IMG/VR virus record: IMGVR_UViG_3300032167_000022
DNA: 25,767 nucleotides
Reading direction: 5' to 3' (one strand)
Origin: a virus
Part shown: one piece after another, positions 1 through 25,767 of the stretch
How the letters are laid out: each line of letters begins with the position of its first letter
How positions within the stretch are numbered: position 1 is the stretch's first letter
Notes under the pieces: model-generated
The model's input: the letters and a program-made list of their open reading frames with translations, nothing else
What the model was told of the DNA's origin: nothing
The model's database searches: none
Position numbers and translations under genes: made by a program

Positions 1-839
1 GTATGAATAGGAAACAATTCATATTCAAGAAATGTTTTCTTACATTTTGCGCAATTTACCCATTCATCAGCAAAATCAAAATTTTTAGTTGCCATAGCCA
101 ATGTTGCTAATTTGCCATAAGAATACTGATTTGGAATATAATCATATGGGATAATTACATTATTAATATCTTTAAGCATATTAATAACACGATTAATAGT
201 TTTATACATTGGATGAATGTGTAAAGTTTCACTATAAGAATGTTCATCTTGATAACCGATAGAAAGATTTACACCAGCAATTTTCCAAGCAGGACAAATC
301 TCACTAATATCAGAAAAACTTCCCCAAGCTTCTACAAATCCAAAAGACTCAACATACTGGATAAATAACTGATTATCGCAATCATAAAATACGCAATCAA
401 CTACTCCTCTGCGGTCAAGCTCAATAATATATTTCATTTCCGCAAAAGGCTTTGGATGTTCAGTAATTAAAGCCGTAGCACCTTTACCACCGACCTCTTC
501 ATCCATGGTAAAAATAACGTGCGGCTTGTAGCCTTGACGAACAATTTTTAAAATAGCAAATACACCAGCCCTATCATCGGCACCAAGTCCCTGCGGACTC
601 CACAATACACCTTTGCGCGAATCATAATAAATATCAGAGGGCTGGGTGCTATAAACCGTATCTAAATGTGCTACCAGTGCGACCGGGATATCTCCAACCG
701 CATATACATATTCTTTTGTCGCAATGACTTGTTTATATTCTTTTTGAAGGAATGTCATCATAGTTTTCAATAGAACTTTATCAGACATTTTAAGTAAATG
801 CGTAATTAAACGATAATCTTGTTTATTTAATACTTCCAT
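1..839 (-). CDS. Zn-metallopeptidase, M20/M28/M42 (clan MH)-like, C-terminally truncated by window edge
   Basis: Hand translation from ATG at 839 (RBS GGTGAG) gives MEVLNKQDYRLITHLL...GDIPVALVAHLDTV...GLGADDRAGVFAIL. The HxD and GxxDDRxG motifs are typical of the peptidase clan. No other ORF of 60 aa or more lies in 1-840, consistent with an ORF running off the edge. Frame continuity to position 1 was not fully verified. Confidence 0.55.
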   Translation of the reverse strand, partial: MEVLNKQDYRLITHLLKMSDKVLLKTMMTFLQKEYKQVIATKEYVYAVGDIPVALVAHLDTVYSTQPSDIYYDSRKGVLWSPQGLGADDRAGVFAILKIVRQGYKPHVIFTMDEEVGGKGATALITEHPKPFAEMKYIIELDRRGVVDCVFYDCDNQLFIQYVESFGFVEAWGSFSDISEICPAWKIAGVNLSIGYQDEHSYSETLHIHPMYKTINRVINMLKDINNVIIPYDYIPNQYSYGKLATLAMATKNFDFADEWVNCAKCKKTFLEYELFPIH

Positions 840-876
840 ATACTCACCATTTTCATTATTTTTATTTTATATAAAT

Positions 877-905
877 ATTATATCATATTTTTTATATAAA
901 ATCAA
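877..905 (-). promoter_or_regulatory. sigma70-type promoter cassette (TTGATT-17-TGaTATAAT) upstream of the peptidase gene
   Basis: Reverse complement reads ttgatt tttatataaaaaatatga tataat; member of the repeated promoter family. Confidence 0.55.
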
Positions 906-1709
906 TTAATTTTCTTTCATTTTCTCTATATCCATATTCACTTTAACATTATGAATTTTTTTAACCAATTCTGCGTATTTAAACACAGTTTCACAATGAT
1001 GACAAGTATTATGCGACATACAGCGCTGGCCGCAATTCATTCTTCTAATTGCCAAGTCTTCTGGAATTAATCTATTATCAATATTAAAGTTTAAATTTGT
1101 AAATAAAAGATTTAAATTTCCAGGATATGATTCATTGTCTTTATAAATGTGGAATAATGTAGCTTCTTTTTCTATATCATCTCGTGTAAAAAATTCTAAA
1201 GTATCAACATATTTTTCATAATTCTTTACATCTTCTGGGCGTATCCAACTGCCATAAATACCATTTTCTTTTGGAATATAACTATCATAAGCAATGTTAG
1301 CAAATATTCTAATTGGGATATCAGTAATCTTTTTTACATTTTCCAAATCAAAAGATAATGGCGCCTCAAGGATAATATAGCACGGTTTTTGTGCTATTAA
1401 GCTACGCAATTCATAATAAGTAAATACAGGATAATCCCAATAGAAAGGAATATTGTAATTGCGGCAATATTCTGCTAAATACATATCTTTAATTGCTAAC
1501 TTAAAATTAGCAGTGTCCGCATATTTTTGGAATAATGACCATTCACAATCTCTATTGGAACAATTTTTTGGAATTTCTAATATAAAAGATTTATCTGGAT
1601 AATCTTCAATATAATTCTTTAATCTTGCGATGTCATTTAATCTTACTTTAATTTCATCGGCTTTTTCTAAAACCTGTCTTGACTATCTATTGGAAATACA
1701 ATATTTCAT
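906..1709 (-). CDS. hypothetical protein with C-terminal Cys/His cluster; in-frame TAG at codon 9 (1683-1685)
   Basis: ATG at 1709 has a strong RBS (GGAGAGTGAG). Reading MKYCISNR-TAG-SRQVLEKADEIKV... continues in the same frame into the listed ORF 906..1484. The downstream ATG at 1484 has no SD. The C-terminus carries CGQRCMSHNTCHHCE. Confidence 0.5.
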
Positions 1710-1731
1710 AGTTCTCACTCTCCTTTATTAT

Positions 1732-1760
1732 ATTATACACTATATTTTTCTTTTTGTCAA
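1732..1760 (-). promoter_or_regulatory. promoter cassette TTGACA-17-TATAAT
   Basis: tgtcaa at 1755-1760 and attata at 1732-1737 on plus, i.e. a consensus -35/-10 on the minus strand. Confidence 0.65.
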
Positions 1761-1775
1761 ATTTTATTATAAAAC

Positions 1776-1808
1776 AAAAAAGCCCTTGCGGGCTTAATTG
1801 TTTTATTT
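1776..1808. terminator. bidirectional rho-independent terminator
   Basis: Hairpin aagcccttgcgggctt flanked by A-run and T-run; lies 3' of the 1810..2247 gene. Confidence 0.7.
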
Positions 1809-1809
1809 A

Positions 1810-2247
1810 TTACTGCTCAGTGGGAGTTTCGCCTTCAACTGCGATACGATAAGCCATAATACGTCTGGACTTACCATCGCCATCCTTAACAGAAATTTCT
1901 TCCTTCTCAGCAAAACCTGCCTTAACAAGCTGGCTCAGACGATAAGAAACCTTGCTTACAGTAATATCCTCACCTTCAATGCGAGCTGCGATATCTGCGA
2001 TAGCCTCAAACTCGTTAGTAAGAACTTCCTTAATTACCGCAGTCAGCGGGTCCTCAGTCTTCTTCTTTGCCGCGGTCTCCTTAGCCTTGGCAGCCTTCTT
2101 ATCAAGCAACGCAATCTCGTTATCGCAGAATTCAACTACCATTTCATCGGTTACACCCTCTGCGAAATCCTCAATGTGCATGTTGCCATCCAGAGCCATA
2201 GCCTTGAAAGCCTCAAAGAAATCTCTCTTAACAATCTTCTTTTCCAT
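1810..2247 (-). CDS. winged-helix-like DNA-binding protein (paralog family A, member 1)
   Basis: 145 aa ORF with RBS AAGGT; its C-terminal ...ITVSKVSYRLSQLVKAGFAEKEEI resembles the C-terminal regions of the 15583 and 19693 gene products. GC-richer than the surrounding sequence. Confidence 0.75.
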   Translation of the reverse strand: MEKKIVKRDFFEAFKAMALDGNMHIEDFAEGVTDEMVVEFCDNEIALLDKKAAKAKETAAKKKTEDPLTAVIKEVLTNEFEAIADIAARIEGEDITVSKVSYRLSQLVKAGFAEKEEISVKDGDGKSRRIMAYRIAVEGETPTEQ

Positions 2248-2302
2248 AATTAAATACCTTAACCTTTCATAATTTATATTGTTTTTTTATTTTGTATATA
2301 TA

Positions 2303-2330
2303 TTATATAATATTTTTTTAAAAAAGTCAA
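2303..2330 (-). promoter_or_regulatory. promoter cassette TTGACT-16-TATAAT
   Basis: agtcaa at 2325-2330 and attata at 2303-2308 on plus. Confidence 0.65.
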
Positions 2331-2337
2331 ATATGTT

Positions 2338-3912
2338 TTAATAGTTTACAATAAAATCTTTATTATATTTGATAAATTCTTCTTTATCATCATATCCAAT
2401 TTCATTTAAAACAGCTAAACTCAAATCATCTAATAAAACATATTCAACACTACGCCAATGATTTATTTTCTTCTTATGAATTGTATATTTATCATAACAA
2501 TTATAACAAAGAGTAACATACTGTGCAGTAAGTTTATCATGGTCAATTGCGATTTTTACAACTACCATATTGTCAGAGAAATGACAATCGCCGCATTCAT
2601 CACAACTACAAGTGTTATCATAGCAGCAACTACAAACAATTTCTCCATCTACTTCATACCATTCATCATTTGAGTAAATTGTTTCTCCACAATGACTACA
2701 AATTCTAACATTATTACAGTCATCACAAAGTAAATTGTAATTTTCAGAAAAATGTGCTACATCCTTGCCGCAACACATACAGATTAATTCACCAGAATAG
2801 GAAGTAGTAATATCTGTATCGTGAATATTTTTATTTAAATAAACATAATGCAGACAAGTGTAAAAATCATTATACATATTATTAGTATAAAAATGAAGAT
2901 TTACTCTATGACCAGTTTCCGCAATAATATTATCATCTTTCCATGAACTAAATTGACATTTTTTAGAAGAATATGCGTCTGCCCCAGCAATTTCTTTAAG
3001 CCAATCAAGACAAGTAAAAGTTAATGATTCATTCGCATAAGGATATGGTTTTACACTACAAATCATATTTTCATTAACAATGAAAAGTTCTCTCCACTTT
3101 TTATTAGACCAGAGATATTCATCAGAAGAATAGGTAAATGTCATAGGAGTACTTGCGGCAAGATATGCTACAACTACCATCGGAGAATTCATCATTTCAA
3201 TGGTGCCGCATCTATAATCTCCCTTATTATCCCAGCTCATACAACTTTCCCAATTACTATCATTATCACTCATGGTCATATAATCAAGAGGATGAATAGA
3301 AAGACAAAGCTTTCCTTTAACTTCTTTCTGGTTAAGAATCATAGAGTGCGCAATACGGAATTCTTCATAATTAGGAAGATTATAAGCTGTCGCAATCTTA
3401 CCAAGCATTTTACTAACTTTACAGCCAGGATTCATCTGAATAAATCTTCCATCAGGAGTAGGAATATTAAAGTTTTTATCACCATTCCAAGTATTAACAG
3501 CAAGATTATCAGACCACATCAATTCACGCACAACATCATACTCCTTAAGAGGACAAGTTGTTTCAAAATCAGAATAACGCCATTTATAAAATAATTCATT
3601 AAATGCTTGAGTAAAGTTTTTTATTTCTACAGTAGGATTCTCAAACATTACATTTTCAACTTCTTCAATAAGCATATCATAAGATTTCTCAAATTTAATT
3701 TCTTTTTCAAGAATTAATTTGTTACCAAATTTTTCAAATAGCCATTGTTTATTATGGTTCCAATAACGAAGAAGATGAACCATATCACAAATTTCTTTTA
3801 CTTCATCATCAAAAGCATTTTCCTGAATGCGGAAATACATCATATCAATTTCATTAGTTGTAAGTGATTCGTAAGGATAAGAATTCATATATCTCACACT
3901 TTCTTTTCTCAT
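2338..3912 (-). CDS. large hypothetical protein with C-terminal multi-CxxC region
   Basis: 524 aa ORF with a TAA stop. Its C-terminal third has many CxxC/CC motifs (ICMCCG...CDDCNN...CSHCGE...CSCC...CDECGDCH...CYNCYDKY), suggesting zinc binding. Confidence 0.8.
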   Translation of the reverse strand: MRKESVRYMNSYPYESLTTNEIDMMYFRIQENAFDDEVKEICDMVHLLRYWNHNKQWLFEKFGNKLILEKEIKFEKSYDMLIEEVENVMFENPTVEIKNFTQAFNELFYKWRYSDFETTCPLKEYDVVRELMWSDNLAVNTWNGDKNFNIPTPDGRFIQMNPGCKVSKMLGKIATAYNLPNYEEFRIAHSMILNQKEVKGKLCLSIHPLDYMTMSDNDSNWESCMSWDNKGDYRCGTIEMMNSPMVVVAYLAASTPMTFTYSSDEYLWSNKKWRELFIVNENMICSVKPYPYANESLTFTCLDWLKEIAGADAYSSKKCQFSSWKDDNIIAETGHRVNLHFYTNNMYNDFYTCLHYVYLNKNIHDTDITTSYSGELICMCCGKDVAHFSENYNLLCDDCNNVRICSHCGETIYSNDEWYEVDGEIVCSCCYDNTCSCDECGDCHFSDNMVVVKIAIDHDKLTAQYVTLCYNCYDKYTIHKKKINHWRSVEYVLLDDLSLAVLNEIGYDDKEEFIKYNKDFIVNY

Positions 3913-3930
3913 TTTTTATTTTCTATAAAT

Positions 3931-3959
3931 ATTATATCATATTTTTTTATAAAAATCAA
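3931..3959 (-). promoter_or_regulatory. promoter cassette TTGATT-17-TGaTATAAT
   Basis: aatcaa at 3954-3959 and attata at 3931-3936, then tca. Confidence 0.6.
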
Positions 3960-3995
3960 GTAAGCCCTTATGAATTACTCATAAGGGCTTATTTT

Positions 3996-5180
3996 TTAGT
4001 TATTGGAAGGAGGAGTCATTACATTAACAGGAATAGGAGTCCGATTCATCATTGCGAACAAAGGAAGCATATCCTTCATATCATTCTTACCACTCATAAA
4101 CGCATACATAAACATGGGATTATTCGTAAGATTGAAATTACTATTCATCATCATCAGAGGGAATACCTTTTCTACGCTTGCGTCATCATCCATCAGAAGG
4201 AAAGGAAGCATATTACCAAACGGATTGTCTGCGGTTGCGGTGTTATTAAGATTAAACAGCGAGACTACCTGCGTTACGAAATCAAAACCGAACGGCGAGC
4301 GCACAGGCAGAATCATCTTTTCCTCACCGTTGATTACATCAATAACAAGCAGCTTCTTGTTATTTTCAACAGCTTCCTTAACAAACATGGGCTTCCGCTG
4401 ATGAATAATTACTGCGCCAGGAATTACATCCTTAATCGCAACCGGCATCTTCCACATCCACTTGCCGCCATCAAAATTCAGAATATCCACATCCACAATA
4501 TCACCAGTCTGCTGGTTATAAGAAACCCAATTACCAGCAGCATTCTTTACGGCAAGACCATAGAGAGACATACGGACATTATCATTTTCGCAAGAACCAA
4601 AATCAAAATTAAAACCCTTCATCATTGTTTTATTCTCCTTATCATTTTCTTTATCAAGATTATAATTATCTACATCAAGTTTTGTCGCATAAAGATTATC
4701 AATGTCATCTTTAACTACATCAATACGTTTACTCAAACAATCAATTGATTCACTTAAAGATTGTGCGGAAGTTCTATAATTTAGCATTTCATCAGTAGTC
4801 ATTTTCATGCAATAATCAGTTAATTCCCCAAGAGCATTAACAGCTCCACCAGTTATATTAACTTTTTCAGGTTCAGGCATATCTAATTTTATAGTTTTAA
4901 AATATTGGTCAAATAAAAATTCACCAAATGAATTATCATCAATCCTAAAATAATATTCGTCAAGAAAATTTTCTTCATGGACACAAATTTCAGGACCAAG
5001 TAATTCAATATAAATTAAACCTTCAAATTCTGATAAATTACGCCATTTATTATAACCCAATTTATCATACTTTTTATCTTTTACTTCTTTGTTAAAAAGA
5101 GTTAATACAACATTAACCCACTCATTATTTGAAAAACATTCTATCTTATTCTTTTGTGCTACAATAGTTTCATTTGACAT
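3996..5180 (-). CDS. hypothetical protein, Met-rich C-terminus
   Basis: 394 aa ORF with RBS GAGAGGAAGT 7 nt before the ATG and a TAA stop. Confidence 0.8.
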   Translation of the reverse strand: MSNETIVAQKNKIECFSNNEWVNVVLTLFNKEVKDKKYDKLGYNKWRNLSEFEGLIYIELLGPEICVHEENFLDEYYFRIDDNSFGEFLFDQYFKTIKLDMPEPEKVNITGGAVNALGELTDYCMKMTTDEMLNYRTSAQSLSESIDCLSKRIDVVKDDIDNLYATKLDVDNYNLDKENDKENKTMMKGFNFDFGSCENDNVRMSLYGLAVKNAAGNWVSYNQQTGDIVDVDILNFDGGKWMWKMPVAIKDVIPGAVIIHQRKPMFVKEAVENNKKLLVIDVINGEEKMILPVRSPFGFDFVTQVVSLFNLNNTATADNPFGNMLPFLLMDDDASVEKVFPLMMMNSNFNLTNNPMFMYAFMSGKNDMKDMLPLFAMMNRTPIPVNVMTPPSNN

Positions 5181-5335
5181 CGCTTACTTACTTCCTCTCT
5201 AATATAGTCCAATTCAGCAGGAGAAAAATCTTCTATAATACTATAAGTACCATTTTCAATTATCTGCTGAACGACCATATCTAATTTTTCTTTTCTATCC
5301 ATCAAAAAAAGAGGCAAATATAAATTATCAAACAT
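5159..5335 (-). CDS. possible small coupled ORF (about 58 aa)
   Basis: Its ATG lies 2 nt after the TAA of the upstream gene (TAAtATG). It reads MFDNLYLPLFLMDRKEKLDMVVQQIIENGTYSIIEDFSPAELDYIREEVSKRCQMKLL and ends at a TAG overlapping the next gene start. It has no SD of its own. Confidence 0.3.
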   Translation of the reverse strand: MFDNLYLPLFLMDRKEKLDMVVQQIIENGTYSIIEDFSPAELDYIREEVSKRCQMKLL

Positions 5336-5336
5336 A

Positions 5337-5606
5337 TTATTTAGTTATATCAACGAGAATAAAATCTCTATCATAAAATGTATCTTCAAGAAAATTATAA
5401 ATTATACGTCTTTGTTCATTATCATAATTTTCCGTATAAAGACTTGTAATTGTGTTTTCATCAAACCATAACTGTTTATAAGGTGCTCTTGGGTCATCAA
5501 GATGGAAATCAAACAATTTACAAATATCTACTTCAAGATTACACTGAATTTTTAATTCTTTTTCAAGCGTACTCAAATTGACTACAAATTCAGTATGATA
5601 TTCCAT
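5337..5606 (-). CDS. hypothetical protein
   Basis: 89 aa ORF, first gene after the promoter at 5641; TAA stop. Confidence 0.7.
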   Translation of the reverse strand: MEYHTEFVVNLSTLEKELKIQCNLEVDICKLFDFHLDDPRAPYKQLWFDENTITSLYTENYDNEQRRIIYNFLEDTFYDRDFILVDITK

Positions 5607-5640
5607 ATTTTATTTTCTCCTCTTTTGATTTTCTATATAT

Positions 5641-5669
5641 ATTATATCATATTTTTTATAAAAAATCAA
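5641..5669 (-). promoter_or_regulatory. promoter cassette TTGATT-17-TGaTATAAT
   Basis: aatcaa at 5664-5669 and attata at 5641-5646, then tca. Confidence 0.6.
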
Positions 5670-5670
5670 A

Positions 5671-6411
5671 TTAAGATTTTATTTCAGAACATCTTGTAAG
5701 AATTGTCTGCGGCTTTCCTTTATAGGTAGAATGCGCTTTTACTGTTCCGCGGATTTTTCTAATTGTACCCGGTTCCCAGCTCTTCGCATTAGTCATCCAA
5801 GTATATTGATTGCCGCAAGCATCTTCAAAAGTATGTAATGTACCCACACCATAACTGTTTTCAAGTTTAATAGCACTAATTACAGTAAGAGTAAGGTCTA
5901 ATCTTTCTCCAATAGAACCAACATGTGAGGATGAATTGTCTGCGGGGTAGCGTGCCGCATCTACTGCCGCAATTACTTTGTCTTCTGGCTTTAATTTTCC
6001 ATCATCATTACCAACTTCTTCCCATTTTAATTTAATGACATTAACTTCTGTTGGAAGATTATCGGGGAGAGTTTCAGTGCCCGGAAAATACCACCCCCAA
6101 AAACGGGTACATCTGCGGCAATACATACGAAACCAATCAAAAAGCTCATCTTCCTCATTAATATCTTTATCAAAGATATAGATAAATCCATTCGCAAATC
6201 CAAGAACATCTTTTTGCGGTTTGTAATAAATATCATGAACTTTTACAGTTTCTTTCTCTTCTGGATAAAGTTTATAATATTCATCTTCTGAATACCAGCG
6301 CACTTGTCGTTCGGTCTTTGTTTTAGGATTGCGCACGCGCACATACATCTTTTTACTGATTTCATAAGGTTCGCATAAAATTTCAAAATCTTTAAAACTT
6401 TTAGCCACCAT
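5671..6411 (-). CDS. hypothetical protein
   Basis: 246 aa ORF; its start overlaps the upstream stop (TAATG). Confidence 0.8.
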   Translation of the reverse strand: MVAKSFKDFEILCEPYEISKKMYVRVRNPKTKTERQVRWYSEDEYYKLYPEEKETVKVHDIYYKPQKDVLGFANGFIYIFDKDINEEDELFDWFRMYCRRCTRFWGWYFPGTETLPDNLPTEVNVIKLKWEEVGNDDGKLKPEDKVIAAVDAARYPADNSSSHVGSIGERLDLTLTVISAIKLENSYGVGTLHTFEDACGNQYTWMTNAKSWEPGTIRKIRGTVKAHSTYKGKPQTILTRCSEIKS

Positions 6412-6704
6412 TAAAAGATATCATCTCCCTTTGCTTCTTCTACTTTATCGGTAATGCTGGTGAAATTAAGATTATTCAGACAAACAGTTAAATGAACGCC
6501 ATAATCATGATTGTATCCATTAACATAGAATTTAGTATCAGGAAATTCATTAAAAAGTGTAGATACTGCGCAATGAATTTCATAATAAAGCTGTTCTTTG
6601 CGTGCATCTTCACGAGATTCTAATTCATTCTGAAGAGCATCAATCATAACCTTTAAGTCTTCAGACTTATATTCAGCGATATTATTAAGGTTAATAGTAT
6701 TCAT
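6411..6704 (-). CDS. hypothetical protein
   Basis: 97 aa ORF, TAA stop, tightly packed in an operon. Confidence 0.7.
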   Translation of the reverse strand: MNTINLNNIAEYKSEDLKVMIDALQNELESREDARKEQLYYEIHCAVSTLFNEFPDTKFYVNGYNHDYGVHLTVCLNNLNFTSITDKVEEAKGDDIF

Positions 6705-6717
6705 ATTATTCTCCTTT

Positions 6718-7032
6718 TTAATAATCAGTAAATTTAAATCTCATTAAATAGAAATTAAATTCAACATTTCCTTTAAAAATTCTATAAAAATCTTCTTTTA
6801 AATCTTTTTCATCTTCTGTAGATAAATTGGTATAATTGCTCCAAGAAATTATATCATATTTATAGCTACATTCAAGTAAAATGCCGAAGAATACAGTACC
6901 ATCATACATTTCATAACAAAATCTTTTACACGCACGCATTTCTCGTTGTGTTTCAAGGCTTAATGATTCTATATCTTCAGCAGTAAAAATATATCCATAT
7001 CCGATTCTTGCGTCTACATCATAAGTATTCAT
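6718..7032 (-). CDS. hypothetical protein
   Basis: 104 aa ORF. Confidence 0.7.
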   Translation of the reverse strand: MNTYDVDARIGYGYIFTAEDIESLSLETQREMRACKRFCYEMYDGTVFFGILLECSYKYDIISWSNYTNLSTEDEKDLKEDFYRIFKGNVEFNFYLMRFKFTDY

Positions 7033-7043
7033 ATTATTTTCCT

Positions 7044-7316
7044 TTAGGCGCGCACAAGCCGCACAATATCATATTCTACATCGTAAGCAATTACAAGTCC
7101 AGTAGCATTGATACAGTTATCACCAGCTTTGAGATATACAATATCTTTAGCAATAGACATATGCGCGCACTCTTCTTCGCCCATAAATGACGAATGGATA
7201 ATTGATTTTACGAACGCTACAGCAGACTCATAGTCATCAAATTCAAGAATGGAATCACCCCATCGTAAAAGGTGGAAATTACTTGTATAAATATGCCATT
7301 TACGCATTTTTATCAT
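7044..7316 (-). CDS. hypothetical protein
   Basis: 90 aa ORF; first gene downstream of the promoter at 7342. Confidence 0.7.
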   Translation of the reverse strand: MIKMRKWHIYTSNFHLLRWGDSILEFDDYESAVAFVKSIIHSSFMGEEECAHMSIAKDIVYLKAGDNCINATGLVIAYDVEYDIVRLVRA

Positions 7317-7341
7317 TTCCTTTCTTTATTTTTCTATAAAT

Positions 7342-7370
7342 ATTATATCATATTTTTTTATAAAAATCAA
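7342..7370 (-). promoter_or_regulatory. promoter cassette TTGATT-17-TGaTATAAT
   Basis: aatcaa at 7365-7370 and attata at 7342-7347, then tca. Confidence 0.6.
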
Positions 7371-7405
7371 AAATCCCTCATACTTTCTTGTATGAGGGAT
7401 TAATA
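7366..7405. terminator. rho-independent terminator (bidirectional)
   Basis: Hairpin aaatccctcatac-tttctt-gtatgagggatt with T-runs on both sides. Confidence 0.7.
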
Positions 7406-7406
7406 T

Positions 7407-7469
7407 TTAGATATCGGTCCATACGTCAAAGAACATGAATGCTATAAGGATAGCCGCCACAACAGACAT
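7407..7469 (-). CDS. putative 20-aa hydrophobic peptide
   Basis: Perfect SD GGAGG 7 nt before the ATG; reads MSVVAAILIAFMFFDVWTDI then TAA. It sits between a membrane-protein gene and a terminator. Confidence 0.35.
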   Translation of the reverse strand: MSVVAAILIAFMFFDVWTDI

Positions 7470-7486
7470 AGTTATGCCTCCGCAAA

Positions 7487-7870
7487 TTAATCAAGTCCAA
7501 TAGGCTTAATATCAAGAACACGTTCGGGGATAATAGAAAAGAAACCATACATTTTGCGTCTAGCCTGATAATCACACAGTTTTTTATTTGCGGATATTAC
7601 ATCTGCGACATTGTAAATGTCGGGGTACCAGTTATCATTTTCCTGAATATTATGATATACTTCTTGCTGTAATTCAAAACTGGTTTCAAATAGATTATAA
7701 TCAATACTGGTATCTGCCACACTAACAAGCGCAATTACACCTGCCGCAGTTAAAATAAGACCAACTATCATGACAATATATTCCCCTTTAAAATCATTTT
7801 TAAAGCTGATTACAAGTAAAAAAATGCCAATTATAAGTCCAATAAAACCAAAAAGAAACCAAAAAGTCAT
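7487..7870 (-). CDS. membrane protein (N-terminal TM helices)
   Basis: 127 aa ORF with RBS AAAGGAGATAATATAA before the ATG and a hydrophobic N-terminus MTFWFLFGFIGLIIGIFLLVISF. Confidence 0.75.
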   Translation of the reverse strand: MTFWFLFGFIGLIIGIFLLVISFKNDFKGEYIVMIVGLILTAAGVIALVSVADTSIDYNLFETSFELQQEVYHNIQENDNWYPDIYNVADVISANKKLCDYQARRKMYGFFSIIPERVLDIKPIGLD

Positions 7871-7950
7871 TTATATTATCTCCTTTAATTGATTTTAAAT
7901 AAATTTTATGTTATAATTATATTACTTAAATTAGAAAGGAATTTTTATGA

Positions 7951-8226
7951 TTATATTTTTTCTACATGGTATTGTATTGTGGAGTATATTACTTCTCTGT
8001 AATAATTATCCACATCCTCATCAGTTATTTCTTCTTCGCCTGAATGAATTAATTCCTCACGACACTCTTCCCAAGATAGATAACCGTTGCCGCCGCAATT
8101 ACTTTCATAATCCTCAATGGCTCGTTTCTCCGCGTAATCAAGTGCGGCGGCCGGTGTCTCAAATTCCAATTCCTCTTGGAATTCTGCCTAATGAGTTCCC
8201 GCATAATAGATGTTAAATTTACTCAT
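7951..8226 (-). CDS. hypothetical acidic protein; in-frame TAG at codon 13 (8188-8190)
   Basis: ATG at 8226 overlaps the upstream stop (ATGAGTAA). Reads MSKFNIYYAGTH-TAG-AEFQEELEFETPAAALDYAEKR... The ORF track only found the portion after the TAG, starting at TTG 8169. Confidence 0.5.
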
Positions 8227-8464
8227 TTAATTTCCTCGCTACTATTGGTTCAATATAAATATCTTTTTCCTCTAAGATTTGAATTAATTTTTGTAAATCT
8301 TCTTTGCCCATATTATATTCTGAAGTTTTTCCACTCCTATAATAGAATGTTACTGTAGGTCTTTTCTTACTATCACAAGCATTACTGATATTAACTTGTT
8401 CTACAAAATTAAGATTAATATAATCTACGCGGTCAGAAATTACAAGTTTAAAAAAATTATTCAT
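8219..8464 (-). CDS. hypothetical protein
   Basis: 81 aa ORF with a TAA stop; overlaps neighbours at both ends. Confidence 0.7.
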   Translation of the reverse strand: MNNFFKLVISDRVDYINLNFVEQVNISNACDSKKRPTVTFYYRSGKTSEYNMGKEDLQKLIQILEEKDIYIEPIVARKLNE

Positions 8465-8798
8465 TTTCTATTATCTCCTGTTTTACACAATCACGAATAA
8501 TACGTTTGCTTAAAGAAGGGTCTTTCTTCCATAAGTCAGACCACGCAATCCAATCGTATTGATTGGTTACGATGCCGGTAATATCATAAATTTCATTATC
8601 AATTTTTGTGGCGAAATGATTTTCTACTTCGTCATACATAATTTCACATTGGACATTTGGTTCGGCAGAGAAACGTCCATGGAGAATATAAGCGAACCAG
8701 AAGCAATTGCCGCAAGTGAAGCATTCAATTACTTGTTTGCGGTCGCCAGCCTATGTGAAATGGTCAATGAAGTCTAAGACACGATTGGGGTCAATCAT
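8457..8798 (-). CDS. hypothetical CxxC-containing protein; in-frame TAG at codon 16 (8751-8753)
   Basis: ATG at 8798 has SD AGGAGGAAG and an ATG..TGA overlap with the upstream gene. Reads MIDPNRVLDFIDHFT-TAG-AGDRKQVIECFTCGNCFWF...CEIMYDEVENHF, in frame with the listed ORF 8457..8639. There is no TAA or TGA in the extension. Confidence 0.55.
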
Positions 8799-9258
8799 TA
8801 GTTTCTTCCTCCTGGATAATAGATTTGTGGTTCTCACATGAATTTAATTGTCTACGGCAACCATTTTCTTTATCGTAACAAGGACAACCTTTTTCACAGG
8901 TAATTTGGATGCGCAACGGGTTTTTTACTTGTTGTTGAATTACCATGTTTCCCTGACGGATTTGTTGTTGAATTACTTTCAGCACTGGAGATGGGTCGCT
9001 TTCAAAAAGACAAGTTGAAGAATTGCGGCAACCAGCGCAAGTAGATAAGGCTAGTCGGCATTCATCACAGATTGCGCCTCCAGGAGTTAGGAAAATTGGT
9101 AAAGTTAAAATGCGGTGACATTGCGCGCAGGTGAAAGGTTCGGCATTATGCCGAGAACAATAATCAATTTCTGGGTTTATCTAATGCCCGAGCAACTGAC
9201 ATACAGGTTGCTAGGGGTCTCGGAAACCGCAAGTTTTACAATATTTAATTTCTTTCAT
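8791..9258 (-). CDS. Cys-rich zinc-finger-like protein; in-frame TAGs at 9211-9213 and 9181-9183
   Basis: From the ATG at 9258 it reads MKEIKYCKTCGFRDP-TAG-QPVCQLLGH-TAG-INPEIDYCSRHNAEPFTCAQCHRIL...CDECRL..CAGC..., continuous with the listed ORF 8791..8985. It has multiple CxxC pairs and no TAA or TGA for about 155 codons; it ends with a TGA stop. Confidence 0.55.
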
Positions 9259-9270
9259 ATTACGATACTT

Positions 9271-9473
9271 TTATTCAATTACAACTTTAGCTATTACAGA
9301 TTCTACAATTTCTCCAGTTTGAAAATGTCTTAATTCGCCGGTTTTAATATTTACAGCATTGGGTTCTTCACAATTAATTTTCATAAAACATTCATCGCCG
9401 CATCTAAAAACACTTCCGCAACGAACTCTATATACAGTCGTCATAGGTTTTGTATTATTATAAACAATATTCA
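9271..9473 (-). CDS. hypothetical protein
   Basis: 67 aa ORF; TAATG overlap with the upstream gene. Confidence 0.65.
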
Positions 9474-9686
9474 TTATTTAACTACTACCTCCACATCTAC
9501 TTTTTCTACTGCTTCATAAGTATTAATCCATAATGTATGGCCACTCTCAAGAGAAACTGCGTCGCCCGAATTTGAGCCTAACTTATATAATTTTAGATAA
9601 AGATTACCATGATAGAGGAAAGCATCTCCGGGGTTAAGTTCATTAAAAGACATGACGAAATATTTTTGACTATAAGTAATTTTCAT
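9474..9686 (-). CDS. hypothetical protein
   Basis: 70 aa ORF with RBS AAGGAGA 8 nt before the ATG; first gene after the promoter at 9719. Confidence 0.7.
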   Translation of the reverse strand: MKITYSQKYFVMSFNELNPGDAFLYHGNLYLKLYKLGSNSGDAVSLESGHTLWINTYEAVEKVDVEVVVK

Positions 9687-9718
9687 TATTTTATCTCCTT
9701 TTTTTATTTTGTATATAT

Positions 9719-9747
9719 ATTATATCATATTTTTTTATAAATGTCAA
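9719..9747 (-). promoter_or_regulatory. promoter cassette TTGACA-17-TGaTATAAT
   Basis: tgtcaa at 9742-9747 and attata at 9719-9724, then tca. Confidence 0.7.
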
Positions 9748-9769
9748 TAGAGTTATTGTTAATTAGAAA

Positions 9770-9990
9770 AGGGTAAAATTTAATAGTTAGTAAAATTTTA
9801 GGTAATTTTTCATAGTTAGTAAGTAATATTTTTATTAATTTTTTAATAGAAATATTATTAGAATATTACTTTTAAAAAAGGTAAAATTACCTAAAAATAT
9901 TGGACAAAAAAGGTAAAATATAAATAAATGAAATTGAAATAATTGTGCGACTAGAAAGGTAATTTTTCATAGTTAGTAAAATTTAGATTG
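9770..9990. repeat. iteron cluster (about 22-bp repeats AGGGTAATTTTTcATAGTTAGTAA) upstream of the rep-like gene
   Basis: Copies at about 9776-9798, 9812-9835 and 9955-9985, plus related AGGTAAAAT half-sites at 9880-9925. The last copy abuts the rep RBS. Confidence 0.6.
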
Positions 9991-10001
9991 GAGGTTTCCT
10001 T

Positions 10002-10685
10002 GTGGTAAAATCAAAAGATTAGATTGAAAAAAGGTTTCCTGCGGATACTACATTAGATTATGAAACTTTTTTAAATACAAATACATTAGATGGTGAATTG
10101 TATGGATTGTTATAGTCTATTTCAATAGCAGAAAAAGTTTGTAAAAAAGATGATAAGGGTGTGGCTTATGAAGTATATGAAACAGTAGTAAAGAAATCAA
10201 TTATTCCAAAACAAATAGATATGTGTGAAAAATTAAAAATTAAAAGTCCAAAAACATTAAGAGCGCATTTGAAGTCATTAAAAGATTAGGGGTATTTAGT
10301 GGAAAAAGAGAATGGAGATTATTATTTGCCAGTAAAAGAAAATATTTATTTAGATATTCCTTTAGCAACTTTAGAATATTTATAGGATAACTGTCGGGAA
10401 CATATTATTAAAATTTATATTTATTTAGTTTAGAAATATAAATATAAAGAAGATTAGAATAAAAGATTAAAATAGTAGGAAAATTATATTTTTACTTTGA
10501 ATGAAATAGCAGAACATATAGGTATATATATAAAAAATAATTAGAGAGCTTATGATATAATTAATCACGCTTTAGAATTATTATATAATTCAAAATTAAT
10601 TGACTATGAAACCATTTATATTAATAAAGTACCAAAGAAAAAATTATTAAATGTATCTTTAGTATATAATAGTAAAAAGAAATAA
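10002..10685 (+). CDS. Rep-like (two winged-helix segments) replication initiator candidate, open only if TAG is read as sense (9 in-frame TAGs)
   Basis: GTG at 10002 follows GGAGGT by 6 nt. Codon-by-codon reading has no TAA or TGA until the TAA at 10683. TAGs lie at 10020, 10113, 10287, 10383, 10431, 10455, 10473, 10476 and 10542. The translation has WH-like segments KQIDMCEKLKIKSPKTLRAHLKSLKD.GYLVEKENGDYYL and FTLNEIAEHIGIYIKNN.RAYDIINHALELLYNSKLIDYET. Flanked by iterons. Confidence 0.55.
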
Positions 10686-10770
10686 AAGGGTAATTTTTAA
10701 TAGTTAGTGAGGGCAATTTTTAATAGTTAGTAAAAAGGAAAAAAGGGTAATTTTTCATATTATATCTAAA
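10686..10770. repeat. iteron copies downstream of the rep-like gene
   Basis: aaaagggtaatttttaatagttagtga, gggcaatttttaatagttagtaa and a partial third copy. Confidence 0.55.
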
Positions 10771-10796
10771 TAATACTAAAAACTAAATAATTAACA

Positions 10797-10836
10797 AAGC
10801 GAAATTTATGTTCCAGCTATCGCTTGGAACATAAAT
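10797..10836. repeat. perfect 15-bp inverted repeat (gaaatttatgttcca N9 tggaacataaatttc)
   Basis: Seen directly. Followed by ttatagaaaattttttt; a candidate terminator or operator between the rep-like gene and the 10902 ORF. Confidence 0.5.
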
Positions 10837-10901
10837 TTCTTATAGAAAATTTTTTTCTGTTGATAGGGGCGGAAAACTGAAGTGAAAAAGGAGAATTCAA
10901 A

Positions 10902-11123
10902 ATGGAAGTCGGTTTTGTAAAATTAAGTGAAAATGATTATCATTCAGGTTTATCAGAGGTTGCGAAGCAGCCTCATAGAAAAGTAAAAGAATTGTATATA
11001 GATGAAACAACTGGAAAAATTTTCTTTGTTTTAGAAAATAAAAGAAGAGTTGATAAAGATAAAAAAATATGCTATAATATATTTGAAAATAAAAATGAAA
11101 GAGAGGATAATCCTTTTTTATAG
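10902..11123 (+). CDS. hypothetical protein (possibly extended to 11182 if TAG is read through)
   Basis: RBS AAAAAGGAGAAT before the ATG. It ends at a TAG; the same frame continues through a second TAG to a TGA at 11180-11182. Confidence 0.55.
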   Translation: MEVGFVKLSENDYHSGLSEVAKQPHRKVKELYIDETTGKIFFVLENKRRVDKDKKICYNIFENKNEREDNPFL

Positions 11124-11224
11124 GGTATGAATTTTAATTTTGATGATGCGGATTCTATTTTATAGAATGTATTTGAAAAATGAAATGAAAAAGGGACCCT
11201 TTCAGAAAGGTGAATTGAAAACTC

Positions 11225-11536
11225 ATGAGGCATTGTGGTACGTATGGTTATAAAAATGTTTATTTAATTGATAGAGATAATTATTTTTTGAATGAGAAGA
11301 ATAAGGATAAAGAGAATTATTTTATTATTGAAGATGATGATAGGTGGTTAGTTTTTAAAGGTAAAGTTGTTGGTAGAGTAGGATTAGATATGAAAGTTAA
11401 AGAGTTTGGGAGCAATAAATGTTGGGTATATGAAAAGTTAAAGAAAGAGAAAGAAAAGGAAAAAGATAATTATTTTAGTCAATATAGTACGGTAGTTGAT
11501 AAGTTTTTTGCGGAATTGAAAGAGGTTAAGTTATGA
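11225..11536 (+). CDS. hypothetical protein, K/E-rich
   Basis: RBS AAAGGTGA before the ATG; 103 aa; its stop overlaps the next start (ATGA). Confidence 0.55.
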   Translation: MRHCGTYGYKNVYLIDRDNYFLNEKNKDKENYFIIEDDDRWLVFKGKVVGRVGLDMKVKEFGSNKCWVYEKLKKEKEKEKDNYFSQYSTVVDKFFAELKEVKL

Positions 11537-11733
11537 TAGGGGTCGCGGCAGGTGTAGTAGTTGGCTTGGTGCTAGGCGCAGTTGTTAGGTATGTGTTGAA
11601 AAGAGTTTCTTTTTCTTCTGCTCTTGGATGTTGGTTGTTGAGAGGGTTTGAGGCGGAGGAGAGGAAGAGGTTTAAGGAGATTGGCAAGGAGAGAAGGAAG
11701 TTGTTGCGGCAGGGAGTTATTTGGGTGTTGTGA
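11533..11733 (+). CDS. small protein with N-terminal TM helix and basic C-terminus
   Basis: 66 aa, MIGVAAGVVVGLVLGAVVRYVL...; ATGA overlap; GC-rich. Confidence 0.45.
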   Translation: MIGVAAGVVVGLVLGAVVRYVLKRVSFSSALGCWLLRGFEAEERKRFKEIGKERRKLLRQGVIWVL

Positions 11734-11736
11734 TAG

Positions 11737-11870
11737 TAGGTAGGTAACAATATAGATAATAGGTAGTAGGTAGTAAGTAATAGGTTGATAATGGATAACA
11801 ACTGTATAGATAATAGATAATAATTATATAGATAATAATAAGTAAATAAAGTAATAAGTAATAAAAATTG
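11737..11870. repeat. C-depleted purine/T low-complexity block rich in TAG, GTAA and ATAA motifs
   Basis: tgatagtaggtaggtaac...ataggtagtaggtagtaagtaatagg...atagataatagataataatt... has almost no C on plus and stop codons in all frames. It is followed at 11915-11965 by a pyrimidine-only tract. Confidence 0.6.
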
Positions 11871-11966
11871 CGAAAATTGGAGAGGTGTCGTGCCGTTCGG
11901 CTCCACTAGACACTCATCACTTTTCCCTCGTCATCGTCATCCCTCATCCTTTCTTAATAAAAAATA

Positions 11967-12005
11967 AAGAGAGACATTTTCTTGTGTCTCTCTTTTTCTC
12001 ATTTT
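11967..12005. terminator. rho-independent terminator for the plus-strand module (bidirectional)
   Basis: Hairpin aaagagagaca-ttttctt-gtgtctctcttt followed by ttctcatttt. Confidence 0.7.
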
Positions 12006-12071
12006 ATAGTTCAATTTGCCAATTTTCGCAATCTGTAGCCCTCTCAAAACATTTTTACGAACATCTTTTCA

Positions 12072-12110
12072 CATCAAATAAAAAAGCCACGAAAATCGTG
12101 GCTTAAAATA
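12072..12110 (-). terminator. rho-independent terminator 3' of the 12111 gene
   Basis: Hairpin aagccacg-aaaat-cgtggctt; the reverse complement is followed by ttttttatttg. Confidence 0.65.
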
Positions 12111-12557
12111 TTAAATACCATTGTTCTTAAAGAAAGTATCAAAAACATTATCCAAATTAGACTTATCAGTCTTAATTGAGAGGGTAGCATTGCCAGGCTT
12201 CAGCATATGAGCAAAATTACCAAACATAGAGAATGCTTCGCGCATTTCCGCAACAGTTTCATCAACCAAATCAACAAGGTCTTCTGCGGTGATATCAATA
12301 TCCTTATACTGGGCGGCAAGGTTGGGGTACCAGCGCTTAATGTAGGCTGCGATAGCATCCTTCATCTTGCCCATGTCCGCAATCTTATCTGCCCTCTCCT
12401 GGACCTTCTTTCTAGCCTCTTCTTCCTTAGCCTCTGCTCTCTTGGCTTCGTCAATCTTTTTTGCCTCGTTCAGTGCGGCGGTGAATTCCTTGGCAATATC
12501 ATCTACAGATTTGCCCTCCTGAATCATCTTAAGAATGTCATTAGAATTGTAATTCAT
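12111..12557 (-). CDS. hypothetical protein, charged helical N-terminus
   Basis: 148 aa ORF with RBS AAGGAGAT 8 nt before the ATG and a TAA stop. Confidence 0.75.
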   Translation of the reverse strand: MNYNSNDILKMIQEGKSVDDIAKEFTAALNEAKKIDEAKRAEAKEEEARKKVQERADKIADMGKMKDAIAAYIKRWYPNLAAQYKDIDITAEDLVDLVDETVAEMREAFSMFGNFAHMLKPGNATLSIKTDKSNLDNVFDTFFKNNGI

Positions 12558-12589
12558 AATTTTATCTCCTTTTTTTATTTTGTATATAT

Positions 12590-12618
12590 ATTATATCATA
12601 AATTTTTAAAAAAGTCAA
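12590..12618 (-). promoter_or_regulatory. promoter cassette TTGACT-17-TGaTATAAT
   Basis: agtcaa at 12613-12618 and attata at 12590-12595, then tca. Confidence 0.7.
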
Positions 12619-12740
12619 ATTTCGGCATTTTAAGCCACGCAAAAAAATTTTTGAGTAAATGTGAGGGAGAGGGTCTTTATTTAAGCCGTAGCTCTCAATA
12701 GATAAGCACTGGCGTATCTCTGGAGAAATCGCGCGTTCAT

Positions 12741-12778
12741 AAAAATTTTACAAAAATTTTTACAAAAATTTTACAATT
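12741..12778. repeat. tandem repeat (AAAAATTTTTACA) x3
   Basis: ttttacaaaaatttttacaaaaattttacaa seen directly. Confidence 0.6.
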
Positions 12779-12779
12779 C

Positions 12780-13050
12780 CGGTCGGCTGGCTGGGGTACT
12801 AGAATTATAGGAAAATGCGCATATAGGCTGAGGGTCGCTAGAAGTAGCAAAAAATTCGCATATGGGGGTCCGAACGGGAACTCGGTCCGCAGCGCCCGCG
12901 CCCGGACCGCTTGACAGGTGTAGAATATGGGAAAATCTGGCTGGACTGGAAAATCCTGGAAATCGCCGCAAAATTTTGTAAATATGGTAAAAAATGGAAA
13001 TCCCGCCCTGCGCGAGCGCAATCGGGCGGCGCAAATGTGAACAAATCTAT
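12780..13050. other. GC-rich non-coding island with repeated GGAAAAT and gcatatgg motifs and several GC hairpins
   Basis: Only spurious overlapping ORFs and no RBS. Hairpins include cggtccg..cggaccg and cgccctgcgcgagcgcaatcgggcggcg. Repeated motifs include ggaaaatgcgcatatagg, aaaattcgcatatggggg and ggaaaatctggctggactggaaaatcctggaaatcgcc. Confidence 0.4.
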
Positions 13051-13100
13051 CATAATTTGTAAACAAATTATTTTTGTATAAAATAACGAAAAAGAAGTGG

Positions 13101-13370
13101 TCATTTGACCACTTCTTCAATAAATGAACCAAGGCAATTAACAATGGTTGTTAAATTGATATATTCATTCAAATCATCAGAATAATAATCGTCATCACCA
13201 AAAATGTTGTCATTGTTAATTTTTTCCAAAATAGCAAAAGCTGTTCGTAACTGCTCTTTAGCGCCCTGTTTTTGATGTGATTTAATAGCACTTTCAACGT
13301 TAGCAAGCTTCTGTTTCAAAGCATTGTATTCGTTCATTAAATCAAGTAAAGTTTCTTCATTCGGCTTCAT
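13101..13370 (-). CDS. hypothetical protein
   Basis: The track ORF starts at TTG 13448, but the SD GGAGGA precedes the ATGs at 13370-13379. Reads MKPNEETLLDLMNEYNALKQKLANVESAIKSHQ... with a TGA stop. Confidence 0.6.
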   Translation of the reverse strand: MKPNEETLLDLMNEYNALKQKLANVESAIKSHQKQGAKEQLRTAFAILEKINNDNIFGDDDYYSDDLNEYINLTTIVNCLGSFIEEVVK

Positions 13371-13512
13371 CTTCATCATCCTCCTCATCTTCTTCTTCTT
13401 CGTACTCTTCTTCCTGCTCACAAGGTGCCCAACCTTCCGGGCCTTCAAAGTGGCAATGGGCGTATTTCTCGCACTCTTCTTTCCAACAGTAGCCGCATTC
13501 TTTACAAGTCAT
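13357..13512 (-). CDS. small Cys-rich protein with polyacidic tail
   Basis: GGAGGT lies 9 nt before the ATG. Reads MTCKECGYCWKEECEKYAHCHFEGPEGWAPCEQEEEYEEEEDEEDDEDEAE; its TGA overlaps codons 4-5 of the downstream gene (ATGAAGCCGAATGA). Confidence 0.45.
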   Translation of the reverse strand: MTCKECGYCWKEECEKYAHCHFEGPEGWAPCEQEEEYEEEEDEEDDEDEAE

Positions 13513-13536
13513 TTTCTTTACCTCCATGAAGGGCGA

Positions 13537-13944
13537 TTACTCGCCCTTCCCCGCAAACAGTTGAAACATTTTCATCATTTCAGTAAGCCTGTTGAATTCT
13601 TCGTGCCAGTTTTCCCAAGTGTCAGAATTACGATTGAAATAAATCAACGTGGTATCAGTATCTTTGAAAACATGGCTAAGAGCAGGTAATTCACCATCAA
13701 AAATAAAATCATCCAGCTCCATATAACTTCCATCTTCGTAATTATCTTCTTTTACAAGAATATAATATACATCATCGGATTCAAAATGCTCGTCATTAGT
13801 GTCAAGAAGATGTCCATTGATATCATAACAGGAGAAAGGTTCAAACACCTGCTTAATGTGGAGTTCTTCTTCATACTGTACGCAGTCAAATTCATCTTCA
13901 AACTGCGTGCCATCTTCTGCGATAAAATACATTACTTTTTCCAT
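13537..13944 (-). CDS. hypothetical acidic protein
   Basis: 135 aa ORF; its TAA stop sits in the loop of hairpin gaagggcga-ttac-tcgcccttc. Confidence 0.75.
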   Translation of the reverse strand: MEKVMYFIAEDGTQFEDEFDCVQYEEELHIKQVFEPFSCYDINGHLLDTNDEHFESDDVYYILVKEDNYEDGSYMELDDFIFDGELPALSHVFKDTDTTLIYFNRNSDTWENWHEEFNRLTEMMKMFQLFAGKGE

Positions 13945-13988
13945 TTTATTTTACTCTCTTTCTCCCCCCCTCTCTGGGGGGTACTATT

Positions 13989-14017
13989 ATTATACCATAC
14001 TTTGCGCGATTTGTCAA
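13989..14017 (-). promoter_or_regulatory. promoter cassette TTGACA-17-TGgTATAAT with 5' leader hairpin
   Basis: tgtcaa at 14012-14017 and attata at 13989-13994, then cca. Leader cccccccagagagggggg (reverse complement of 13958-13978). Confidence 0.75.
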
Positions 14018-14023
14018 GGGGTT

Positions 14024-14251
14024 TTATAAAAGTTTTTCAAGTTTTTTTGTGTATGCTTCATAGTTTGCTTCAAGGAACAAATATTCAATACCAAGATACT
14101 GGCACAGAGTAGTCGCTCCAAGCATTCGCTGTTTTGCGTTATCTACGATTTCAAGGGGCGTGTAAAGATTGCGTTCAAGCGCTCTTTCTGCGTCTTTTAC
14201 TTCCTGCTCAAAGTATTCAATCAACTTTTCGCTGATTACAAGTGTATTCAT
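14024..14251 (-). CDS. hypothetical protein
   Basis: SD GGAGGAAT before the ATG at 14251 (MNTLVISEKLIEYFEQEVK...). The track's longer version starts from an alternative start inside the upstream gene. Confidence 0.6.
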   Translation of the reverse strand: MNTLVISEKLIEYFEQEVKDAERALERNLYTPLEIVDNAKQRMLGATTLCQYLGIEYLFLEANYEAYTKKLEKLL

Positions 14252-14252
14252 T

Positions 14253-14450
14253 TTATTTATTCCTCCATGCGTCTTTAGAATGTTCTTCAATGCGTCCATC
14301 TGCGCGATACCATTTAATGTAAGTGAAGTAAGTAGTTTCAAATACAATGCCATCAACCGCAGGAAGGGCAGACTTGATACAGAAATTTTTTCCTTTATGT
14401 ACTTTTACTCTTGCGGTAGCTTCTAAAAGGTCGCTCATCCACATATCCAT
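14253..14450 (-). CDS. hypothetical protein
   Basis: 65 aa ORF, first after the promoter at 14491; RBS AGAAAGAGAG. Confidence 0.55.
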   Translation of the reverse strand: MDMWMSDLLEATARVKVHKGKNFCIKSALPAVDGIVFETTYFTYIKWYRADGRIEEHSKDAWRNK

Positions 14451-14490
14451 TTTATTTGCTCTCTTTCTGTTGGTTCTTTACTGTATATAT

Positions 14491-14519
14491 ATTATATCAT
14501 ATTTTTATAAAAATGTCAA
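14491..14519 (-). promoter_or_regulatory. promoter cassette TTGACA-17-TGaTATAAT
   Basis: tgtcaa at 14514-14519 and attata at 14491-14496, then tca. Confidence 0.7.
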
Positions 14520-14620
14520 TAGATATTCTTGTTTATTTACAAAATGTTCATAATTGCGGGATTTGTGCGGTTTGTACAAAAATGTTAAAAAAATTTCTGA
14601 AAATTTGTATAGATTACCAC

Positions 14621-14657
14621 TTGACAAAATAACGCCCGTGGCCTCCGGTCGCGGGCG
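14621..14657 (-). terminator. rho-independent terminator
   Basis: Hairpin cgcccgtggcctccggtcgcgggcg; the reverse complement is followed by ttattttgtc. Confidence 0.6.
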
Positions 14658-14714
14658 TTTGAACAAATCAAGTATATTTTGTAAATAAATTATGAACACA
14701 GCATTTTCGTCATT

Positions 14715-14751
14715 ATGCACAAAAGAAAATCCCTCTACATCAGTAGAGGGA
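14715..14751 (-). terminator. rho-independent terminator overlapping the stop of the 14735 gene
   Basis: Hairpin atccctctac-atca-gtagagggat; the reverse complement is followed by tttcttttgtg. The TAG stop lies in the stem. Confidence 0.65.
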
Positions 14752-15133
14752 TTGTATAAGTTTTGCGGATGGTAATTTCTACCTGTGGTGGAATTTCATG
14801 GAGAACAAAGCGGTCGTTCCGCACATATTCACCAATTCCCATTTCCTGCCACTTTTGGCGGTTTCTGTCCTCAAAACGCAGAGTATTATATTTTGAAAGG
14901 GGCAGCTTCCATAAATAGGTAAATTTGCCATCTGGCGGCATTGTGTGTTCAGGGCTTTTCCTATAATTGCGCGTGTGCTCTGCCTGTCTGCGCTTTAGGT
15001 CGTTAGTTGTTCCAATCTTTAGAACAAAATTTTTGTCGGTATCGTGGTAAAAACCCACATAAAGAAACTCTTTTTCTGCCATTTTTGCATCTTTTTGACT
15101 AAAATTTAAGTGAAAAGTGGGAAAAATTCCCAC
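14735..15133 (-). CDS. GIY-YIG-like nuclease domain protein
   Basis: EFLYVGFYHD...FVLKIGTTNDLKRRQAEH matches the GIY-YIG core (KIG.T.....RR...H). It ends in TAG; if TAG is sense, a 14-codon extension runs to the next TAA. Confidence 0.7.
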   Translation of the reverse strand: MGIFPTFHLNFSQKDAKMAEKEFLYVGFYHDTDKNFVLKIGTTNDLKRRQAEHTRNYRKSPEHTMPPDGKFTYLWKLPLSKYNTLRFEDRNRQKWQEMGIGEYVRNDRFVLHEIPPQVEITIRKTYTIPLLM

Positions 15134-15139
15134 TTTTCT

Positions 15140-15553
15140 TTACTTTTTGGGCTTTCGCTTCTGAACAAGCGTCAATTCAAAGGCATCTTCACCAATTTTG
15201 AACGCAATTTGCCGTTCTTTGTTGGTAATTTCCACATCTTCGGTCGCAAACTGACTGTTTTTTGTCAAAAACTCCGCCAATTCTGCGATTATTCCGCCCT
15301 TTGTGGGATTTGCCTTGCGCTCACGCTGGGAGAAATTGTAAACAGTAGGCTTGCGGTCGCGGCAGTTAGCCATACGCATCGCTTCCTTCTCTGTCTCCTT
15401 GTCAAGGTCGTACGCCAGCCTGTCATTAGCGGAAGCCTTCTCAACTTCCTTGTCATAGGACAAAACCTCAAGAGCTTCTTCTTCGGTACAGCGCAAGCCC
15501 TCTTGAATTCGCTTGACTTGCGCTTTGTCGGCTCGGGTCAGTTCCATCTTCAT
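15140..15553 (-). CDS. hypothetical protein (module partner B; paralog of 19305..19661)
   Basis: RBS AAAGAGGTG. Its C-terminal half is similar to the 19305 gene product. Confidence 0.75.
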   Translation of the reverse strand: MKMELTRADKAQVKRIQEGLRCTEEEALEVLSYDKEVEKASANDRLAYDLDKETEKEAMRMANCRDRKPTVYNFSQRERKANPTKGGIIAELAEFLTKNSQFATEDVEITNKERQIAFKIGEDAFELTLVQKRKPKK

Positions 15554-15572
15554 CACCTCTTTTGGTTAGGCG

Positions 15573-15594
15573 TGGCAGAGGATTAAACCTCTGC
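15573..15594 (-). other. conserved inter-cistronic RNA hairpin enclosing the stop codon (ggcagagg-tttaa-tcctctgcc)
   Basis: Seen directly. The counterpart at 19679-19700 has a different stem and the same loop. Confidence 0.6.
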
Positions 15595-15981
15595 CAGCTT
15601 GAAGTAGGAAACGCGCTTTTCAATCACCTTTTCCATCTTGCCATCTTCTACCAGCTGACGGACAAGCGCAGTGATTCTCTGCTGGGACAGTCCAGCGCAT
15701 TCGGGAACATTCTTGATGAAGTCAGTAACGGTGTGCTGACCGCCATCATTTGCGAGGTAGTCAAGCATTGCCTGCTTCAGCGCATCGTTTGCTTCCTTCT
15801 TTTCCATCTGCTTGCCAGACGGCTTAGCGTTCTTACGAGCCAGTAGGTCAAGCTCATTTTCAATGAATTCAACGAGCGTGGGGTTAGATGCTACAGAGGG
15901 GATAGCGAGGAGGGCGTTGAAGTGGTCACGCTTGGTGAGCTTCTTTGCGGTAGCGTTGAGAGTAGAATTAGTGTTAGCCAT
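15583..15981 (-). CDS. winged-helix-like DNA-binding protein (paralog family A, member 2)
   Basis: 132 aa ORF; a close paralog of 19693..20082 (for example TVTDFIKNVPECAGLSQQRITALVRQLVEDGKMEKV). Leader ccatggtatcaatcctttcagc is shared. Confidence 0.8.
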   Translation of the reverse strand: MANTNSTLNATAKKLTKRDHFNALLAIPSVASNPTLVEFIENELDLLARKNAKPSGKQMEKKEANDALKQAMLDYLANDGGQHTVTDFIKNVPECAGLSQQRITALVRQLVEDGKMEKVIEKRVSYFKLAEV

Positions 15982-16061
15982 GGTATCAATCCTTTCAGCT
16001 GTTTAGGTTGCCAACCTTTTAATTTGTTTGCCGTGGTAGGTTTCCCTCACCCGGTATATAT

Positions 16062-16090
16062 ATTATACCATACTTTATGGTATTTGTCAA
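16062..16090 (-). promoter_or_regulatory. promoter cassette P1 of a tandem triple (TTGACA-17-TGgTATAAT)
   Basis: tgtcaa at 16085-16090 and attata at 16062-16067, then cca. UP-like ttgaaaaacttttcaaaaacc upstream. Confidence 0.75.
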
Positions 16091-16223
16091 GGGGTTTTTG
16101 AAAAGTTTTTCAAAAATTTTTTGCGATACTATCAAGATTTGAAGTCAATTTATCGCATTTTGGACTTCACTTGATGAGGAGATTTTTTACGAGGTTTTAC
16201 TCACCCTCGCCCCTGACATATAT

Positions 16224-16252
16224 ATTATACCATACTTTGAGCGATTTGTCAA
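16224..16252 (-). promoter_or_regulatory. promoter cassette P2 of the tandem triple
   Basis: tgtcaa at 16247-16252 and attata at 16224-16229. No ORF between it and P1. Confidence 0.75.
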
Positions 16253-16330
16253 GGGGTTTTTGAAAAGTTTTTCAAATTTTTTTGAGTGGCTTTCGGCGTC
16301 CCCGCGCATCCTTTTGTTTGGTACATATAT

Positions 16331-16359
16331 ATTATACCACACAATCACGTTTTTGTCAA
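16331..16359 (-). promoter_or_regulatory. promoter cassette P3 of the tandem triple
   Basis: tgtcaa at 16354-16359 and attata at 16331-16336, then cca. Confidence 0.7.
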
Positions 16360-16632
16360 GAGGTTTTTCAAAATTTCTCAAAAAATTTTTTCAATATCCA
16401 AGAACAAGTCAGATTGTCAATTTTTGGTAATGGTATAATATGTGAACGAGTCTATGTTCATTTGTTAATTTTTTATTACGGGAAAACGGCTAATTCACTT
16501 GATTGTTAATAAAATGTTTACAATTTTTTTATACGATATCTCTTGACAAAATTTCGCCCGTGACCTCCGGCCGCGGGCGACTCAAAAGTCAAGTGTTTTT
16601 TATAAATAATTTGTAAATAAATTATGAATGCC

Positions 16633-16668
16633 AAAAGTAAAAGAAAGAGAGGGGCTTGCGCCCTCTCC
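16633..16668 (-). terminator. rho-independent terminator
   Basis: Hairpin gagaggg-gcttgcg-ccctctc; the reverse complement is followed by tttcttttactttt. Confidence 0.6.
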
Positions 16669-16671
16669 TTA

Positions 16672-16905
16672 TTAAAATTCAAGAATCGGAATATCATCTT
16701 CCGCCGCATACACGCCGATAATTTCTTCACCATTATGAAGTTCACAGCGTGCCAGCAGTCTGTTTGTGATAATTTCTTTTGCTTCGGAATAATCTTCATC
16801 TTCTCCAAAAGTGGTAGGGTCTTTATGGATTTCATGAAGTCTTTCAAAAACTTCTTCATTTACATCCATTTCAATCGTGCGATAAAGTGTAACAGCAACT
16901 TTCAT
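16672..16905 (-). CDS. hypothetical acidic protein
   Basis: 77 aa ORF downstream of the promoter at 16948; TAA stop. Confidence 0.7.
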   Translation of the reverse strand: MKVAVTLYRTIEMDVNEEVFERLHEIHKDPTTFGEDEDYSEAKEIITNRLLARCELHNGEEIIGVYAAEDDIPILEF

Positions 16906-16947
16906 TTTATTTTACCTCTTTCTCCCCCCTTTATTGGGGGTACTATT

Positions 16948-16976
16948 ATTATATCACATTTCTTCGGATTTGTCAA
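16948..16976 (-). promoter_or_regulatory. promoter cassette TTGACA-17-TGaTATAAT with leader hairpin
   Basis: tgtcaa at 16971-16976 and attata at 16948-16953. Leader cccccaataaagggggga. Confidence 0.75.
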
Positions 16977-16982
16977 GGGGTT

Positions 16983-17240
16983 TTACAAAATTTCTACATT
17001 TTCCCACCAATCTATAAGTTTTACTTCTGTATAATAAGTATCCCACGATTCTTTTTTCTTTTTATCCCATTCTTCTTTTGCTTTAATAAATTTTTCCTGC
17101 ATATCTGTTTCGCTGGTGTAAGCACCCGTATAAAAAATTGTCTCTTTTGTCCAGTTGCCACGAGAGCCTTGTCCACCATCAACATAACAAGCGGGAACAT
17201 AAATTTTTGCCATTTTCATTTGCTTTACAATTCTTGTCAT
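16983..17240 (-). CDS. hypothetical protein
   Basis: 85 aa ORF; its stop overlaps the UP region of the next promoter. Confidence 0.7.
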   Translation of the reverse strand: MTRIVKQMKMAKIYVPACYVDGGQGSRGNWTKETIFYTGAYTSETDMQEKFIKAKEEWDKKKKESWDTYYTEVKLIDWWENVEIL

Positions 17241-17287
17241 TTTATTTTACCTCTCTCTTTTAGTGCCCCCTGTATTGGGGTACTATT

Positions 17288-17316
17288 ATTATACCACACT
17301 TTTGCTTATTTGTCAA
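17288..17316 (-). promoter_or_regulatory. promoter cassette TTGACA-17-TGgTATAAT with leader hairpin
   Basis: tgtcaa at 17311-17316 and attata at 17288-17293. Confidence 0.75.
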
Positions 17317-17333
17317 GGGATTTAGTAAAATTT

Positions 17334-17657
17334 TTATTCATTAAAAATATATTTCATTGTTTCATTTACCAAATCTTCATCATCATAAATAAATGCATAA
17401 CCATCTGCTGTACAAGCAAAAATAACTGCTTCATCTGCTTTACAATATGGTTTAACAATTTCATCCAGTAAATCACACAATTTATCAAAAGTTTTTCTAC
17501 GTGTCACAACATCTGTTTCTTTATAATGTTTATTTATATATATTGATTTATCAATAATCTGTTTGAAATCATTATTGTTTGTTTCAATTTTAATGATGCG
17601 ATGTCCAGTATCTTCTTCATCCATTTTACGTTTTGCTAAAATAATACCAAGTTTCAT
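17334..17657 (-). CDS. hypothetical protein
   Basis: 107 aa ORF. Confidence 0.7.
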   Translation of the reverse strand: MKLGIILAKRKMDEEDTGHRIIKIETNNNDFKQIIDKSIYINKHYKETDVVTRRKTFDKLCDLLDEIVKPYCKADEAVIFACTADGYAFIYDDEDLVNETMKYIFNE

Positions 17658-17699
17658 TTTGTTTTATTCCTTTCTATCCCCTGTATCGGGGATGTATAT

Positions 17700-17728
17700 A
17701 TTATACCACACTTTTTTGAATTTGTCAA
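17700..17728 (-). promoter_or_regulatory. promoter cassette TTGACA-17-TGgTATAAT with leader hairpin ccccgatacagggg
   Basis: tgtcaa at 17723-17728 and attata at 17700-17705. Confidence 0.75.
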
Positions 17729-17747
17729 TAGGTTTTGCGAAAGTTTT

Positions 17748-18221
17748 TTAAAGAATTTTTGTTTCGCTCACAAAATACTTTGCTTTGTTGGCTTCAAGCA
17801 GTCCTTTTACAATAAGGCTTTGCGCTTGCGTTTCTGCGTAAATGTTGAAAATGGTATATTTACCAATGTTGGGAATATAATTACAAGAAATTCCATTTTC
17901 TCTTAAGTCATTATAAAGGCTTTCGGTGTAAGGCTCACACACAGATGCTTCAATCTTCCAGAGTTTATCTTTACGCGCCTTTTCCTCTACAAACTTAATA
18001 ATCCATACGCAGATGAAATTTGCGATGGCAGTAATTGCCATATTCACCAAAATGCCTACGGTGCCTTGCGCGGTCAGCATGACAATCAGAGGATAGAAAC
18101 CATAACAAACCGCATTCATCACAGCGGACAGCCATTTACCGCTTTTAATGGTGGTAATGGCGCGGATAGTGGAAAGTGATACGTTAATTACAGTAGCGAT
18201 TGCAAAAATTAAAATATTCAT
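17748..18221 (-). CDS. membrane protein (about 3 TM helices) with C-terminal soluble domain
   Basis: Hydrophobic N-terminal 100 aa (MNILIFAIATVINVSL...ITAIANFICVWIIKF) followed by a polar domain. Confidence 0.75.
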   Translation of the reverse strand: MNILIFAIATVINVSLSTIRAITTIKSGKWLSAVMNAVCYGFYPLIVMLTAQGTVGILVNMAITAIANFICVWIIKFVEEKARKDKLWKIEASVCEPYTESLYNDLRENGISCNYIPNIGKYTIFNIYAETQAQSLIVKGLLEANKAKYFVSETKIL

Positions 18222-18227
18222 TTTTTT

Positions 18228-18464
18228 TTATCCCTCCGATTCAATTACAATGTGCGTTTTTACTGGAGTTATAGGGCTATCTTCATCACAAGCCCACAGT
18301 TGACCAGTTAAAAGCACTACAGCATTAATAGATTCATAATCAAAAGATTCAATATTTTTTATTTTCATATTTAAATCGCCATCACAGTCAATGAAGCATT
18401 CACCGACTTTAATGTCTTTAATTGTTACCTCTTTGTCCTTATTTCTCATGTCCTCAACTCTCAT
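18228..18464 (-). CDS. hypothetical protein
   Basis: 78 aa ORF. Confidence 0.7.
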   Translation of the reverse strand: MRVEDMRNKDKEVTIKDIKVGECFIDCDGDLNMKIKNIESFDYESINAVVLLTGQLWACDEDSPITPVKTHIVIESEG

Positions 18465-18506
18465 TTGTTTTACCTCTTTCTACCCTCTCTCTTGGAGGGT
18501 ATATAT

Positions 18507-18535
18507 ATTATACCACATCCAAGAGAGAAAGTCAA
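18507..18535 (-). promoter_or_regulatory. promoter cassette TTGACT-17-TGgTATAAT with leader hairpin
   Basis: agtcaa at 18530-18535 and attata at 18507-18512. Confidence 0.7.
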
Positions 18536-18554
18536 TGTATAATTTGTATTTATT

Positions 18555-18986
18555 TTATGAATTCTTTTTGAACGGGCACTGCGTTTCGCCTGCGTGGTCT
18601 TTCCACCAGTCTGCAAAATCTTCTGCAGTTAATACTTTCATCAAATCATTAATGGAAAGGTTATTAACTCTTTTACAGACCTTCTTGAAGCTAATAGGCT
18701 TCTTGAAATGCTTTTCATCATAATATTTGCCATAGCTATCCCAATCAGAACCCTGCACACGGATGTAAGGACTGCGCCGGAAAAAGGTATAATTTTCTTT
18801 GATACCGGGGAATCTGTCTACCTCTTCGCGCAGTTCCTCAAACGTGCGGCAGGTCGTGCGGAAAGTATCTTCAAAGGTTTTTGCTTCTTCGGGGGTGAGA
18901 TACTCATAATTGTAATCCCACACAAAAATTTCTTCCCATTCATCATCAAAGCGGACGTAATTCTTAACAGCGTAAATATTTTTCAT
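18555..18986 (-). CDS. hypothetical protein
   Basis: 143 aa ORF. Confidence 0.75.
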   Translation of the reverse strand: MKNIYAVKNYVRFDDEWEEIFVWDYNYEYLTPEEAKTFEDTFRTTCRTFEELREEVDRFPGIKENYTFFRRSPYIRVQGSDWDSYGKYYDEKHFKKPISFKKVCKRVNNLSINDLMKVLTAEDFADWWKDHAGETQCPFKKNS

Positions 18987-19031
18987 TGTTTTATCTCCTT
19001 TGCCTGTTGGCTCTTTGTTTTCTGTATATAT

Positions 19032-19060
19032 ATTATATCATATTATAATAAAAAAGTCAA
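19032..19060 (-). promoter_or_regulatory. promoter cassette TTGACT-17-TGaTATAAT
   Basis: agtcaa at 19055-19060 and attata at 19032-19037. Confidence 0.7.
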
Positions 19061-19162
19061 TAGGTTTTCTTTATTGTTTACAAAATGTTCATAATTGCGG
19101 GATTTGTATGAATTGACTAAAAACGCCCAAAAATTTTCTGAAAATTTGTATACATTACCTAT

Positions 19163-19200
19163 TGACAAAAAAAACGCGCGCCACCATCGGCGACGCGCGT
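19163..19200 (-). terminator. strong rho-independent terminator
   Basis: Hairpin acgcgcgccaccatcggcgacgcgcgt; the reverse complement is followed by ttttttttt. Confidence 0.75.
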
Positions 19201-19249
19201 TTGAACAAATCAAGTATATTTTGTAAACAATTTGTGAACTGGAAATTTT

Positions 19250-19295
19250 CGTCAAAATAAACAAAAATGCATATTACATTTGTAATATGCATTTT
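19250..19295 (-). terminator. rho-independent terminator (16-bp perfect inverted repeat)
   Basis: aaaatgcatattaca-tt-tgtaatatgcatttt; the reverse complement is followed by tgtttattttg. Confidence 0.7.
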
Positions 19296-19304
19296 GGAAA
19301 ATAT

Positions 19305-19661
19305 TTACTTTCGGGGAGCAGATAGAGTCAACTTGAATTTTCTACCATTGTAAAGAAACTCCATTTCACGTTCGGGATTGATAATGGTAAGATTTTCCAC
19401 TTTGTCAAAAATTGCCATTTCAATGCCTTTGATTAGTGCTTGCTTGTCGTTGTCGCTTTTGCGTTCCTTGGTGCTTGCTTTGCCGTATGCGTCAACGACT
19501 TTGCGCGGTGCTCGCCGCAATTCTTTACTTGCGTTCTTTTCTTCGGCGGTCTGCTCAAATAGTTTTTCGCCCTTGTCAATGCGCTTATCTGCGTCCATTA
19601 CGTCGGCGATTTCTTCATCTGTAAAGCCGAGCCGCCGCATTGCTTTTTCCTGTTCGCTCAT
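19305..19661 (-). CDS. hypothetical protein (module partner B; paralog of 15140..15553)
   Basis: 118 aa ORF with RBS GAGGGGGG. Confidence 0.75.
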   Translation of the reverse strand: MSEQEKAMRRLGFTDEEIADVMDADKRIDKGEKLFEQTAEEKNASKELRRAPRKVVDAYGKASTKERKSDNDKQALIKGIEMAIFDKVENLTIINPEREMEFLYNGRKFKLTLSAPRK

Positions 19662-19678
19662 GGATTACGTCCCCCCTC

Positions 19679-19700
19679 TTGGGGGAGGGGGATTAAACCC
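19679..19700 (-). other. conserved inter-cistronic RNA hairpin enclosing the stop codon (ggaggggg-tttaa-tccccctcc)
   Basis: Seen directly; a structural homolog of 15573-15594. Confidence 0.6.
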
Positions 19701-20082
19701 CCTCCGGAATGCGGAAGTAAGATACGCGCTTTACGATTACCTTTTCAAGCTTGCCATCTTCTACCATCTGGCGAACCAGTGCGGTAATCTTCTGCGGAGA
19801 AAGTCCAGCGCACGCAGGCACGTTCTTGATGAAGTCGGTAACAGTGTGCTGTTCGCCGCTCGCGGTTGCGAATTCAAGAATCGCCGCCTTAAGCCCCTGA
19901 TTTGCGATGTCCTTTTCAGTGAGCTTCTTGTTGTCGCTGTTGTTCTTGCGAGCCAGCAGGTCAAGTTCGTTGTTGATGAAATCAACGAGTGCGGGATTTG
20001 CGGCAACTTCGGGGAGCTGGAGCAGGGTGTTGAAGTGGTCGCGCTTAGTGAGCTTCTTGGAAGTAGAGTTAGTAGTAGCCAT
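19693..20082 (-). CDS. winged-helix-like DNA-binding protein (paralog family A, member 3)
   Basis: 129 aa ORF, highly similar to 15583..15981. Confidence 0.8.
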   Translation of the reverse strand: MATTNSTSKKLTKRDHFNTLLQLPEVAANPALVDFINNELDLLARKNNSDNKKLTEKDIANQGLKAAILEFATASGEQHTVTDFIKNVPACAGLSPQKITALVRQMVEDGKLEKVIVKRVSYFRIPEGV

Positions 20083-20166
20083 GGTATCAATCCTTTCAGC
20101 GTAGGTCGCTACCCATTATTTTTATTTTACCGATTGGAGGTCGTGCCCTCTTGCTTCGGTATATAT

Positions 20167-20195
20167 ATTATATCATACTTTGAGCGATTTGTCAA
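20167..20195 (-). promoter_or_regulatory. promoter cassette TTGACA-17-TGaTATAAT
   Basis: tgtcaa at 20190-20195 and attata at 20167-20172. Confidence 0.75.
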
Positions 20196-20226
20196 GGGGT
20201 TTTGCAAAAGTTTTTGAAAAATTTTT

Positions 20227-20333
20227 TGGAGGCAGTGGTAGGAGTTGAACCTACGTTTTCCAATGGCGAACGTTTCCATTTGTTGTATCTCAAGCCATCT
20301 TTATGGAAATAGAGCCGCTTCTATCTCACTGCC
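20227..20333 (-). tRNA. tRNA-like element, atypical length (104 nt plus encoded CCA)
   Basis: The minus strand reads GGCAGTG...atag-aagcggct-ctat...gtagg-TTCAACT-cctac-CACTGCC-t-CCA. It has a 7-bp acceptor stem, a D-arm with GG, and a canonical T-arm and loop. The anticodon region carries about 16 extra nt (a 23-nt loop between tccat and atgga), and no clean anticodon was identified. Confidence 0.4.
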
Positions 20334-20373
20334 ATATTATCGGGGAGGATTTGTTCCTCTCTTCTGTATATAT

Positions 20374-20402
20374 ATTATATCATACTTTTGCGGTTTTGTC
20401 AA
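20374..20402 (-). promoter_or_regulatory. promoter cassette TTGACA-17-TGaTATAAT driving the tRNA-like element
   Basis: tgtcaa at 20397-20402 and attata at 20374-20379. The tRNA-like 5' end lies about 35 nt downstream of the predicted transcription start. Confidence 0.75.
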
Positions 20403-20451
20403 GGGGTTTTGCGAAATTTCTTAAAGTTTTTTTTGCGGTAGTCATGGGGGA

Positions 20452-21156
20452 TTAATTCCCCCATAACTCTTTCTGCATTGCCTTGTGTTGTCTGAAACAG
20501 TACGCCATTATCTGCGCTTCAATTTCCACATCTTCAAGCCCTGTATGATTTTCAACAAAATCATTATTGCGGGAAATGAATCTGTAAAGATTTTCCGCTG
20601 TCATGGAAAGTCTGCCAGTTTTTGTCAGATAACCATGTTCTTCACAAAATGCGCGGTAGGTGGGCATCTTTCCGATTACACTTTGCGCCATCTTCATACT
20701 GTCCCAAATTGTAATTCCATAAGGGAGAAAATAGCGGTACTTGCTTTTTGTAGTCCAGCGCTCTGTGCTGTTTAGGCTGTTGTAGTCAAAACGGGCGTTA
20801 TGCGCGCAAATTGTATCAACTGCGAAATCTGCGATATCATTCAGCAGAGCCGAGCGCATTTGATAGGTATTAGCCACAATGCGCCTACCCGCTTCAATGT
20901 CTGCGAGATACTGCGGGATTTTATTTGCGTAGTATGCCGACTTCATCAGTTCAGCTTCATGGAAGAAAATATCAGAATTTACAAAACTCTTTTTGCGGTA
21001 GATGTTTCCATGCTTATCAGTTACCGCCCACCCAAGGTCATACACAAGTGTACTACTTGTGTCAAGCTGTCCTCTTTCATCGCGGAAGGTGTTTGCGGTT
21101 TCCGTGTCAAGCACGATAATGTAATGTCTGCGGCGGTCAATCTTTTCTGTGTTCAT
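20452..21156 (-). CDS. DEDDh-family 3'-5' exonuclease (DnaQ/epsilon-like)
   Basis: Exo I YIIVLDTETAN, Exo II CAHNARFDYNSL, Exo III HTGLEDVEIEAQIM. 234 aa. The TAA stop sits in the loop of hairpin atggggg-attaatt-cccccat. Confidence 0.8.
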   Translation of the reverse strand: MNTEKIDRRRHYIIVLDTETANTFRDERGQLDTSSTLVYDLGWAVTDKHGNIYRKKSFVNSDIFFHEAELMKSAYYANKIPQYLADIEAGRRIVANTYQMRSALLNDIADFAVDTICAHNARFDYNSLNSTERWTTKSKYRYFLPYGITIWDSMKMAQSVIGKMPTYRAFCEEHGYLTKTGRLSMTAENLYRFISRNNDFVENHTGLEDVEIEAQIMAYCFRQHKAMQKELWGN

Positions 21157-21198
21157 TGGTCTATCTCTCTTTCTACCCCCTGTATCGGGGGTATATAT

Positions 21199-21227
21199 AT
21201 TATATCATACTTTGAGCGATTTGTCAA
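21199..21227 (-). promoter_or_regulatory. promoter cassette TTGACA-17-TGaTATAAT with leader hairpin cccccgatacaggggg
   Basis: tgtcaa at 21222-21227 and attata at 21199-21204. Confidence 0.75.
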
Positions 21228-21256
21228 GGGGTTTTGCGAAAGTTTTTTAAAGATTT

Positions 21257-21460
21257 TTAGCGGGGGAAAAAGCAAGCACTTCTGTCATTCCATACTACTA
21301 TGTATTTGTCGCCATTGACTTCTTCTACTCTGTGAAGGGTGGCTTCGTAGAAACCGCATTCCATGAGCGCGTTATACTCATCACGGGCATCATTGAAATT
21401 ATTGAATTGGGTTACTACGCCCTCAATTTCTACCTCAAAATAAATTTTAGTGTTAGTCAT
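21257..21460 (-). CDS. hypothetical protein
   Basis: The true start is the ATG at 21460 (RBS AGAGAGG; MTNTKIYFEVEIEG...). The track's longer version translates the promoter. Confidence 0.65.
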   Translation of the reverse strand: MTNTKIYFEVEIEGVVTQFNNFNDARDEYNALMECGFYEATLHRVEEVNGDKYIVVWNDRSACFFPR

Positions 21461-21494
21461 TTGTGATGTACCTCTCTTTCTTTTCTGTATATAT

Positions 21495-21523
21495 ATTATA
21501 CCACATATCAAGCCAAAAGTCAA
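21495..21523 (-). promoter_or_regulatory. promoter cassette TTGACT-17-TGgTATAAT
   Basis: agtcaa at 21518-21523 and attata at 21495-21500. Confidence 0.7.
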
Positions 21524-21632
21524 TAGGTTTTTGAAAAAAATCTTTCGTCAAATTGCACAAACATTTTGGGAAAATTTCCCTTCACAATTTGTTTACAAAA
21601 TGCTTACAAAAAAGTATTGAAATTCACAATTT

Positions 21633-21670
21633 GTTCAAAAACCGGCCGCTTGGAGCGCGGGCGGCCGGCC
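21633..21670 (-). terminator. rho-independent terminator
   Basis: Hairpin ccggccgc-ttggagcgcgg-gcggccgg; the reverse complement is followed by tttttg. Confidence 0.6.
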
Positions 21671-21767
21671 CAAAAGTCAAGTCAAAATTTGTAAATAAAA
21701 TGAAAACAAAATATGAATTGAAATGAAAAAATGAATCCAAAAAATGGAAACAAAAATTGAAATTGAA

Positions 21768-21796
21768 ATAAAAAACCGCCCAAAGGCGGCTTTTAT
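21768..21796. terminator. bidirectional rho-independent terminator
   Basis: aaaaaaccgcccaaaggcggctttta. Confidence 0.75.
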
Positions 21797-22069
21797 TTAA
21801 TAGGTGATACGAATATTATTCAATCTATCTGTATATGATTCTGGACCATCTTCTTCAAACAGTCTTGTTCCGTTAGCAACTCTTCCACGTTGAACGCAGA
21901 AGAAAATACCATCTTTTCTTGCCCGAGAAATTAAATCATTAAATTCTTCCATATAATTATCGCGTGTAATTTCTTTTTTTCTTCTTTCAATGATAAGTTT
22001 AAGCTCTTCGGCGGTGACTTCCATCAGAACAACATTCTCTTCAACTTCATTAAATCTACCAGTAGGCAT
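21797..22069 (-). CDS. hypothetical protein
   Basis: 90 aa ORF. Confidence 0.7.
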   Translation of the reverse strand: MPTGRFNEVEENVVLMEVTAEELKLIIERRKKEITRDNYMEEFNDLISRARKDGIFFCVQRGRVANGTRLFEEDGPESYTDRLNNIRITY

Positions 22070-22124
22070 TTTGTTTTCTCTCTTTCTTCCGTTCTTTTGG
22101 GCTTCCGGATTTCCTCTGTATATA

Positions 22125-22153
22125 TATTATATCATACTTTGCGGTGTTTGTCA
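22125..22153 (-). promoter_or_regulatory. promoter cassette TTGACA-17-TGaTATAAT
   Basis: tgtcaa at 22148-22153 and attata at 22125-22130. Leader cttccgttcttttgggcttccggatttcc is shared with the promoter at 24362. Confidence 0.75.
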
Positions 22154-22186
22154 AGAGGTTTTGCGAAATTTTTTGAAAAAAATTTT

Positions 22187-22378
22187 TTATGCCAAGAATT
22201 CACCAGTTTGAATATAATGCCAGATAGCTTCTATGCAAGTATGCTCAAAATCATCTATGCGTTTTTCATCATGGCATTTATCATTTAATGGACATTCTTC
22301 ACATTTAAAAATTGGGATATCAATAGATTTTGGGTCAATAATTGCTTGAAAACGTTTAAACTGAATATTTTCTTCCAT
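22187..22378 (-). CDS. small CxxC protein
   Basis: 63 aa with RBS AGGAAAG; contains CEECPLNDKCHDEKRIDDFEHTC. Confidence 0.55.
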   Translation of the reverse strand: MEENIQFKRFQAIIDPKSIDIPIFKCEECPLNDKCHDEKRIDDFEHTCIEAIWHYIQTGEFLA

Positions 22379-22395
22379 GCTATTTCTTTCCTGTA

Positions 22396-22893
22396 TTAAA
22401 ACTTTTTTGAATTTACCTGTATGCGCTCAATCCAAGAGCGCATACAGTAATTCAAGAATATCAATCGCGGTCGGGTCAAACGCTTCGCCCATGTGCCAGC
22501 CCTTGCGAACCTTTTCATTGTCATCAAAGAGCAAGCGGTTTCGTCCTCTTCAAGGTATCTGCGGATGCTGTCAGCCTTAGTCGCGCCATACTTTACACCG
22601 TGGAAGTGAGTGTAAGGAATGCCGAGGGCTTCAAGCCATTCTCGCTTCGCTTCGCGTACCGCTTCATCATACTCGGGAGTGCTTTCCTTTGACAGCCAAG
22701 TGATAATGCGAATTTCAACGCCGTTATCAATCAGCGTATTCAGGATGCAAGCAAGCTCCTCTTCATCCCACATACATTCTGCTTCCCGATACGGGGCAGG
22801 GTCAAACGCACGAAGCTGTTCAAGCCAGTTGGGCACGTTGTAAAGGTCTGCGAGGGTGCCGTCCATGTCAAAGCAAATCATCTTAGGTAACAT
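22396..22893 (-). pseudogene. HAD-superfamily 5'(3')-deoxyribonucleotidase-like gene with apparent -1 frameshift near 22540-22560
   Basis: The start is MLPKMICFDMDGTLADLYNVPNWLEQL (HAD motif I, DxDGT). After ...RRYLEED, the homologous continuation RNRLLFDDNEKVRKGWHMGEAFDP (motif IV, DD) is in another frame, which is closed by a TGA just upstream. The track's M at 22971 translates the promoter. Confidence 0.55.
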
Positions 22894-22942
22894 AGTTTTT
22901 ACTTCCTTTCTCTTGGAACCTCTTGGGTTCCTCTGTATATAT

Positions 22943-22971
22943 ATTATATCACATTTCCGGTCGTTTGTCAA
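22943..22971 (-). promoter_or_regulatory. promoter cassette TTGACA-17-TGaTATAAT
   Basis: tgtcaa at 22966-22971 and attata at 22943-22948. Confidence 0.75.
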
Positions 22972-23015
22972 GAGGTTTTGCGAAATTTTTTAAATTTTTT
23001 TTCGCAAGGTAGAGG

Positions 23016-23192
23016 TCACTTGACCTCTACCACATCCACGATTTCCCATTCTTTGGCAGGATAATCGGTCTCGTTATCAAGGCGATACATACATTCTTTC
23101 TTCGCTTCACCTTTATTACTCGCTTTAACGAAGTATTCATCCCATCCAAATTTCTTGTGATAAACAGAGCAAGCATAAGTTTTCATCTCCAT
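23016..23192 (-). CDS. small hypothetical protein (58 aa)
   Basis: RBS AAAGAAAGGA. Reads MEMKTYACSVYHKKFGWDEYFVKASNKGEAKKECMYRLDNETDYPAKEWEIVDVVEVK; TGA stop inside the palindrome ggtagaggtca-ct-tgacctctacc. Confidence 0.45.
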   Translation of the reverse strand: MEMKTYACSVYHKKFGWDEYFVKASNKGEAKKECMYRLDNETDYPAKEWEIVDVVEVK

Positions 23193-23238
23193 GTGTCCTT
23201 TCTTTGGTCGCCTATTGGCTTTCCTTTACTGTATATAT

Positions 23239-23267
23239 ATTATATCATATTTTAATAAAAATGTCAA
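23239..23267 (-). promoter_or_regulatory. promoter cassette TTGACA-17-TGaTATAAT
   Basis: tgtcaa at 23262-23267 and attata at 23239-23244. Confidence 0.7.
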
Positions 23268-23384
23268 TGAATATTCTGTAAATAGATTGTGAAGTTTCTG
23301 TGAACTGGCCTATTGGTAGTTTCAGGAAATGGGAAACATATGCGAATTATCCAGTTTTTGCCATAAAAAATGCGGAATTAGGTG

Positions 23385-23435
23385 GCCATTAGAAATACCG
23401 CTCGTTTCGGGTGGTAAACGCCCGGAAACGAGCGG
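23385..23435 (-). terminator. rho-independent terminator (11-bp stem)
   Basis: ccgctcgtttc...gaaacgagcgg; the reverse complement is followed by tatttctaat. Confidence 0.55.
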
Positions 23436-23454
23436 GCGCCCACAATTGTAAATT

Positions 23455-23545
23455 TTTTAAAAAAATTTTATGAACAAATTGTGAACAAAATATGAACAAA
23501 AATGTATGAACAAATTGTGAACAGAATATGAACAAATTGTTACCA
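23455..23545. repeat. six tandem copies of (T)ATGAACAAA(T)
   Basis: tatgaacaaattgtgaacaaaatatgaacaaaaatgtatgaacaaattgtgaacagaatatgaacaaattg. Confidence 0.65.
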
Positions 23546-23591
23546 AAGCGGCTGGATATTTTTTCCACCCAGCCGCTTTATTTTACATCTG

Positions 23592-23957
23592 TCACATAGG
23601 GATTCTATCAACCGCATCCGCCTGCGCGATTGCTTTTTCAATCAGTGTATCAAGCGCTTTTTCAATTCTCGCAAGCTCTGCTTTGTTCTTGACTATATAA
23701 TGGTCATTCCCTTTACGTTCAACATCAAAGTTGTTTTCAAGAATCAAATGCGCGTTAGCCTCAATTACTCTGCGATATGCGATATTATCGTCGCACTCCC
23801 AATTTTTCATGATTAGGTCTTTGTCTCTGTAAAATACCTCTCTTGCTCTTCGGATAACGTTATTTGTTTCGCCGATTTTAATGACGTAGGTGCCGCGCTT
23901 TTTTTCTTGTAAAGCAAGCACCGTTTTTTCGTTCATCGCATAGTAAACACAGCTCAT
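23592..23957 (-). CDS. GIY-YIG-like nuclease domain protein
   Basis: VYYAM...GTYVIKIGETNNVIRRAREV fits the GIY/YIG plus Arg pattern. 121 aa, TGA stop. Confidence 0.65.
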   Translation of the reverse strand: MSCVYYAMNEKTVLALQEKKRGTYVIKIGETNNVIRRAREVFYRDKDLIMKNWECDDNIAYRRVIEANAHLILENNFDVERKGNDHYIVKNKAELARIEKALDTLIEKAIAQADAVDRIPM

Positions 23958-24003
23958 TTTATTTTACCTCTTTCTTTATTTTTTGTTGGAGTCAATCCCC
24001 GCT

Positions 24004-24123
24004 TTACGCGGGGATTTTTCTGACCAGCTTGCCGTGCTTCATTTCTTCCACCTTAAGCTCGCGCTTGCTGAATCCCTTCACTGCTGTTCTGTAGCCGTCT
24101 GCGAAAATAAACCACCAAAACAT
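24004..24123 (-). CDS. small hydrophobic/basic protein (39 aa)
   Basis: SD AAGGGGGAT. Reads MFWWFIFADGYRTAVKGFSKRELKVEEMKHGKLVRKIPA; its TAA sits in the loop of hairpin atccccgc-tttac-gcggggat. Confidence 0.4.
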   Translation of the reverse strand: MFWWFIFADGYRTAVKGFSKRELKVEEMKHGKLVRKIPA

Positions 24124-24143
24124 CTTTTTTATCCCCCTTTTAT

Positions 24144-24303
24144 TATTCGTGTTCAGCTCTGTCAACGTACTTAACAACTTCAACGGGTACGTCACACATA
24201 ATTGCGATTTCTTCAATGCCGTACAAGTAAACATCGCCGACGCATTCATCAAGCAGGTTTGCAATTTCTACATACTTTTCAAAAGTGATGCTTTCAATAG
24301 TCA
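24144..24303 (-). CDS. small hypothetical protein (53 aa)
   Basis: The ATG at 24303 follows leader ...agagagattaaaaaa. Reads MTIESITFEKYVEIANLLDECVGDVYLYGIEEIAIMCDVPVEVVKYVDRAEHE. Confidence 0.55.
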
Positions 24304-24361
24304 TTTTTTTAATCTCTCTTTCTTCCGTTCTTTGTGGCTTCCGGATTTCCTTTACTGTATC

Positions 24362-24390
24362 TATTATACCACACAATTGCGATTCTGTCA
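24362..24390 (-). promoter_or_regulatory. promoter cassette TTGACA-17-TGgTATAAT
   Basis: tgtcaa at 24385-24390 and attata at 24362-24367. Confidence 0.7.
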
Positions 24391-24508
24391 AGGGGGTTTT
24401 TGAAATTTCTTTAAAAAAAATGTATTTTGTACGTTTTGCACAAAAATGTATAAATATTCATTTTTGTATAATTTGACTAAAAATGTATATTATACATTTT
24501 TGTGCAAT

Positions 24509-24538
24509 TTGACGAACGAACATTTGTTCGCGTATAGT
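24509..24538 (+). promoter_or_regulatory. plus-strand promoter TTGACG-18-TATAGT with a perfect Firmicutes LexA (Cheo) box CGAACATTTGTTCG in the spacer
   Basis: ttgacg at 24509-24514, cgaacatttgttcg at 24517-24530, tatagt at 24533-24538. Confidence 0.5.
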
Positions 24539-24696
24539 TTTGCGATTTTCTGCTTTTACCATTTTCTTCCAGCACTTACAAATTTTCCCATTTACCAGAA
24601 AATGGTAAAAAGACCGTTAAATTCTTAACAAGCGCATCCAGTTTCTTCCATTACCAAATGGTGGATGAATTTCCAAAATTTACCGGGTAGGGAAAA

Positions 24697-24960
24697 CGCG
24701 AAAACTGTTTTTTCCAAAAACTGGAATTTCGTGAAAATTTTAACAATCGCGCGGCCGCCCCTTATTTTAACACTTTATCACTTTACCATACTAAAGCGCG
24801 ACTTCGGGGCCCCGCGACACTTGTCGTACAAAACGGAAGGCTGGCATTGTGAAATTTTTCACAAACACGAAAATCGTCAAAAAACTGTTTTTCACTTTCA
24901 CGCTTTACCATACTAAAGTGTGTGAAATTTTTAACAATCGGCGGGCCGCAGGGGAGAGGG
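24697..24960. repeat. two diverged direct repeats (aaaactgtttttc..., ctttaccatactaaag, gtgaaatttttaacaatcg-GC hairpin)
   Basis: Shared blocks at 24697-24770 and 24870-24960, seen directly. Confidence 0.5.
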
Positions 24961-25270
24961 TTTGTTAACAAAAAATTTACAATTTAAAAATTTACAATTT
25001 GTTTACATTCGGGAGAATTTGTTCACAATTTATTTACAATTTATTTAAAAAAAAATATTGAAATTCACAGTTTGTTCACAAATTCGGGCCCTGGGGCCCG
25101 AGAACAGAGATAATTGTGAACAAATTGTAAATTTTTTGTTAACAATTCATAAATTGTTAACAAAAAATTTACAATTTGTTCACAATTTGTTCACATTCGG
25201 GAAATAAAAAGTTTACAATTTGTTCACAATTTGTTTACAAAAAATTCACAAATTGTTCACAATTTGTGAA
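24960..25270. repeat. dense array (more than 20 copies) of an 11-12-bp repeat ACAATTTGTTCACA / TTGTGAACAA with three TCACAttCGGG punctuations
   Basis: Examples: tttacaatttgtttacattcggg, aatttgttcacaatttatttacaattt, aattgtgaacaaattgtaaat, tttacaatttgttcacaatttgttcacattcggg, ttcacaaattgttcacaatttgtgaac. Confidence 0.7.
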
Positions 25271-25399
25271 CTCCGGCCGCTTGGAACGCGAGCGGCCGGC
25301 TCAAAATCAAGCATATTTTGTAAATAATTTGTAAATTAAAAATGAATTTTTTGTAAACAATTTATGAATTTTTTATTCATAGAAATTTTACAATTTGTT

Positions 25400-25442
25400 C
25401 ATAAATTAAAAATGGTAAATGCTGGAATTACCAGCATTTACC
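25400..25442 (-). terminator. rho-independent terminator with the stop codon in the loop (12-bp stem)
   Basis: ggtaaatgctgg-aatta-ccagcatttacc; the reverse complement is followed by atttttaatttat. Confidence 0.7.
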
Positions 25443-25634
25443 AATCTTTGCGATTAATTTTTTTTGGTAATCTCTACCATGCGCAAACACCCACTTGCTT
25501 TTGATTTTGTGATTTGTTTCATTATAAATATTAGTGCTTCTGATTGCGCTCTCAAGCCATCTGACATTGTTTGCCATAAGCACTTCACCAGTAGTAAGAT
25601 TGTAAGCGGCATGCGGTCTGTTGTTAGTAGTCAT
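25428..25634 (-). CDS. hypothetical protein
   Basis: The true start is the ATG at 25634 (RBS GGAAGT; MTTNNRPHAAYNLTTGEVL...). The track's longer form translates the promoter. Confidence 0.6.
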   Translation of the reverse strand: MTTNNRPHAAYNLTTGEVLMANNVRWLESAIRSTNIYNETNHKIKSKWVFAHGRDYQKKLIAKIGKCW

Positions 25635-25680
25635 TTTATTTACTTCCTTTCTGTGAGGGTTTCTCCCTCTCTCTGTATAT

Positions 25681-25709
25681 ATTATACCACACTTTTGGTT
25701 TTTTGTCAA
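25681..25709 (-). promoter_or_regulatory. promoter cassette TTGACA-17-TGgTATAAT
   Basis: tgtcaa at 25704-25709 and attata at 25681-25686. Confidence 0.7.
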
Positions 25710-25726
25710 TAGGTTTTTGAAAAGTT

Positions 25727-25764
<38 letters not shown>

Positions 25765-25767
25765 TGT

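Follow-up and report, generated by a model that had tools for sequence, protein, structure and literature searches.

Why does one stretch of phage DNA carry 27 similar promoters that all point the same way? The stretch, here called the window, is the whole 25,767-nucleotide sequence of the IMG/VR record IMGVR_UViG_3300032167_000022 and comes from an uncultured phage of gut or rumen. This phage is placed among the TAG-recoded, Herelle-like phages of Clostridia, with Ruminococcus or Oscillospiraceae as its probable hosts; it is not T4-like. TAG appears to be a sense codon in this phage. In-frame TAG codons occur in ORFs of the operon behind the class B cassette at 9747 and at codon 9 of ORF 1709-906. 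The best explanation overall, to which we give a probability of about 0.7, is that the repeats are host-type promoter cassettes that also act as recombination linkers for small early genes, with the window as part of a large phage's variable ('hyperplastic') early region and the repeats as the early transcription signals of that region.

When the window was searched for exact TTGACA-N17-TATAAT, the minus strand gave 18 sites, from 1732 to 25709, and the plus strand none. Shuffling gives an expectation of 0.03 exact sites, and no shuffle reached 18. With up to two mismatches allowed, the minus strand has 42 sites versus 13 on the plus strand. Curation by common spacer and flank gave 27 cassettes: 18 perfect, five with one mismatch (TTGACT) and four with TTGATT. 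All of them (18 perfect, 9 near-perfect sites) run in the same direction as the genes, the first at 905-877 and the last at 25709-25681, so that the original prediction of about 27 minus-strand promoter copies within 877-25709 was right, with exact limits. The features are as follows, each cassette being named in the text by the first position of its -35.

25655-25754, minus strand: class A cassette (-35 25709-25704, -10 25686-25681, A-tract UP); leader hairpin 25669-25655, -8.0 kcal/mol, z -3.2; drives a 68-aa gene (25634-25428) with terminator 25443-25413
24363-24436, minus strand: class A cassette, -35 from 24391; weak leader hairpin only; drives three small genes including the T5orf172 gene 23957-23592
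23239-23267, minus strand: class B cassette, AT spacer, no UP; orthologue in contig L121 100% identical, including the 40-nt upstream flank
22915-23016, minus strand: class A cassette, -35 from 22971; hairpin 22931-22915, -8.9 kcal/mol; drives a HAD-like gene (frameshifted) and a 63-aa gene
22126-22199, minus strand: class A cassette, -35 from 22154; 90-aa gene, terminator 21794-21771
21495-21568, minus strand: class A-like cassette (TTGACT), -35 from 21523; upstream border of a variable slot
21174-21272, minus strand: class A cassette, -35 from 21227; 5'-terminal hairpin CCCCCGATACAGGGGG at 21193-21174, -13.9 kcal/mol, z -5.0; drives a DnaQ-like exonuclease gene (21156-20452)
20374-20447, minus strand: class A cassette, -35 from 20402; directly before a tRNA-like RNA without protein ORF; borders the exo|wHTH2 slot on its upstream side
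20230-20333, minus strand: tRNA-like gene with acceptor GGCAGTG/CACTGCC, T arm and encoded CCA
20128-20240, minus strand: class A cassette, -35 from 20195; hairpin 20161-20128, -12.6 kcal/mol; drives the paralogous pair wHTH2 (20082-19693) and partner (19661-19305)
19032-19060, minus strand: class B cassette in the repeated intergenic module 19004-19266; 100% conserved in L121
18481-18535, minus strand: unclassed cassette, TTGACT, extended -10; 5'-terminal hairpin 18501-18481, -10.3 kcal/mol; drives two genes, one of 78 aa and one for a membrane protein of 157 aa
17676-17773, minus strand: class A cassette, -35 from 17728; hairpin CCCCGATACAGGGG at 17693-17676, -10.6 kcal/mol; borders, on the upstream side, a region where two genes are replaced relative to L121
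17267-17361, minus strand: class A cassette, -35 from 17316; hairpin 17280-17267, -7.6 kcal/mol; drives an 85-aa gene
16925-17021, minus strand: class A cassette, -35 from 16976; hairpin 16940-16925, -10.9 kcal/mol; UP region and stop codon of the preceding gene overlap; L121 homology resumes 16 nt before the -35
16331-16404, minus strand: class A cassette, first in a stack of three, -35 from 16359; ORF-free transcript of about 70 nt, no terminator
16189-16297, minus strand: second stacked class A cassette, -35 from 16252; hairpin 16210-16189; ORF-free transcript of about 100 nt, which L121 lacks along with one of the two cassettes around it
16031-16135, minus strand: third stacked class A cassette, -35 from 16090; hairpin 16054-16031, -11.6 kcal/mol; drives wHTH1 (15981-15583), partner (15547-15140) and a T5orf172 gene
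14491-14519, minus strand: class B cassette in the repeated intergenic module 14467-14724; 100% conserved in L121
13965-14062, minus strand: class A cassette, -35 from 14017; hairpin CCCCCCAGAGAGGGGGG at 13981-13965, -13.9 kcal/mol; drives three genes, terminator 13118-13091
12590-12618, minus strand: class B cassette (TTGACT); drives a 148-aa gene, terminator 12104-12084
9719-9747, minus strand: class B cassette; drives the operon with TAG-containing ORFs
7342-7370, minus strand: class B cassette (TTGATT), directly past terminator 7401-7372
5641-5669, minus strand: class B cassette (TTGATT)
3931-3959, minus strand: class B cassette (TTGATT), directly past terminator 3991-3961; drives a 524-aa gene
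2302-2330, minus strand: class B cassette (TTGACT, no TG)
1732-1760, minus strand: unclassed perfect TTGACA-17-TATAAT, past terminator 1795-1780; drives ORF 1709-906
877-905, minus strand: class B cassette (TTGATT)

Contrary to the original claim, these cassettes are not of one type. Class A (n = 15, 13989-25709) combines phased A-tracts with AAAACCCC and TTGACA and has an extended -10, and the originally quoted unit aaaactttTcaaaaaCCCC-TTGACA-17-TGaTATAAT is valid for these 15. The ten class B cassettes (-35 starts at 23267, 19060, 14519, 12618, 9747, 7370, 5669, 3959, 2330 and 905) differ; their motif is TTGAct-TTTtTAaAAAAATATGA-TATAAT-ATATATAcAaAA, with an AT-only spacer and without the UP element and CCCC part. 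Cassettes 18535 and 1760 are outside both classes. TGn precedes the -10 in 25 of the 27, and in the consensus and information profile the -35, TGn and -10 are conserved, as are the proximal AAAACCCC and the phased A/T tracts.

The class A core, AAAACCYMTTGACAAA-N9-RTRTGRTATAATA, is present in genomes of Ruminococcus, Oscillospiraceae and other Clostridia, and its degenerate pattern matches at least 120 stretches of these genomes. A tRNA gene starts within 150 nt downstream on the same strand in 43 of 132 host sites, and one host site lies on the leader of ribosomal protein L10. Because the core directly precedes tRNA genes in Clostridia, the class A cassette looks like the host stable-RNA (tRNA) promoter type. 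It differs from the UP promoters of stable RNA (tRNA, rRNA, r-protein) in Clostridia in that the phage has multiplied it about 15-25 times in 16 kb, uses it to drive ORFan protein genes and adds a conserved leader. The array is also found in other phages. The promoter pattern occurs in 106 IMG/VR stretches, many with 3-7 co-oriented copies, and at least five such promoters, nearly always in common orientation, are present at 69 fetched loci, Phass-1 among them. Contig L108 carries nine further cassettes and extends the array 3.3 kb past the window. In more distant relatives the orientation is retained and the gene order is changed.

The proposal that the typical unit is one small gene with a terminator of its own was not borne out: about 13 of the 27 are single-gene units, only about 11 minus-strand terminator-like hairpins exist for all 27 cassettes, and only about five units have both a single gene and its own terminator. 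The three stacked cassettes (16359, 16252 and 16090) do have ORF-free leaders, as predicted, and no RBS-preceded ORF was found between them. The predicted duplications were also confirmed. The region 15580-16123 is 72% identical to 19690-20228 over 558 nt (gene 1 proteins 67% identical, the C-terminal part of gene 2 34%), and the duplication runs on into a 263-nt intergenic module (14467-14724 versus 19004-19266, about 80%). The tRNA-like gene is cargo between two cassettes and is missing in L121 and L123. A 41-nt insertion replaces its anticodon loop, the Rfam tRNA model scores it at 29.4 bits against a gathering score of 29 (E=0.0032), and ARAGORN was negative on it.

Comparison with sister phages revealed what happens at the cassettes. 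The window, L121, L123, L125, L127 and L128 are mosaics whose shared blocks are 84-97% identical. Homology blocks begin at the UP element, 8-51 nt before a -35, and end 5 nt past a -10 or in a leader, and the replacements at 21489-21258 and 17670-16992 have cassette borders. In three slots, a module lies between two cassettes in one genome and a single chimeric cassette is found in another. The exo|wHTH2 slot holds cassette, tRNA-like gene and cassette in the window, cassette, 55-aa ORF and cassette in L127, one cassette in L121 and L123, and an HNH gene with one cassette in L128; the single L121 cassette joins the UP region of 20402 to the spacer and leader of 20195. At 16252|16090, the two cassettes and 100-nt transcript of the window correspond to one L121 cassette with flanks matching both. 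The 21523|exo slot has four states: a 67-aa gene in the window, a 137-aa gene in L121, an ORF-free segment in L123 and an empty slot in L125/L128, whose single cassette has promoter and hairpin from the upstream unit and Shine-Dalgarno (SD) and ATG from the downstream unit. Two-motif versus single chimeric motif is the key evidence in the paper on promoter-early stem-loop (PeSL) cassettes (PMC2839356), and by sequence comparison these slots carry the PeSL signature. In addition, contig L113 switches from the window phage to a different phage, L033, within 41 nt of identity (UP region and -35) at the third stacked cassette (16090), a hybrid that could be an assembly chimera from a low k-mer size.

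The cassettes might instead be promoters only, marking borders merely by filling intergenic space, with the mosaic produced by illegitimate recombination or homing-type nuclease conversion and selection for intact junctions (moron-like accretion). Breakpoints lie in cassettes in 12 of 36 cases against 4.5 expected over all sequence (p=0.001); against non-coding sequence only, the excess in cassette cores is not significant (12/27 versus 8.3, p about 0.1) and that in core plus leader is 17/27 versus 11.7 (p=0.03). Cassettes fill much of the intergenic space and gene-level indels must end there, so the enrichment over the non-coding baseline is weak, and coincidence of breakpoints and cassettes says little by itself. 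The predicted placement of relatives' rearrangement borders at cassettes holds for the block ends and the three chimeric slots, but less so for the statistics. About 10 breakpoints are in other intergenic DNA, AT-rich repeats among them, and about 9 at gene ends. Free-standing nuclease genes in or beside variable slots (two T5orf172 in the window, one HNH in L128, where part of the exonuclease gene 3' end is repeated after the HNH insertion) could drive part of the mosaicism. Because host promoters have the same pattern, cassette conservation in distant phages may also reflect constraint by the host polymerase and not exchange. On the other hand, three independent slots with two versus one chimeric cassette, in exact register and with the crossover inside common sequence, are not what random joining would produce. 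The L113 junction, too, falls within its 41 nt of identity. Moreover, the spacer AATCGC[T/G]CAAAGTA (identical or with one mismatch) occurs in four window cassettes with unrelated cargo, and spacer pairs of high identity account for 7.7% within the window versus 1.0% for host promoters. We therefore regard promoters without a linker role as unlikely.

A strict PeSL, in which the G/C stem-loop is a terminator or attenuator insulating units from upstream transcription, depends on the leader hairpins. Folding of the 41-nt leader segment from 6 nt past the -10, counting hairpins that begin 0-8 nt in, gave a G/C 5'-terminal hairpin in 11 of 27 leaders (-7.6 to -13.9 kcal/mol), as expected from the claim that cassettes run into a leader hairpin. 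PeSL stem-loops are poly-G/poly-C, and in one of five PeSL subclasses they follow the -10 (PMC2839356); the leader hairpins of the window have a G/C clamp and occupy that position, inside the predicted transcript. However, no U-run follows any of the 11, and AGAAAGAGG comes next instead; many class A leaders have the clamped hairpin and then this polypurine SD. The terminator scan flags the leader hairpins on the opposite strand only, with UAUAUAUU after them, 16 cassettes lack the hairpin, and separate canonical terminators exist (e.g., 25443, 21794, 19202, 16670, 14753, 13118 and 12104). The hairpin as PeSL-defining terminator/attenuator was rejected, being within the transcript and without a U-tract, and strict PeSLs are very doubtful. 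Without a U-run, the leader hairpin is more likely an mRNA 5' stabiliser. In B. subtilis, a 5' stem-loop plus ribosome binding and a polypurine tract are both established stabilisers (refs 109, 179 and 180 in the list of PMC3997798). Finally, repeats or indels could be artefacts, namely collapsed or mis-joined repeats of metagenome assemblies, since cassettes are repeats, several contigs stop at a poly-A tract near 25740-25762 and L113 may be a chimera. This is hardly credible: the window recurs at 99.97-100% identity in seven independent contigs from different samples and assemblers, and every variant slot state turns up again in independent assemblies. At exo|wHTH2, the state with one cassette is in L121 and L123 (L124 aligns to the window like L123), and that before the exonuclease gene is in L125 and L128 (L126 has the same gene layout). 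Paralogous cassettes, 60-89% identical over the 76 nt compared (BLAST maximum 96% over 69 nt), are too divergent to collapse.

Host-type promoter cassettes with a linker role can be compared with known systems. PeSLs of the T4-like phages RB49/phi1, PST and nt-1 (Arbiol et al. 2010, PMC2839356; Comeau et al. 2014, PMC4122927) are likewise repeated motifs, about 100 bp long, that comprise an AT-rich part upstream, sigma-70-type -35/-10, poly-G/poly-C stem-loop, SD and ATG. They separate the small ORFans of a variable early region; where one phage has an ORFan between two motifs, its relative has a single chimeric motif, with crossovers in the AT-rich, promoter or SD region. Here, in contrast, the lineage has its relatives in the code-15 Clostridia phage clade and among Enterococcus Schiekvirus-type phages, the host is Gram-positive-type, the promoter is of host tRNA-promoter type with extended -10, the hairpin, present at a minority of cassettes, is a transcribed 5' leader structure, and a second, hairpin-less promoter class stands beside the first. 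Thus the PeSL-like reading survives in large part, for promoter repeats as recombination linkers with chimeric single cassettes, but not for a single promoter class, a terminator hairpin or single-gene units with terminators. As far as PMC6873191 summarises it, the host-takeover module of the Bacillus phage SPO1, a large virulent phage of a Firmicute, is also a cluster of small early genes (genes 37-60, about 26 genes in about 12 kb, mostly of unknown function; Stewart et al. 1998) with many strong sigma-A promoters and strong ribosome-binding sites, organised in operons and not in single-gene cassettes. PHROG and Pfam searches found no homology to SPO1 genes. We know of no description of SPO1 promoters as recombination linkers. 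Lambdoid morons (promoter-gene-terminator units) are similar as autonomously expressed extra genes between existing ones; as far as PMC2839356 treats them, no conserved repeat flanks them and their accretion is regarded as non-homologous, whereas the window phage has conserved repeats as flanks and chimeric single cassettes.

The following model is proposed, in which the timing of the promoters, their strength and their start sites are deduced from the sequence. Class A would copy the host's strongest promoter type (consensus -35, 17-nt spacer, TGn, consensus -10, AT-rich start), with phased A-tracts at about -40 to -68 serving the alpha C-terminal domains, and so the host's own sigma-A polymerase, unmodified, should give a high rate of transcription of every small gene right after infection. 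Transcription would sum along the co-oriented array because few units have terminators, and the stacked cassettes (16062-16404) may be tandem promoters of the wHTH operon. Leader hairpin and polypurine SD would shield mRNA 5' ends from RNase J1/Y-dependent decay, as in Firmicutes. Class B would form another family of sigma-A-type promoters. These cassettes lie where the genome is low in GC, and behind the long intergenic modules; their distinct, very strongly conserved flanks suggest separate regulation. The 60-100 nt cassettes are the longest stretches common to otherwise diverged or unrelated modules, so that general homologous recombination between two of them may delete, insert or replace the intervening module and leave one chimeric cassette; this outcome is seen by comparison, and the mechanism, with any circular intermediate, we infer. 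Insertion, loss and swap of small genes at promoter repeats were previously described only for T4-like phages.

The window carries an array of promoter cassettes on its minus strand. The cassettes match tRNA promoters of Clostridia, relatives of this phage are mosaics, and single cassettes in these relatives are chimeras of two cassettes of the window. A pattern search for exact TTGACA-N16-18-TATAAT found 18 sites in the window, all on the minus strand and all with a 17-nt spacer, against 0.03 expected on average from dinucleotide-preserving shuffles; no perfect site was found on the plus strand. With up to two mismatches, 42 sites were found on the minus strand vs 13 on the plus strand. Curating these sites by their common spacer and flanks gave 27 cassettes, each named here by the start of its -35. 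They run from 905-877 to 25709-25681, and both the count (about 27) and the limits (877-25709) are those of the original prediction. TGn stands ahead of the -10 in 25 of the 27. The window sequence is not an assembly accident because seven contigs from different ENA and JGI samples, found by exact-protein look-up of its DnaQ-like exonuclease (234 aa; gene exo, 21156-20452), are 99.97-100% identical to it over 9.7-15.3 kb.

The cassettes had been described as copies of one unit with a UP element and a CCCC motif. This unit exists as class A, which accounts for 15 of the 27 cassettes, all within 13989-25709. Its consensus is aAAaaa..ttT.AAaAA.TTTt..AAAACCcC TTGACA AAt..c..AAAGT.TGg TATAAT AtATATAc, and the A- and T-tracts 5' of the -35 are phased by ~11 nt. 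A second family, class B, has an AT-only spacer, lacks the UP element and comprises ten cassettes (23267, 19060, 14519, 12618, 9747, 7370, 5669, 3959, 2330 and 905). Its consensus is TTGAct TTTtTAaAAAAATATGA TATAAT ATaTATAcAaAAtAaA, the -35 is often TTGATT, and the upstream part shows no conservation. Cassettes 18535 and 1760 belong to neither class. Class B is the sole class in the low-GC half (~30% GC, positions 1-11000), and its members in the 40% GC half all lie behind long intergenic modules. We also observed that five cassettes with 40 nt upstream (23239-23307, 19032-19100, 14491-14560, 16331-16399 and 18507-18575) are 99-100% identical between the window and L121, a contig of a related phage, while their adjoining genes differ by ~10%. 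This suggests an extra constraint, such as a putative regulator binding site, or recent exchange.

Promoters of the class A type are found in bacteria. The degenerate core AAAACCYMTTGACAAA-N9-RTRTGRTATAATA matched at least 120 stretches in a collection of species-representative bacterial genomes, almost all from Ruminococcus (including R. albus and R. flavefaciens), Oscillospiraceae, Eubacteriales and other Clostridia of the rumen and hindgut. Of 132 bacterial sites, 43 are followed on the same strand by a tRNA gene whose start is no more than 150 nt away, and one site lies on a ribosomal protein L10 leader. This suggests that the phage adopted the promoter architecture of the most heavily transcribed genes of its probable hosts. 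The match to Clostridia stable-RNA promoters supports the predicted recognition by unmodified sigma-A polymerase, and from this promoter mimicry our guess is that the host may be Ruminococcus or a member of the Oscillospiraceae.

About 27 genes of 39-234 aa are packed into 13 kb, with consensus promoters and AGAAAGAGG-type Shine-Dalgarno (SD) sequences. On a 91-kb contig, L108 (ena:ERZ27248370:k141_2926279), the array extends 3.3 kb upstream of the window with nine further cassettes, and beyond it comes low-GC DNA again, with a class B promoter. It had been proposed that most cassettes drive one small gene with its own terminator, and this did not hold: about 13 of the 27 units contain a single gene, only ~11 terminator-like hairpins are present on the minus strand for 27 cassettes, and only ~5 units combine one gene with a terminator. 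Several cassettes, e.g., 16976, directly adjoin the stop codon of the gene before them or overlap it. The predicted stack of three cassettes (16359, 16252 and 16090) was found, with no RBS-preceded ORF and no terminator between them, and is best read as putative tandem promoters feeding the operon of wHTH1. The genes wHTH1 and wHTH2 are the first genes of two duplicated two-gene modules, and this duplication is also real, with 72% nucleotide identity over 558 nt; at the amino acid level, gene 1 is 67% identical and the C-terminal part of gene 2 is 34% identical. It reaches into a 263-nt intergenic module that carries a class B promoter.

For the 19 upper cassettes we folded a 41-nt segment at the start of the predicted transcript, beginning 6 nt downstream of the -10. 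Of the 19, 11 gave hairpins of -7.6 to -13.9 kcal/mol (e.g., CCCCCGATACAGGGGG) that start 0-8 nt into the segment; five cassettes had a weak hairpin and three had none. Over all 27 cassettes these 11 are the only stable stem-loops, and every cassette of the low-GC half lacks one. The hairpins are followed by a polypurine SD, AGAAAGAGG. No U-run follows any of them on the sense strand, and the terminator scan called none of them on the minus strand, only on the opposite one. The missing U-tract, a property read from sequence, rules them out as predicted intrinsic terminators. B. subtilis has precedents for protection of mRNA 5' ends, namely the 5' stem-loop of the aprE leader and a polypurine stabiliser (references 109 and 179 of PMC3997798).

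The pattern that appears decisive for recombination is two cassettes versus one, seen at three slots.

Contents of two slots in the window and in contigs of related phages
exo-wHTH2, window: cassette, tRNA-like gene, cassette
exo-wHTH2, L127: cassette, 55-aa ORF, cassette
exo-wHTH2, L121 and L123: one cassette
exo-wHTH2, L128: HNH endonuclease gene and one cassette
21523-exo, window: 67-aa gene and second cassette
21523-exo, L121: unrelated 137-aa gene and second cassette
21523-exo, L123: 95 nt without ORF and second cassette
21523-exo, L125 and L128: one cassette

The single cassettes are chimeric. At exo-wHTH2, that of L121 has its upstream part from window cassette 20402 and its spacer and leader from 20195. 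At the third slot, 16252-16090, the window pair flanks a 100-nt ORF-free transcript, and the single cassette of L121 has the left flank of 16252 and the right flank of 16090, so that L121 11305-11371 aligns to both. In L125 and L128, the promoter and hairpin of the upstream unit are joined to the SD and ATG of the downstream unit within a shared AGAAAGAGAGA. Every slot state was found again in independent assemblies. The three slots show the configuration of PeSLs (promoter early stem-loops, the T4-type repeat to which the cassettes had been likened), whose key evidence is ORFan192, with two PeSLs in RB49 versus one in phi1 (PMC2839356). Crossovers at PeSLs lie in the AT-rich region, the promoter or the SD region (PMC2839356).

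Gene-content comparison with relatives supported the core of the proposed shuffling at cassettes through these three chimeric slots. The relatives L121, L123, L124, L125, L127 and L128, contigs that encode exonuclease homologues at 85-93% identity, are mosaics with respect to the window: blocks of 84-97% identity are split by unrelated DNA, and gene content differs. Shared blocks typically start 8-51 nt upstream of a -35 and stop 5 nt after the -10 or 13-44 nt into the leader. Cassette cores hold 12 of 36 unique internal breakpoints, a sample that is too small, vs 4.5 expected over all sequence (p=0.001). Within non-coding DNA the figures are 12 of 27 vs 8.3 expected (p about 0.1), or 17 of 27 vs 11.7 when leaders are added to cores (p=0.03). 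The coincidence of breakpoints and cassettes is not decisive alone because this excess over the non-coding expectation is weak. In more distant relatives gene orientation is kept and order is permuted, e.g., HAD-exonuclease here vs exonuclease-HAD in L103-type contigs.

Constraint by the polymerase has to be weighed against exchange. Phages with only ~65% identity between their genes have cassettes that are 90-95% identical. The argument for exchange from this conservation is weakened because host promoters share the same type, and polymerase constraint may explain it. The spacer AATCGC[T/G]CAAAGTA is common to four window cassettes with unrelated cargo and is not required by polymerase contacts. 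A check for concerted evolution gave an ambiguous picture: certain orthologous cassettes of the window and L121 share 99-100% identity, and others resemble paralogues more closely, mostly because of crossovers inside them. Assembly is the other explanation to be weighed, and it bears on contig L113 (ena:ERZ27248306:k141_2151102). L113 equals the window down to cassette 16090 and then is 100% identical to L033 (IMGVR_UViG_3300029305_004519), a different phage. The switch lies at 9630-9670 (window 16122-16082), inside a 41-nt identity that spans the UP region and the -35. L113 could be a genuine recombinant of two phages or else a chimera assembled at low k. At the window end (25740-25767), four independent contigs begin at the A-run 5' of cassette 25709, several end at ~25740-25762, and L108 and L109 read through. 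The window upstream of ~25750 differs from L108, which reflects either a population polymorphism or an assembly break at the poly-A tract.

The array works like PeSLs, and it is not a strict member of that family because its hairpin is not a predicted terminator, only 11 of 27 cassettes have a hairpin and the genome is not T4-like. The likeness to the sigma-70-type promoter of PeSLs lies in the sequence consensus of the 27 sites, 15 of them with phased A/T tracts. In PeSLs a stem-loop, often polyG...polyC in a ~100-bp motif, acts as terminator or attenuator; the cassette hairpins, weak where not among the 11 at five further cassettes, do not look like one by sequence. PeSLs accompany ORFans in a hyperplastic region, and here too genes are mostly of unknown function and variable in content. 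A module between two motifs vs a single chimeric motif is found at exo-wHTH2, 16252-16090 and 21523-exo. In PeSLs, recombination between motifs also yields encapsidated mini-circles. By protein, the phage is closest to Enterococcus EF1-type phages and Phass-1 and not to Tevenvirinae-type genomes. The host-takeover module of SPO1, with ~26 small early genes, strong promoters and RBSs (PMC6873191), is functionally similar, as dense small, putatively early genes with strong predicted sigma-A promoters and RBSs are present here; Pfam and PHROG scans of window proteins detected no homology to SPO1 gp37-60. Further traits of the SPO1 module are its place in a terminal redundancy and products that shut off host functions. 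Unlike morons, the array has conserved flanking repeats. Integrons use a site-specific recombinase and attC, whereas the repeats here are promoters and not imperfect palindromic attC sites, and the same scans found no integrase or recombinase domain in the window proteins scanned. In the literature searched, PeSLs are cited only in papers on T4-like phages, cyanophages, jumbo phages, Vibrio phages and haloarchaeal viruses, and the Phass-1 paper does not mention promoters (PMC10607447).

Neither half of the window had a DNA match by Megablast among 50,697 phage records. Among 20 proteins scanned, Pfam gave no family at the curated cutoff except T5orf172 (two genes), PHROG, except for the DnaQ-like exonuclease, matched almost exclusively families of unknown function, and weak HAD and HTH matches were seen. 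By tblastn, the exonuclease is 40% identical to that of Enterococcus EF1/H1-type phages and 29% to that of Phage Phass-1, which NCBI files under 'Caudoviricetes code 15 clade'; according to its description, EF1 and an Enterocloster phage share a wider group with Phass-1, and the hosts are predicted to be Clostridia (PMC10607447). When IMG/VR and a metagenome collection were scanned with a protein pattern, only distant exonuclease relatives came up, 24-55% identical, and the family has >6,500 members at E <= 1e-20.

The window shows a sharp split in composition: 13000-25767 has ~40% GC and the standard code, and both sides (1-11000; L108 1-1900) have ~30% GC, with class B promoters and TAG-bearing ORFs. 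The window is not a chimera of two genomes because L062, L088, L103 and L100 each hold homologues from both halves on one contig. In the low-GC half, otherwise clean minus-strand ORFs are broken only by TAG, with five TAGs in four ORFs.

TAG-bearing ORFs
9258-8791, minus strand: ORF with two TAGs
8798-8457, minus strand: ORF with TAG
8226-7951, minus strand: ORF with TAG
1709-906, minus strand: ORF with TAG at codon 9

The L088 homologue of ORF 1709-906 aligns from residue 12, covering 12-75, and no ATG, GTG or TTG occurs between the codon-9 TAG and residue 76. This TAG must be read through because the homology precedes any possible start codon. Within the 40% GC array, only 1 of ~27 genes ends in TAG. 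The pattern is consistent with recoding of TAG to an amino acid (code 15), as in Phass-1, which is distantly related. The HNH gene of L128 also has an in-frame TAG (MLKDI*GYENRY; about 2042-2050).

The tRNA-like gene (20230-20333, minus strand) lies directly behind cassette 20402 and is missing from L121 and L123. Its features are a 7-bp acceptor stem, D and T arms (the latter GTAGG-TTCAACT-CCTAC), U as the discriminator and a CCA that is encoded, and its anticodon loop is replaced by a 41-nt insertion. Rfam scores it as tRNA at 29.4 bits vs a gathering score of 29, and it was found only by Rfam at an E-value threshold: ARAGORN and Rfam at the gathering threshold gave no matches in the whole window, and ARAGORN with relaxed and intron options still missed it. 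Scans of IMG/VR and of GTDB genomes for its exact 3' end gave no match. It was rejected as an amber suppressor because no plausible anticodon loop contains CUA.

The array contains two free-standing T5orf172 (GIY-YIG-related) genes (15082-14735 and 23957-23592), one of them inserted behind the first copy of the duplicated module. In L128, an I-HmuI-like HNH/NUMOD gene (2042-2563) occupies the exo-wHTH2 slot, and behind it comes a second copy of the 3' end of the exonuclease gene. The T5orf172 and HNH genes are possible homing-type elements that add to the mosaicism. The HAD-like phosphatase gene (22893-22396) has a frameshift near 22535 relative to L121, L125 and L047 (...EEDETAWLFDDNEK... to ...EEDETACSLMTMKRF...), with the DD motif out of the main frame. 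This is a pseudogene or a programmed shift and not a random error, because all seven identical contigs carry it.

Long non-coding stretches contain arrays of 11-bp periodic motifs (TTCACAATTTG / TTTACAATTTG), with at least 14 copies in both orientations.

Arrays of 11-bp motifs (both orientations)
24960-25410: array
23420-23545: shorter array
21560-21760: shorter array
19100-19290: shorter array
16400-16640: shorter array
14540-14720: shorter array
12620-13090: shorter array

Each array is accompanied by a G+C-rich hairpin (e.g., GCCGGCCGCTCGCGTTCCAAGCGGCCGG), and a perfect 36-nt inverted repeat lies at 25112-25147 / 25152-25187. The arrays look like candidate protein binding sites on one helical face or origin-like iterons. 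Window 25255-23307 is not present in L121. Another unusual region is an AT-rich island (9760-12100) with 27% GC, positive GC skew, the opposite transcription direction, apparent ORF debris and repeated boxes, ACTAACTAT(T/G)AAAAATTACC, at 9760-10000 and 10700-10790. L108 and L110 have a minus-oriented gene with a faint HTH_11 match at this place.

ORFs of the AT-rich island
10902-11123, plus strand: ORF
11225-11536, plus strand: ORF
11533-11733, plus strand: ORF

In summary, the observation behind the original prediction was confirmed, and its interpretation stands in its core, with corrections to the classes, the role of the hairpin, the unit structure and the breakpoint excess. We propose that host sigma-A polymerase would transcribe the array at a high level as immediate-early genes, and read-through would add up along the co-oriented cassettes. 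The terminal hairpin and strong SD may protect mRNA 5' ends, by analogy with B. subtilis. General homologous recombination between cassettes would lead to gain, loss and replacement of modules.

A wider reading, which we find rather doubtful, is that the cassettes support a clade-wide, recombinase-free gene-exchange network that includes promoter capture and code-timed expression. A promoter captured from a host tRNA locus would have multiplied into a universal linker, with one cassette still directly 5' of a tRNA-like gene. This linker would be common to thousands of related Clostridia phages that are otherwise <70% identical, and single ORFan, sRNA and tRNA-like modules would pass between co-infecting phages, the L113 hybrid being one such event caught. 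Before suppression sets in, nothing in a 30% GC, TAG-recoded genome except this ~16.5-kb standard-code array of 40% GC would be expressible, so promoter class and genetic code would jointly set the infection timetable.

Promoter mimicry may be used for host prediction (Ruminococcus or Oscillospiraceae), and the cassettes offer a simple DNA motif to locate early, variable regions of these phages in metagenomes. The compact Clostridia promoters, predicted to be very strong, and their 5' leaders are possible expression parts. PeSL-type promoter-linker shuffling was previously documented only in T4-like phages of Gram-negative bacteria, and the same logic is now seen in an unrelated and abundant clade of uncultured Clostridia phages from gut and rumen. 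Strong early promoters serving as portable homology may thus be a general route to renewed anti-host gene sets in virulent phages.

Follow-up and report, generated by a model that had tools for sequence, protein, structure and literature searches.

Is TAG a sense codon in this phage, and if so, which amino acid does it specify and what decodes it? The question was raised by a first-pass annotation, made from the sequence alone, of the window analysed here, a stretch of 25,767 nucleotides (IMG/VR record IMGVR_UViG_3300032167_000022). It listed six reading frames that are open only if in-frame TAG is read through, proposed a code-15-like assignment of TAG to glutamine with TAA and TGA as true stops, and considered pseudogene decay very unlikely. 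All six frames exist as described. Each has between one and nine in-frame TAGs and no in-frame TAA or TGA, and each ends in TAA or TGA (Table 1).

Table 1. Features of the window that bear on TAG usage.
Feature	Position	Strand	Remarks
g906, function unknown, 267 codons	906..1709	-	TAG codon 9 (1683..1685)
Perfect sigma-70-type promoter, TTGACA-17-TATAAT	1732..1760	-	Directly upstream of g906
Small gene ending in TAG, 58 aa by JGI call	5159..5335	-	Read-through adds 19 codons
g7951, 91 codons	7951..8226	-	TAG codon 13 (8188..8190)
g8457, phage YunG-like protein, 113 codons	8457..8798	-	TAG codon 16 (8751..8753)
g8791, Cys-rich protein, 155 codons	8791..9258	-	TAG codons 16 (9211..9213) and 26 (9181..9183)
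Two TAG-free leader genes	9474..9686, 9271..9474	-	One operon with g8791, g8457 and g7951
Perfect extended -10 sigma-70 promoter, TTGACA-17-TG-TATAAT	9719..9747	-	Drives operon 9686 to 7951
Three direct 19-nt iterons, GGTAAWWTTTMATAGTTAG	9772, 9801, 9958 (within 9772..9976)	+	Upstream of rep
Iteron half-sites, AAAAAAGGTAAAAT	9874, 9906	+	Upstream of rep
rep, rep-like tandem winged-helix DNA-binding protein (predicted), 227 codons	10002..10685	+	GC 22%; nine TAGs, at codons 7, 38, 96, 128, 144, 152, 158, 159 and 181 (positions 10020, 10113, 10287, 10383, 10431, 10455, 10473, 10476 and 10542)
Two further iterons	10689..10707, 10712..10730	+	Immediately downstream of rep
g10902, 93 codons	10902..11183	+	TAG codons 74 (11121..11123) and 88 (11163..11165)
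TAG-free early region; numerous small genes, a consensus promoter for each	11526..25766	-	
Early-region gene ending in TAG	14735..15139	-	

Shuffled versions of the six genes are expected to contain 5–20 TAA and TGA codons each, where none is observed. The probability of finding none by shuffling is <0.0005 for g906 and for rep (analytically 3e-9 and 6e-10) and 0.0005–0.0075 for the four short genes, and the off-frames of all six are full of TAA and TGA. Under translation table 11 the six yield 461 ORF codons, with no ORF of at least 50 aa from rep; with TAG as sense they yield 946, a gain of 485 codons, or about 1.45 kb and 5.6% of the window. That table 11 fragments the genes could be taken as a sign of decaying pseudogenes, or of TAGs that are assembly or sequencing errors, but the chance of either is practically nil. 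With genes from the flanks included, the 12 genes tested hold 1–10 TAGs each and zero TAA or TGA against 5–34 expected, diverged relatives keep TAG at the same positions, and essential genes are affected, the terminase among them. The TAGs of the window are not assembly errors, because contigs assembled independently in ENA, JGI and Logan are 100% identical to it over their overlaps, in more than 10 assemblies. These observations refute both explanations, and the dismissal of pseudogene decay in the first-pass annotation stands.

The window is a piece of a large dsDNA phage whose contig measures 91 kb or more; in the 90,957-bp ENA contig ERZ27248370 k141_2926279 the window occupies 10056..35822. 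The hosts are probably Bacillota present in gut or rumen samples. Phages of its clade are 130–200 kb long and combine a terminase of the SPbeta/YonF type with large arrays of tRNA genes. A terminase of the clade, P0083, which is about 87% identical to the phage's own, has 44–50% identity to the terminases of phAss-1, Enterococcus phages (about 49–50% for VRE9_4, H1 and EF1) and Geobacillus virus E3, and 35% to the "YonF" of Brevibacillus phage Sundance. A YonG_N domain protein adjoins the large terminase in the phage, and in close relatives YonD_N, YonB, YomW, YomV and YomU are found downstream of the terminase. Judged by these similarities, the phage has the terminase and Yon/Yom module of the SPbeta/YonF-terminase large Bacillota phages; it also has the large tRNA array of that group. 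Megablast with the window gave no nucleotide match to a phage in GenBank, an Rfam search of the window at the gathering threshold gave no match, and the phage's peptidase had no match in IMG/VR. A 78-aa protein encoded in the tRNA array found a single relative in IMG/VR, at 42%; homologs of this protein were seen on short contigs only.

The use of TAG as sense is not confined to the window. In the flanks on the same 91-kb contig, three genes of a glycosyltransferase cluster have 7, 7 and 10 TAGs, and in the packaging module just beyond the edge of the window a 352-aa protein has 4, the YonG_N protein 4 and the large terminase at least 5. Reading TAG as sense makes these genes full length, so there is the gain of coding sequence elsewhere on the contig that the recoding called for. 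The TAGs of the packaging module contradict the earlier suggestion that recoding falls on early and replication genes rather than structural ones. TAG use is sharply bimodal between genes: there are no TAGs in about 30 early genes, 1–2 in four genes behind consensus promoters, and 4–10 per gene in an upper mode comprising rep, the glycosyltransferase cluster and the packaging genes. The early-type promoter that had been placed at 9719 is real (TTGACA-17-TATAAT, running from 9747 to 9719), and about 28 promoters of its type occur in the TAG-free early region. Consensus promoters stand before the tRNA array as well as before the early genes without TAG and several genes that contain it. As a terminator, TAG is depleted in the phage. 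All curated genes end in TAA or TGA save the two listed in Table 1, and roughly 2–5 of about 65 genes are TAG-terminated by a crude gene list that counts TAGs close to where short ORFs end. The end of the gene at 5159..5335 is an example of TAG still terminating.

The tendency of TAGs to cluster near N-termini, noted in the first-pass annotation, holds for g906, g7951, g8457 and g8791, and does not hold for rep or g10902. Since the TAGs of those four genes lie within the first 26 codons, the true proteins might start downstream of them and the upstream open frame be fortuitous, but we regard this as extremely improbable. The N-termini before the TAGs are conserved at the protein level in relatives, which have sense codons in the same columns. 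The MSKFNIY of g7951 is MPRFKIY in relative L028, where the TAG column is GGT, and the VLDFID of g8457 is conserved in L028 with AGC in the TAG column. The g8457 protein, whose ATG overlaps the g8791 stop, matches Pfam PF24591 (YunG, E 5e-11) over residues 22–78; the match begins upstream of the first start available under table 11, which is only at residue 54. In g906 there is no ATG, GTG or TTG for 65 codons past the TAG, and the codon 9 column in 80 relatives is CAA or CAG in 42, TAG in 8 and other residues in 30. The g8791 homolog in L028 has its TAGs at the neighbouring columns 17 and 25; TAG26 of the window is matched by CAA, and CAA17 of the window by TAG. As for g10902, relative L025 keeps both TAGs, the stretch that separates them and the stretch that follows, and has a third TAG at codon 27.

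Such swaps between TAG and CAA run in both directions between the phage and its relatives, and the conserved TAG positions correspond to glutamine, as the first-pass annotation had expected. All five terminase TAGs align to CAA or CAG in five relatives whose terminases are 84–93% identical and whose late genes have no TAG. In rep, the columns of TAG38 and TAG144 are TAG in 19–20 relatives and Gln in 7–8, with every non-TAG relative having Gln, and the CAA at codon 71 has TAG as its counterpart in relatives. Among the aligned codons other than TAG taken together, Q is the commonest residue (71), followed by S (27). TAG at variable sites aligns to many residues, and in one gene of the glycosyltransferase cluster it aligns to W or Y in 3–4 homologs. 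Within the clade, TAGs are found in 51 of 66 full-length terminases from IMG/VR and in 20 of 26 that are MAG-binned. At the level of homologs and codons, then, TAG is shown to sit inside real conserved coding sequences and to stand for glutamine at their conserved sites, and TAA and TGA to terminate.

A different amino acid could be considered, either pyrrolysine or serine or leucine inserted by a type-II suppressor. ARAGORN labels the CUA tRNAs as "Pyl", three relatives have tRNA(CUA) genes with a long variable arm (88–93 nt), and a similarity comparison matched the relatives' tRNA(CUA) to no one isoacceptor type. This is very improbable nonetheless, as the conserved sites are Gln in the non-TAG homologs (five of five in the terminase, 38 and 144 in rep, and a plurality in g906). 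Pyrrolysine decoding in particular is rejected, with pylT, pylS and pylBCD absent among the Pfam matches listed for the 43 kb of phage sequence examined and with TAG aligning to Gln.

What reads the TAGs is approached from the tRNA genes. The 43 kb (41.6 kb and a 1.4-kb extension) includes nine tRNAs of the phage's array, which lie left of the window. ARAGORN, the Rfam tRNA model and a purpose-made search of 7-nt hairpin loops for CUA detected no tRNA(CUA) there, and no gene for a release factor, GlnRS or another synthetase was seen. Weak tRNA-like matches at 20930..20994 and 20275..20337 of L001 have no CUA anticodon. We attribute the failure to find a suppressor in the 43 kb to the phage's tRNA array running on past it, for about 4.8 kb (positions 36189..40982 of JGI contig Ga0257090_10004978, 3300024268). 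Relatives have up to 28 tRNAs within 10 kb, and the homologous arrays of six relatives do contain tRNA(CUA). TAG might instead be read as Gln with no phage suppressor at all, by a near-cognate host tRNA-Gln after inhibition or depletion of RF1, or by a suppressor of the host. This would agree with the lack of a suppressor in the 43 kb and in the visible part of the arrays of several heavily recoded relatives, and with Borges et al. (10.1101/2021.08.26.457843), who detected suppressors in only 35–40% of recoded phages. We think it improbable all the same, given that the phage's own array is seen only in part, that tRNA(CUA) genes are present in phAss-1 and in relatives of the clade, and that nine TAGs in a gene of 227 codons demand very efficient read-through.

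Our preferred explanation, which we hold as a whole to be very probable, is that the phage applies code 15 to some of its genes, encodes a tRNA(CUA), and delays translation of the TAG genes. The amber suppressor would come from the early-transcribed tRNA array and be charged with glutamine by the host synthetase. Ribosomes would stop at TAG until the suppressor accumulates, and therefore TAG-bearing genes would be translated later than TAG-free ones, even from the same strong host-type promoters, a timing that we infer from promoters and gene content alone. TAGs at codons 9–26 would abort translation cheaply, and the few early genes ending in TAG may, once infection is advanced, gain short extensions.

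Of the genes seen, rep depends most on TAG. It starts with a GTG 7 nt after GGAGG, TAG supplies 9 of its 10 glutamines, and it has TAGs at Gln positions common to about 20 diverged relatives. There are about 96 homologs, with lengths of about 200–215 aa. An AF2 model of a homolog that is 80% identical (pLDDT 92) has a two-winged-helix fold, and the protein is accordingly predicted to have a tandem winged-helix DNA-binding fold. This is the fold of iteron-binding winged-helix initiators (plasmid RepA_N, PDB 4pta and 5kbj, and RepE) and of primosome proteins of the DnaD/DnaB type. As with initiators of the iteron type, rep has direct repeats on both sides, which in relatives vary in step with the protein. 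The 19-nt iterons around it come to five copies in total plus the half-sites, and repeats in an equivalent arrangement flank the rep homologs of three relatives (L028, L032 and L040). The region is AT-rich and lies at a switch in gene orientation and a turn in GC skew. A homolog that is 24% identical is found on a 7-kb circular plasmid. Searches against curated Rep families (Rep_3, RepA_N and RepL) did not place rep in any of them, giving only weak matches to HTH_11, LexA_DNA_bind and HTH_36; one of 23 rep homologs matched RepL (E 0.006), and a PHROG search with rep had no match.

The TAG dependence of the iteron-flanked rep raises the question of whether the code switch licenses genome replication in the clade, beyond late and lysis genes. 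We think this unlikely. Because 9 of 10 glutamines of rep are TAG, synthesis of the initiator, and hence origin firing, would under such licensing need the phage suppressor, and the N-terminal TAGs would be cheap translational gates on genes with early-type consensus promoters. Four IMG/VR contigs carry both rep and a late gene, and both genes are recoded in all four.

The finding is real and not new in kind, because gut phages that recode TAG, a related group among them, have been reported before. Code 15 is known in crAss-like, Lak, Garnet, Amethyst and some Agate phages (10.1101/2021.08.26.457843; PMC9523058), and the phenomenon itself is already established. The present phage resembles them in that in-frame TAG aligns with Gln and TAA and TGA are kept as stops, in the bimodal division into standard-code early genes and recoded structural genes, in the close relationship of recoded and unrecoded members with suppressor tRNAs in part of the clade, and in a predicted host with the standard code. 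It differs in belonging to a lineage with an SPbeta/YonF-type terminase that probably infects Bacillota, in that the strongest recoding in the window is in the iteron-flanked rep, and in that several recoded genes share consensus promoters with early genes. The first-pass annotation had thought recoded replication genes unusual, but Borges et al. (10.1101/2021.08.26.457843) already report variable recoding there. The related group is that of phAss-1, a proposed Phassvirus genus within a broader monophyletic group to which Enterococcus phage EF1 belongs (PMC10607447). The phAss-1 genome of about 136 kb has 36 tRNA genes and three tRNA-Sup-CTA genes. TAG is read there as Gln in 41 ORFs, among them TerL and several genes for DNA processing; a dedicated synthetase is lacking, and the predicted hosts are Eubacteriales (PMC10607447). 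Its terminase is 44% identical to P0083. The relationship is a distant one, and phAss-1 differs in having suppressor tRNAs where none was found in the 43 kb here.

The local interest lies in an iteron-flanked rep in which 90% of the glutamines are encoded by TAG, and in N-terminal TAGs behind consensus promoters. A putative initiator and genes with strong promoters would be incomplete without TAG suppression, which makes the phage a test case for translational timing. It also adds a lineage of Bacillota phages in which recoded and unrecoded members are less than 10% apart in the terminase, which suits the study of how code changes originate. Standard annotation with table 11 fragments or loses about a sixth of the phage's genes, as the JGI calls do, and therefore gene calling for the phage, and for most of its large clade, has to take code 15 into account. 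For g906, table 11 leaves only 906..1484, and the calls on identical DNA are 192 aa in JGI versus 267 aa in ENA. The ENA and Logan gene calls already render the in-frame TAGs as Q.

The window is AT-rich phage DNA with the layout given in the table below, where genes are named by their first coordinate. It was translated with TAG marked apart, and the six frames that the first-pass annotation had proposed to be open only if TAG is sense are as described. Their TAGs are in frame, none holds a TAA or TGA, and all terminate at one of these two codons. Shuffles of each of the six genes gave an expectation of 5–20 TAA plus TGA per gene versus the zero observed; the probability of having none was below 0.0005 for g906 and the rep-like gene, and 0.0005–0.0075 for the short genes. 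The standard bacterial code (table 11) leaves no 50-aa ORF in rep and removes most of the Pfam YunG-like domain of g8457; g906 is shortened by 75 residues, and the 65 codons 3' of its TAG offer no possible start codon.

Features of the window and its flanks (negative positions lie left of the window; L001 and L017 are loci mapped onto the flanks)
Feature	Position	Strand	Remarks
Minus-strand genes	3-9686	-	
g906	906..1709	-	1 TAG
g7951	7951..8226	-	1 TAG
g8457	8457..8798	-	1 TAG
g8791	8791..9258	-	2 TAGs
Short plus-strand block	10002-11536	+	
rep	10002..10685	+	9 TAGs; 22% GC
g10902	10902..11183	+	2 TAGs; 25% GC
Long region of small genes	11526-window end	-	
Glycosyltransferase cluster	contig -4266..-1648		17–19% GC
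352-aa protein	packaging module	+	4 TAGs
YonG_N protein	packaging module	+	4 TAGs
Large terminase	packaging module	+	5 TAGs within first 353 codons
TTGACA-17-TATAAT-type promoter	-7513		ahead of part of tRNA array
TTGACA-17-TATAAT-type promoter	1760		ahead of g906
TTGACA-17-TATAAT-type promoter	9747		ahead of operon 9686 to 7951
tRNA array segment	L017 16876..20440 (window about -5391..-8955)		
Putative ArfA-like ORF	L017 19143..19292 (window about -7658..-7807)		49 aa
tRNA-like elements	L001 18398..19300 and 20275..20994 (window about -4486..-7082)		no tRNA call
ORF-poor stretches	12560..13100, 16000..16520, 22990..23590, 24460..25430		0.5–1 kb
Repeat/duplication pairs	15140..16002 vs 19305..20115; 14477..14724 vs 19018..19266; 20158..20226 vs 21190..21258		early region

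The TAGs are not an assembly artefact. Exact-protein look-up placed the window at positions 10056..35822 of ENA contig ERZ27248370 k141_2926279 (90,957 bp) and on numerous contigs of other samples (JGI, ENA and Logan), and by BLAST the overlaps are identical or differ by one mismatch, all TAG sites included. The ENA gene calls read through TAG in g906 (267 aa), g7951 (91 aa) and g8457 (113 aa). One public gene-calling pipeline thus already handles such recoding, and JGI gene calling splits the identical DNA into fragments. Reading TAG as sense also opens genes elsewhere on the contig, within the 41.6 kb around the window examined by joining two fetched loci. On the left flank three genes in a row carry 7, 7 and 10 TAGs, and one of them encodes a GT2 glycosyltransferase domain; the right flank has a plus-strand packaging module from about 30.6 kb; all these genes are free of in-frame TAA and TGA. 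The initial view that recoding affects the replication module rather than structural genes does not survive the TAGs of the packaging genes: recoding extends to structural and packaging genes.

Judged from homologs, TAG is read as glutamine, as in code 15. All five TAG columns of the terminase are Q in 13 homologs and, at the codon level, CAA or CAG in the five relatives whose terminase is translatable by table 11. Three of these five are 93% identical in terminase and have six late genes without any TAG; an unrecoded relative just 7% distant is of modest interest. Rep has about 96 homologs of similar length. At the columns of TAG38 and TAG144, 19–20 relatives likewise hold TAG and the other 7–8 hold only CAA or CAG; at CAA71 of the window, where Q is invariant, six relatives have TAG. 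In g8791, aligned with a relative, TAG26 of the window faces CAA and CAA17 faces TAG. At codon 9 of g906, 42 relatives have CAA/CAG, 8 have TAG and 30 have another residue. Variable TAG sites show many residues, as expected; when all aligned codons other than TAG are pooled, Q occurs most often. In g10902, one relative keeps both TAGs and the C-terminal tail. The N-termini of g8457 and g7951 are conserved 5' of the TAG, which rules out that these proteins begin downstream of it.

The rep product is a predicted two-winged-helix protein (AF2 model of an 80%-identical homolog, pLDDT 92) with weak Pfam matches to HTH_11, LexA_DNA_bind and HTH_36. The gene is flanked by five 19-nt direct repeats plus half-sites, an arrangement that relatives share with their own repeat sequence. 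It lies in a 24% GC region at a switch of gene orientation and a turn of GC skew, and a 24%-identical homolog is found on a 7-kb circular plasmid. Our best guess, which we consider fairly probable, is a replication initiator or origin-binding protein; an autoregulated transcription factor is a less likely alternative. The very high TAG dependence of this iteron-flanked gene, conserved across the clade, is of modest interest.

This is code 15 phage recoding of a kind already reported for a related group. P0083, a terminase of the clade, matches that of this phage at about 87% identity over the part read. It shares 44–50% identity with the terminases of phAss-1, Enterococcus phages VRE9_4, H1 and EF1, and Geobacillus virus E3, and 35% with "YonF" of Brevibacillus phage Sundance. 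The description of phAss-1 and a wider monophyletic group gives, for phAss-1, 41 ORFs in which TAG encodes Gln, 36 tRNAs and three tRNA-Sup-CTA genes (Babkin et al. 2023, PMC10607447). Borges et al. (10.1101/2021.08.26.457843) described the general phenomenon in phages, with close relatives both recoded and unrecoded and recoding variable in replication genes. Relatives of our phage in IMG/VR and ENA measure 130–200 kb. In-frame TAG occurs in 51 of 66 full-length terminase homologs in IMG/VR (1–14 each) and in 20 of 26 MAG-binned relatives with the terminase frame read, some partial. The MAG labels, mostly Clostridia and other Bacillota, are a weak hint of host, as mis-binning happens easily with phage contigs.

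No tRNA was found within the window. A tRNA array begins about 5.4 kb to its left, and the nine tRNAs in its readable part (Leu-UAG, Leu-CAA, Lys, Glu, Met, Ile, Asn, Met and Ser-ACU) include none with a CUA anticodon; the array runs on into about 4.8 kb more. ARAGORN finds tRNA(CUA) in the arrays of six relatives, three of normal length and three with a long variable arm, so this phage likely encodes a suppressor as well. Suppressor tRNAs are detectable in just 35–40% of recoded phages (Borges et al., 10.1101/2021.08.26.457843).

Several other features were noted. In the array, ARAGORN assigns to Leu a type-I tRNA of 77 nt (anticodon UAG) that has no long arm. The Ser-ACU is a well-formed type-II tRNA with A34, and A34 tRNAs (AGU, AGA, AAU, AAA, ACC, AAG) are common clade-wide. 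A 49-aa ORF inside the array carries the C-terminal motif KGKGSYKRK of ArfA, the alternative ribosome-rescue factor A. It matches PF03889 (E 1.8e-5; 24.6 bits, slightly below the 25.5 cutoff), is kept in one relative, and may have a role in termination or ribosome rescue in a recoded phage. The tRNA-like elements of L001 include two weak Rfam tRNA matches, a YrlA/Y-RNA-like match (34.5 bits, under the gathering score) and some 500 nt of GC-rich sequence in which acceptor, D and T arms are present but a normal anticodon arm is not. One relative, L059 (IMGVR_UViG_3300031555_003080), encodes a pair of opal suppressors, tRNA(UCA), within its array (6584..6657 and 10543..10616), so the clade may also include TGA-recoded members.

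TAG use is bimodal between genes. About 30 early genes, among them every gene checked at 11.5–25.7 kb, have none. Four genes carry one or two, at codons 9–26. The count rises to 4–10 per gene in rep, the glycosyltransferase cluster and the packaging genes, where TAG makes up 25–90% of Gln positions (90% in rep). Some 28 perfect TTGACA-17-TATAAT promoters precede small TAG-free genes, and matches at 11 of 12 positions are found ahead of both the glycosyltransferase cluster and the packaging module. On the simplest reading, host RNA polymerase would transcribe TAG-free genes, tRNAs and TAG-bearing genes all early. The TAG-free genes and tRNAs would be expressed at once, and TAG-bearing messages would give full-length protein only once suppressor had accumulated. 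TAG still terminates two to five genes, whose products would be 14–19 residues longer on suppression. N-terminal TAGs behind early-type consensus promoters are of modest interest.

The promoters form an unusually uniform and dense set, about one per small gene, with the extended -10 consensus TTGACA-17-TG-TATAAT; they run over 12618..25709 (minus strand) and on to about 28655 of the contig, with others at 9747 and 1760. Extreme AT-richness coincides with the most TAG-rich genes (window 10002..11183 and the glycosyltransferase cluster), early genes being 40–52% GC, which suggests another origin or mutational history for the former. Several independent assemblies stop or diverge at ~25750-25760, beside a poly-K/poly-A tract, and the last 30 bases of the window differ from the ENA contig; ~25737..25767 is likely a variable junction or assembly breakpoint. 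The ORF-poor stretches, without a convincing ORF in either code, have no Rfam match at the gathering threshold; small RNAs or very short genes may lie there. The early region also contains DNA repeats at 82% and 96% identity and a duplicated two-gene cassette, whose paralogs are about 60% identical at the protein level in relatives.

What the first reader, a model, noticed from the sequence alone, without database searches (positions are those of the whole stretch)
9770..10770. Plasmid-like iteron-Rep module embedded in opposite orientation, with a TAG-laden initiator gene
22-bp iterons (AGGGTAATTTTTcATAGTTAGTAA) occur three or more times upstream and two or more times downstream of a plus-strand ORF. 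Its translation shows two winged-helix-like segments typical of iteron-binding Rep initiators (L.EIAE.IGI......A...L...LI). The last upstream iteron abuts the RBS, the classic autoregulatory layout. The gene is only open if its nine TAGs are sense. A replication initiator that depends on suppression would couple replication to the recoding switch. The module is the only plus-strand coding island in a 25-kb block of minus-strand genes. It has its own terminators at 11967 and 12075 and a 15-bp perfect inverted repeat at 10797.
Basis: partly seen in the sequence, partly recalled or inferred. Interest (0 to 1): 0.8.

Follow-up and report, generated by a model that had tools for sequence, protein, structure and literature searches.

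The report
Iteron-flanked, TAG-coded DNA-binding gene in phage
A small gene for a two-winged-helix DNA-binding protein, readable only if the stop codon TAG means glutamine, sits between arrays of its own probable binding sites and a distinctive DNA hairpin in a family of large uncultured gut phages, and most likely marks a replication origin switched on only after the phage changes the genetic code.

Summary
Five full 22-nt repeats and one variant flank a 227-codon plus-strand ORF (10002-10685). It has nine in-frame TAGs and no TAA or TGA. TAG falls on conserved glutamines, so it encodes Gln.

The gene belongs to a large unnamed family (823 clusters) on 27-201 kb phage contigs. In about 27 of 30 related loci the layout recurs:
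- 1-6 same-strand AGGTAA... repeats lie upstream.
- 2-3 tandem repeats, 21-24 nt apart, begin at the stop codon.
- None lie inside the gene and almost none elsewhere.

The predicted fold is two winged helices. Sequence membership in Rep_3, RepA_N or RepC is not met. Structural similarity to RepA_N, DnaD-type and ORC winged helices is weak.

New here: a conserved box and a long hairpin follow the downstream repeats. The hairpin stem varies, but its tip is always GCGAAGC-type on the minus strand. That mini-hairpin is known from primase sites and N4 promoters.

TAG load ranges from 0 in standard-code relatives to all glutamines.

Best reading: an origin-binding protein with its origin, translationally gated by recoding (confidence 0.5). 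Main rival: a local transcription regulator. The module is not a plasmid insertion. Whole-genome skew could not be tested.

The parts
9719..9747 (-). Near-perfect sigma-70 promoter (TTGACA-17-TATAAT with TG) that drives the left minus-strand block, divergent from the island.
   Evidence: 12 of 12 match. It is one of >=19 such promoters in the window.
9772..9793 (+). Upstream iteron 1 (3 mismatches to the consensus).
9801..9822 (+). Upstream iteron 2 (exact consensus GGTAATTTTTCATAGTTAGTAA).
9879..9892 (.). Palindrome AGGTAAAATTACCT, made of two inverted iteron 5' half-sites. It is operator-like. AAAAAAGGTAAAAT half-repeats lie at 9874-9887 and 9906-9919.
   Evidence: D12. Counterparts GGTAA..TTACC occur in L010, L012 and L004.
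9958..9979 (+). Upstream iteron 3 (exact). It ends 10 nt before the RBS GGAGG at 9990-9994.
10002..10685 (+). Gene for a 227-aa tandem winged-helix protein. It has a GTG start and a TAA stop, 9 TAG (=Gln) codons and 1 CAA.
10689..10733 (+). Two tandem downstream iterons (10689-10710 and 10712-10733, 23-nt spacing). The first starts 4 nt after the stop codon.
   Evidence: The position is conserved in relatives.
10746..10775 (+). Third, variant iteron fused to a family-wide conserved box (GGTAA-N..-TCATA..TATCTAAATAATA).
   Evidence: The box is found in 22 of 31 loci with <=2 mismatches.
10801..10839 (-). Long hairpin with a 15-bp perfect stem and loop GCTATCGCT. On the minus strand the tip reads GCGATAGC, a GNNA mini-hairpin. 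In most relatives the tip is (GA)GCGAAGC(GA).
   Evidence: Literature: (PMC13037366).
10902..11183 (+). Island ORF of 93 aa with 2 TAG codons. It has a recurrent small family in relatives and no Pfam/PHROG match.
11225..11536 (+). Island ORF of 103 aa. A recurrent family (..G.YKG..V....Y.I.D...LV..G.VVG..) is seen in relatives; function unknown.
11533..11733 (+). Island ORF of 66 aa with an N-terminal hydrophobic helix.
11760..11865 (.). Low-complexity tandem repeats rich in TAG and TAA (periods 7 and 22 nt). Relatives carry other tandem arrays at the same place.
   Evidence: Contigs L005 and L019 end inside the equivalent array.
11870..11950 (.). Conserved non-coding element (AAAATTG.., CCGNTCGG, TCATCGTCATCC). 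It is C-rich in an otherwise C-poor island.
   Evidence: No Rfam match.
11966..11995 (+). Intrinsic terminator that closes the plus-strand island (the hairpin is bidirectional).
12084..12104 (-). Intrinsic terminator of the converging right-hand minus-strand block. It is not part of the island.

Best explanation
The window comes from a large uncultured phage that reads TAG as glutamine. The plus-strand island is a conserved core module of its family.

The first gene of the island encodes a roughly 200-230 aa protein made of two winged-helix domains. This protein most likely binds as a monomer to the 22-nt direct repeats, with one domain on the conserved GGTAA half and the other on the lineage-specific 3' half. 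It probably also binds as a dimer to the inverted half-site palindrome near its own promoter, giving autoregulation.

The downstream part of the module most likely forms a replication origin. It consists of three repeats that start at the stop codon, then an invariant AT-rich box, then a long hairpin whose minus-strand tip is a d(GCGAAGC)-type mini-hairpin. In this model, binding at the repeats melts the AT-rich box. The SSB-resistant minus-strand hairpin then extrudes and serves as a single-strand initiation (primase or primosome/helicase loading) signal. Loading on the minus strand would send the fork leftward, in the same direction as the minus-strand genes.

In this lineage 9 of the 10 Gln codons in the gene are TAG, the first at codon 7. 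The protein can therefore be made only once a TAG suppressor is active, which places this step after the code switch.

Shown directly:
- the repeats, their conservation and their exclusivity to the gene's flanks;
- TAG = Gln;
- the fold;
- the strand-specific conservation of the hairpin tip.

Inferred:
- binding of the protein to the repeats;
- origin function;
- the priming role of the hairpin;
- fork direction;
- timing relative to the code switch.
For: Repeats:
- 5 matches against 0.01 expected, found only at the gene's flanks.
- In about 27 of 30 related loci there are 1-6 same-strand AGGTAA.. repeats upstream and 2-3 tandem copies at 21-24 nt beginning -5 to +14 nt from the stop. None lie in the gene and almost none elsewhere in the 7-25 kb loci.
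- The 5' half is conserved and the 3' half varies with lineage.
- One relative has >=10 copies over about 500 bp of non-coding DNA, with an assembly gap inside the array.

Protein:
- The model has two winged-helix domains at pLDDT 91.8.
- BFVD hits include 'replisome organizer' and 'replication initiator'.
- Weak hits to phrog_428, phrog_678, phrog_270 and Rep3_N.

Hairpin:
- Found in >=24 of 31 loci, with perfect 11-19 bp stems of unrelated sequence.
- The tip is always GCTTCGC-type on the + strand, which is GCGAAGC on the minus strand.
- It is unique within each locus, and no T-run follows it on either strand.
- The minus strand folds more stably than the plus strand in 8 of 8 pairs.
- Such mini-hairpins are documented at the G4, St-1 and alpha3 primase origins and at RSF1010 ssiA, which lies next to iterons (PMC13037366).

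TAG:
- TAG sits on the invariant or nearly invariant Gln38 and Gln144.
- The window gene has 9 TAG to 1 CAA, while 43 flanking ORFs have 129 CAA/CAG and 0 TAG.
- Across 30 loci the gene has 154 TAG to 106 CAA/CAG, against 124 to 1827 in 434 flanking ORFs.
Against: - No significant sequence similarity to any curated initiator family.
- No DnaA boxes lie near the module.
- No helicase, primase or loader is recognisable in the island.
- GC skew shows no consistent step across the module (14 of 24 loci). In the window the skew merely follows gene strand.
- Only one strand-specific hairpin is consistently present, unlike the paired ssiA/ssiB of RSF1010.
- Upstream repeats lie at about -60 to -110 of a strong divergent promoter, which would also suit a regulator.
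- A replication initiator made only after the code switch is unusual. Replication genes are often in standard code in recoded phages.
Confidence: 0.5

Rival explanations
1. The protein is a locus-specific transcription factor, not an initiator. Bound to the repeats, it autoregulates its own promoter through the palindrome and the RBS-proximal repeat. It also regulates the strong divergent leftward promoter and a promoter for the downstream island genes. The third downstream repeat occupies the -35 and spacer of an AATAAT -10-like element inside the conserved box. The hairpin would then be a transcription-level element, for example an N4-type template-strand hairpin promoter or a roadblock. TAG loading makes it a post-switch regulator.
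For: - Pfam and PDB sequence matches are to regulator-type HTH domains: HTH_11 at 2.5e-5, LexA_DNA_bind in 45 of 66 members, MecI at 0.03.
- Iterons 1-2 lie just upstream of a 12/12 sigma-70 promoter.
- The conserved box contains AATAAT at 10769-10774, with the repeat's GGTAAT where a -35 would be.
- GNA-capped hairpins on the template strand are N4 vRNAP promoters, and the minus strand is the template for the downstream + genes.
Against: - Upstream repeats vary from 0 to 6 and are absent in some relatives. The tandem set abutting the stop codon is what is conserved.
- Arrays of >=10 direct repeats over 500 bp of non-coding DNA are atypical for operators.
- The hairpin geometry (15-bp stem, internal loop, 2-bp cap) differs from the N4 5-7 bp stem.
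- The hairpin occurs once per locus, not at several promoters.
- Early genes here use sigma-70-type promoters.
Confidence: 0.3
2. The repeats and the protein form a DNA-segregation (centromere plus centromere-binding protein) or packaging-recognition (pac/cos-binding, small-terminase-like) module, and the nearby contig ends reflect genome termini.
For: - Winged-helix proteins that bind flanking direct repeats also describe TubR/tubC and gpNu1/cosB. This rests on established knowledge, not a test here.
- 8 of 26 IMG/VR loci and 3 of 8 ENA loci lie within 6 kb of a contig end.
- A TAG-laden gene fits late (packaging-phase) expression.
Against: - No NTPase partner or large-terminase gene lies in or next to the island.
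- The fold is two tandem winged helices with no oligomerisation barrel.
- Contig ends fall on either side at varied distances, and two fall inside tandem-repeat arrays, which points to assembly breaks.
- A second assembly reads straight through the same point (L004 versus L005).
Confidence: 0.08
3. The TAG-interrupted ORF is a decaying pseudogene, or the repeats are generic dispersed elements.
For: Under the standard code the ORF is broken nine times.
Against: - The frame is free of TAA and TGA over 227 codons at 22% GC (P about 6e-10).
- 98 full-length homologues are found at up to 82% identity, and 823 clusters at E<=1e-3.
- TAG aligns with invariant Gln.
- The repeats occur nowhere else in the window.
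Confidence: 0.01

Closest known systems
Iteron-regulated theta replicons with a Rep_3 initiator (F RepE, R6K pi, pPS10 RepA, P1 RepA with incC/incA iterons on both sides of repA)
   Same: - A roughly 230-aa protein built of two winged-helix domains.
- 19-22-bp direct repeats in one orientation, spaced about two helical turns apart.
- Repeats on both sides of the gene, as at P1 incC-repA-incA.
- An inverted half-iteron near the gene's promoter.
   Different: - No significant match to PF01051.
- RepE, pi and RepA are not retrieved by fold search.
- No DnaA boxes.
- The host genome is a 100-200 kb phage, not a plasmid.
- The gene is written with TAG for Gln.
IncQ RSF1010 oriV (RepC iterons, AT-rich segment, ssiA/ssiB hairpins primed by RepB')
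   Same: - Tandem iterons followed by an AT-rich segment and a hairpin capped by a C-GAA-G mini-hairpin.
- ssiA carries CCGAAGG. Relatives here carry GCGAAGC or CCGAAGG-type tips.
   Different: - Only one strand-specific hairpin is consistently present.
- There is no RepC-family match and no adjacent primase or helicase genes.
- The stems here are much longer, and a GA/GA internal loop precedes the cap.
RepA_N initiators of Firmicutes plasmids (pSK41, pTZ2162) and DnaD/DnaB-type winged-helix domains; phage 'replisome organizer' N-terminal domains
   Different: - RepA_N iterons lie inside the gene; here there are none in the gene.
- There is no sequence-level match.
- This protein has a second winged helix in place of a host-interaction C-terminal domain.
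Stop-codon-recoded (TAG to Gln, code 15) gut phages, as described by Borges et al. (bioRxiv 10.1101/2021.08.26.457843)
   Same: - In-frame TAG at Gln positions.
- TAG avoided as a terminator.
- Standard-code 'early' genes sit next to recoded units.
- Contigs of 100-200 kb.
   Different: That work emphasises structural and lysis genes and reports variable use in replication genes. Here a DNA-binding gene with flanking cognate sites is the local focus of recoding, up to 100% of its Gln codons.
Phage N4 virion-RNAP hairpin promoters
   Same: A GAA or GGA triloop mini-hairpin on the template strand upstream of genes.
   Different: N4 stems are 5-7 bp, and there are several promoters per genome. 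Here there is a 2-bp cap on a 11-19-bp stem, once per locus. No vRNAP is known for these phages.

Membership tests
Rep_3 initiators (Pfam PF01051 Rep3_N / Rep3_C; RepE, pi, RepA) | Significant sequence match to the family profile | tested here: not met
   The window protein has no hit at E<=1. Of 66 family members, 1 hits at E 0.0077. Distant member P0227 scores 21.4 bits, below the 22.4 cutoff.
Rep_3 initiators | Two tandem winged-helix domains (WH1-WH2) superposable on RepE, pi or RepA | tested here: inconclusive
Rep_3 initiators | Direct 19-22-bp iterons next to the gene, plus an inverted half-iteron operator at the rep promoter | tested here: met
   Iterons. Palindrome AGGTAAAATTACCT at 9879-9892 with counterparts in relatives. 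The promoter itself was not mapped.
Rep_3 initiators | Origin activity dependent on the protein | not testable with these tools
   This needs replication assays or marker-frequency data.
RepA_N initiators (PF06970) | Sequence match; iterons located within the rep gene | tested here: not met
   No Pfam hit. There are 0 repeats inside the gene in 29 of 30 loci. The only support is weak structural similarity of one domain.
IncQ-type oriV (iterons + AT-rich + ssi hairpins) | Tandem iterons followed by an AT-rich segment and a hairpin with a C-GNA-G cap | tested here: met
   The comparison with ssiA is taken from PMC13037366.
IncQ-type oriV | Two ssi signals on opposite strands; RepC-family initiator; dedicated primase and helicase | tested here: not met
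   Only the minus-strand cap is consistent; plus-strand GNA hairpins occur in about 5 of 31 loci. There is no RepC hit. No such genes lie in the island.
TAG-to-Gln recoded phages (code 15) | In-frame TAG aligned with Gln in homologues | tested here: met
   Window TAGs fall on the invariant or nearly invariant Q38 and Q144. The 82%-identical P0001 matches at five further sites.
TAG-to-Gln recoded phages (code 15) | TAG avoided as a terminator genome-wide | tested here: met
   In the window 2 of 43 standard-code ORFs end in TAG, each with a TAA or TGA 14-18 codons further on. In L004 and L009, 0 of 77 called genes end in TAG.
TAG-to-Gln recoded phages (code 15) | Suppressor tRNA(CUA) encoded by the phage | tested here: inconclusive
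   There is no tRNA in this 25.8-kb window. The rest of the genome is not available.
N4-type hairpin promoters | 5-7-bp stem, 3-nt purine loop, on the template strand, several per genome, with a virion RNAP | tested here: not met
   The loop and strand fit. The stem architecture and the single copy per locus do not. Presence of a vRNAP is not testable.
Intrinsic terminator (for the 10801-10839 hairpin) | G+C-rich stem directly followed by a T-run | tested here: not met
   It is not reported by the terminator scan. The tails after the hairpin are not T-runs in the window or in relatives, on either strand.

The most novel reading that the evidence does not exclude
The gene encodes the origin-binding initiator of a previously undescribed replicon type used by a large family of 100-200 kb gut phages. 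The origin combines iterons that begin at the initiator's stop codon with a single strand-specific, GCGAAGC-capped DNA hairpin. That hairpin loads the primosome for unidirectional replication co-oriented with all transcription. In recoded lineages, selection has replaced essentially every Gln codon of the initiator with TAG. Initiator synthesis, and with it a replication phase, is therefore hard-wired to the appearance of the suppressor tRNA. This would be a genetic-code timer acting on DNA replication rather than on lysis.
Probability: 0.25. Interest if true: 0.8.

Novelty: new variant of a known kind. Interest (0 to 1): 0.6.

Why it matters
Large uncultured gut phages that reassign TAG are abundant, yet how they replicate and how the code switch is used for timing are largely unknown.

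This module gives a compact, conserved and experimentally tractable handle on both questions. It offers one small protein, its short cognate repeats and one hairpin. Binding, origin activity and priming can all be tested in vitro after recoding nine codons.

The gradient in the same gene, from TAG-free standard-code relatives to relatives in which every Gln is TAG, is a natural series. It can be used to ask whether recoded codons accumulate by drift or are selected as a translational gate.

The strand-specific GCGAAGC-type tip would add a dsDNA-phage example to the few known biological uses of DNA mini-hairpins.

If the rival reading is right, the module is instead a post-switch regulator, which is still a useful marker of the early-to-late transition.

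Tried and rejected
- Megablast and blastn of the window and the island against GenBank phages found no match. tblastn of the protein and of a TAG-free homologue found no match either. No annotated or complete relative could be fetched, so whole-genome skew could not be computed.
- A single-protein scan of IMG/VR found nothing. The alignment-based scan worked.
- The afdb50 fold library was unavailable.
- Rfam found nothing at gathering thresholds, and only terminator-like noise at E<=1.
- DnaA-box search: 11 matches against 8.2 expected, none in the module.
- tRNA search: none found.
- Cluster names: none informative.
- A distant homologue in an Enterococcus satellite-like contig (TerS, HTH_3 neighbours) gave no clear iterons and no annotated neighbours.
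- The hairpin as an intrinsic terminator was rejected because no T-run follows it.
- The hairpin as an RNA UUCG tetraloop was rejected. The common tip GCUUCGC lacks the C-G closing pair, whereas the complementary GCGAAGC is the classic DNA mini-hairpin.
- The pseudogene and dispersed-repeat readings were rejected.
- The GC-skew step across the module was inconsistent (14 of 24 loci).
Full report
**What the window is**

All substantial ORFs except one 2.3-kb island lie on the minus strand and are open in the standard code. Both minus-strand blocks carry many near-consensus sigma-70 extended -10 promoters, at least 19 copies. PHROG and Pfam hits are phage-like: peptidase, DnaQ-like exonuclease and HAD/PNK-like. 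No GenBank phage is similar at DNA or protein level.

The island (about 9.7-12.0 kb) has 24% G+C and only 6% C on the plus strand. Its GC skew is +0.3 to +0.5, against -0.05 to -0.3 in the flanks.

**Check of the observation**

- Repeats. The 22-nt repeat GGTAATTTTTCATAGTTAGTAA occurs at 9772, 9801 and 9958 upstream and at 10689 and 10712 downstream. All copies are on the plus strand and there are none elsewhere in the window. Chance expectation is 0.01. A variant sixth copy starts at 10746.
- ORF. It runs GTG 10002 to TAA 10685, preceded by GGAGG at 9990-9994. It has nine in-frame TAGs, one CAA and no TAA or TGA. From its composition the chance of staying open is about 6e-10, and 0 of 20000 shuffles stay open.
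- Inverted repeat. The 15-nt perfect repeat is at 10801-10815/10825-10839.
- Terminators. 11966-11995 closes the island. 12084-12104 has its T-run on the minus strand and ends the converging right block.

**TAG is glutamine**

The Q-translated protein finds 98 full-length homologues (43-82% identity) on contigs up to 198 kb. In the alignments the window's TAGs fall on the invariant Gln144 and the nearly invariant Gln38.

The homologues' genes are themselves TAG-laden. The database proteins do not translate under table 11. Counts are L001 7 TAG, L004 8 TAG with 0 CAA and 0 CAG, and L010 11 TAG.

TAG is almost never a terminator. In the window 2 of 43 ORFs end in TAG, each with a TAA or TGA 14-18 codons further on. 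None of 77 called genes in L004 and L009 end in TAG.

Within the window, 43 flanking ORFs use 129 CAA/CAG and no TAG, whereas this gene uses 9 TAG and 1 CAA. Over 30 loci the gene totals 154 TAG to 106 CAA/CAG, against 124 to 1827 in 434 flanking minus-strand ORFs.

The load varies with lineage:
- Zero in L011, L012, L025 and L039. In L011 and L012, TAG is the gene's actual stop codon, so those phages use the standard code.
- 1-3 in some lineages.
- 8 of 8, 10 of 11 or 11 of 12 in others.

The module therefore predates recoding. Recoded lineages have driven this gene towards complete TAG dependence.

**The cis-elements are a family trait**

Thirty loci were examined (ENA; IMG/VR). An unbiased repeat search in them gave a consistent picture in about 27 of 30:
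- 1-6 same-orientation AGGTAA(A/T)n... repeats lie 90-330 nt upstream.
- 2-3 tandem copies, 21-24 nt apart, begin between -5 and +14 nt from the stop codon.
- None lie inside the gene and virtually none elsewhere.

The 5' half (GGTAA plus an A/T run) is conserved. The 3' half changes with lineage..ATAGTTAGTAA..ATAGTTGCTT..GGATAGTTGCC..CTAAGTAACTT. This is what a two-domain reader with one conserved and one diverging specificity would produce.

One lineage has at least 10 copies over about 500 bp of non-coding DNA, with an assembly gap inside the array.

An inverted pair of 5' half-sites (AGGTAAAATTACCT, 9879-9892) lies between the upstream repeats. It has counterparts in L004, L010 and L012.

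**The protein**

Pfam gives only sub-threshold HTH hits: HTH_11 at 2.5e-5, and LexA_DNA_bind and HTH_36 in about two thirds of members. A profile search of PDB sequences gives MecI and LexA at E >= 0.03.

The AlphaFold model of the 82%-identical P0001 is confident (pLDDT 91.8) and shows two winged-helix-like halves.

BFVD returns uncharacterised gut-phage proteins (E 7e-9). Weaker hits include 'replisome organizer' and 'replication initiator', but also 'regulatory protein'.

An exhaustive profile search finds 823 clusters, none of them named. A few longer members give borderline Rep3_N or 'replication initiation O-like' hits.

Membership in Rep_3, RepA_N or RepC is therefore not established. 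The resemblance is architectural.

**A conserved box and a strand-specific hairpin (new here)**

Alignment of the region after the stop codon shows that the third repeat is fused to an almost invariant box (..TCATAGATTATCTAAATAATA). The box is present even in standard-code relatives and occurs in 22 of 31 loci with <=2 mismatches.

A long inverted repeat lies 25-60 nt further on. Its stem is perfect and 11-19 bp long, and the stem sequence is unrelated between lineages. Its tip is conserved: on the plus strand (TC)GCTTCGC(TC), which is (GA)GCGAAGC(GA) on the minus strand. Variants are:
- CCGAAGG-type tips.
- GCGGAGC-type tips.
- In the window, GCGATAGC, a GNNA cap.

At least 24 of 31 loci have the hairpin. 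Its orientation never flips. It is unique within each 7-25 kb locus, where the other hairpins look like terminators. No T-run follows it on either strand.

With DNA parameters the minus strand folds better than the plus strand in 8 of 8 pairs. Those parameters do not include the known extra stability of this motif or of tandem sheared G·A pairs.

An RNA UUCG tetraloop is not formed by GCUUCGC.

The review PMC13037366 documents d(GCGAAGC)/GNA mini-hairpins at:
- the primase start sites of phages G4, St-1 and alpha3;
- ssiA of the RSF1010 origin, next to its iterons;
- N4 virion-RNAP promoters.

**Mechanistic reading**

The best-supported model is an origin-binding protein with its origin: repeats, then the AT-rich box, then a single-strand initiation hairpin.

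A helicase or primosome loaded on the minus strand would move leftward. That direction is co-oriented with the minus-strand genes on both sides, as expected for unidirectional replication of a circular or permuted genome. This step is inference.

In this lineage translation needs a TAG suppressor, from codon 7 onward. The protein would therefore appear only after the code switch, while the surrounding sigma-70-driven, TAG-free genes can be expressed immediately. Borges et al. report alternative code mainly in structural and lysis genes and variable use in replication genes.

**Evidence against this model, and rivals**

Against the origin model:
- There is no initiator-family homology.
- There are no DnaA boxes.
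- No replication enzymes lie in the island.
- GC skew does not step consistently across the module (14 of 24 loci).
- The window's own skew pattern is explained by gene strand.

There is a consistent AT-skew step (24 of 24) and G+C step (23 of 24) across the module. This shows it is a boundary between two compositional gene blocks, but that may reflect gene class.

The main rival is a local transcription factor. The upstream repeats sit at about -60 to -110 of a perfect divergent promoter. The conserved box contains a -10-like AATAAT, with the repeat where a -35 would be. The hairpin lies on the template strand of the downstream genes, as in N4. Against this rival:
- The upstream repeats are variable or absent in some relatives.
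- Some relatives have large downstream arrays.
- The hairpin geometry is not N4-like.
- The hairpin is single-copy.

Segregation and packaging readings lack a partner ATPase or terminase. The enrichment of contig ends near the module (11 of 34 loci within 6 kb) is at least partly due to assembly breaks in tandem arrays.

**Verdict**

The module is a conserved, uncharacterised, iteron-type unit of a phage family, not a plasmid insertion. Its protein works like, but is not shown to be a member of, the winged-helix initiator families. Its TAG saturation is real and lineage-specific.

Noticed in passing
window 856-25743, minus strand (e.g. 9698-9755, 12569-12626, 14470-14527, 20353-20410): At least 19 copies of a near-consensus sigma-70 promoter with extended -10 (TTGACA..N..TATGATATAATATATAC) are spread through both minus-strand blocks, often preceded by a terminator hairpin. 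This is a dense array of strong host-type promoters typical of early or host-takeover regions.
   Followed up: partly
window 14474-15999 versus 19015-20100: A duplicated cassette of two genes plus flanking non-coding DNA at 76-89% identity. The ORF pairs are 15140-15556/15583-15981 and 19305-19661/19693-20082. The 130-aa proteins have weak winged-helix hits, and a third relative lies at 1810-2247.
   Followed up: no
window 21581-21780, 23463-23551, 25022-25409: Arrays of a second repeat family (TTCACAATTTGTT / AAAATTGTAAA) lie in intergenic regions of the right block. They include a 36-bp perfect inverted repeat at about 25112-25187. Similar AAAATTGT-type tandem arrays occupy the distal end of the island in relatives.
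   Followed up: partly
window 11870-11950 (relatives: L004 12000-12130, L023, L009, L017): A conserved non-coding element sits at the distal end of the island: AAAATTG.., the palindrome CCGNTCGG, then TCATCGTCATCC. It is C-rich in a 6%-C island. It has no Rfam match, and no conserved peptide on either strand was apparent on inspection.
   Followed up: partly
window 11760-11865: A tract of short tandem repeats made almost entirely of TAG, TAA and ATA units (TAGGTAG x3.7, ATAGATA x5, and a 22-nt unit x2.5) follows the last island ORF directly. It carries stop or recoded codons in several frames.
   Followed up: no
window 10960-10966 (inside ORF 10902-11183): GCGAAGC occurs on the plus strand, flanked by an imperfect inverted repeat, about 125 nt right of the minus-strand hairpin. 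Plus-strand GNA hairpins at a similar place occur in about 4 other loci. These could be a second, opposite-strand signal or chance.
   Followed up: partly
loci L005, L011, L012, L019, L022, L026, L037-L041: 11 of 34 related loci lie within 6 kb of a contig end, on either side of the gene. By rough estimate, about 3 would be expected for random placement on contigs of this size. Two contigs end inside the distal tandem-repeat array.
   Followed up: partly
window flanks and 24 related loci: The module is a sharp compositional boundary. Plus-strand AT skew is about -0.01 on the left and -0.11 on the right in 24 of 24 loci. G+C is lower on the left in 23 of 24. GC skew shows no consistent step.
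   Followed up: yes
window, all minus-strand ORFs: Glutamine is scarce in the flanking genes: 2.4% overall, with several ORFs at 0-1.5%. Several neighbours in L004 and L009 have no Gln codon at all.
   Followed up: no
L013-L016 (Enterococcus sp. MAG contigs, 3-6.8 kb): A distant 301-aa homologue sits in a small satellite-like context (small terminase, Cro-like HTH, HNH). About 300 bp of non-coding DNA with CAATAGARCGTTAAA repeats lies downstream of it.
   Followed up: partly

Follow-up and report, generated by a model that had tools for sequence, protein, structure and literature searches.

A GC-rich stretch without a credible gene, lying in an otherwise AT-rich viral genome, raises a simple question: does it encode a structured RNA, does it serve as a platform for DNA-binding proteins, or is it neither? 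Such an island was noticed by a first-pass annotation at positions 12780-13050 of the DNA analysed here (the window, 25,767 nt of a virus, IMG/VR record IMGVR_UViG_3300032167_000022), and either of the first two possibilities was proposed for it. With moderate confidence, we regard the island as a patchwork: it forms the GC-rich part of an intergenic, non-coding control region of composite make-up, in which a terminator or insulator and an upstream-region cassette lie on the sense (minus) strand.

The phage and its intergenic gap

The island is contained in a gap of 543 nt (12558-13100) between two minus-strand genes (Table 1). The window is a series of small minus-strand genes, most of them orphan, and family matches of the neighbouring proteins were absent or weak. 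These flanking genes are early genes of an uncultivated TAG-recoded phage, which is present in dozens of metagenome assemblies with contigs that reach 176-186 kb; ERZ27248436 and JGI 3300024268 are among the samples that contain it. Among 21 minus-strand genes, 19 stop at TAA, two at TGA and none at TAG, and a plus-strand block (9963-11536) is open only with TAG readthrough, in agreement with the gene calls at ENA. Genetic code 15 applies to the phage, with TAG read as sense; gut phages are known to recode stop codons in such a manner (10.1101/2021.08.26.457843; PMC9523058). No T4 hallmark genes were seen in the window, a phage-database search at the DNA level gave no match, and tRNA and tmRNA scans found nothing.

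The promoters of this phage are of a near-consensus sigma-70 type and its ribosome-binding sites are AGGAG-like. The promoter of the downstream gene has a 66-nt copy at 9682-9747, and other gaps contain the same type of promoter with phased A-tracts in front.

Table 1. Features in and around the GC-rich island, in window coordinates.
Feature	Position	Strand	Basis or remark
Downstream gene	12111-12557	-	148 aa
Promoter of the 148-aa gene, near-consensus sigma-70 type, TTGACT-17-TGnTATAAT	12590-12618	-	Promoter scan, score 11/12
135-aa ORF	12737-13144	-	Longest mechanical ORF
11-nt tandem repeat AAAAATTTTAC, 3.2 copies	12741-12776		Repeat scan; comparison with relatives
Box 1 of direct repeat, CTAGAATTATAGGAAAATGCGCATATAGG	12799-12827		Repeat search; alignment of relatives
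Box 2 of direct repeat, CTAGAAGTAGCAAAAAATTCGCATATGGG	12838-12866		Core conserved in both allelic types
Candidate three-way junction (helix 12853-12862/12923-12933, hairpin 12863-12881, H2)	12853-12933	+	RNAalifold
Hairpin H2	12883-12909		Outer stem of 7-8 bp, several compensated versions among relatives
Most variable segment	12910-12966		1-nt and 2-nt indels and many substitutions between allelic types; diversity 0.13-0.26
37-aa ORF	12927-13040	+	JGI call
Six A-tracts (T-tracts on the gene strand), 10-nt phasing, predicted bent DNA	12945-13002		Periodicity versus shuffles; nearly invariant
GC hairpin H1 (13002-13029, -16.8 kcal/mol), then ATTTCCATTTTTT on the minus strand	12988-13029	-	Second, terminator-like cassette element
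Conserved A/T box ATAATTTGTTTACAAATTATGATAGATTTGTTCACA	13033-13075	-	First element of the repeated cassette; palindrome map and paralogues
Intrinsic terminator T1 of the 89-aa gene	13078-13118	-	Terminator scan; perfect 12-bp stem 13091-13118, then T-run
Upstream gene	13101-13370	-	89 aa

Composition and repeats

Described as a compositional outlier of roughly 55% GC, the island does stand out from a window of 34.7% GC, with a somewhat lower value of 51.7%. Among 271-nt windows this ranks at the 98th percentile, with three coding stretches at or above it. The best 130-nt window of the island reaches 58.5% GC versus at most 50% in any other gap, and the island holds the most GC-rich non-coding DNA of the window. 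Its GC is unevenly spread: 84% in the hairpin at 13002-13032, 54% in 12794-12930, 35% in 12931-13001 and 18% in 13033-13077.

The motifs that had drawn attention to the locus fared unevenly. The ‘gcatatgg’ repeats are part of two 29-nt direct repeats, 76% identical and 39 nt apart (boxes 1 and 2), and the strong hairpins are found at 13002-13029 (H1, -16.8/-17.2 kcal/mol) and 12883-12909 (H2, -15.5/-18.4 kcal/mol). The threefold repeat ahead of the island exists, with a unit of 11 nt instead of 13; one 12-nt unit of it is missing in two relatives (L007 and L008), and it lies outside the part common to more distant relatives. GGAAAAT-like words, reported as repeated motifs, are not enriched as words; they contain the A-tracts described below.

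Relatives and the pattern of conservation

Relatives were obtained only via exact-protein look-ups of both flanking genes and their homologues; exact-pattern scans with four patterns and one protein-based scan, over IMG/VR, JGI metagenome contigs and GTDB genomes, gave no hits. Six contigs are identical to the window. A module from ~13077 to ~12795 is common to the relatives and occurs in two allelic types, W (the window, L007, L008, L025 and the right-hand part of L030) and R (L017-L022 and L027), which are ~22% apart in the GC-rich unique part. To the left of ~12795 the R-type sequence is unrelated and starts at once with two tandem promoters (11/12 and 12/12) in the direction of the genes.

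The island is present in relatives. The whole gap is 94-96% identical to the closest relatives, versus 80-92% for the flanking genes. This is the rule in the phage: intergenic gaps are mostly 0.94-1.0 identical (0.83-0.91 in three short gaps) versus 0.73-0.94 for genes, and since most larger gaps are equally conserved, the island is not singled out by its conservation. Within the module, the mean pairwise difference among ten variants is 0.007-0.044 in 12960-13049 and 0.10-0.26 in 12780-12959; for the body of the upstream gene it is 0.13-0.20. The unique part diverges about as much as the synonymous sites of the neighbouring gene do (pS 0.16-0.25). Conservation was consequently rejected as evidence for a non-coding RNA, because all gaps are at least as conserved as genes and the unique part is as diverse as a gene.

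A predicted terminator followed by a repeated cassette

The right third of the island can be accounted for by elements that recur elsewhere in the window. At its edge, T1 is nearly identical in all relatives. The A/T box that follows on the gene strand contains two TTGTnnACA(A/T) palindromes, at 13057-13066 and 13035-13044, and after it H1 has the sequence of an intrinsic terminator, a GC-rich stem-loop (13029-13002) and then a T-run on the minus strand. H1 is invariant among relatives save for one G>A change in L021, which makes a U.G pair on the plus strand and a C.A mismatch on the minus strand; diversity at this element is 0.007-0.044.

A sequence-only model of the module identified paralogues at 19235-19107, 14693-14590, 21701-21563, 25332-25241, 16625-16529 and 23482-23332, all on the gene strand, so that at least six paralogous copies lie amid small orphan genes. 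Paralogy covers the first ~100-150 positions of the module (13071 to ~12935), and the remainder matches nowhere. The aligned minus-strand copies share the A/T box TTTATTTACAAA...TTGATTTGTTCA with its 10-bp TTGTnnACAA palindromes, a GC hairpin (-16 to -24 kcal/mol), a T-run and an A/T-phased stretch that extends to the next promoter. Because box, hairpin and T-run are shared by the aligned paralogues, we read 13075-12966 as a second terminator-like element behind T1.

The phased stretch consists here of six A-tracts centred at 12951, 12961, 12971, 12981, 12991 and 12999. Their 10-nt phasing was matched by none of 500 shuffles, for a sub-window chosen post hoc, and would be expected to bend the DNA.

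A locus-specific insert with a covarying hairpin and two boxes

The remaining segment, 12965-12794, is specific to this locus and has no copy elsewhere in the window. Its most conspicuous element is H2, whose outer stem is CGGTCCG/CGGACCG in the window and L025, CGGCTCG/CGAGCCG in L007, CGGGTCGC/GCGACCCG in L008 and CGGCTCGC/GCGAGCCG in the R type and L030, which amounts to four or five compensated versions in total. Two pairs have undergone double compensatory change, no pair is broken, and the upper part (GCG-CGGG-CGC) is invariant. Across the variants, the predicted energies are -11.8 to -21.0 kcal/mol for the plus strand and -15.9 to -23.5 kcal/mol for the minus strand, with H2 more stable as minus-strand RNA in all five variants. 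A T-run after H2 is absent on both strands, so it is not a canonical terminator.

The pairing of H2 is under real structural constraint, yet this is not specific evidence for a non-coding RNA. The cassette paralogues at 14.6 kb and 16.6 kb have hairpins that also vary among the same relatives with their pairing mostly kept, which makes the covariation of H2 the usual behaviour of the GC hairpins of this phage. Template switching within inverted repeats can, moreover, yield compensated double changes without selection. An attenuator, with the GGTCCG copy at 12868 pairing with the 3′ arm of H2, was rejected because the two arms of H2 vary in concert and this copy does not vary at all.

To the left of H2, the two boxes are separated by a spacer (12828-12837) that is a hot spot of substitution and constant in length. 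The features of the unique part retained across W and R are the pairing of H2, the box cores and their 39-nt spacing. Between the two proposals made for the island, a protein-binding regulatory platform appears to fit better than a structured RNA, given the palindromes, the phased A-tracts and the conserved boxes with a variable spacer. The boxes are ~0 nt away from the next promoter in one allelic type and ~175 nt away from it in the window, which argues against a strict role as promoter-proximal operator.

A probable composite control region between early genes

Taken along the gene strand, the parts suggest how the region may work. Transcription coming from the upstream gene would first meet T1, and next the second terminator-like cassette (13075-12988), which recurs downstream of at least five other genes. 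It would then cross ~60 bp of phased T-tracts, where the DNA is predicted to bend as it is in other gaps, and last the ~170-nt locus-specific insert of 54% GC, with H2 and the two conserved boxes 39 bp apart. Gene cassettes with promoters of their own could in this way be insulated from each other's transcription; a phage regulator might bind the palindromes and boxes, and the conserved block may double as a homologous linker for the exchange or insertion of cassettes (one relative has an HNH gene).

The insulator reading is favoured by the position of the island between the upstream terminator and the near-consensus promoter of the next gene; in more distant relatives, the insert directly abuts a strong promoter. 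A pure spacer does not explain the composition, since the unique part keeps 52-54% GC in two alleles that are ~22% apart, versus 21-39% in other non-coding DNA.

Mobile insertion and mosaicism

One relative provides a different view of the insert. In L030, a 203-aa NUMOD4/HNH homing-endonuclease gene (0.7 kb, with five in-frame TAGs) takes the place of ~12910-12966 in the orientation of the flanking genes, and the ultra-conserved block stops exactly at the insertion point. The insert could be the relic of a lost gene cassette, a reading that we consider unlikely: 12965-12794 would have been left after the deletion of an ORFan or of the homing-endonuclease gene and would comprise a decayed promoter (TTTCCA-17-CATATT, 8/12), its hairpin H2 and flanking DNA in duplicate, and the low diversity next to it would come from homing-associated co-conversion. 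Consistent with such an origin, besides the limit of the ultra-conserved block, the endonuclease gene of L030 ends 13 nt before H2, the usual position of a gene-end hairpin in this phage; in standard cassettes a GC stem-loop directly follows the -10; the unique part changes roughly as fast as the neighbouring gene does at synonymous sites, and its GC resembles that of the GC-richer genes of the phage. However, the unique part has no protein or DNA similarity to genes of the window or of the related loci, nor to any protein family; the box cores, their spacing and the pairing of H2 are kept in both alleles, as decay need not do; and the endonuclease is found in one contig only.

Exchange at the cassettes is visible in several relatives. 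The W module of L025 is 99.7% identical to that of the window next to a gene with 88.5% nucleotide and 79% protein identity, L007 and L008 have identical flanks and 17 differences in the gap, and P0023 is a W/R hybrid. The cassettes are at least as conserved as the flanking genes, with mosaic exchange at them, and both this mosaicism and the insertion in L030 favour the control region proposed above. Many assemblies break at H1 or H2.

Is the island an RNA gene?

The expectations for a single structured RNA were not borne out. A search of Rfam at the gathering threshold with the window and three relatives gave no hits, and at E values up to 10 the best score was 23 bits versus a threshold of 85. 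Neither strand of the island contains a promoter-like site of at least 9/12, be it in the window or in L021. The 461-nt gap folds no better than its shuffles (z -0.5 and -0.3), and the covariation that had been suggested as a check is seen as double compensatory changes in H2 and in no other helix. These results do not demonstrate a new RNA gene.

The most explicit version of an RNA gene is a structured small RNA on the plus strand, antisense to the genes, which we hold to be rather improbable. It would start at ~12812 after a -10-like TAGAAT/TAGTAT, hold the candidate three-way junction (with H2) and H1, and end at an A/T hairpin followed by T5 (13052-13076). All 210 sequence-by-pair cells of the junction are paired in ten variants, in a structure derived from these same few, closely related sequences. 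The strand evidence conflicts: the stability of H2 favours the minus strand, and its lower stability on the plus strand in all variants speaks against such an RNA, whereas three one-sided changes in two candidate helices (C>U opposite G, and a CU/UC swap opposite GG) are tolerated as G.U pairs on the plus strand but not on the minus strand, a suggestive pattern only. Together with the substitution in H1 of L021, these changes also count against the minus-strand reading that we prefer. In the relatives, TGCTAGTAT is an extended -10-like word, correctly placed; still, no promoter-like site of at least 9/12 lies within or upstream of the island on the plus strand of either allelic type. Other difficulties are the confinement of double compensatory change to H2, the fold z-score of -0.5, the lack of an Rfam match, and the explanation of the right part by the minus-strand cassette family. 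In L030, the 3′ strand of the closing helix of the junction is missing, replaced by the 0.7-kb gene.

A clade-specific plus-strand regulatory RNA, antisense to early-gene read-through and built on the three-way junction, with a central H2 that diversifies while preserving its structure and with expression tied to the TAG-recoding switch, seems to us decidedly improbable. If it were true, an arms race might lie behind the diversification of H2, the opponent being a factor of host or phage that reads the sequence of the stem. A solitary CRISPR repeat or an RNA anti-CRISPR was considered and set aside, as the hairpins of the island do not seem to resemble type I-C or I-E repeats.

A replication origin or DNA-level assembly site

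That the island is a replication origin, or another site of assembly on DNA, with iteron-like TGG(N)AAAAT words on phased bent DNA, GC hairpins and A/T-rich flanks, is very improbable. Several of the ingredients are in place, namely phased A-tracts, repeated boxes, palindromes, an adjoining A/T-rich 11-nt repeat and a winged-helix DNA-binding protein encoded 2 kb away at 10221-10685, with TAG translated as Gln; in relatives, two tandem strong promoters are followed by A/T-rich DNA, an arrangement reminiscent of the primary origin of T7. The layout of box, hairpin and phased tracts, however, is found at six other gaps and so does not mark a unique site, and the skew does not switch at the island, words like a DnaA box were not seen, the iteron-like words are not enriched, and insertion of an endonuclease gene is tolerated. 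A host-derived fragment or an attP site was discarded, with no genome hit.

Coding capacity

Mechanical ORFs of 56-135 aa exist in the island, and yet W and R share no conserved reading frame under code 11 or 15, since a 1-nt insertion and a 2-nt deletion between the types shift all frames. Coding under code 4, 11 or 15 was accordingly rejected for want of a conserved ORF in the island. The non-coding status assigned by the first-pass annotation thus holds, and the genuine ORF that gene calling with table 15 might have revealed did not appear.

A small protein gene, whether the 37-aa, the 57-aa or the 135-aa ORF or one read through TAG under code 15, is hardly credible. Gene callers do propose such genes: JGI called the 37-aa ORF, and the callers of ENA and Logan a plus-strand 57-aa ORF in all R-type relatives, where an RBS-like GAGAGGG lies 10 nt upstream. 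The 37-aa ORF, however, has no ATG in the R-type relatives, and the window has ATA at the start position of the 57-aa ORF, a TGA after H2 and a net -1 frameshift. Within R, the pN/pS of this 57-aa ORF is 0.52 versus 0.61 and 1.59 for the other frames, and its 15 variable sites fall 6/3/6 on the three codon positions, with no excess at the third; no homologue was found outside the clade among 5.8 billion proteins. The 135-aa ORF lacks a start context, spans the terminator and is frameshifted in relatives; among 1.84 billion protein representatives it had no homologue outside the phage clade, its sole match being itself in a relative. In a minus-strand mini-ORF at 12862-12806 (with an in-frame TAG), six of seven changed codons are nonsynonymous. 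When the unique part was compared with the window by six-frame tblastn, no significant match emerged. From the window to the closest relatives, substitutions do prefer one codon phase, but this third-position bias is lost on comparison with the frameshifted, more distant allelic type.

Comparison with known systems

The composite control region that we favour has its closest known counterpart in T4-type phages, in which PeSL (promoter-early stem-loop) cassettes, made of a promoter and a stem-loop, flank orphan genes, insulate transcription and mediate shuffling (Arbiol et al. 2010, PMC2839356; PMC4122927). The anatomy of the island matches this concept, and it is for this reason that we read it as part of such a control region. 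The likeness extends to repeated intergenic cassettes with a strong sigma-70-type early promoter, A/T-rich upstream DNA and a GC-rich stem-loop (in some cases just after the -10), to their position beside small orphan genes in a plastic region, and to mosaic genomes with enough conservation for recombination linkers. In contrast to the T4-type systems, the phage studied here is unrelated in sequence and TAG-recoded, it has an extra conserved A/T box with TTGTnnACA palindromes before the hairpin, it carries at this locus a ~170-nt GC-rich insert, and its cassettes have promoter and terminator activity by prediction.

Other known elements cover the locus in part. As in intrinsic terminators, H1 and its paralogues have GC-rich stems and then T-runs on the gene strand, with the pairing mostly kept, whereas H2, which has the clearest covariation, lacks a U-tract, and the T-run of H1 is interrupted. 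A/T-tracts phased by 10-11 bp upstream of near-consensus promoters occur throughout the window and resemble upstream curved DNA or the A-tracts of UP elements; those of the island, of predicted curvature, precede the next promoter by ~330-410 bp, a greater distance than a classical UP element allows. The NUMOD4/HNH gene in a highly conserved intergenic block of one relative, with homogenised flanks, recalls the loci of free-standing HNH homing endonucleases, although the window itself has no endonuclease and homing here is putative. With phage small RNAs and Rfam families, finally, the island shares a conserved non-coding locus and a covarying hairpin, and differs from them in the lack of a family match, of a promoter and terminator pair and of an overall fold signal, with one covarying helix.

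Biological significance

For genome scans, the locus carries a caution: when an AT-rich phage has a conserved, hairpin-bearing, GC-rich island that is non-coding, cassettes pieced together can account for it in place of an RNA gene. Compensated changes in a hairpin do not by themselves establish a non-coding RNA, and in this phage they are the rule for terminator hairpins.

The TTGTnnACA box and the two boxes spaced by 39 bp offer concrete candidate operator sites for a phage regulator. In a broader sense, an uncultivated, TAG-recoded large phage arranges its early genes as T4-type phages do, each small gene with its own near-consensus promoter, and the repeated conserved terminator cassettes that separate these genes would have two further roles, as linkers in recombination and as landing pads of mobile genes.

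Contig ends and an endonuclease gene at the island

Seven contigs, all from independent metagenome assemblies (L010, L011, L023, L024, L026, L028 and L029), end at one or other of the GC hairpins of the island, H1 and H2, which suggests a loss of coverage or a heterogeneous population at both hairpins. In one relative (L030, a single Logan contig), the conserved module at the island is interrupted by a gene for a 203-aa homing endonuclease with NUMOD4 and HNH_3 domains, which carries five in-frame TAG codons and is inserted at the exact end of the ultra-conserved block of the module. In a second gap of the window, the word AWATGCG(R)AATTA occurs twice at a distance of 30 nt, and the two copies resemble the cores of the island boxes (its two direct repeats) in the opposite orientation and adjoin a long GC hairpin.

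Promoters, leaders and strand composition

Modules of 60-100 nt made up of a promoter and a ribosome-binding site (RBS) recur at many gene starts with 80-97% identity, and it is likely that these repeats cause breaks in assemblies and that recombination acts on them. A 690-nt gap contains three near-consensus promoters in tandem (TTGACA-17-TGGTATAAT), with phased A-tracts ahead of each promoter and a GC-rich non-coding leader behind it. Directly after the -10 element of early promoters we also find polyC/polyG stem-loops, whose stem length and loop differ between relatives and between paralogues, a variation like that described for the promoter-early stem-loop (PeSL) cassettes of T4-type phages.

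The relatives with the R allelic type of the module lack the window's 148-aa gene at this locus, and two strong tandem promoters follow the module and point into G-depleted DNA with genes on the opposite strand, an arrangement from which convergent or antisense transcription would be expected. In the window itself, the plus strand of a 2.2-kb block contains only 5.9% C, with a GC skew that reaches +0.89. The plus-strand genes of this block, one of which encodes a winged-helix protein (HTH_11, E 1e-5), are open only when TAG is read as sense, and they are surrounded by a minus-strand early-gene array where TAG is never a stop.

Coordinates of the features described in the text
Feature	Sequence	Position
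Contig ends near H1	Window	13000-13030
Contig ends near H2	Window	12884-12888
Endonuclease gene	L030	786-1397
Endonuclease insertion site	Window	between ~12966 and ~12910
Box-like words	Window	23335-23382
Adjoining GC hairpin	Window	23398-23436
Promoter and RBS modules	Window	12553-12618, 9682-9747
Further promoter and RBS modules	Window	16900-16993, 17237-17335, 20166-20228, 21167-21258
Gap with three promoters	Window	15982-16671
PolyC/polyG stem-loops (minus strand)	Window	13975-13995, 21190-21205
R-type tandem promoters	L021	909-1018
R-type tandem promoters	L022	2047-2160
C-poor block	Window	9700-11900
Palindrome array	Window	24962-25351
GC hairpins within array	Window	25085-25103, 25271-25302
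33-T homopolymer	Window	25725-25757

The palindrome array

Close to the end of the window lies a homopolymer of 33 T residues. Near this same right end, at least 12 TTGT(T/G/A)(C/A/T)ACAA palindromes are densely arrayed with an 11-nt phasing, and two GC hairpins are interspersed among them. This array is a far stronger candidate than the island for a protein-binding platform, a centromere-like site or an origin.

Follow-up and report, generated by a model that had tools for sequence, protein, structure and literature searches.

Translational coupling between neighbouring genes relies on a structure that sequesters the downstream RBS until the upstream ribosome opens it, as in the RNA coliphages. 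Other stem-loops stabilise bacterial and phage mRNAs from their 5′ or 3′ termini, and intercistronic ones shield the upstream cistron from 3′ exonucleases; we know of no description in which spanning the stop codon is a feature of such elements. In E. coli, ribosomes repress terminators that lie a few bp from the stop (PMC4824070). In B. subtilis, stop-proximal terminators are normal and transcription is uncoupled from translation, according to the accounts of Johnson et al. (2020) in PMC7858274 and PMC12207403. Furthermore, the T4-type phages RB49 and phi1 carry promoter-early stem-loop (PeSL) cassettes (PMC2839356, PMC4122927).

The window analysed here, a stretch of 25,767 nt of viral DNA, is coded on the minus strand only. 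An initial annotation had listed seven genes whose stop codon lies in the loop of a GC-rich hairpin. Each of these sites proved to be as described, and three further sites, with stops at 22427, 14735 and 13101, bring the pattern to 10 of the 27 minus-strand genes of the early-gene region (12-25.7 kb) when hairpins with E <= -10 are counted (Table 1). The stop at 22427 counts on condition that the HAD-like gene follows the reading frame of its homologues, the window having a frameshift near 22535; in four of these homologues (L002, L003, L015 and L030) the gene end is an unrelated hairpin in which the stop is placed identically. As expected of GC-rich, short-loop terminators, the ten stems are perfect and 8-13 bp long, the loops measure 4-7 nt, and the energies range from -15.8 to -20.7 kcal/mol. 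The U-tract that defines intrinsic terminators follows only three of them (25413-25443, 14728-14753 and 13091-13118); tails such as GACTCCAAC, TTGCGAAAA and ACCGCAAAA follow the other seven. Of those seven, five are intercistronic and not associated with a promoter, and two lie just 5′ of the next promoter, 37-38 nt upstream of its -35 box.

Table 1. Stop-codon hairpins, promoters and further hairpins of the window
Feature	Coordinates	Strand	Site	Stem and loop	Energy (kcal/mol)	Remarks
Predicted U-tract terminator, stop in loop	25413..25443	(-)	25428	stem TGGTAAATGCTGG, loop TAATT, 13 bp	-20.2	TAA is loop bases 1-3; U-tract next, tail TTTTTAATTT
Stop-in-loop hairpin without U-tract	23994..24016	(-)	24004	AATCCCCGC-GTAAA-GCGGGGATT, 9 bp	-16.2	39-aa gene (24123..24004) on one side, T5orf172-like gene (start 23957) on the other
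Stop-in-loop hairpin without U-tract	23008..23031	(-)	23016	GGTAGAGGTC-AAGT-GACCTCTACC, 10 bp	-17.2	TGA spans loop and 3′ arm; -35 box of next consensus promoter (22971) 37 nt downstream
Hairpin with TGA at loop/3′-arm edge	22417..22447	(-)	22427	12 bp	-20.7	Ancestral end of HAD-like gene
Stop-in-loop hairpin without U-tract	20440..20468	(-)	20452	(AGTT)ATGGGGGA-ATTAA-TCCCCCAT, 12 pairs including one G.U	-19.5	Closes 234-aa exonuclease gene; next -35 box (20402) 38 nt downstream
Stop-in-loop hairpin, junction of 129-aa gene and 118-aa partner	19684..19705	(-)	19693	GGAGGGGG-TTTAAT-CCCCCTCC	-17.2	C-run next, able to pair with SD of 118-aa partner
Stop-in-loop hairpin, junction of 132-aa gene and 135-aa partner	15573..15596	(-)	15583	TGGCAGAGG-TTTAAT-CCTCTGCCA	-16.5	Paralogue of the hairpin at 19693
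Predicted U-tract terminator, TAG starting one base into 3′ arm	14728..14753	(-)	14735	11 bp, loop TGAT	-17.1	Ends T5orf172-like gene 15091..14735; 5′ arm and loop coding
Stop-in-loop hairpin, GNRA loop GUAA containing UAA stop	13528..13549	(-)	13537	GAAGGGCGA-GTAA-TCGCCCTTC, 9 bp	-15.8	SD of next gene (start 13512) 3 nt downstream; SD GGAGG mostly unpaired
Predicted U-tract terminator, TGA at loop/3′-arm edge	13091..13118	(-)	13101	12 pairs, loop AAAT	-17.3	T-rich tail; closes gene 13370..13101
About 22 consensus or near-consensus promoters	12590..25709	(-)		TTGACA-17-TGnTATAAT		A/T-rich upstream element
5′-terminal hairpins at about +1 of several promoters	21174-21193, 18481-18501, 17675-17694, 17261-17285, 16923-16940, 13964-13981	(-)				All six directly downstream of the -10 box
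Second class: gene-end hairpins 0-15 nt past the stop	23544-23580, 21771-21794, 19264-19295, 16644-16670, 15112-15138, 12084-12104	(-)				Most with U-tracts, at transcription-unit ends

This recurrence is well above chance. In the shuffled-control comparison that had been named beforehand, the flanks were shuffled 300 times with dinucleotides preserved; on average 0.07 stops then fell in a loop, and never more than one, against the ten observed. Internal in-frame codons occupied a loop in 2 of 2020 cases, and out-of-frame stop triplets inside coding sequences in none of 336. No hairpin with E <= -12 lies entirely within a coding sequence between 12 and 25.7 kb; all 16 gene-end hairpins of the window either overlap the stop or start at most 15 nt past it. 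Of the 13 genes located at 1-10 kb, in the left part of the window, not one has its stop placed in this way. Within the window, many gene-to-promoter junctions lack a hairpin altogether, so the element is optional, and since the region contains long non-coding stretches, genome-wide compaction was ruled out as the driver.

Evidence for selection on the placement came from 62 related metagenomic loci with 658 genes, called by a simple ORF and SD heuristic. In this set, 82 of the 658 called genes have the stop in a hairpin loop. Among ORFs running into a gene-end hairpin, 63% terminate in the loop, as opposed to 13% under a neutral frame model, and only 9% read through the whole hairpin where the neutral model predicts 64% (p about 1e-39), which argues that the 3′ arm is kept untranslated. 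The position of the stop relative to the hairpin is bimodal across the 658 genes, with one cluster in the loop and the other immediately ahead of the stem or on its first bases. The shuffles and the neutral frame model thus identify the recurrence as a selected design. The U-tract is scarce in the relatives as well (18 of 82 stop-in-loop hairpins; about 80% lack it). A promoter matching at least 11 of the 12 consensus positions follows within 100 nt in 62% of the relatives' stop-in-loop hairpins, compared with 37% of hairpins that start past the stop (p = 5e-4); only 14% have a start codon in the next 60 nt. The stop TGA of some relatives doubles as the TGA of the -35 hexamer TTGACA, located in the hairpin loop, an arrangement that Enterococcus phage H1 shares. 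Half of the stop-in-loop hairpins of the window, unlike those of the relatives, are intercistronic and not promoter-proximal.

The stems also bear signs of selection for pairing. The paralogous hairpins at 19693 and 15583 differ by three double compensatory changes, and in the T5orf172 family changes in the coding 5′ arm that are synonymous or conservative have their counterparts in the non-coding 3′ arm; homologues of the T5orf172-like gene 15091..14735 (L003, L004, L035 and L028) keep a terminator, with TGA at the loop edge. Across homologues in general, the hairpin persists while stem sequences are unrelated. Conceivably, such stems could be by-products of little function, arising from fold-back or template-switch replication errors at weakly constrained C-termini and 3′ flanks. 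Their perfection and fast turnover between homologues would fit, as would their presence or absence with the same C-terminal peptide (L035 versus L040, and the window versus L009, whose homologous exonuclease C-terminus, LWEN*, lacks a hairpin). However, the strict confinement to gene ends, the compensatory substitutions that maintain old stems, the G.U bias described below and the retention of a GC-rich end hairpin in at least 55 of 62 homologues of the 129-aa gene make this origin very unlikely.

Among single stem mismatches, detected in a strand-symmetric manner, G.U outnumbered A.C by 31 to 11 (p = 0.003), which points to selection at the RNA level on the sense strand; likewise, the sense strand of several stems forms more pairs than the antisense strand does. 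Both observations speak against the idea that the elements act as DNA palindromes, either as recombination or module-shuffling sites or as cruciform or protein-binding sites modulating the adjacent promoter. This idea draws on their location at module boundaries, and on the relative L002, in which about ten genes are syntenic with the window while many of the window's small ORFs and cassettes are missing. It is also in line with the -35 box lying inside a hairpin loop in relatives (as it does in Enterococcus phage H1), and with PeSL recombination having been mapped inside or beside the stem-loop (PMC2839356). Nevertheless, the stems share no common sequence, which makes a single sequence-specific binding protein unlikely, and five of the window hairpins are intercistronic and far from promoters. 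We therefore regard a role as DNA palindromes as unlikely.

The initial annotation had proposed that ribosome arrival at the stop melts a structure that otherwise masks the downstream SD or forms a terminator. From the known ribosome footprint, we infer that a ribosome terminating at a loop stop must have melted the whole hairpin. Such a ribosome-gated switch, in which melting suppresses termination or unmasks or re-masks the downstream RBS and thereby makes downstream expression dependent on translation of the upstream ORF, would be in agreement with the placement of the stem under the footprint, be it with a loop stop or with a stem 3-10 nt past the stop, and with the suppression of stop-adjacent terminators by E. 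coli ribosomes (PMC4824070). We judged SD accessibility in the five intercistronic cases from partition-function folds. The SD was open at 24004, 22427 and 13537, weakly paired at 15583->15547, and clearly sequestered only at 19693->19661; there its partner is the C-run next to the hairpin, which a terminating ribosome would cover. In both of the latter pairs the partner of the SD lies outside the stop hairpin. Pairing of the SD or start codon within a structure opened by the upstream ribosome was thus not found as a trait of the five cases, and downstream SDs are not masked as a rule. The annotation's division of the hairpins into terminators and others is correct in outline, but its term 'coupled cistrons' finds no support here: 24-48 nt separate a stop from the next start, and every downstream gene comes with a strong SD of its own.

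Nor was a conserved register between stop and structure found in the family of the 129-aa gene. Across its 62 loci only about 10 have a loop stop, and in the remaining homologues the hairpin begins a few nt past the stop, so a stop inside the loop is not required for the function. This, the scarcity of U-tracts, the mostly open and independent SDs, the excess of promoters over nearby starts in the relatives and the uncoupled type of the likely host all argue against the ribosome-gated switch, which we consider improbable. Of the translation-linked design as a whole, the selected recurrence and the maintained pairing stand, and its regulatory part, a link of translation to termination, is weakly supported and improbable.

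We rather favour, as the probable explanation, that the hairpins are sense-strand 3′-end RNA elements, that is terminators, insulators or 3′ stabilisers, of repeated promoter/stem-loop cassettes, although the optional presence of the hairpin and the intercistronic position of half of the window's stop-in-loop hairpins count against it. The minus strand between 12 and 25.7 kb carries 17 promoters with all 12 consensus positions and five with 11, a degree of repetition in keeping with that of PeSL promoters, and 15 copies belong to a repeat family of about 77 nt. A cassette would consist, in this order, of an A/T-rich upstream element, a consensus promoter of the sigma-A/sigma-70 type, often a 5′-terminal hairpin, a strong SD, one or more small ORFs and the 3′ hairpin. 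Judged by their sequence, the three with a U-tract are intrinsic terminators. The role of the seven others is most likely to limit read-through, as insulators or partial terminators, and to stabilise the upstream cistron by blocking 3′-to-5′ exonucleases.

According to this explanation, the last three to four codons would supply the 5′ arm and the non-coding bases past the stop, free to evolve complementarity, the 3′ arm. The stop would come to lie in the loop because the arms are recruited in this way, the A/T-rich stop codon at the coding/non-coding boundary forming the loop itself. The hairpin would thereby fit into zero intergenic space, mostly where a promoter comes at once. For the arrangement to work, the hairpin would have to form ahead of the arrival of the ribosome, and a Firmicutes-type host, whose RNA polymerase runs ahead of the ribosome, would fit or tolerate it. 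Clues to the host are the extended -10 promoters, the strong SDs, the Enterococcus phages to which the exonuclease is related and a sense-strand purine content of 55-56%; B. subtilis genes are reported to have 53-54%, a trait tied to runaway transcription (PMC13323073). The two MAG labels, Treponema and Clostridia, sit on short contigs and weaken this host assignment. The brief melting of the hairpin by the terminating ribosome would be a side effect rather than a signal. That the stop-in-loop placement is itself functional in an uncultured Firmicutes-type phage lineage, with termination on early ORFs toggling an RNA insulator hairpin, seems quite unlikely to us. If true, the level of early-ORF translation would be mirrored in the read-through to the following cassette or in how stable the upstream message is, and the lineage would possess an insulation code sensed by ribosomes.

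Compared with the described systems, RBS-sequestering coupling is resembled only at 19693->19661; elsewhere most SDs are unsequestered. The hairpins share several traits with the stop-proximal terminators of runaway hosts, as far as the cited accounts of Johnson et al. describe them: the stems lie within the footprint of the ribosome at the stop or overlap the coding sequence, they are GC-rich with short loops, and some have U-tracts. Moreover, the stop-in-loop pattern occurs in Bacillus phage SPO1 (4 of 74 genes) and Enterococcus phage H1 (3 of 67), but in none of 59 genes in the first 50 kb of T4. Relative to those same accounts, our hairpins differ in that seven of ten in the window and about 80% in the relatives lack the U-tract, and in the sharply bimodal position of the stop with its preference for the loop. 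The overlap is also commoner here, in 37% of the genes of the region and 12.5% of those in the relatives, against about 5% in SPO1 and H1. Strong hairpins at about +1 of several transcripts and U-tract-less hairpins at cistron ends appear, from sequence, similar to mRNA-stabilising stem-loops. The present phage is not of the T4 type, the closest cultured relatives of its exonuclease being Enterococcus phages of about 140 kb, and, in contrast to PeSLs, the 5′ arm of the stem-loop is often coding sequence of the upstream gene. The remaining features resemble those of PeSL cassettes: repeated strong promoters of the sigma-70 type with an A/T-rich upstream region, stable stem-loops, some of them adjacent to a promoter, that are often polyG/polyC and vary in position (5′ of the A/T region, on the -35 box or immediately past the -10 box), flanked small ORFs of unknown function, and related genomes that may differ by whole cassettes. 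The stop-in-loop hairpins thus look like an unusually compact version of ordinary gene-end terminator or insulator hairpins rather than a new translation-sensing switch.

Every gene to the right of ~12 kb in the window was located on the minus strand, and our curated set comprised 27 minus-strand genes in 12,000-25,767, the majority of which are small and of unknown function. A consensus scan yielded 17 perfect TTGACA-17-TATAAT promoters with a TG extension and 5 more at 11/12, all on the minus strand. These promoters are members of a ~77-nt repeat family of 15 copies, and in some copies the repeat extends through the 5′ hairpin and the SD. The purine content of the sense strand was 55–56%. 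None of 50,697 phage records matched the region in a DNA-level near-identity search, and ten proteins queried against Pfam and PHROGs gave weak or uninformative matches only. Rfam, at the gathering threshold with default filters, produced no matches, none of the stop hairpins was covered by a known Rfam family, and ARAGORN called zero tRNAs. At the protein level, the nearest relatives of the 234-aa exonuclease were found in ~140-kb Enterococcus phages (40% identity), where genes for a HAD-like protein and an exonuclease occupy a comparable neighbourhood; homologues of the 129-aa gene came from rumen and gut metagenomes. The left part of the window (1-10000) lacked consensus sites of this promoter family as well as stop-in-loop hairpins, and had a lower GC content (about 31%) and larger genes than 12000-25767. 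The sign of the GC skew flips at ~10-12 kb, where a few plus-strand ORFs are present, and this switch marks a module boundary.

The initial annotation had listed seven genes with the stop codon in the loop of a hairpin. All seven sites matched that description, and three further sites were identified. The ten stems are perfect, 8–13 bp in length, with energies of -15.8 to -20.7 kcal/mol. Since the window carries a frameshift in the HAD-like gene, which is continuous in the homologues of the related locus L002, the stop at 22427 is conditional on the reading frame of these homologues; a sequencing error, a pseudogene or recoding could each account for the frameshift. Altogether, 10 of the 27 genes had the stop in the loop, 6 had a hairpin 0–15 nt past the stop, and 11 were without a hairpin, their stop often lying directly in the A-rich element that precedes the next promoter. 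No hairpins with E ≤ -12 were detected inside the CDS bodies of the 12-25.7 kb region. The proposed recurrence was far above chance: in 300 dinucleotide-preserving shuffles, the mean number of genes with the stop in the loop was 0.07 and the maximum 1. Only 2 of 2020 internal codons and none of 336 out-of-frame stop triplets were located in a hairpin loop. Because shuffles, internal codons and out-of-frame triplets almost never showed the pattern, chance is excluded as its source.

Coordinates of hairpins and other elements (window coordinates unless a locus is named)
Feature	Position	Strand	Remarks
Stop in loop, initially listed	25428, 24004, 23016, 20452, 19693, 15583, 13537	-	
Stop in loop, additional	13101	-	TGA at loop/3′-arm edge; U-tract terminator
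Stop in loop, additional	14735	-	TAG one base inside 3′ arm; U-tract terminator
Stop in loop, additional	22427	-	TGA at loop edge; holds only with HAD-like gene in homologues' frame
HAD-like hydrolase gene	22427-22893	-	Split by frameshift near 22535
+1 GC-rich hairpins	21174-21193, 18481-18501, 17675-17694, 17261-17285, 16923-16940, 13964-13981	-	Past -10 box, before SD
-35 TTGACA in gene-end hairpin loop	L015, L036, L042, L065, L002; L069 (e.g. 14530-14560, 16260-16290)		L069, Enterococcus phage H1 locus
Module with motif TTTACAAA..TAT.CTTGA	25273-25299, 21642-21668, 19172-19202, 16554-16580, 14631-14659, about 13003-13036, 23414-23443		
Duplicated two-gene module	15140-16062, 19305-20195	-	
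tRNA-like gene	20230-20333	-	Own perfect consensus promoter, 20402-20374
Short transcribed stretches without ORF	16359-16290, 16252-16120	-	Perfect consensus promoter ahead of each
Third promoter	16090-16062	-	Drives long structured leader of 132-aa gene
11-nt-periodic motif arrays	24960-25410, 23480-23550, 21580-21750		36-bp perfect palindrome at 25112-25187
~28-A run	25730-25757	-	Directly upstream of last promoter, at window edge

Several observations indicated that selection acts on the pairing itself. The gene-end hairpins of the paralogous 129- and 132-aa genes share the identical loop TTTAAT, while their stems (GGAGGGGG/CCCCCTCC versus GGCAGAGG/CCTCTGCC) differ by three double compensatory changes, and the homologue in the related locus L003 presents a third version of the stem (GGTGGAAGGGG/CCCCTTCCACC). 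These changes were read directly off the sequences; a MAFFT alignment of the three homologous hairpins misregistered the 3′ arm of L003. Members of the T5orf172-like family differ in the coding 5′ arm by synonymous or conservative substitutions (GTT/GTC/ATC), and the non-coding 3′ arm tracks these changes by matching bases or G.U pairs. In the exonuclease, HAD and other families, a hairpin is kept at the gene end even though the stem sequences are unrelated. Furthermore, single mismatches within gene-end stems were G.U in 31 cases and A.C in 11 (p = 0.003), as counted with a Watson-Crick-only, strand-symmetric detector; a finder admitting G.U but not A.C gives a biased count. This excess points to a function of the gene-end hairpins as RNA on the sense strand.

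A single ORF, SD and hairpin pipeline applied to 62 related loci yielded 658 called genes, 264 of which had a gene-end hairpin with E ≤ -10. The stop preceded the stem in 114 of these and fell on its first bases in 31; 19 genes had it deep in the 5′ arm, 82 in the loop and 18 in the 3′ arm. Beyond these 264, 12 more ORFs extend through the entire hairpin. The distribution was bimodal, with its trough in the 5′ arm. In a neutral model, where all three frames were read into post-stop hairpins and the first stop was scored, 13% of first stops fell in the loop and 64% past the hairpin. The observed hairpin-entering ORFs, in contrast, ended in the loop in 63% of cases, and only 9% extended past the hairpin (p about 1e-39). 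An untranslated 3′ arm is thus a strong rule. Members of a family, on the other hand, do not share a conserved register of stop and hairpin: nearly all 62 homologues of the 129-aa gene have a GC-rich gene-end hairpin, which often carries a GNRA loop and usually lacks a U-tract, but the stop lies inside the loop in only about 10 of the 62, and the stem otherwise begins a few nucleotides downstream. Only about 20% of the relatives' gene-end hairpins are followed by a U-tract, whichever the class, and the idea that stop-in-loop and post-stop hairpins differ in this respect (18/82 versus 21/114) was dropped.

It had been proposed that arrival of the ribosome at the stop melts a structure that masks the downstream SD or forms a terminator, as a general design. 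From the known ribosome footprint, a terminating ribosome would have to melt a stop-in-loop hairpin. In partition-function folds of the five intercistronic junctions, however, the downstream SD was open at 24004, 22427 and 13537 and weakly paired at 15583. Clear sequestration was limited to 19693, where the pairing partner is a C-run beside the hairpin, not the hairpin itself. The part of the proposal that stood concerns placement: of the ten hairpins, three are U-tract terminators at unit ends and five are intercistronic, the other two being placed 37–38 nt before a -35 box. Coupling of the cistrons gained no support, as stops and next starts are separated by 24–48 nt and every downstream gene has its own strong SD. 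A scheme in which an SD-like 5′ arm pairs with an anti-SD-like 3′ arm was likewise dropped, the hairpins at 24004 and 14735 having the opposite polarity.

In the relatives, the context was promoter-proximal. A consensus promoter of at least 11/12 lay within 100 nt downstream of 62% of the stop-in-loop hairpins versus 37% of the post-stop hairpins (p = 5e-4), and a same-strand start within 60 nt downstream was found for only 14% of the former. In several relatives, the -35 hexamer TTGACA lies in the hairpin loop and its TGA doubles as the stop of the upstream gene, while the 3′ arm forms the promoter spacer; gene-end hairpins with the -35 in the loop also occur in the cultured Enterococcus phage H1. 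Taken together, the folds, the gaps and independent SDs, the non-conserved register and this promoter context argue that neither SD unmasking nor reinitiation is the general design. We regard a true ribosome-sensed insulation code as very improbable; nothing in the present data requires it, and the result reveals no new regulatory mechanism.

We consider it fairly probable that the hairpins are gene-end RNA hairpins of repeated early-gene cassettes resembling the promoter-early stem-loops (PeSLs). Three of the ten would be ordinary intrinsic terminators, and the remainder most likely shield the cassettes from read-through and guard upstream cistrons against 3′ exonucleases. The +1 hairpins at several promoters are likely 5′-terminal stabilisers belonging to the repeated cassette, and may confer comparable protection on 5′ ends. 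The stop would come to lie in the loop because the last codons form the 5′ arm and the first non-coding bases the 3′ arm. No tighter packing would leave one arm free to become complementary to the other, and an A/T-rich stop codon would suit a loop better than a GC-rich stem. A host in which transcription and translation are uncoupled would tolerate melting by the terminating ribosome as a side effect.

Additional elements were observed in the window. The duplicated two-gene module (76–89% nucleotide identity in blocks) consists of a long leader, the 129/132-aa gene, a conserved intercistronic hairpin and the 118/135-aa gene. Unlike its neighbours, the 129/132-aa gene has GC-rich third codon positions; its partner ends in a basic tail, and the pair is kept in more than 60 metagenomic loci. 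The stretches without an ORF and the adjacent leader may be small RNAs. The tRNA-like gene scored 29.4 bits with the Rfam tRNA model (gathering threshold 29) but was not called by ARAGORN; its acceptor stem is 7 bp long, D and T arms are present and CCA is encoded, with 41 nt in place of the anticodon loop. The dense 11-nt-periodic arrays, in which TTCACAATTTG / TTTACAATTTG occurs in both direct and inverted orientation, resemble iterons or an operator array and may be an origin of replication. Long AT-rich intergenic regions contain a recurrent module in which a very GC-rich hairpin comes after the TTTACAAA motif. On the plus strand, some of these hairpins pair more strongly, with G.U in place of C.A, which suggests that they differ in role or orientation from the gene-end hairpins.

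In E. coli, the ribosome represses terminators within a few bp of the stop (PMC4824070). In B. subtilis, RNA polymerase outruns the ribosome and, for this reason, terminators normally follow stops by only a few nucleotides (Johnson et al. 2020, as described in PMC7858274 and PMC12207403). Stop-in-loop genes numbered 4 of 74 in the first 50 kb of Bacillus phage SPO1, 3 of 67 in a 40-kb stretch of Enterococcus phage H1 and 0 of 59 in the first 50 kb of T4, counts that fit the uncoupled-host picture of stop-proximal terminators. Their frequency was higher in the related uncultured loci (12.5%) than in the two Firmicutes phages SPO1 and H1 (p = 0.008), and higher still in the right part of the window (37%; p = 0.001 versus relatives). 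The uncultured gut and rumen phages provide a quantified case of how far gene-end RNA structure intrudes into coding sequence, with a coding 5′ arm, the stop in the loop and a non-coding 3′ arm. They also support the use of stop-to-stem geometry to recognise, from sequence alone, uncultured phages whose host has uncoupled transcription. The window's repeated early-gene cassettes closely resemble the PeSL cassettes of T4-type phages. There, strong sigma-70-like promoters have an A/T-rich region upstream, and stem-loops, often polyG/polyC, occupy varying positions around the promoter; transcription termination by PeSLs was shown, and a role in modular shuffling was proposed (PMC2839356). PeSL-like architecture is thereby extended past T4-type phages. 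Stop-overlapping terminators of the Firmicutes type, stabilising stem-loops and PeSL-like cassettes are known kinds of element; the novelty lies in their occurrence in an uncultured lineage of non-T4 phages, in the high frequency, and in a quantified rule for where ORFs end relative to the hairpin.

Follow-up and report, generated by a model that had tools for sequence, protein, structure and literature searches.

A repeated terminator-promoter module in the early region of an uncultured gut phage, a probable analogue of the PeSLs of T4-type phages

What is the role of a block of non-coding DNA that recurs between the genes of an uncultured phage? The stretch analysed here (IMG/VR record IMGVR_UViG_3300032167_000022, 25,767 nucleotides, hereafter the window) is a phage-like early region from an uncultured gut phage. 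Nearly all plausible genes in the ORF listing of the whole window are small minus-strand genes, and between 12.5 and 25.7 kb a promoter scan placed about 20 TTGACA-N17-TGnTATAAT promoters, perfect or near-perfect, on the same strand. From the strong Shine-Dalgarno sites and the extended -10 promoters, the host is probably one of the Bacillota. Most of the 20 neighbouring proteins that were scanned had no significant Pfam or PHROG match, the exceptions being g14735 and g23592 (weak T5orf172 matches) and g20452 (an exonuclease-like PHROG match). A 234-amino-acid exonuclease-like protein has more than 6,500 metagenomic homologues and is about 40% identical to proteins from Enterococcus phages of 138-142 kb, the identity to phAss-1 being 29%. 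When known phage genomes were searched by megablast the window gave no match, and a more distant search matched the promoter consensus only; a search of IMG/VR for related loci returned a single match, at 24% identity. The DNA of the window is also found in seven metagenome contigs encoding identical proteins (L031-L037, the longest of 91 kb), which were left out because contigs 99.97-100% identical to the window are useless for comparison. The window further holds a tRNA-like RNA element, for which ARAGORN makes no call whether introns are allowed or not, and a TAG-recoded gene for a winged-helix (wHTH) protein at 10002-10685.

An initial annotation had proposed a conserved intergenic block at 14530-14700, with a second copy at 19065-19250. 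The repeated non-coding block is real: positions 14477-14724 (copy A) and 19018-19266 (copy B) align over 251 nt with 81.7% identity (BLAST E value 8e-53), and a comparison of the window with itself recovers the same pair. Upstream of T1, the terminator of the preceding gene, identity between A and B is only 40%. It is 81% (50/62) in the spacer between T1 and a GC-rich hairpin, 60% (15/25, without gaps) in the hairpin, 82% (93/114) between hairpin and -35 box, 90% (26/29) in the promoter and 78% in the 5'UTR. AT-rich low complexity alone does not account for this similarity, since stretches that are not of low complexity, such as ACAAATCCCGCAATTATGAACATTTTGTAAA, are common to A and B, and we therefore attribute it to homology. 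The region 16500-16625, for which a partial similarity had been suggested, is a genuine partial copy (C), with a hairpin nearly identical to that of A set in flanks of another subtype. Three points extend the first description: genes and T-runs lie on the minus strand, the homology between A and B reaches through the promoter and the 5'UTR, and the window contains at least seven modules, not three. Once turned onto the minus strand, the earlier reading is essentially right.

Read along the gene strand, the stop codon of the upstream gene is followed by T1, an ordinary terminator made of a hairpin and a T-run, then by 45-110 nt of AT-rich DNA built of 11-nt phased units (TTYACAAWTTG). The GC hairpin comes next (25 nt in A, B and C), usually with a T-run behind it (T2), and is separated by an upstream region of 100-400 nt (about 115 nt conserved in A and B) from a consensus promoter, a 5'UTR, a ribosome-binding site and the gene. 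The placement between a terminator and the next promoter, as first proposed, is thereby confirmed in module A (Table 1). Seven such long modules are spaced about 2 kb apart, and between them lie short promoter cassettes without GC hairpins. The terminator scan found T1-type terminators mainly at the long modules, which therefore mark operon ends. In module G, about 400 nt of conserved non-coding sequence separate hairpin and promoter.

Table 1. Positions of the long modules and of their parts in the window
Feature	Position	Strand	Remarks
Module G	12.56-13.12 kb	-	
Promoter G	12590-12618	-	
GC hairpin G	13003-13029	-	
T1 of module G	13091-13118	-	
Module A	14.45-14.75 kb	-	
5'UTR and ribosome-binding region A	14451-14490	-	serves the 65-aa gene 14253-14450; common to B and D
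Promoter A	14491-14519	-	consensus extended -10 sigma-A/sigma-70, TTGACA-N17(TG)-TATAAT, 12/12 + TG
Hairpin-to-promoter region A	14520-14632	-	conserved, 90-98% identity between orthologues; holds a T-run and GTCAAG (-35-like relic), TATACAAATTTTCAGAAA and ACAAATCCCGCAATTATGAACATTTTGTAAA
GC hairpin A (T2)	14633-14657	-	25 nt; CGCCCGCGACC-GGA-GGCCACGGGCG, then TTATTTTG
AT-rich spacer A, T1 to GC hairpin	14658-14720	-	starts with conserved GTGCATAAT; about four 11-nt phased units, TGTTCATAATT / TATTTACAAAA / TATACTTGATT / TGTTCAAACGC; inverted-repeat partner at 14532-14555
T1 of module A	14728-14753	-	from terminator scan; AATCCCTCTACTGATGTAGAGGGATT then TTCTTTTG; intrinsic terminator of the upstream gene, whose stop codon is within the stem
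Module C	16.36-16.67 kb	-	
GC hairpin C	16555-16579	-	23/25 identical to A; flanks differ: CTTGACTTTTGAGT upstream, AAATTTTGTCAAGAG downstream
T1 of module C	16644-16670	-	
Module B	18.99-19.30 kb	-	
Upstream region and promoter B	19032-19174	-	promoter TTGACT-N17-TATAAT at 19032-19060
GC hairpin B (T2)	19175-19199	-	25 nt; CGCGCGTCGCC-GAT-GGTGGCGCGCG, then TTTTTTTTG
T1 of module B	19264-19295	-	AT-rich 14-bp hairpin, then T-run; other hairpin in L038-L041
Module E	21.52-21.80 kb	-	
GC hairpin E	21642-21668	-	CCGGCCGC...GCGGCCGG, then TTTTTG
T1 of module E	21771-21794	-	
Module D	23.27-23.59 kb	-	
Hairpin D	23398-23435	-	14-nt arms; adjoins a 6-copy 11-bp TGAACA array (23468-23538)
Module F	24.95-25.45 kb	-	
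GC hairpin F1	25085-25100	-	inside about 300 bp of 11-bp repeats
GC hairpin F2	25273-25299	-	near-identical to E

The hairpins of A and B had been described as entirely different in sequence and equally stable. Neither statement could be maintained: both hairpins are exactly 25 nt long and more than half of their positions match in the gapless alignment, and on the gene strand they fold at -16.2 (A) and -23.9 kcal/mol (B). The claim that selection acts on structure, on the other hand, gained support. The ten differences between the two hairpins concern eight stem and two loop bases. Two stem pairs are flipped from C-G to G-C (positions 4/22 and 8/18), and two others are C×A mismatches in A of the window and G·U pairs in B; all eight stem differences thus fall in four pairs changed on both sides, with no pair changed on one side only, and the probability that eight changed stem positions form four full pairs by chance is about 0.001. 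Relatives of the window (L038-L044) were reached via homologues of a 143-amino-acid protein (70-90% identity), and an alignment was made of 14 copies drawn from eight phage contigs, the window plus seven related ones, in which all hairpins are exactly 25 nt long and free of gaps. Standard pairs occupy 87% of the stem cells as compared with 77% in shuffled alignments, and the covariation score is 0.251 as compared with 0.129, neither value being reached in any of 500 shuffles. Three pairs alternate between C-G and G-C with changes on both sides (CG in seven copies, GC in six and UA in one at column 34/52), and in a control in which the 3' partners were slid, pairing fell to 28-50%. The basal 6-8 bp are almost always paired and the apical three pairs are loose. 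Taken together, these comparisons indicate that the hairpin is selected for pairing. An outer CTTGAY/RTCAAG helix was also considered as a selected structure and rejected, because its changes are uncompensated (TTGAT to TAGAT). Searches of Rfam at the module returned nothing at the gathering threshold and only chance hits at E<=1, for example SurA at 19158-19298 with 25.8 bits against a threshold of 100.

On the gene strand, the GC hairpins fold at -16 to -24 kcal/mol, and T-rich tails lie behind the stems of most copies on the minus strand, as in A, B and E (Table 1) and also in G. The A copies of L038, L040 and L042 carry a good T-run behind the stem. Hairpin B, which has two G·U pairs on the gene strand and for which the scan counted 14 pairs, nine of them GC, is in form a textbook intrinsic terminator. 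No copy has a T-run after the stem on the plus strand, because no comparable A-run precedes the hairpins on the minus strand. About half of the hairpins fold better on the opposite strand, and wobble pairs therefore give no strand signal; a strand call from counts of G·U against A×C was uninformative, with copies going both ways. These features are best read as termination on the gene strand, and the GC hairpin would then be a second, module-borne terminator placed behind the gene's own T1. Against a terminator cassette, several copies look like poor terminators from their sequence: a T-run is lacking in F1 and F2 of the window (the F2 orthologues in L040 and L042 have TTTTTG), the C-type copies and the B-type copies of L038 and L040 carry the weak tail AAATTTTG after the stem, and the stem of A in the window contains its two mismatches.

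Comparison with related phages helped to delimit the module. Between the window and L038 or L040, the orthologous B modules share 96% identity in the GC hairpin, 90-91% from the hairpin to the -35 box and 100% in the promoter, and the adjacent genes share 85-86% (downstream) and 61% (upstream). By these values, conservation of the B module between related phages equals or exceeds that of the genes beside it. In the same orthologues, T1 has been swapped for an unrelated hairpin along with the upstream gene. As hairpin and promoter are conserved and T1 changes with the gene, the conserved unit extends from the AT-rich spacer to the 5'UTR, and T1 is best assigned to the preceding gene cassette and not to the module. 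A and B are flanked by unrelated genes, the sole nearby paralogue pair being 15583-15981 and 19693-20082 (67% amino acid identity). Unrelated flanking genes, the absence of a maintained reading frame and conservation between phages all agree with the initial view of a duplicated or portable non-coding module.

Kinship between copies is not the same for hairpins and flanks. Copy A goes with C by its hairpin and with B by its flanks; a flank of E is 85% identical to one of F1, from which its hairpin differs, and the hairpin of E is shared with F2. This discordance argues that exchange among copies contributes alongside compensatory point substitution. When the window was compared with four related contigs, 18 of 36 ends of homology blocks fell at most 40 nt from a promoter or terminator, where 10.2 were expected (P about 0.004), a test that is crude because BLAST block ends served as breakpoints and the four relatives are not independent. 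Single genes are replaced precisely between 5'UTR and terminator, for example at 21776-22060. Scans of IMG/VR with a flank 18-mer, the exact hairpin and a flank-gap-flank pattern, together with one JGI metagenome, gave chance matches, none with a GC hairpin.

We consider it probable, with room for doubt, that the module is a PeSL-like composite terminator-promoter boundary cassette between the early operons of a Bacillota phage. Under this proposal, the early ("host-takeover-like") region would be transcribed on the minus strand by the sigma-A RNA polymerase of the host, and each early operon of about 2 kb would end in its own T1, followed by the conserved module. T2 would act in vivo as a second intrinsic terminator that stops the polymerases reading through T1 and insulates the very strong promoter that comes next. 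The flanks of the module may be kept alike by selection and by recombination among copies, and the sequence of the hairpin may drift by compensatory change or exchange, because only its pairing would matter. As the same cassette precedes unrelated genes, it could offer homology for the swapping of gene cassettes, and recombination at the cassettes may thus drive the mosaicism of the region.

PeSLs (promoter-early stem-loops) are known from T4-type phages (Arbiol et al. 2010, PMC2839356; Comeau et al. 2014, PMC4122927), where these composite motifs of a terminator and a near-perfect sigma-70 promoter are tied to indels in hyperplastic regions (PMC4122927). As in PeSLs, a short conserved intergenic stem-loop is combined in the window with a near-perfect sigma-70 promoter (TTGACA-N17-TATAAT), here as one block in paralogues and orthologues; many copies are spread among small, variable and mostly ORFan early genes; the stem-loop is more variable than the promoter; and gains, losses and replacements of genes between close relatives go with the cassettes, here as judged by the crude breakpoint test. 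The differences are also clear. The module has no sequence homology to PeSLs, and we therefore regard it as an analogue and not as a member of that family. It belongs to another phage lineage and, from its Bacillota-type extended -10 promoter, to another host phylum, the phage of the window being distantly related to 135-142 kb Enterococcus/phAss-like siphoviruses and not of T4 type. It is also much longer (about 250 nt against about 50-60 for a PeSL), is preceded by a second terminator that comes with the gene, contains 11-bp phased arrays and has about 115 nt separating its stem-loop from its promoter; recombination at its cassettes is proposed here from sequence comparison.

Tandem intrinsic terminators close strong transcription units, as in rrnB T1-T2. 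The arrangement in the window is similar in that two terminators, each a hairpin with a T-run, stand in series and would suppress read-through to the next promoter; it differs in that the second terminator is part of the downstream promoter module, that phased repeats lie between the two and that the family is repeated genome-wide. The terminal redundancy of the Bacillus phage SPO1, in an account by Stewart and colleagues from 1998, reportedly holds a cluster of small early genes, equipped with terminators and with sigma-A promoters of great strength. To our knowledge, a conserved and repeated boundary module of 250 nt with a covarying GC hairpin has not been reported from SPO1. As in this host-takeover module, small early genes of unknown function crowd together on one strand of the window, host-type promoters of unusual strength are numerous, ribosome-binding sites are strong, and terminators mark off the operons. 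The analysis brought up no protein or DNA homology between the two. A host-takeover module in SPO1 is mentioned in PMC6873191 and PMC10531801.

A plain back-up terminator leaves two features unexplained, namely the inverted 11-bp arrays around the hairpin and the intact sense and/or antisense promoters found beside the homologous hairpin in distant relatives. The arrays are longest at 23468-23538, 24991-25047 and 25171-25267, and shorter ones occur in every module. Their motif (TTYACAA/TGAACA) changes orientation from one side of the hairpin to the other, and in A, B, C, E and F the hairpin lies between long imperfect inverted repeats. Such arrays may be protein-binding sites or bent DNA. In one alternative the module works at the level of DNA: the inverted phased arrays would be bent, or bound by a phage or host protein that silences, activates or organises the early region, and the hairpin would be of secondary importance. 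In line with this alternative, conservation is higher in the upstream region than in coding DNA, and two candidate binders can be named, the TAG-recoded winged-helix protein and CodY.

For CodY, a box-like palindrome is present in both copies, 72-86 nt upstream of the -35 box (AATTTTCWGAAAATT, 15 bp): AATTTTCTGAAAATT is perfect at 19132-19146 in B, and the box within TATACAAATTTTCAGAAA at 14591-14605 in A has one mismatch. The pattern occurs 19 times in the window against 8.8 expected, and the boxes are candidate sites recognised by pattern match. The box is kept in all B orthologues; neither L038 nor L040 has it in its A orthologue, which weakens the case for CodY. An AbrB/MazE-like regulator was rejected as the array binder, since its gene is present in relatives and absent from the window, and LexA and DnaA were set aside because their motifs do not fit (GAAC-N7-GAAC direct repeats; 7/9 of a DnaA box). 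Also against this alternative, the covariation of the stem points to selection for pairing on the hairpin itself. Overall we judge a mainly DNA-level role rather unlikely, and it is compatible with a boundary cassette rather than exclusive of it.

The promoters beside the hairpin were found in three distant relatives (L111, L113 and L114), whose 234-amino-acid protein is 66-70% identical to that of the window. In all three, a distance of 0-13 nt separates the homologous 25-nt hairpin from the -10 box of a perfect or near-perfect promoter (scores of 12.5-13.5 out of 13.5). These promoters lie on the sense side at 11671 in L111 and at 9462, 11707 and 13485 in L113, and on the antisense side at 7983 and 11772 in L113 and at about 10990 in L114, so that at 11707/11772 of L113 two promoters stand face to face across one hairpin. 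Further antisense promoters face GC hairpins outside the alignment (14452 in L111, about 12790 in L040). The hairpin could accordingly be viewed as the core of a miniature transcription unit into which sense (Pa) and/or antisense (Pas) promoters fire, yielding a hairpin RNA of about 40 nt, an antisense RNA with a 5' hairpin, or a held or occluded RNA polymerase; the copies of the window would then be weakened units and not simple back-up terminators.

Some traces in the window agree with such a unit. TATACT (14671-14676) aligns with the -10 box of the relatives at the same distance of 13 nt from the hairpin; CTTGAY and RTCAAG, both -35-like, abut the hairpins; and AAATTTTGTCAAGAG looks like a Pas without its spacer and -10 box. 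The window would thus appear to keep only relics of the promoters that flank the hairpin in the distant relatives. Against the proposal, no promoter beside the hairpin scores above 10 of 13.5 on either strand in the window and L038-L044, the putative -35 box is merely TGTTCA (3/6), and an RNA of this kind has no known function and no Rfam match. TTGAAC-N17-TAAATA, on the plus strand of A and B, was also tried as a promoter and rejected, as it is not kept in C, E and F. We would give the miniature unit a small chance of being the right description.

The hairpin could even be the centre of an undescribed regulatory unit, a conjecture to which we attach a low probability. Its ancestral form would be intact at 11707-11800 of L113, where host consensus promoters face each other within about 65 bp between the terminator of one gene and the promoter of the next; in the phage of the window, the 11-bp arrays would have replaced these promoters and may bind the delayed, TAG-recoded winged-helix regulator. 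If so, the unit could trap RNA polymerase or act as an insulator, or it could give rise to tiny hairpin RNAs, sense and antisense, by which early-gene expression is timed.

Far less probable is a small self-mobile palindromic element (MITE- or REP-like), made up of the hairpin and its short inverted flanks and repeatedly inserted in AT-rich intergenic DNA. GC-rich palindromes bordered on both sides by CTTGAY...RTCAAG in an AT-rich genome do recall such elements, as do the occurrence of one flank with different hairpins (E and F1) and of one hairpin with different flanks (A and C). However, no empty site was found, every orthologous position in the relatives keeping its own hairpin type, and target-site duplications are absent; the changes in the bordering helix are uncompensated, the position relative to T1, T-run and promoter is fixed, and the exact and pattern scans of IMG/VR and the JGI metagenome found no copies elsewhere. 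Finally, that the similarity is a chance product of AT-rich low complexity, or that the module encodes a small protein, is refuted by the E value over 251 nt and by the open reading frames themselves (71/73 amino acids on the minus strand, 44/43 on the plus strand), which do span both copies of this AT-rich region but start with GTG or TTG, have no ribosome-binding site, run through the promoter and lose their frame between the copies on one side of the hairpin.

As a boundary cassette, the module is a useful but unsurprising example of portable phage regulatory DNA. It would carry over to a very abundant lineage of large gut phages of Bacillota an idea known from T4-type coliphages, that of portable terminator-promoter cassettes with a double role in regulating and shuffling early genes, and it offers a clean natural case of a terminator stem that appears to evolve by compensatory change within a conserved frame. 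The roughly 20 perfect promoters, together with terminators of the same shape and different sequence, constitute a parts list for synthetic biology in Gram-positive bacteria. The convergent-promoter form of the relatives and the TAG-recoded DNA-binding gene nearby provide leads on how the timing of early transcription may be set in these phages.

A departure from the standard code in the window is seen on the plus strand, opposite to the early genes, where an open reading frame of 227 codons is preceded by a ribosome-binding site and contains nine in-frame TAG and no TAA or TGA. Because these counts occur in a region of 24% GC, TAG is evidently read there as a sense codon. Stop-codon recoding is likewise found in phAss-type gut phages (PMC10607447). 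When translated with TAG as Q, the product matches winged-helix HTH families (HTH_11, 24.5 bits, E 2.5e-5; also LexA_DNA_bind). No other gene of the window is clearly recoded. Copies of the GGGTAATTTTTMATAGTTAGTRA motif flank it, one of them immediately 5' of its ribosome-binding site. Operators are one possible role for these copies, promoters of a class other than sigma-A another. Coordinates of these and the other features are reported in the table.

Coordinates of the features in the window and, where a contig is named, in its relatives
Feature	Position	Strand	Details
Recoded ORF, 227 codons	10002-10685	+	GTG start, TAA stop
GGAGG ribosome-binding site of the recoded ORF	9990-9994		
Motif GGGTAATTTTTMATAGTTAGTRA, ~23 nt, at least 6 copies	9772-9826, 9957-9980, 10687-10760		flanking the TAG-recoded gene
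tRNA-like RNA	20230-20333	-	Rfam tRNA model, 29.4 bits (gathering threshold 29)
LexA (Cheo) box, Gram-positive type, perfect, CGAACATTTGTTCG	24516-24529	+	within 24509-24538
C-run/G-run hairpins	13962-13981, 16923-16940, 17268-17280, 17675-17694, 18481-18501, 21174-21193	-	
Three tandem perfect promoters	16331-16359, 16224-16252, 16062-16090	-	around 16100-16360
Extra conserved non-coding DNA, modules G / D	12620-13000 / 23270-23400	-	hairpin-to-promoter interval
Perfect inverted repeat, 36 nt, 4-nt loop	25112-25187		inside ~300 bp of 11-bp TTYACAATTTG repeats
Near-all-T run, 33 nt, 93% T	25725-25757		
Promoters on the antisense side, toward GC hairpin	L113 11700-11800, L113 7937-8010, L111 14405-14480, L114 10913-10990		
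AbrB/SpoVT gene (Pfam MazE_antitoxin)	L038 11359-11718, L040 11311-11673, L044 5732-6085		
The same, further relatives	L111 8998-9303, L114 7975-8262		

The tRNA-like RNA is flanked on either side by a perfect promoter cassette without an ORF. Its acceptor stem is perfect over 7 bp, D and T arms are present and CCA is encoded, but 41 nt are inserted in the region of the anticodon loop, and ARAGORN made no call for this element. The predicted fold (z -2.4) is a cloverleaf whose anticodon arm is long, and in the orthologues of the related contigs L042-L044 the T stem carries a compensatory A-U to G-C change.

The largest TTYACAATTTG array of the window (24950-25430) includes two GC hairpins. Three independent assemblies almost identical to the window (L033, L034 and L036) end a few bases from the T run, reflecting either a homopolymer assembly break or else a true terminus or the edge of a repeat. 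In the operon-boundary modules G and D, the extra intervals (130-400 nt) are more GC-rich, are 85% identical to the related contigs L038, L040 and L042, and have in common the short motifs ATATGCGAATT and TTTCCAGGA; no promoters, ORFs or Rfam matches were found in them. Relatives encode within their early region a predicted DNA-binding protein of the AbrB/SpoVT type, at whose position the window has other genes instead (16983-17657).

Antisense promoters facing the GC hairpin have an intact consensus in the distant relatives L111, L113 and L114. At one site (L113 11700-11800), two perfect promoters stand face-to-face at a distance of about 65 bp; the hairpin is in the middle and has no T-run on either side. 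A plus-strand site that resembles a promoter (TTGACG-N18-TATAGT), also antisense relative to the early genes, has the LexA box of the window in its spacer. The three tandem promoters are separated by 45-115 nt devoid of ORFs, and are possibly stacked promoters or sources of small RNAs; the middle unit is absent or diverged in L042. Finally, many short promoter cassettes carry a C-run/G-run hairpin directly 3' of the -10 and start site, that is, at the extreme 5' end of the predicted mRNAs. Polypurine ribosome-binding sites come next, and a role of these hairpins as 5' stabilisers is possible.

Follow-up and report, generated by a model that had tools for sequence, protein, structure and literature searches.

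The locus and its promoter cassette

The DNA analysed here, called the window, is the complete stretch of 25,767 nt of viral DNA in IMG/VR record IMGVR_UViG_3300032167_000022. It carries a tRNA-shaped RNA gene at positions 20227-20333 on the minus strand, i.e. read from 20333 to 20227, which comprises 107 nt with its CCA end and 104 nt up to the discriminator. The gene is supported by its match to the Rfam tRNA model (29.4 bits), its match to a model built for the element (R1, 140.8 bits) and by covariation, as detailed below.

A sigma-70 promoter lies in front of the RNA gene (20374-20402, minus strand). It has the form TTGACA-17-TATAAT with a TG extended -10 element and matches the consensus at 12 of 12 positions. 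The initial annotation had described a consensus promoter of the element's own. The sequence match was fully confirmed, but the promoter is not peculiar to the element: near-identical promoters, more than 16-30 in number, occur in the window, and the family to which it belongs has at least 16 copies there. The -10 box ends 40 nt before G1 of the RNA, so that the leader has a length of about 33 nt. From a reading of the sequence, this predicted 5′ leader (20334-20367, minus strand) would form the hairpin GAGGA-ACAAA-UCCUC, and it ends with AUAU directly before G1; in the model-based alignment A6 (see below), three lineages share the motif A-N-A-U in front of the 5′ end. The putative transcription start and the putative site of RNase P cleavage are placed at the two ends of the leader. 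As judged from these signals, the RNA gene is almost certainly transcribed.

Promoter, leader, RNA gene and an AT-rich tail together form a cassette of 207 bp (20196-20402, minus strand), which was delimited by direct repeats of the promoter region. The repeats (20153-20229 and 20360-20436) are 81% identical and 207 nt apart. A second promoter (20167-20195, minus strand), also with 12 of 12 matches in the consensus scan, drives a gene for a protein of 129 aa at 19693-20082. The relatives L089, L091 and L092, which are 88% identical, do not contain the cassette and have a single promoter directly after the exonuclease gene; the second promoter and its leader are kept in relatives without the cassette. 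The cassette sequence is identical in all seven loci that were read among at least 23 contigs from different samples with the flanking gene. Relatives also carry a promoter-driven tRNA-Lys and other non-canonical tRNA-like cassettes in the same early region. The RNA gene is an accessory cassette of the early region, bounded by promoter repeats and differently placed in related phages.

tRNA fold, homologues and inserted module

The 5′ acceptor strand GGCAGUG (20327-20333) pairs with CACUGCC (20231-20237) to form a perfect stem of 7 bp, which is followed by the discriminator U and by an encoded CCA. All seven pairs are 100% paired in every lineage, and four of them show double compensatory changes. 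The D arm (AUAG / AAGCGGCU / CUAU; 20309-20324) contains G18 and G19; it pairs in all cells of the alignment, with changes on both sides in three of its four pairs (model-based alignment). For the T arm (GUAGG / UUCAACU / CCUAC; 20238-20254), 97.8% of the cells pair and double changes occur in three of the five pairs. The acceptor stem, the D arm with G18 G19 and the T arm with a U54-U55-C56-R57-A58 loop are thus all present, and their stems covary. Across the homologues, the discriminator is usually U and the T loop has the form UUCRA. For all of these parts, i.e. the 7-bp acceptor, the discriminator, the CCA, the D arm with GG, the T arm and the length of 104 nt, sequence and covariation agree with the initial annotation. 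The tRNA core is imperfect, however: position 8 is A instead of U in the window copy and is A in three of the lineages; in the copy of L356, the D arm is degenerate and an A.C mismatch interrupts the T stem. Tight mimicry of a tRNA may not be essential. The CCA end is not encoded in every homologue.

For comparison, we estimated how often such a structure arises by chance. Of 200 dinucleotide-shuffled versions of the window, one contained the combination of acceptor stem, T arm and NCCA (mean 0.005), while acceptor and T-arm pairs without the CCA requirement are frequent in shuffles of this AT-rich window (mean 1.1). The RNAfold z-score of the element is -2.4. The Rfam tRNA model covered the element over its full length with 29.4 bits (E = 2.9e-4) and a 41-nt insertion in the anticodon arm, and this value, compared with a gathering score of 29, was reached only when a region of 400 nt was searched; a search of the whole window at the gathering threshold did not report the element. 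ARAGORN never called it at default, intron, tmRNA, mitochondrial or relaxed-threshold settings, and lowered thresholds gave noise. Of the two checks named in the initial annotation, the tRNA finders thus gave a divided result, negative for ARAGORN in all modes tried and positive for the Rfam tRNA model on the 400-nt region. The other one, the comparison of homologues, showed that the acceptor and T-arm pairings are conserved, with compensatory changes across four lineages. No Rfam family other than tRNA overlapped the element when positions 20100-20500 were searched at E <= 10.

Homologues are known from four diverged phage lineages; besides the window copy, they comprise those of L126/L174 and of L358, about 18 nearly identical copies in IMG/VR contigs of a lineage 3, and that of L356. 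In the alignment A6, 96.4% of the cells pair, compared with 42-49% in slid controls. Changes on both sides occur in 16 of the 34 pairs, a value that was reached in none of 500 shuffles. The acceptor, D and T stems covary, as do two helices of an extended anticodon arm, and RNAalifold independently predicts the same architecture. It is this covariation across four lineages that is decisive for placing the element beyond chance. An ORF-level BLAST comparison revealed early genes common to the groups G1, G2 and G4, among which the position of the element differs; in the sampled regions, nothing was shared with lineage 3, and no gene co-occurred in all lineages. In lineage 3, the element lies inside a tRNA cluster, where tRNA-Thr and tRNA-Phe flank it in the same orientation. 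A skipping-rope RNA is located upstream of it, and genes for an RNA ligase, RlaP and a PNK-like kinase adjoin the cluster downstream. The window phage has a sub-threshold match to a YrlA-like RNA beside tRNA genes, which is conserved in one relative, and a weak match to a PNKP-like phosphatase. The element is genuine, a phage gene that is conserved and encodes a small RNA with the shape of a tRNA. It appears to represent an undescribed RNA family; searches of the literature revealed no phage tRNA-like RNA with a comparable insertion.

A protein-coding reading (ATG GCA GTG AGA TAG..., an ORF of about 50 codons if TAG is a sense codon) was considered and rejected. The frame is not preceded by a properly spaced Shine-Dalgarno sequence; in lineage 3 it ends at a TAA after 11 codons, L356 does not have the ATG, and the substitutions are compensatory in stems instead of synonymous.

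The extended anticodon arm (20259-20307, minus strand), which was derived from the Rfam alignment and from covariation, consists of a helix H1, a 5-nt bulge UAAAG on the 5′ side, a helix H2 and an apical core. The initial annotation had closed this region by a pairing of tccat with atgga around a loop of 23 nt. That pairing is present in 71% of the cells, has no compensatory change, and its fifth pair exists only in the window copy. It is thus unsupported, and UCCA pairs with the distal UGGA instead, so that H1 (UCCA/UGGA) encloses 41 nt; one of its pairs is compensatory. H2 (AUGGC/GCCAU) is 100% paired, with double changes in three pairs. The remnant of the old anticodon loop is the bulge of 5-7 nt, which has drifted between the lineages: its triplet is AAA in the window, L126 and L358, GAA in L356 and UUA in lineage 3.

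The module that replaces the anticodon loop extends from H2 to H2′ (20263-20298, minus strand) and comprises 36-45 nt across the lineages. It is composed of a covarying helix of 5-6 bp, two invariant strands and, between the strands, a variable hairpin with a UCGC loop, which the window copy does not have. Strand 1, UGAGAUACAA (20283-20292, minus strand), contains AGAUA, i.e. the pattern AG..A, and strand 2, UGGAAACGUUCGC (20266-20278, minus strand), contains UGGAA, i.e. the pattern UG..A. Both strands are identical in all nine distinct sequences from the four lineages. These 23 invariant nucleotides make the insert the most conserved part of the molecule, and they are invariant while the surrounding helices H2 and P4 covary. 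With a model of the module only (R2), the window copy reached 44.6 bits and the copies of the other lineages 72-73 bits; when about 2 Mb of DNA from related phages was searched with this model, the module never occurred outside a tRNA-like context.

With only four independent lineages known, covariation is uninformative for H3 (GAG/UUC), for P5 and for the core as a whole. An alternative fold of the core, in which H3 is combined with a UG-GAAA-CG tetraloop hairpin, is equally compatible with the data (RNAalifold).

Several minor observations concern the same region. Strand 2 can also be read by itself as a UG-GAAA-CG mini-hairpin. A GAAA tetraloop and a bulge resembling an 11-nt receptor are about 10 bp apart, a geometry reminiscent of tectoRNA dimers; as lineage 3 does not conserve the bulge, the geometry was kept as a lead only. 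Readings of the core as a hammerhead, a k-turn or another ribozyme or motif were rejected, as the consensus nucleotides misfit by eye and no Rfam family other than tRNA matched. The complement of the apical region, i.e. a potential antisense target, is absent elsewhere in the window.

TAG recoding and alternative readings

The initial annotation had noted a signal of TAG recoding in the window and had proposed the element as the candidate suppressor tRNA. The recoding in the window phage is genuine: homology spans in-frame TAGs in four minus-strand genes, and in one plus-strand gene, 240 codons include at least 10 in-frame TAGs. This lends some support to an amber suppressor, as does the early promoter, which would drive the element at the time when a suppressor would be needed. 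In addition, a scan for N-U-CUA-R-N hairpins, which recovers the suppressor of the relative L169, found none in the window, L002 and L361; the scan covered about 52 kb of the phage genome of about 91 kb, and about 1.15 kb reached via the relative L363 contained no tRNA(CUA). The anatomy of the RNA speaks against the suggestion. No loop of the anticodon arm of the window copy contains CUA, UUA or UCA, and there is no 7-nt loop; the only CUA of the element is part of the D stem, and the remnant triplet varies. Since the anticodon loop is replaced by the invariant module, the RNA cannot read codons and is not a TAG suppressor. The arm is about 40 nt longer than a normal one and, by analogy with established ribosome structures, would not fit into the decoding site. 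Furthermore, the cassette is missing from the 88%-identical relatives, and L169 uses an ordinary tRNA(CUA) of 71 nt. On this reading of the sequence, the suppressor idea is excluded by anatomy and not by the finding of the true suppressor, and we see virtually no chance that the element decodes TAG in its present form. The suppressor of this TAG-recoded phage should be sought elsewhere, and the element should be annotated neither as a suppressor nor as a pseudo-tRNA.

The initial annotation had also considered an intron-containing, split or permuted tRNA. The module would then be a small intron near position 37/38, which a nuclease of phage or host removes before an RNA ligase reseals the ends to yield a decoding tRNA; the predicted anticodon would be UUA (ochre-type) in lineage 3 and GAA or AAA elsewhere. 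Compatible with this reading, the module follows a U-NNN-purine string, i.e. A-U-GAA-G in L356, A-U-AAA-G in the window and the 7-nt A-U-UUA-A-C in lineage 3, where the tRNA cluster also adjoins the healing-and-sealing enzymes RNA ligase, PNK-like kinase and RlaP; the weak PNKP-like phosphatase of the window phage can be added. Introns of the bulge-helix-bulge and group I types do not fit, however. The archaeal bulge-helix-bulge motif, in which a 4-bp helix lies between 3-nt bulges, one on each strand, is absent, as the 3′ strand is free of bulges through H3, H2 and H1. Group I introns have lengths of at least 200 nt; the insert has just 36-45 nt and does not contain a group I signature. ARAGORN rejects the element in intron mode. 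Removal of the module would shorten the interval from D stem to T stem to 18 nt, compared with about 22-23 in a canonical tRNA; a 5-bp stem, a 7-nt loop, nucleotide 26 and a variable loop do not fit into this length. The would-be position 33 is C in L126 and L358, the “anticodon” varies among copies that share the same body, and the insert is better conserved than the exons. We regard an intron as improbable, and the split and permuted forms are likewise unsupported. What the annotation had named as a further option, a tRNA-like regulatory RNA, comes closest to the evidence, and its description of a tRNA-derived gene with a non-canonical anticodon region was upheld.

About equally improbable is a signal that acts in cis, either as “tRNA punctuation” for RNase P and RNase Z or as a protection of the mRNA, without a function in trans. 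Read-through into the gene for the 129-aa protein is likely, as in the window the next promoter and its gene follow the element with no terminator in between. Many transcripts of the window phage start with conserved hairpins, and in L356 the element is located at the 3′ end of an mRNA, where it begins 6 nt after a stop codon and precedes a terminator. Yet punctuation needs only the acceptor and T arms and leaves the 23 invariant nucleotides as well as the covarying H2 and P4 unexplained. In lineage 3 the element is one unit of a tRNA array, and in the window phage the downstream gene has a full promoter and is expressed in relatives without the cassette. An even smaller probability is given to a decaying tRNA pseudogene with a junk insertion and no function, although the A at position 8, the degenerate D arm and the T-stem A.C mismatch in L356, the dispensability of the cassette in close relatives and a CCA that is not always encoded could be interpreted as signs of decay. 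This reading is strongly disfavoured, as every stem is maintained by compensatory changes in four lineages and the supposed junk is the most conserved part. The identity of the seven loci, the near-identity of the roughly 18 contigs of lineage 3 and the consensus promoter in front of the element also argue against it.

Proposed function and related RNAs

We consider it probable that the element is a gene of its own, whose product is a small RNA derived from a tRNA but not used in decoding, i.e. a tRNA mimic that carries a specific binding module. The RNA would be transcribed strongly and early during infection and would be cut out by RNase P and by RNase Z (or exonucleases), giving a mature size of about 104-107 nt, with the CCA added post-transcriptionally where it is not encoded. 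It might then accumulate as a stable, tRNA-shaped RNA that is barred from the decoding site. The tRNA body would serve processing, stability and recognition by tRNA-binding partners, while the invariant module would bind one specific partner. A possible role lies in a tRNA-centred conflict between phage and host, in which the RNA could act as a decoy or adaptor for a factor that targets or binds tRNAs. Such a role is suggested by the early tRNA-like cassettes, the RNA ligase, RlaP and PNK-like kinase, the YrlA-like RNA and the PNKP-like phosphatase. In abundant gut phages, the cassette belongs to the early region devoted to host takeover; in another phage group, the element has tRNA-repair genes as neighbours. 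The RNA would be a tRNA body with an invariant core of 23 nt in place of the decoding end, carried on a mobile promoter cassette. With about 105 nt, the RNA is small enough for direct biochemistry and structure determination, and it may offer an entry into the manipulation of host tRNA by phages.

A more speculative proposal, which we rate as possible but doubtful, concerns the module itself. The invariant strands could form an interdigitated double T-loop platform on a tRNA anticodon arm, which would capture host or phage tRNAs or would self-assemble elbow-to-tip, as a phage counter-measure in a contest over tRNA cleavage and repair. Double T-loop modules of this head-to-tail (interdigitated) kind are present in RNase P (J11/12-P12-J12/13), at the distal end of T-box Stem I and in the L1 stalk of the 23S rRNA. 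Such a platform would entail reciprocal intercalation, two stacked base triples and docking on a tRNA elbow. The setting of the element is tRNA-related throughout, and its two invariant strands flank a variable, dispensable hairpin; P12 of RNase P is likewise flanked by T-loop strands, a parallel that we treat as a lead only. The core of the described modules consists of six nucleotides, AG..A followed by UG..A in the 5′-to-3′ direction (PMC3664808; PMC4810234). In the element, AGAUA (A-G-N-N-A) lies 5′ of UGGAA (U-G-N-N-A), both invariant, and the six residues thus agree with this pattern; as the pattern comprises only 6 nt, the estimated chance of its occurrence within invariant blocks is about 1-5%. 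The stacking platform of the described modules, in which the apical residue of one T-loop meets the penultimate residue before the other, is mostly R:R, with R:Y and Y:R in some classes (PMC3664808, Table 1); the candidate platforms of the element are U:G and A:(C/U/A), i.e. Y:R or R:Y. In contrast to the 6 nt that are conserved in double T-loop modules, all 23 nt are invariant here. If the proposal were true, the element would be the first double T-loop on a tRNA scaffold, and it would represent a fourth natural class of RNA that docks on the tRNA elbow, the first that is itself tRNA-shaped.

The element shares with the canonical tRNA (RF00005), of which it is a borderline match, the acceptor, the D arm with GG, the UUCRA T arm, the discriminator and the CCA end, as well as the location in a tRNA array in one lineage. 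The anticodon arm differs: the canonical one has a 5-bp stem and a 7-nt loop with U33 and purine 37, while the element has H1, the bulge, H2 and the core. YrlA / Y RNA-like RNAs (RF02553) and the element are both non-coding tRNA mimics, with a T arm, a D arm and an acceptor-like stem, linked to loci of RNA repair or quality control. However, YrlA has a permuted topology: a loop closes its acceptor, and its ends are part of a long stem at the position of the anticodon, whereas the ends of the element form the acceptor stem, and RF02553 had no match on 20100-20500 at E <= 10. In the TMERs of MHV68, the tRNA-like structures of plant viruses and tmRNA, a tRNA shape borrows processing, CCA addition and stability for a function other than decoding. 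Their hosts, topologies and sizes are unlike those of the element. With regard to tmRNA, the element has neither a pseudoknot nor a tag reading frame, its 107 nt are too short, and the tmRNA search with ARAGORN was negative.

The element adds a compact member to the conserved RNAs of phage tRNA regions, such as the T4 species 1 and 2 RNAs, skipping-rope RNA and YrlA-like RNA; ROOL and GOLLD are further RNAs of this kind. Species 1 (rnaC) and species 2 (rnaD) are stable phage RNAs and, like the element in lineage 3, are located in or near a tRNA cluster; their annotation in the T4 record goes no further than “small stable RNA”. The host of T4 is E. coli; the element, in contrast, is found in gut phages whose nearest cultured relatives infect Enterococcus. 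In the 3′ portion of rnaC, about 93 nt, a long insertion separates an acceptor stem from a T arm, as in the element, but rnaC has an extra 5′ domain that the element does not have. Collinear homology is absent; the model R1 gave 17 bits on rnaC, confined to generic columns of the acceptor and T arm. The two RNAs share the words UUGAGAUA and ACGUUCG, which occur in opposite order and at different structural places, and the sharing is therefore probably due to chance.

Anatomy and conserved fold of the tRNA-shaped element

On the minus strand, from 20333 to 20227, the element reads GGCAGUG AG AUAG AAGCGGCU CUAU U UCCA UAAAG AUGGC UUGAGAUACAACAAAUGGAAACGUUC GCCAU UGGA AAAC GUAGG UUCAACU CCUAC CACUGCC U CCA. 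The initial annotation was confirmed, and all parts that it listed are present in the sequence: the acceptor stem pairs perfectly over 7 bp, the D arm has its GG, the T arm is canonical, and a discriminator precedes the encoded CCA. The length is 104 nt up to the discriminator and 107 nt including CCA. Among 200 dinucleotide shuffles of the window, one had the combination of acceptor stem, T arm, and NCCA; if CCA is not demanded, combinations of acceptor stem and T arm are common in shuffles of this AT-rich DNA. ARAGORN, which had been proposed as a check, called no tRNA in the window, including with intron, tmRNA, and relaxed settings, and the whole-window Rfam search at gathering thresholds gave no match. 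A search limited to 20100-20500 returned a match of the element to RF00005 over the full length of the model (29.4 bits, gathering score 29, E = 2.9e-4), in which 41 nt replace the central nine positions of the anticodon arm. RNAfold yielded a cloverleaf with an extended arm (z = -2.4).

Homologues of the element are known from four lineages, the window phage being the first of them. An exonuclease-like gene of 234 aa flanks the element and has identical copies on at least 23 metagenome contigs, and the element is 100% identical across the seven loci read. The second lineage (L126/L174, a 190.9-kb IMG/VR contig, and L358) has a promoter-driven copy, which in L126 lies 9.4 kb upstream of the exonuclease gene. 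The third comprises ~18 IMG/VR contigs of 33-158 kb, most of them 134-158 kb, with the element inside a tRNA cluster. The fourth (L356) has a divergent copy, which begins 6 nt past a stop codon and precedes a terminator. The first, second, and fourth lineages have early genes in common, with the element at a different place in each.

The structure, consisting of the acceptor stem, D stem, H1, H2, H3, P4, P5 (the helices of the extended anticodon arm), and T stem, was tested on a model-based alignment of the homologues. In this alignment 96.4% of the cells pair, compared with 42-49% in controls with the partners slid by 1-3 columns, and 16 of 34 pairs have changes on both sides; none of 500 shuffles reached these pairing and covariation values. 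RNAalifold, without a supplied structure, predicts the same architecture. The structure of the element is firmly supported. The helix between tccat and atgga proposed previously found no support among the homologues. The conserved pairing is that of UCCA with the distal UGGA (H1), which is stacked on H2 (AUGGC/GCCAU in the window, AAAGC/GCUUU and UCGGC/GCCGA in other lineages). H2 encloses two invariant strands, UGAGAUACAA and UGGAAACGUUCGC, which are separated by the covarying P4 hairpin with a UCGC loop; the window copy has CAAA in place of this hairpin. A model of the module only matched solely inside these elements in ~2 Mb of related phage DNA. The tRNA body is under selection, and the decoding end has been exchanged for a module whose invariant core measures 23 nt.

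Coding, decoding, and possible function

The TAG recoding noticed before is real, as homology to relatives runs across in-frame TAGs on the minus strand (906-1709, 7951-8226, 8457-8798, and 8791-9258) and on the plus strand (9990-10685 and 10902-11183). Opposite these TAGs, the relatives have T, T, S, G/S, and Q, and an HTH-like plus-strand gene (~9990-10685) has at least 10 TAGs in its 240 codons. The early-gene block 12000-25767 is free of in-frame TAGs. In part of its gene set, the phage reads TAG as sense. A hairpin with a CUA anticodon was not found in ~52 kb of its ~91-kb genome; the relative L169 has a CUA-anticodon tRNA of ordinary type and 71 nt (14458-14528, minus strand), labelled "Pyl" by ARAGORN.

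The element had been regarded as the obvious candidate for a suppressor tRNA. This reading is not supported, because CUA, UUA, and UCA are absent from all loops of the arm and a 7-nt loop is absent. The 5′ bulge looks like a remnant of the anticodon loop, and its triplet region differs between lineages (A-U-AAA-G in the window, A-C-AAA-G in L126, A-U-GAA-G in L356, and A-U-UUA-A-C in lineage 3), indicating that a decoding identity is not conserved. An intron-containing tRNA, the other possibility raised, is likewise not supported: the 3′ strand has no bulge and therefore no bulge-helix-bulge exists, a group I intron would be much larger than the insert, the spacing from D to T stem after excision would be only 18 nt, and conservation is higher in the insert than in the tRNA body. 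A protein-coding function was rejected, as the frame ATG-GCA-GUG-AGA-TAG is closed or absent in other lineages and the stem substitutions are compensatory. In contrast to the suppressor and intron readings, the alternative of a tRNA-like RNA is supported. Functional membership in RF00005 was rejected, as was membership in the tmRNA and YrlA families. Among known RNAs, T4 species 1 RNA (rnaC) comes closest as an analogue; this stable RNA of the T4 tRNA cluster has a tRNA-like 3′ part that contains a long insertion, but it is not homologous to the element. No described family for the element was found in Rfam or in the literature searched, and it represents a new family among phage tRNA-like non-coding RNAs.

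We propose that the element would be transcribed strongly and early, that it would be matured by RNase P (A-N-A-U precedes residue G1 in three lineages) and by RNase Z or exonucleases, and that CCA would be added by the CCA-adding enzyme where it is not encoded. The product would accumulate as a stable tRNA-shaped RNA unable to decode. The body would serve processing, stability, and recognition, and the invariant core may bind one specific partner in a tRNA-centred conflict between phage and host, so that the element could act as a decoy or an adaptor for a factor that targets or binds tRNA. As a pattern, the invariant strands might also be read as a double T-loop core, i.e. interdigitated T-loops, and as a candidate for elbow docking: six of six core residues match in the right order, and the strands flank a dispensable hairpin, presumably as J11/12 and J12/13 of RNase P flank P12. 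However, we estimate the chance of such a match at ~1-5%, the platform residues would be other than purine:purine, and a fold with H3 and UG-GAAA-CG fits equally well.

Genomic surroundings

The locations of the element are accessory, mobile, and in early regions or tRNA clusters. The 207-bp unit containing it is absent as a whole from L089, L091, and L092 (88% protein identity), in which the exonuclease-gene hairpin is followed by one promoter and then a 129-aa gene; in the window, copies of the promoter region lie on either side of it as direct repeats (20153-20229 and 20360-20436). The unit is therefore an accessory cassette, whose gain or loss is possible by recombination between promoter copies. 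Directly downstream of it is one of two paralogous ~130-aa genes (15583-16002 and 19693-20115; 76-81% nucleotide identity, weak Mnd1-HTH hit). Among cultured phages, the exonuclease gene has its nearest relatives in ~140-kb Enterococcus phages (40% identity).

The TTGACA-17-TATAAT promoter ascribed to the element is present (20402-20374; extended -10, 12/12 consensus match), but it is not unique to it, being one of more than 16 to more than 30 near-identical minus-strand sigma-70 promoters with extended -10. Examples are 13989-14017, 16062-16090, 16224-16252, 20167-20195, 21199-21227, and 22126-22154, as well as 856-913, 2281-2338, 3910-3967, 5620-5677, 7321-7378, 9698-9755, and 12569-12626. 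They occur in two flavours, one GC-richer, CCCTTGACAAA, upstream of small early genes, the other AT-rich, before genes at 0.9-12.6 kb. Behind many of them, the transcript starts with a conserved G/C hairpin, e.g. CCCCC-N6-GGGGG. Many strong promoters before small genes are a feature that we take to resemble the host-takeover region of SPO1-like phages.

The early regions of relatives harbor promoter-driven tRNA-Lys cassettes (L017, L141, and L165) and other non-canonical tRNA-like RNAs, which are promoter-driven in L017, L043, and L073 and have no promoter directly upstream in L030. These cassettes lie at 925-987, 1221-1296, and 3817-3913 in L017, 150-222 in L073, ~4500-4612 in L043, 851-927 in L030, 7262-7337 in L141, and 12524-12598 in L165. 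One non-canonical example of 97 nt ends in ACCA and combines an "anticodon loop" of 16 nt with a long variable arm; ARAGORN calls none of the non-canonical set. Contig L361, which continues the window phage beyond window position 1, has a sub-threshold match to the YrlA/Y RNA-like family RF02553 at 18398-18505, ~4.5 kb past that position, and a relative conserves it (L363, 393-500); the scores are 34.5 and 35.9 bits versus a gathering score of 69 (E ~5e-5). This RNA has a permuted tRNA-like layout of T arm, closed acceptor-like hairpin, and D arm. The tRNA region of the same phage (L361, 19304-21575) encodes tRNA-Leu(UAG), tRNA-Leu(CAA), tRNA-Lys(UUU), and an odd 65-nt tRNA-like gene (20930-20994) with an acceptor stem of just 4 bp and an anticodon loop that varies among close relatives (CAGCAAC versus CUUGAAA), followed by an ORF with a weak hit to the ribosome-rescue factor ArfA.

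In lineage 3, the element lies between tRNA-Thr and tRNA-Phe on the same strand, in a cluster with unusually long tRNAs (Thr 85 nt, Phe 92 nt, Ile 90 nt). Upstream of it, a skipping-rope RNA (RF02924, 77.9 bits; L321, 196-275) heads the cluster. Downstream (L321, 3945-8637) are genes for a class-V aminotransferase, an RNA ligase (PF09414 with a PHA02142 OB domain), RlaP, and a PNK-like AAA_33 kinase. Together they make up an RNA-repair module. In the window phage, a weak match to a PNKP-like phosphatase is present.

Iteron-like arrays with 11-nt spacing (TTCACAATTTGT / TTTACAAAAAA) occupy ORF-free stretches at 21580-21780, 23440-23550, and 24950-25410, and could serve as an origin of replication or as an array of binding sites for a regulator. 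The stretch 11540-11900 is strongly G-rich on the plus strand, with low-complexity TAGGTAGTAAGTAATAG-type repeats, and adjoins a divergent gene block (9750-11540), whose direction of transcription is opposite to that in the remainder of the window.
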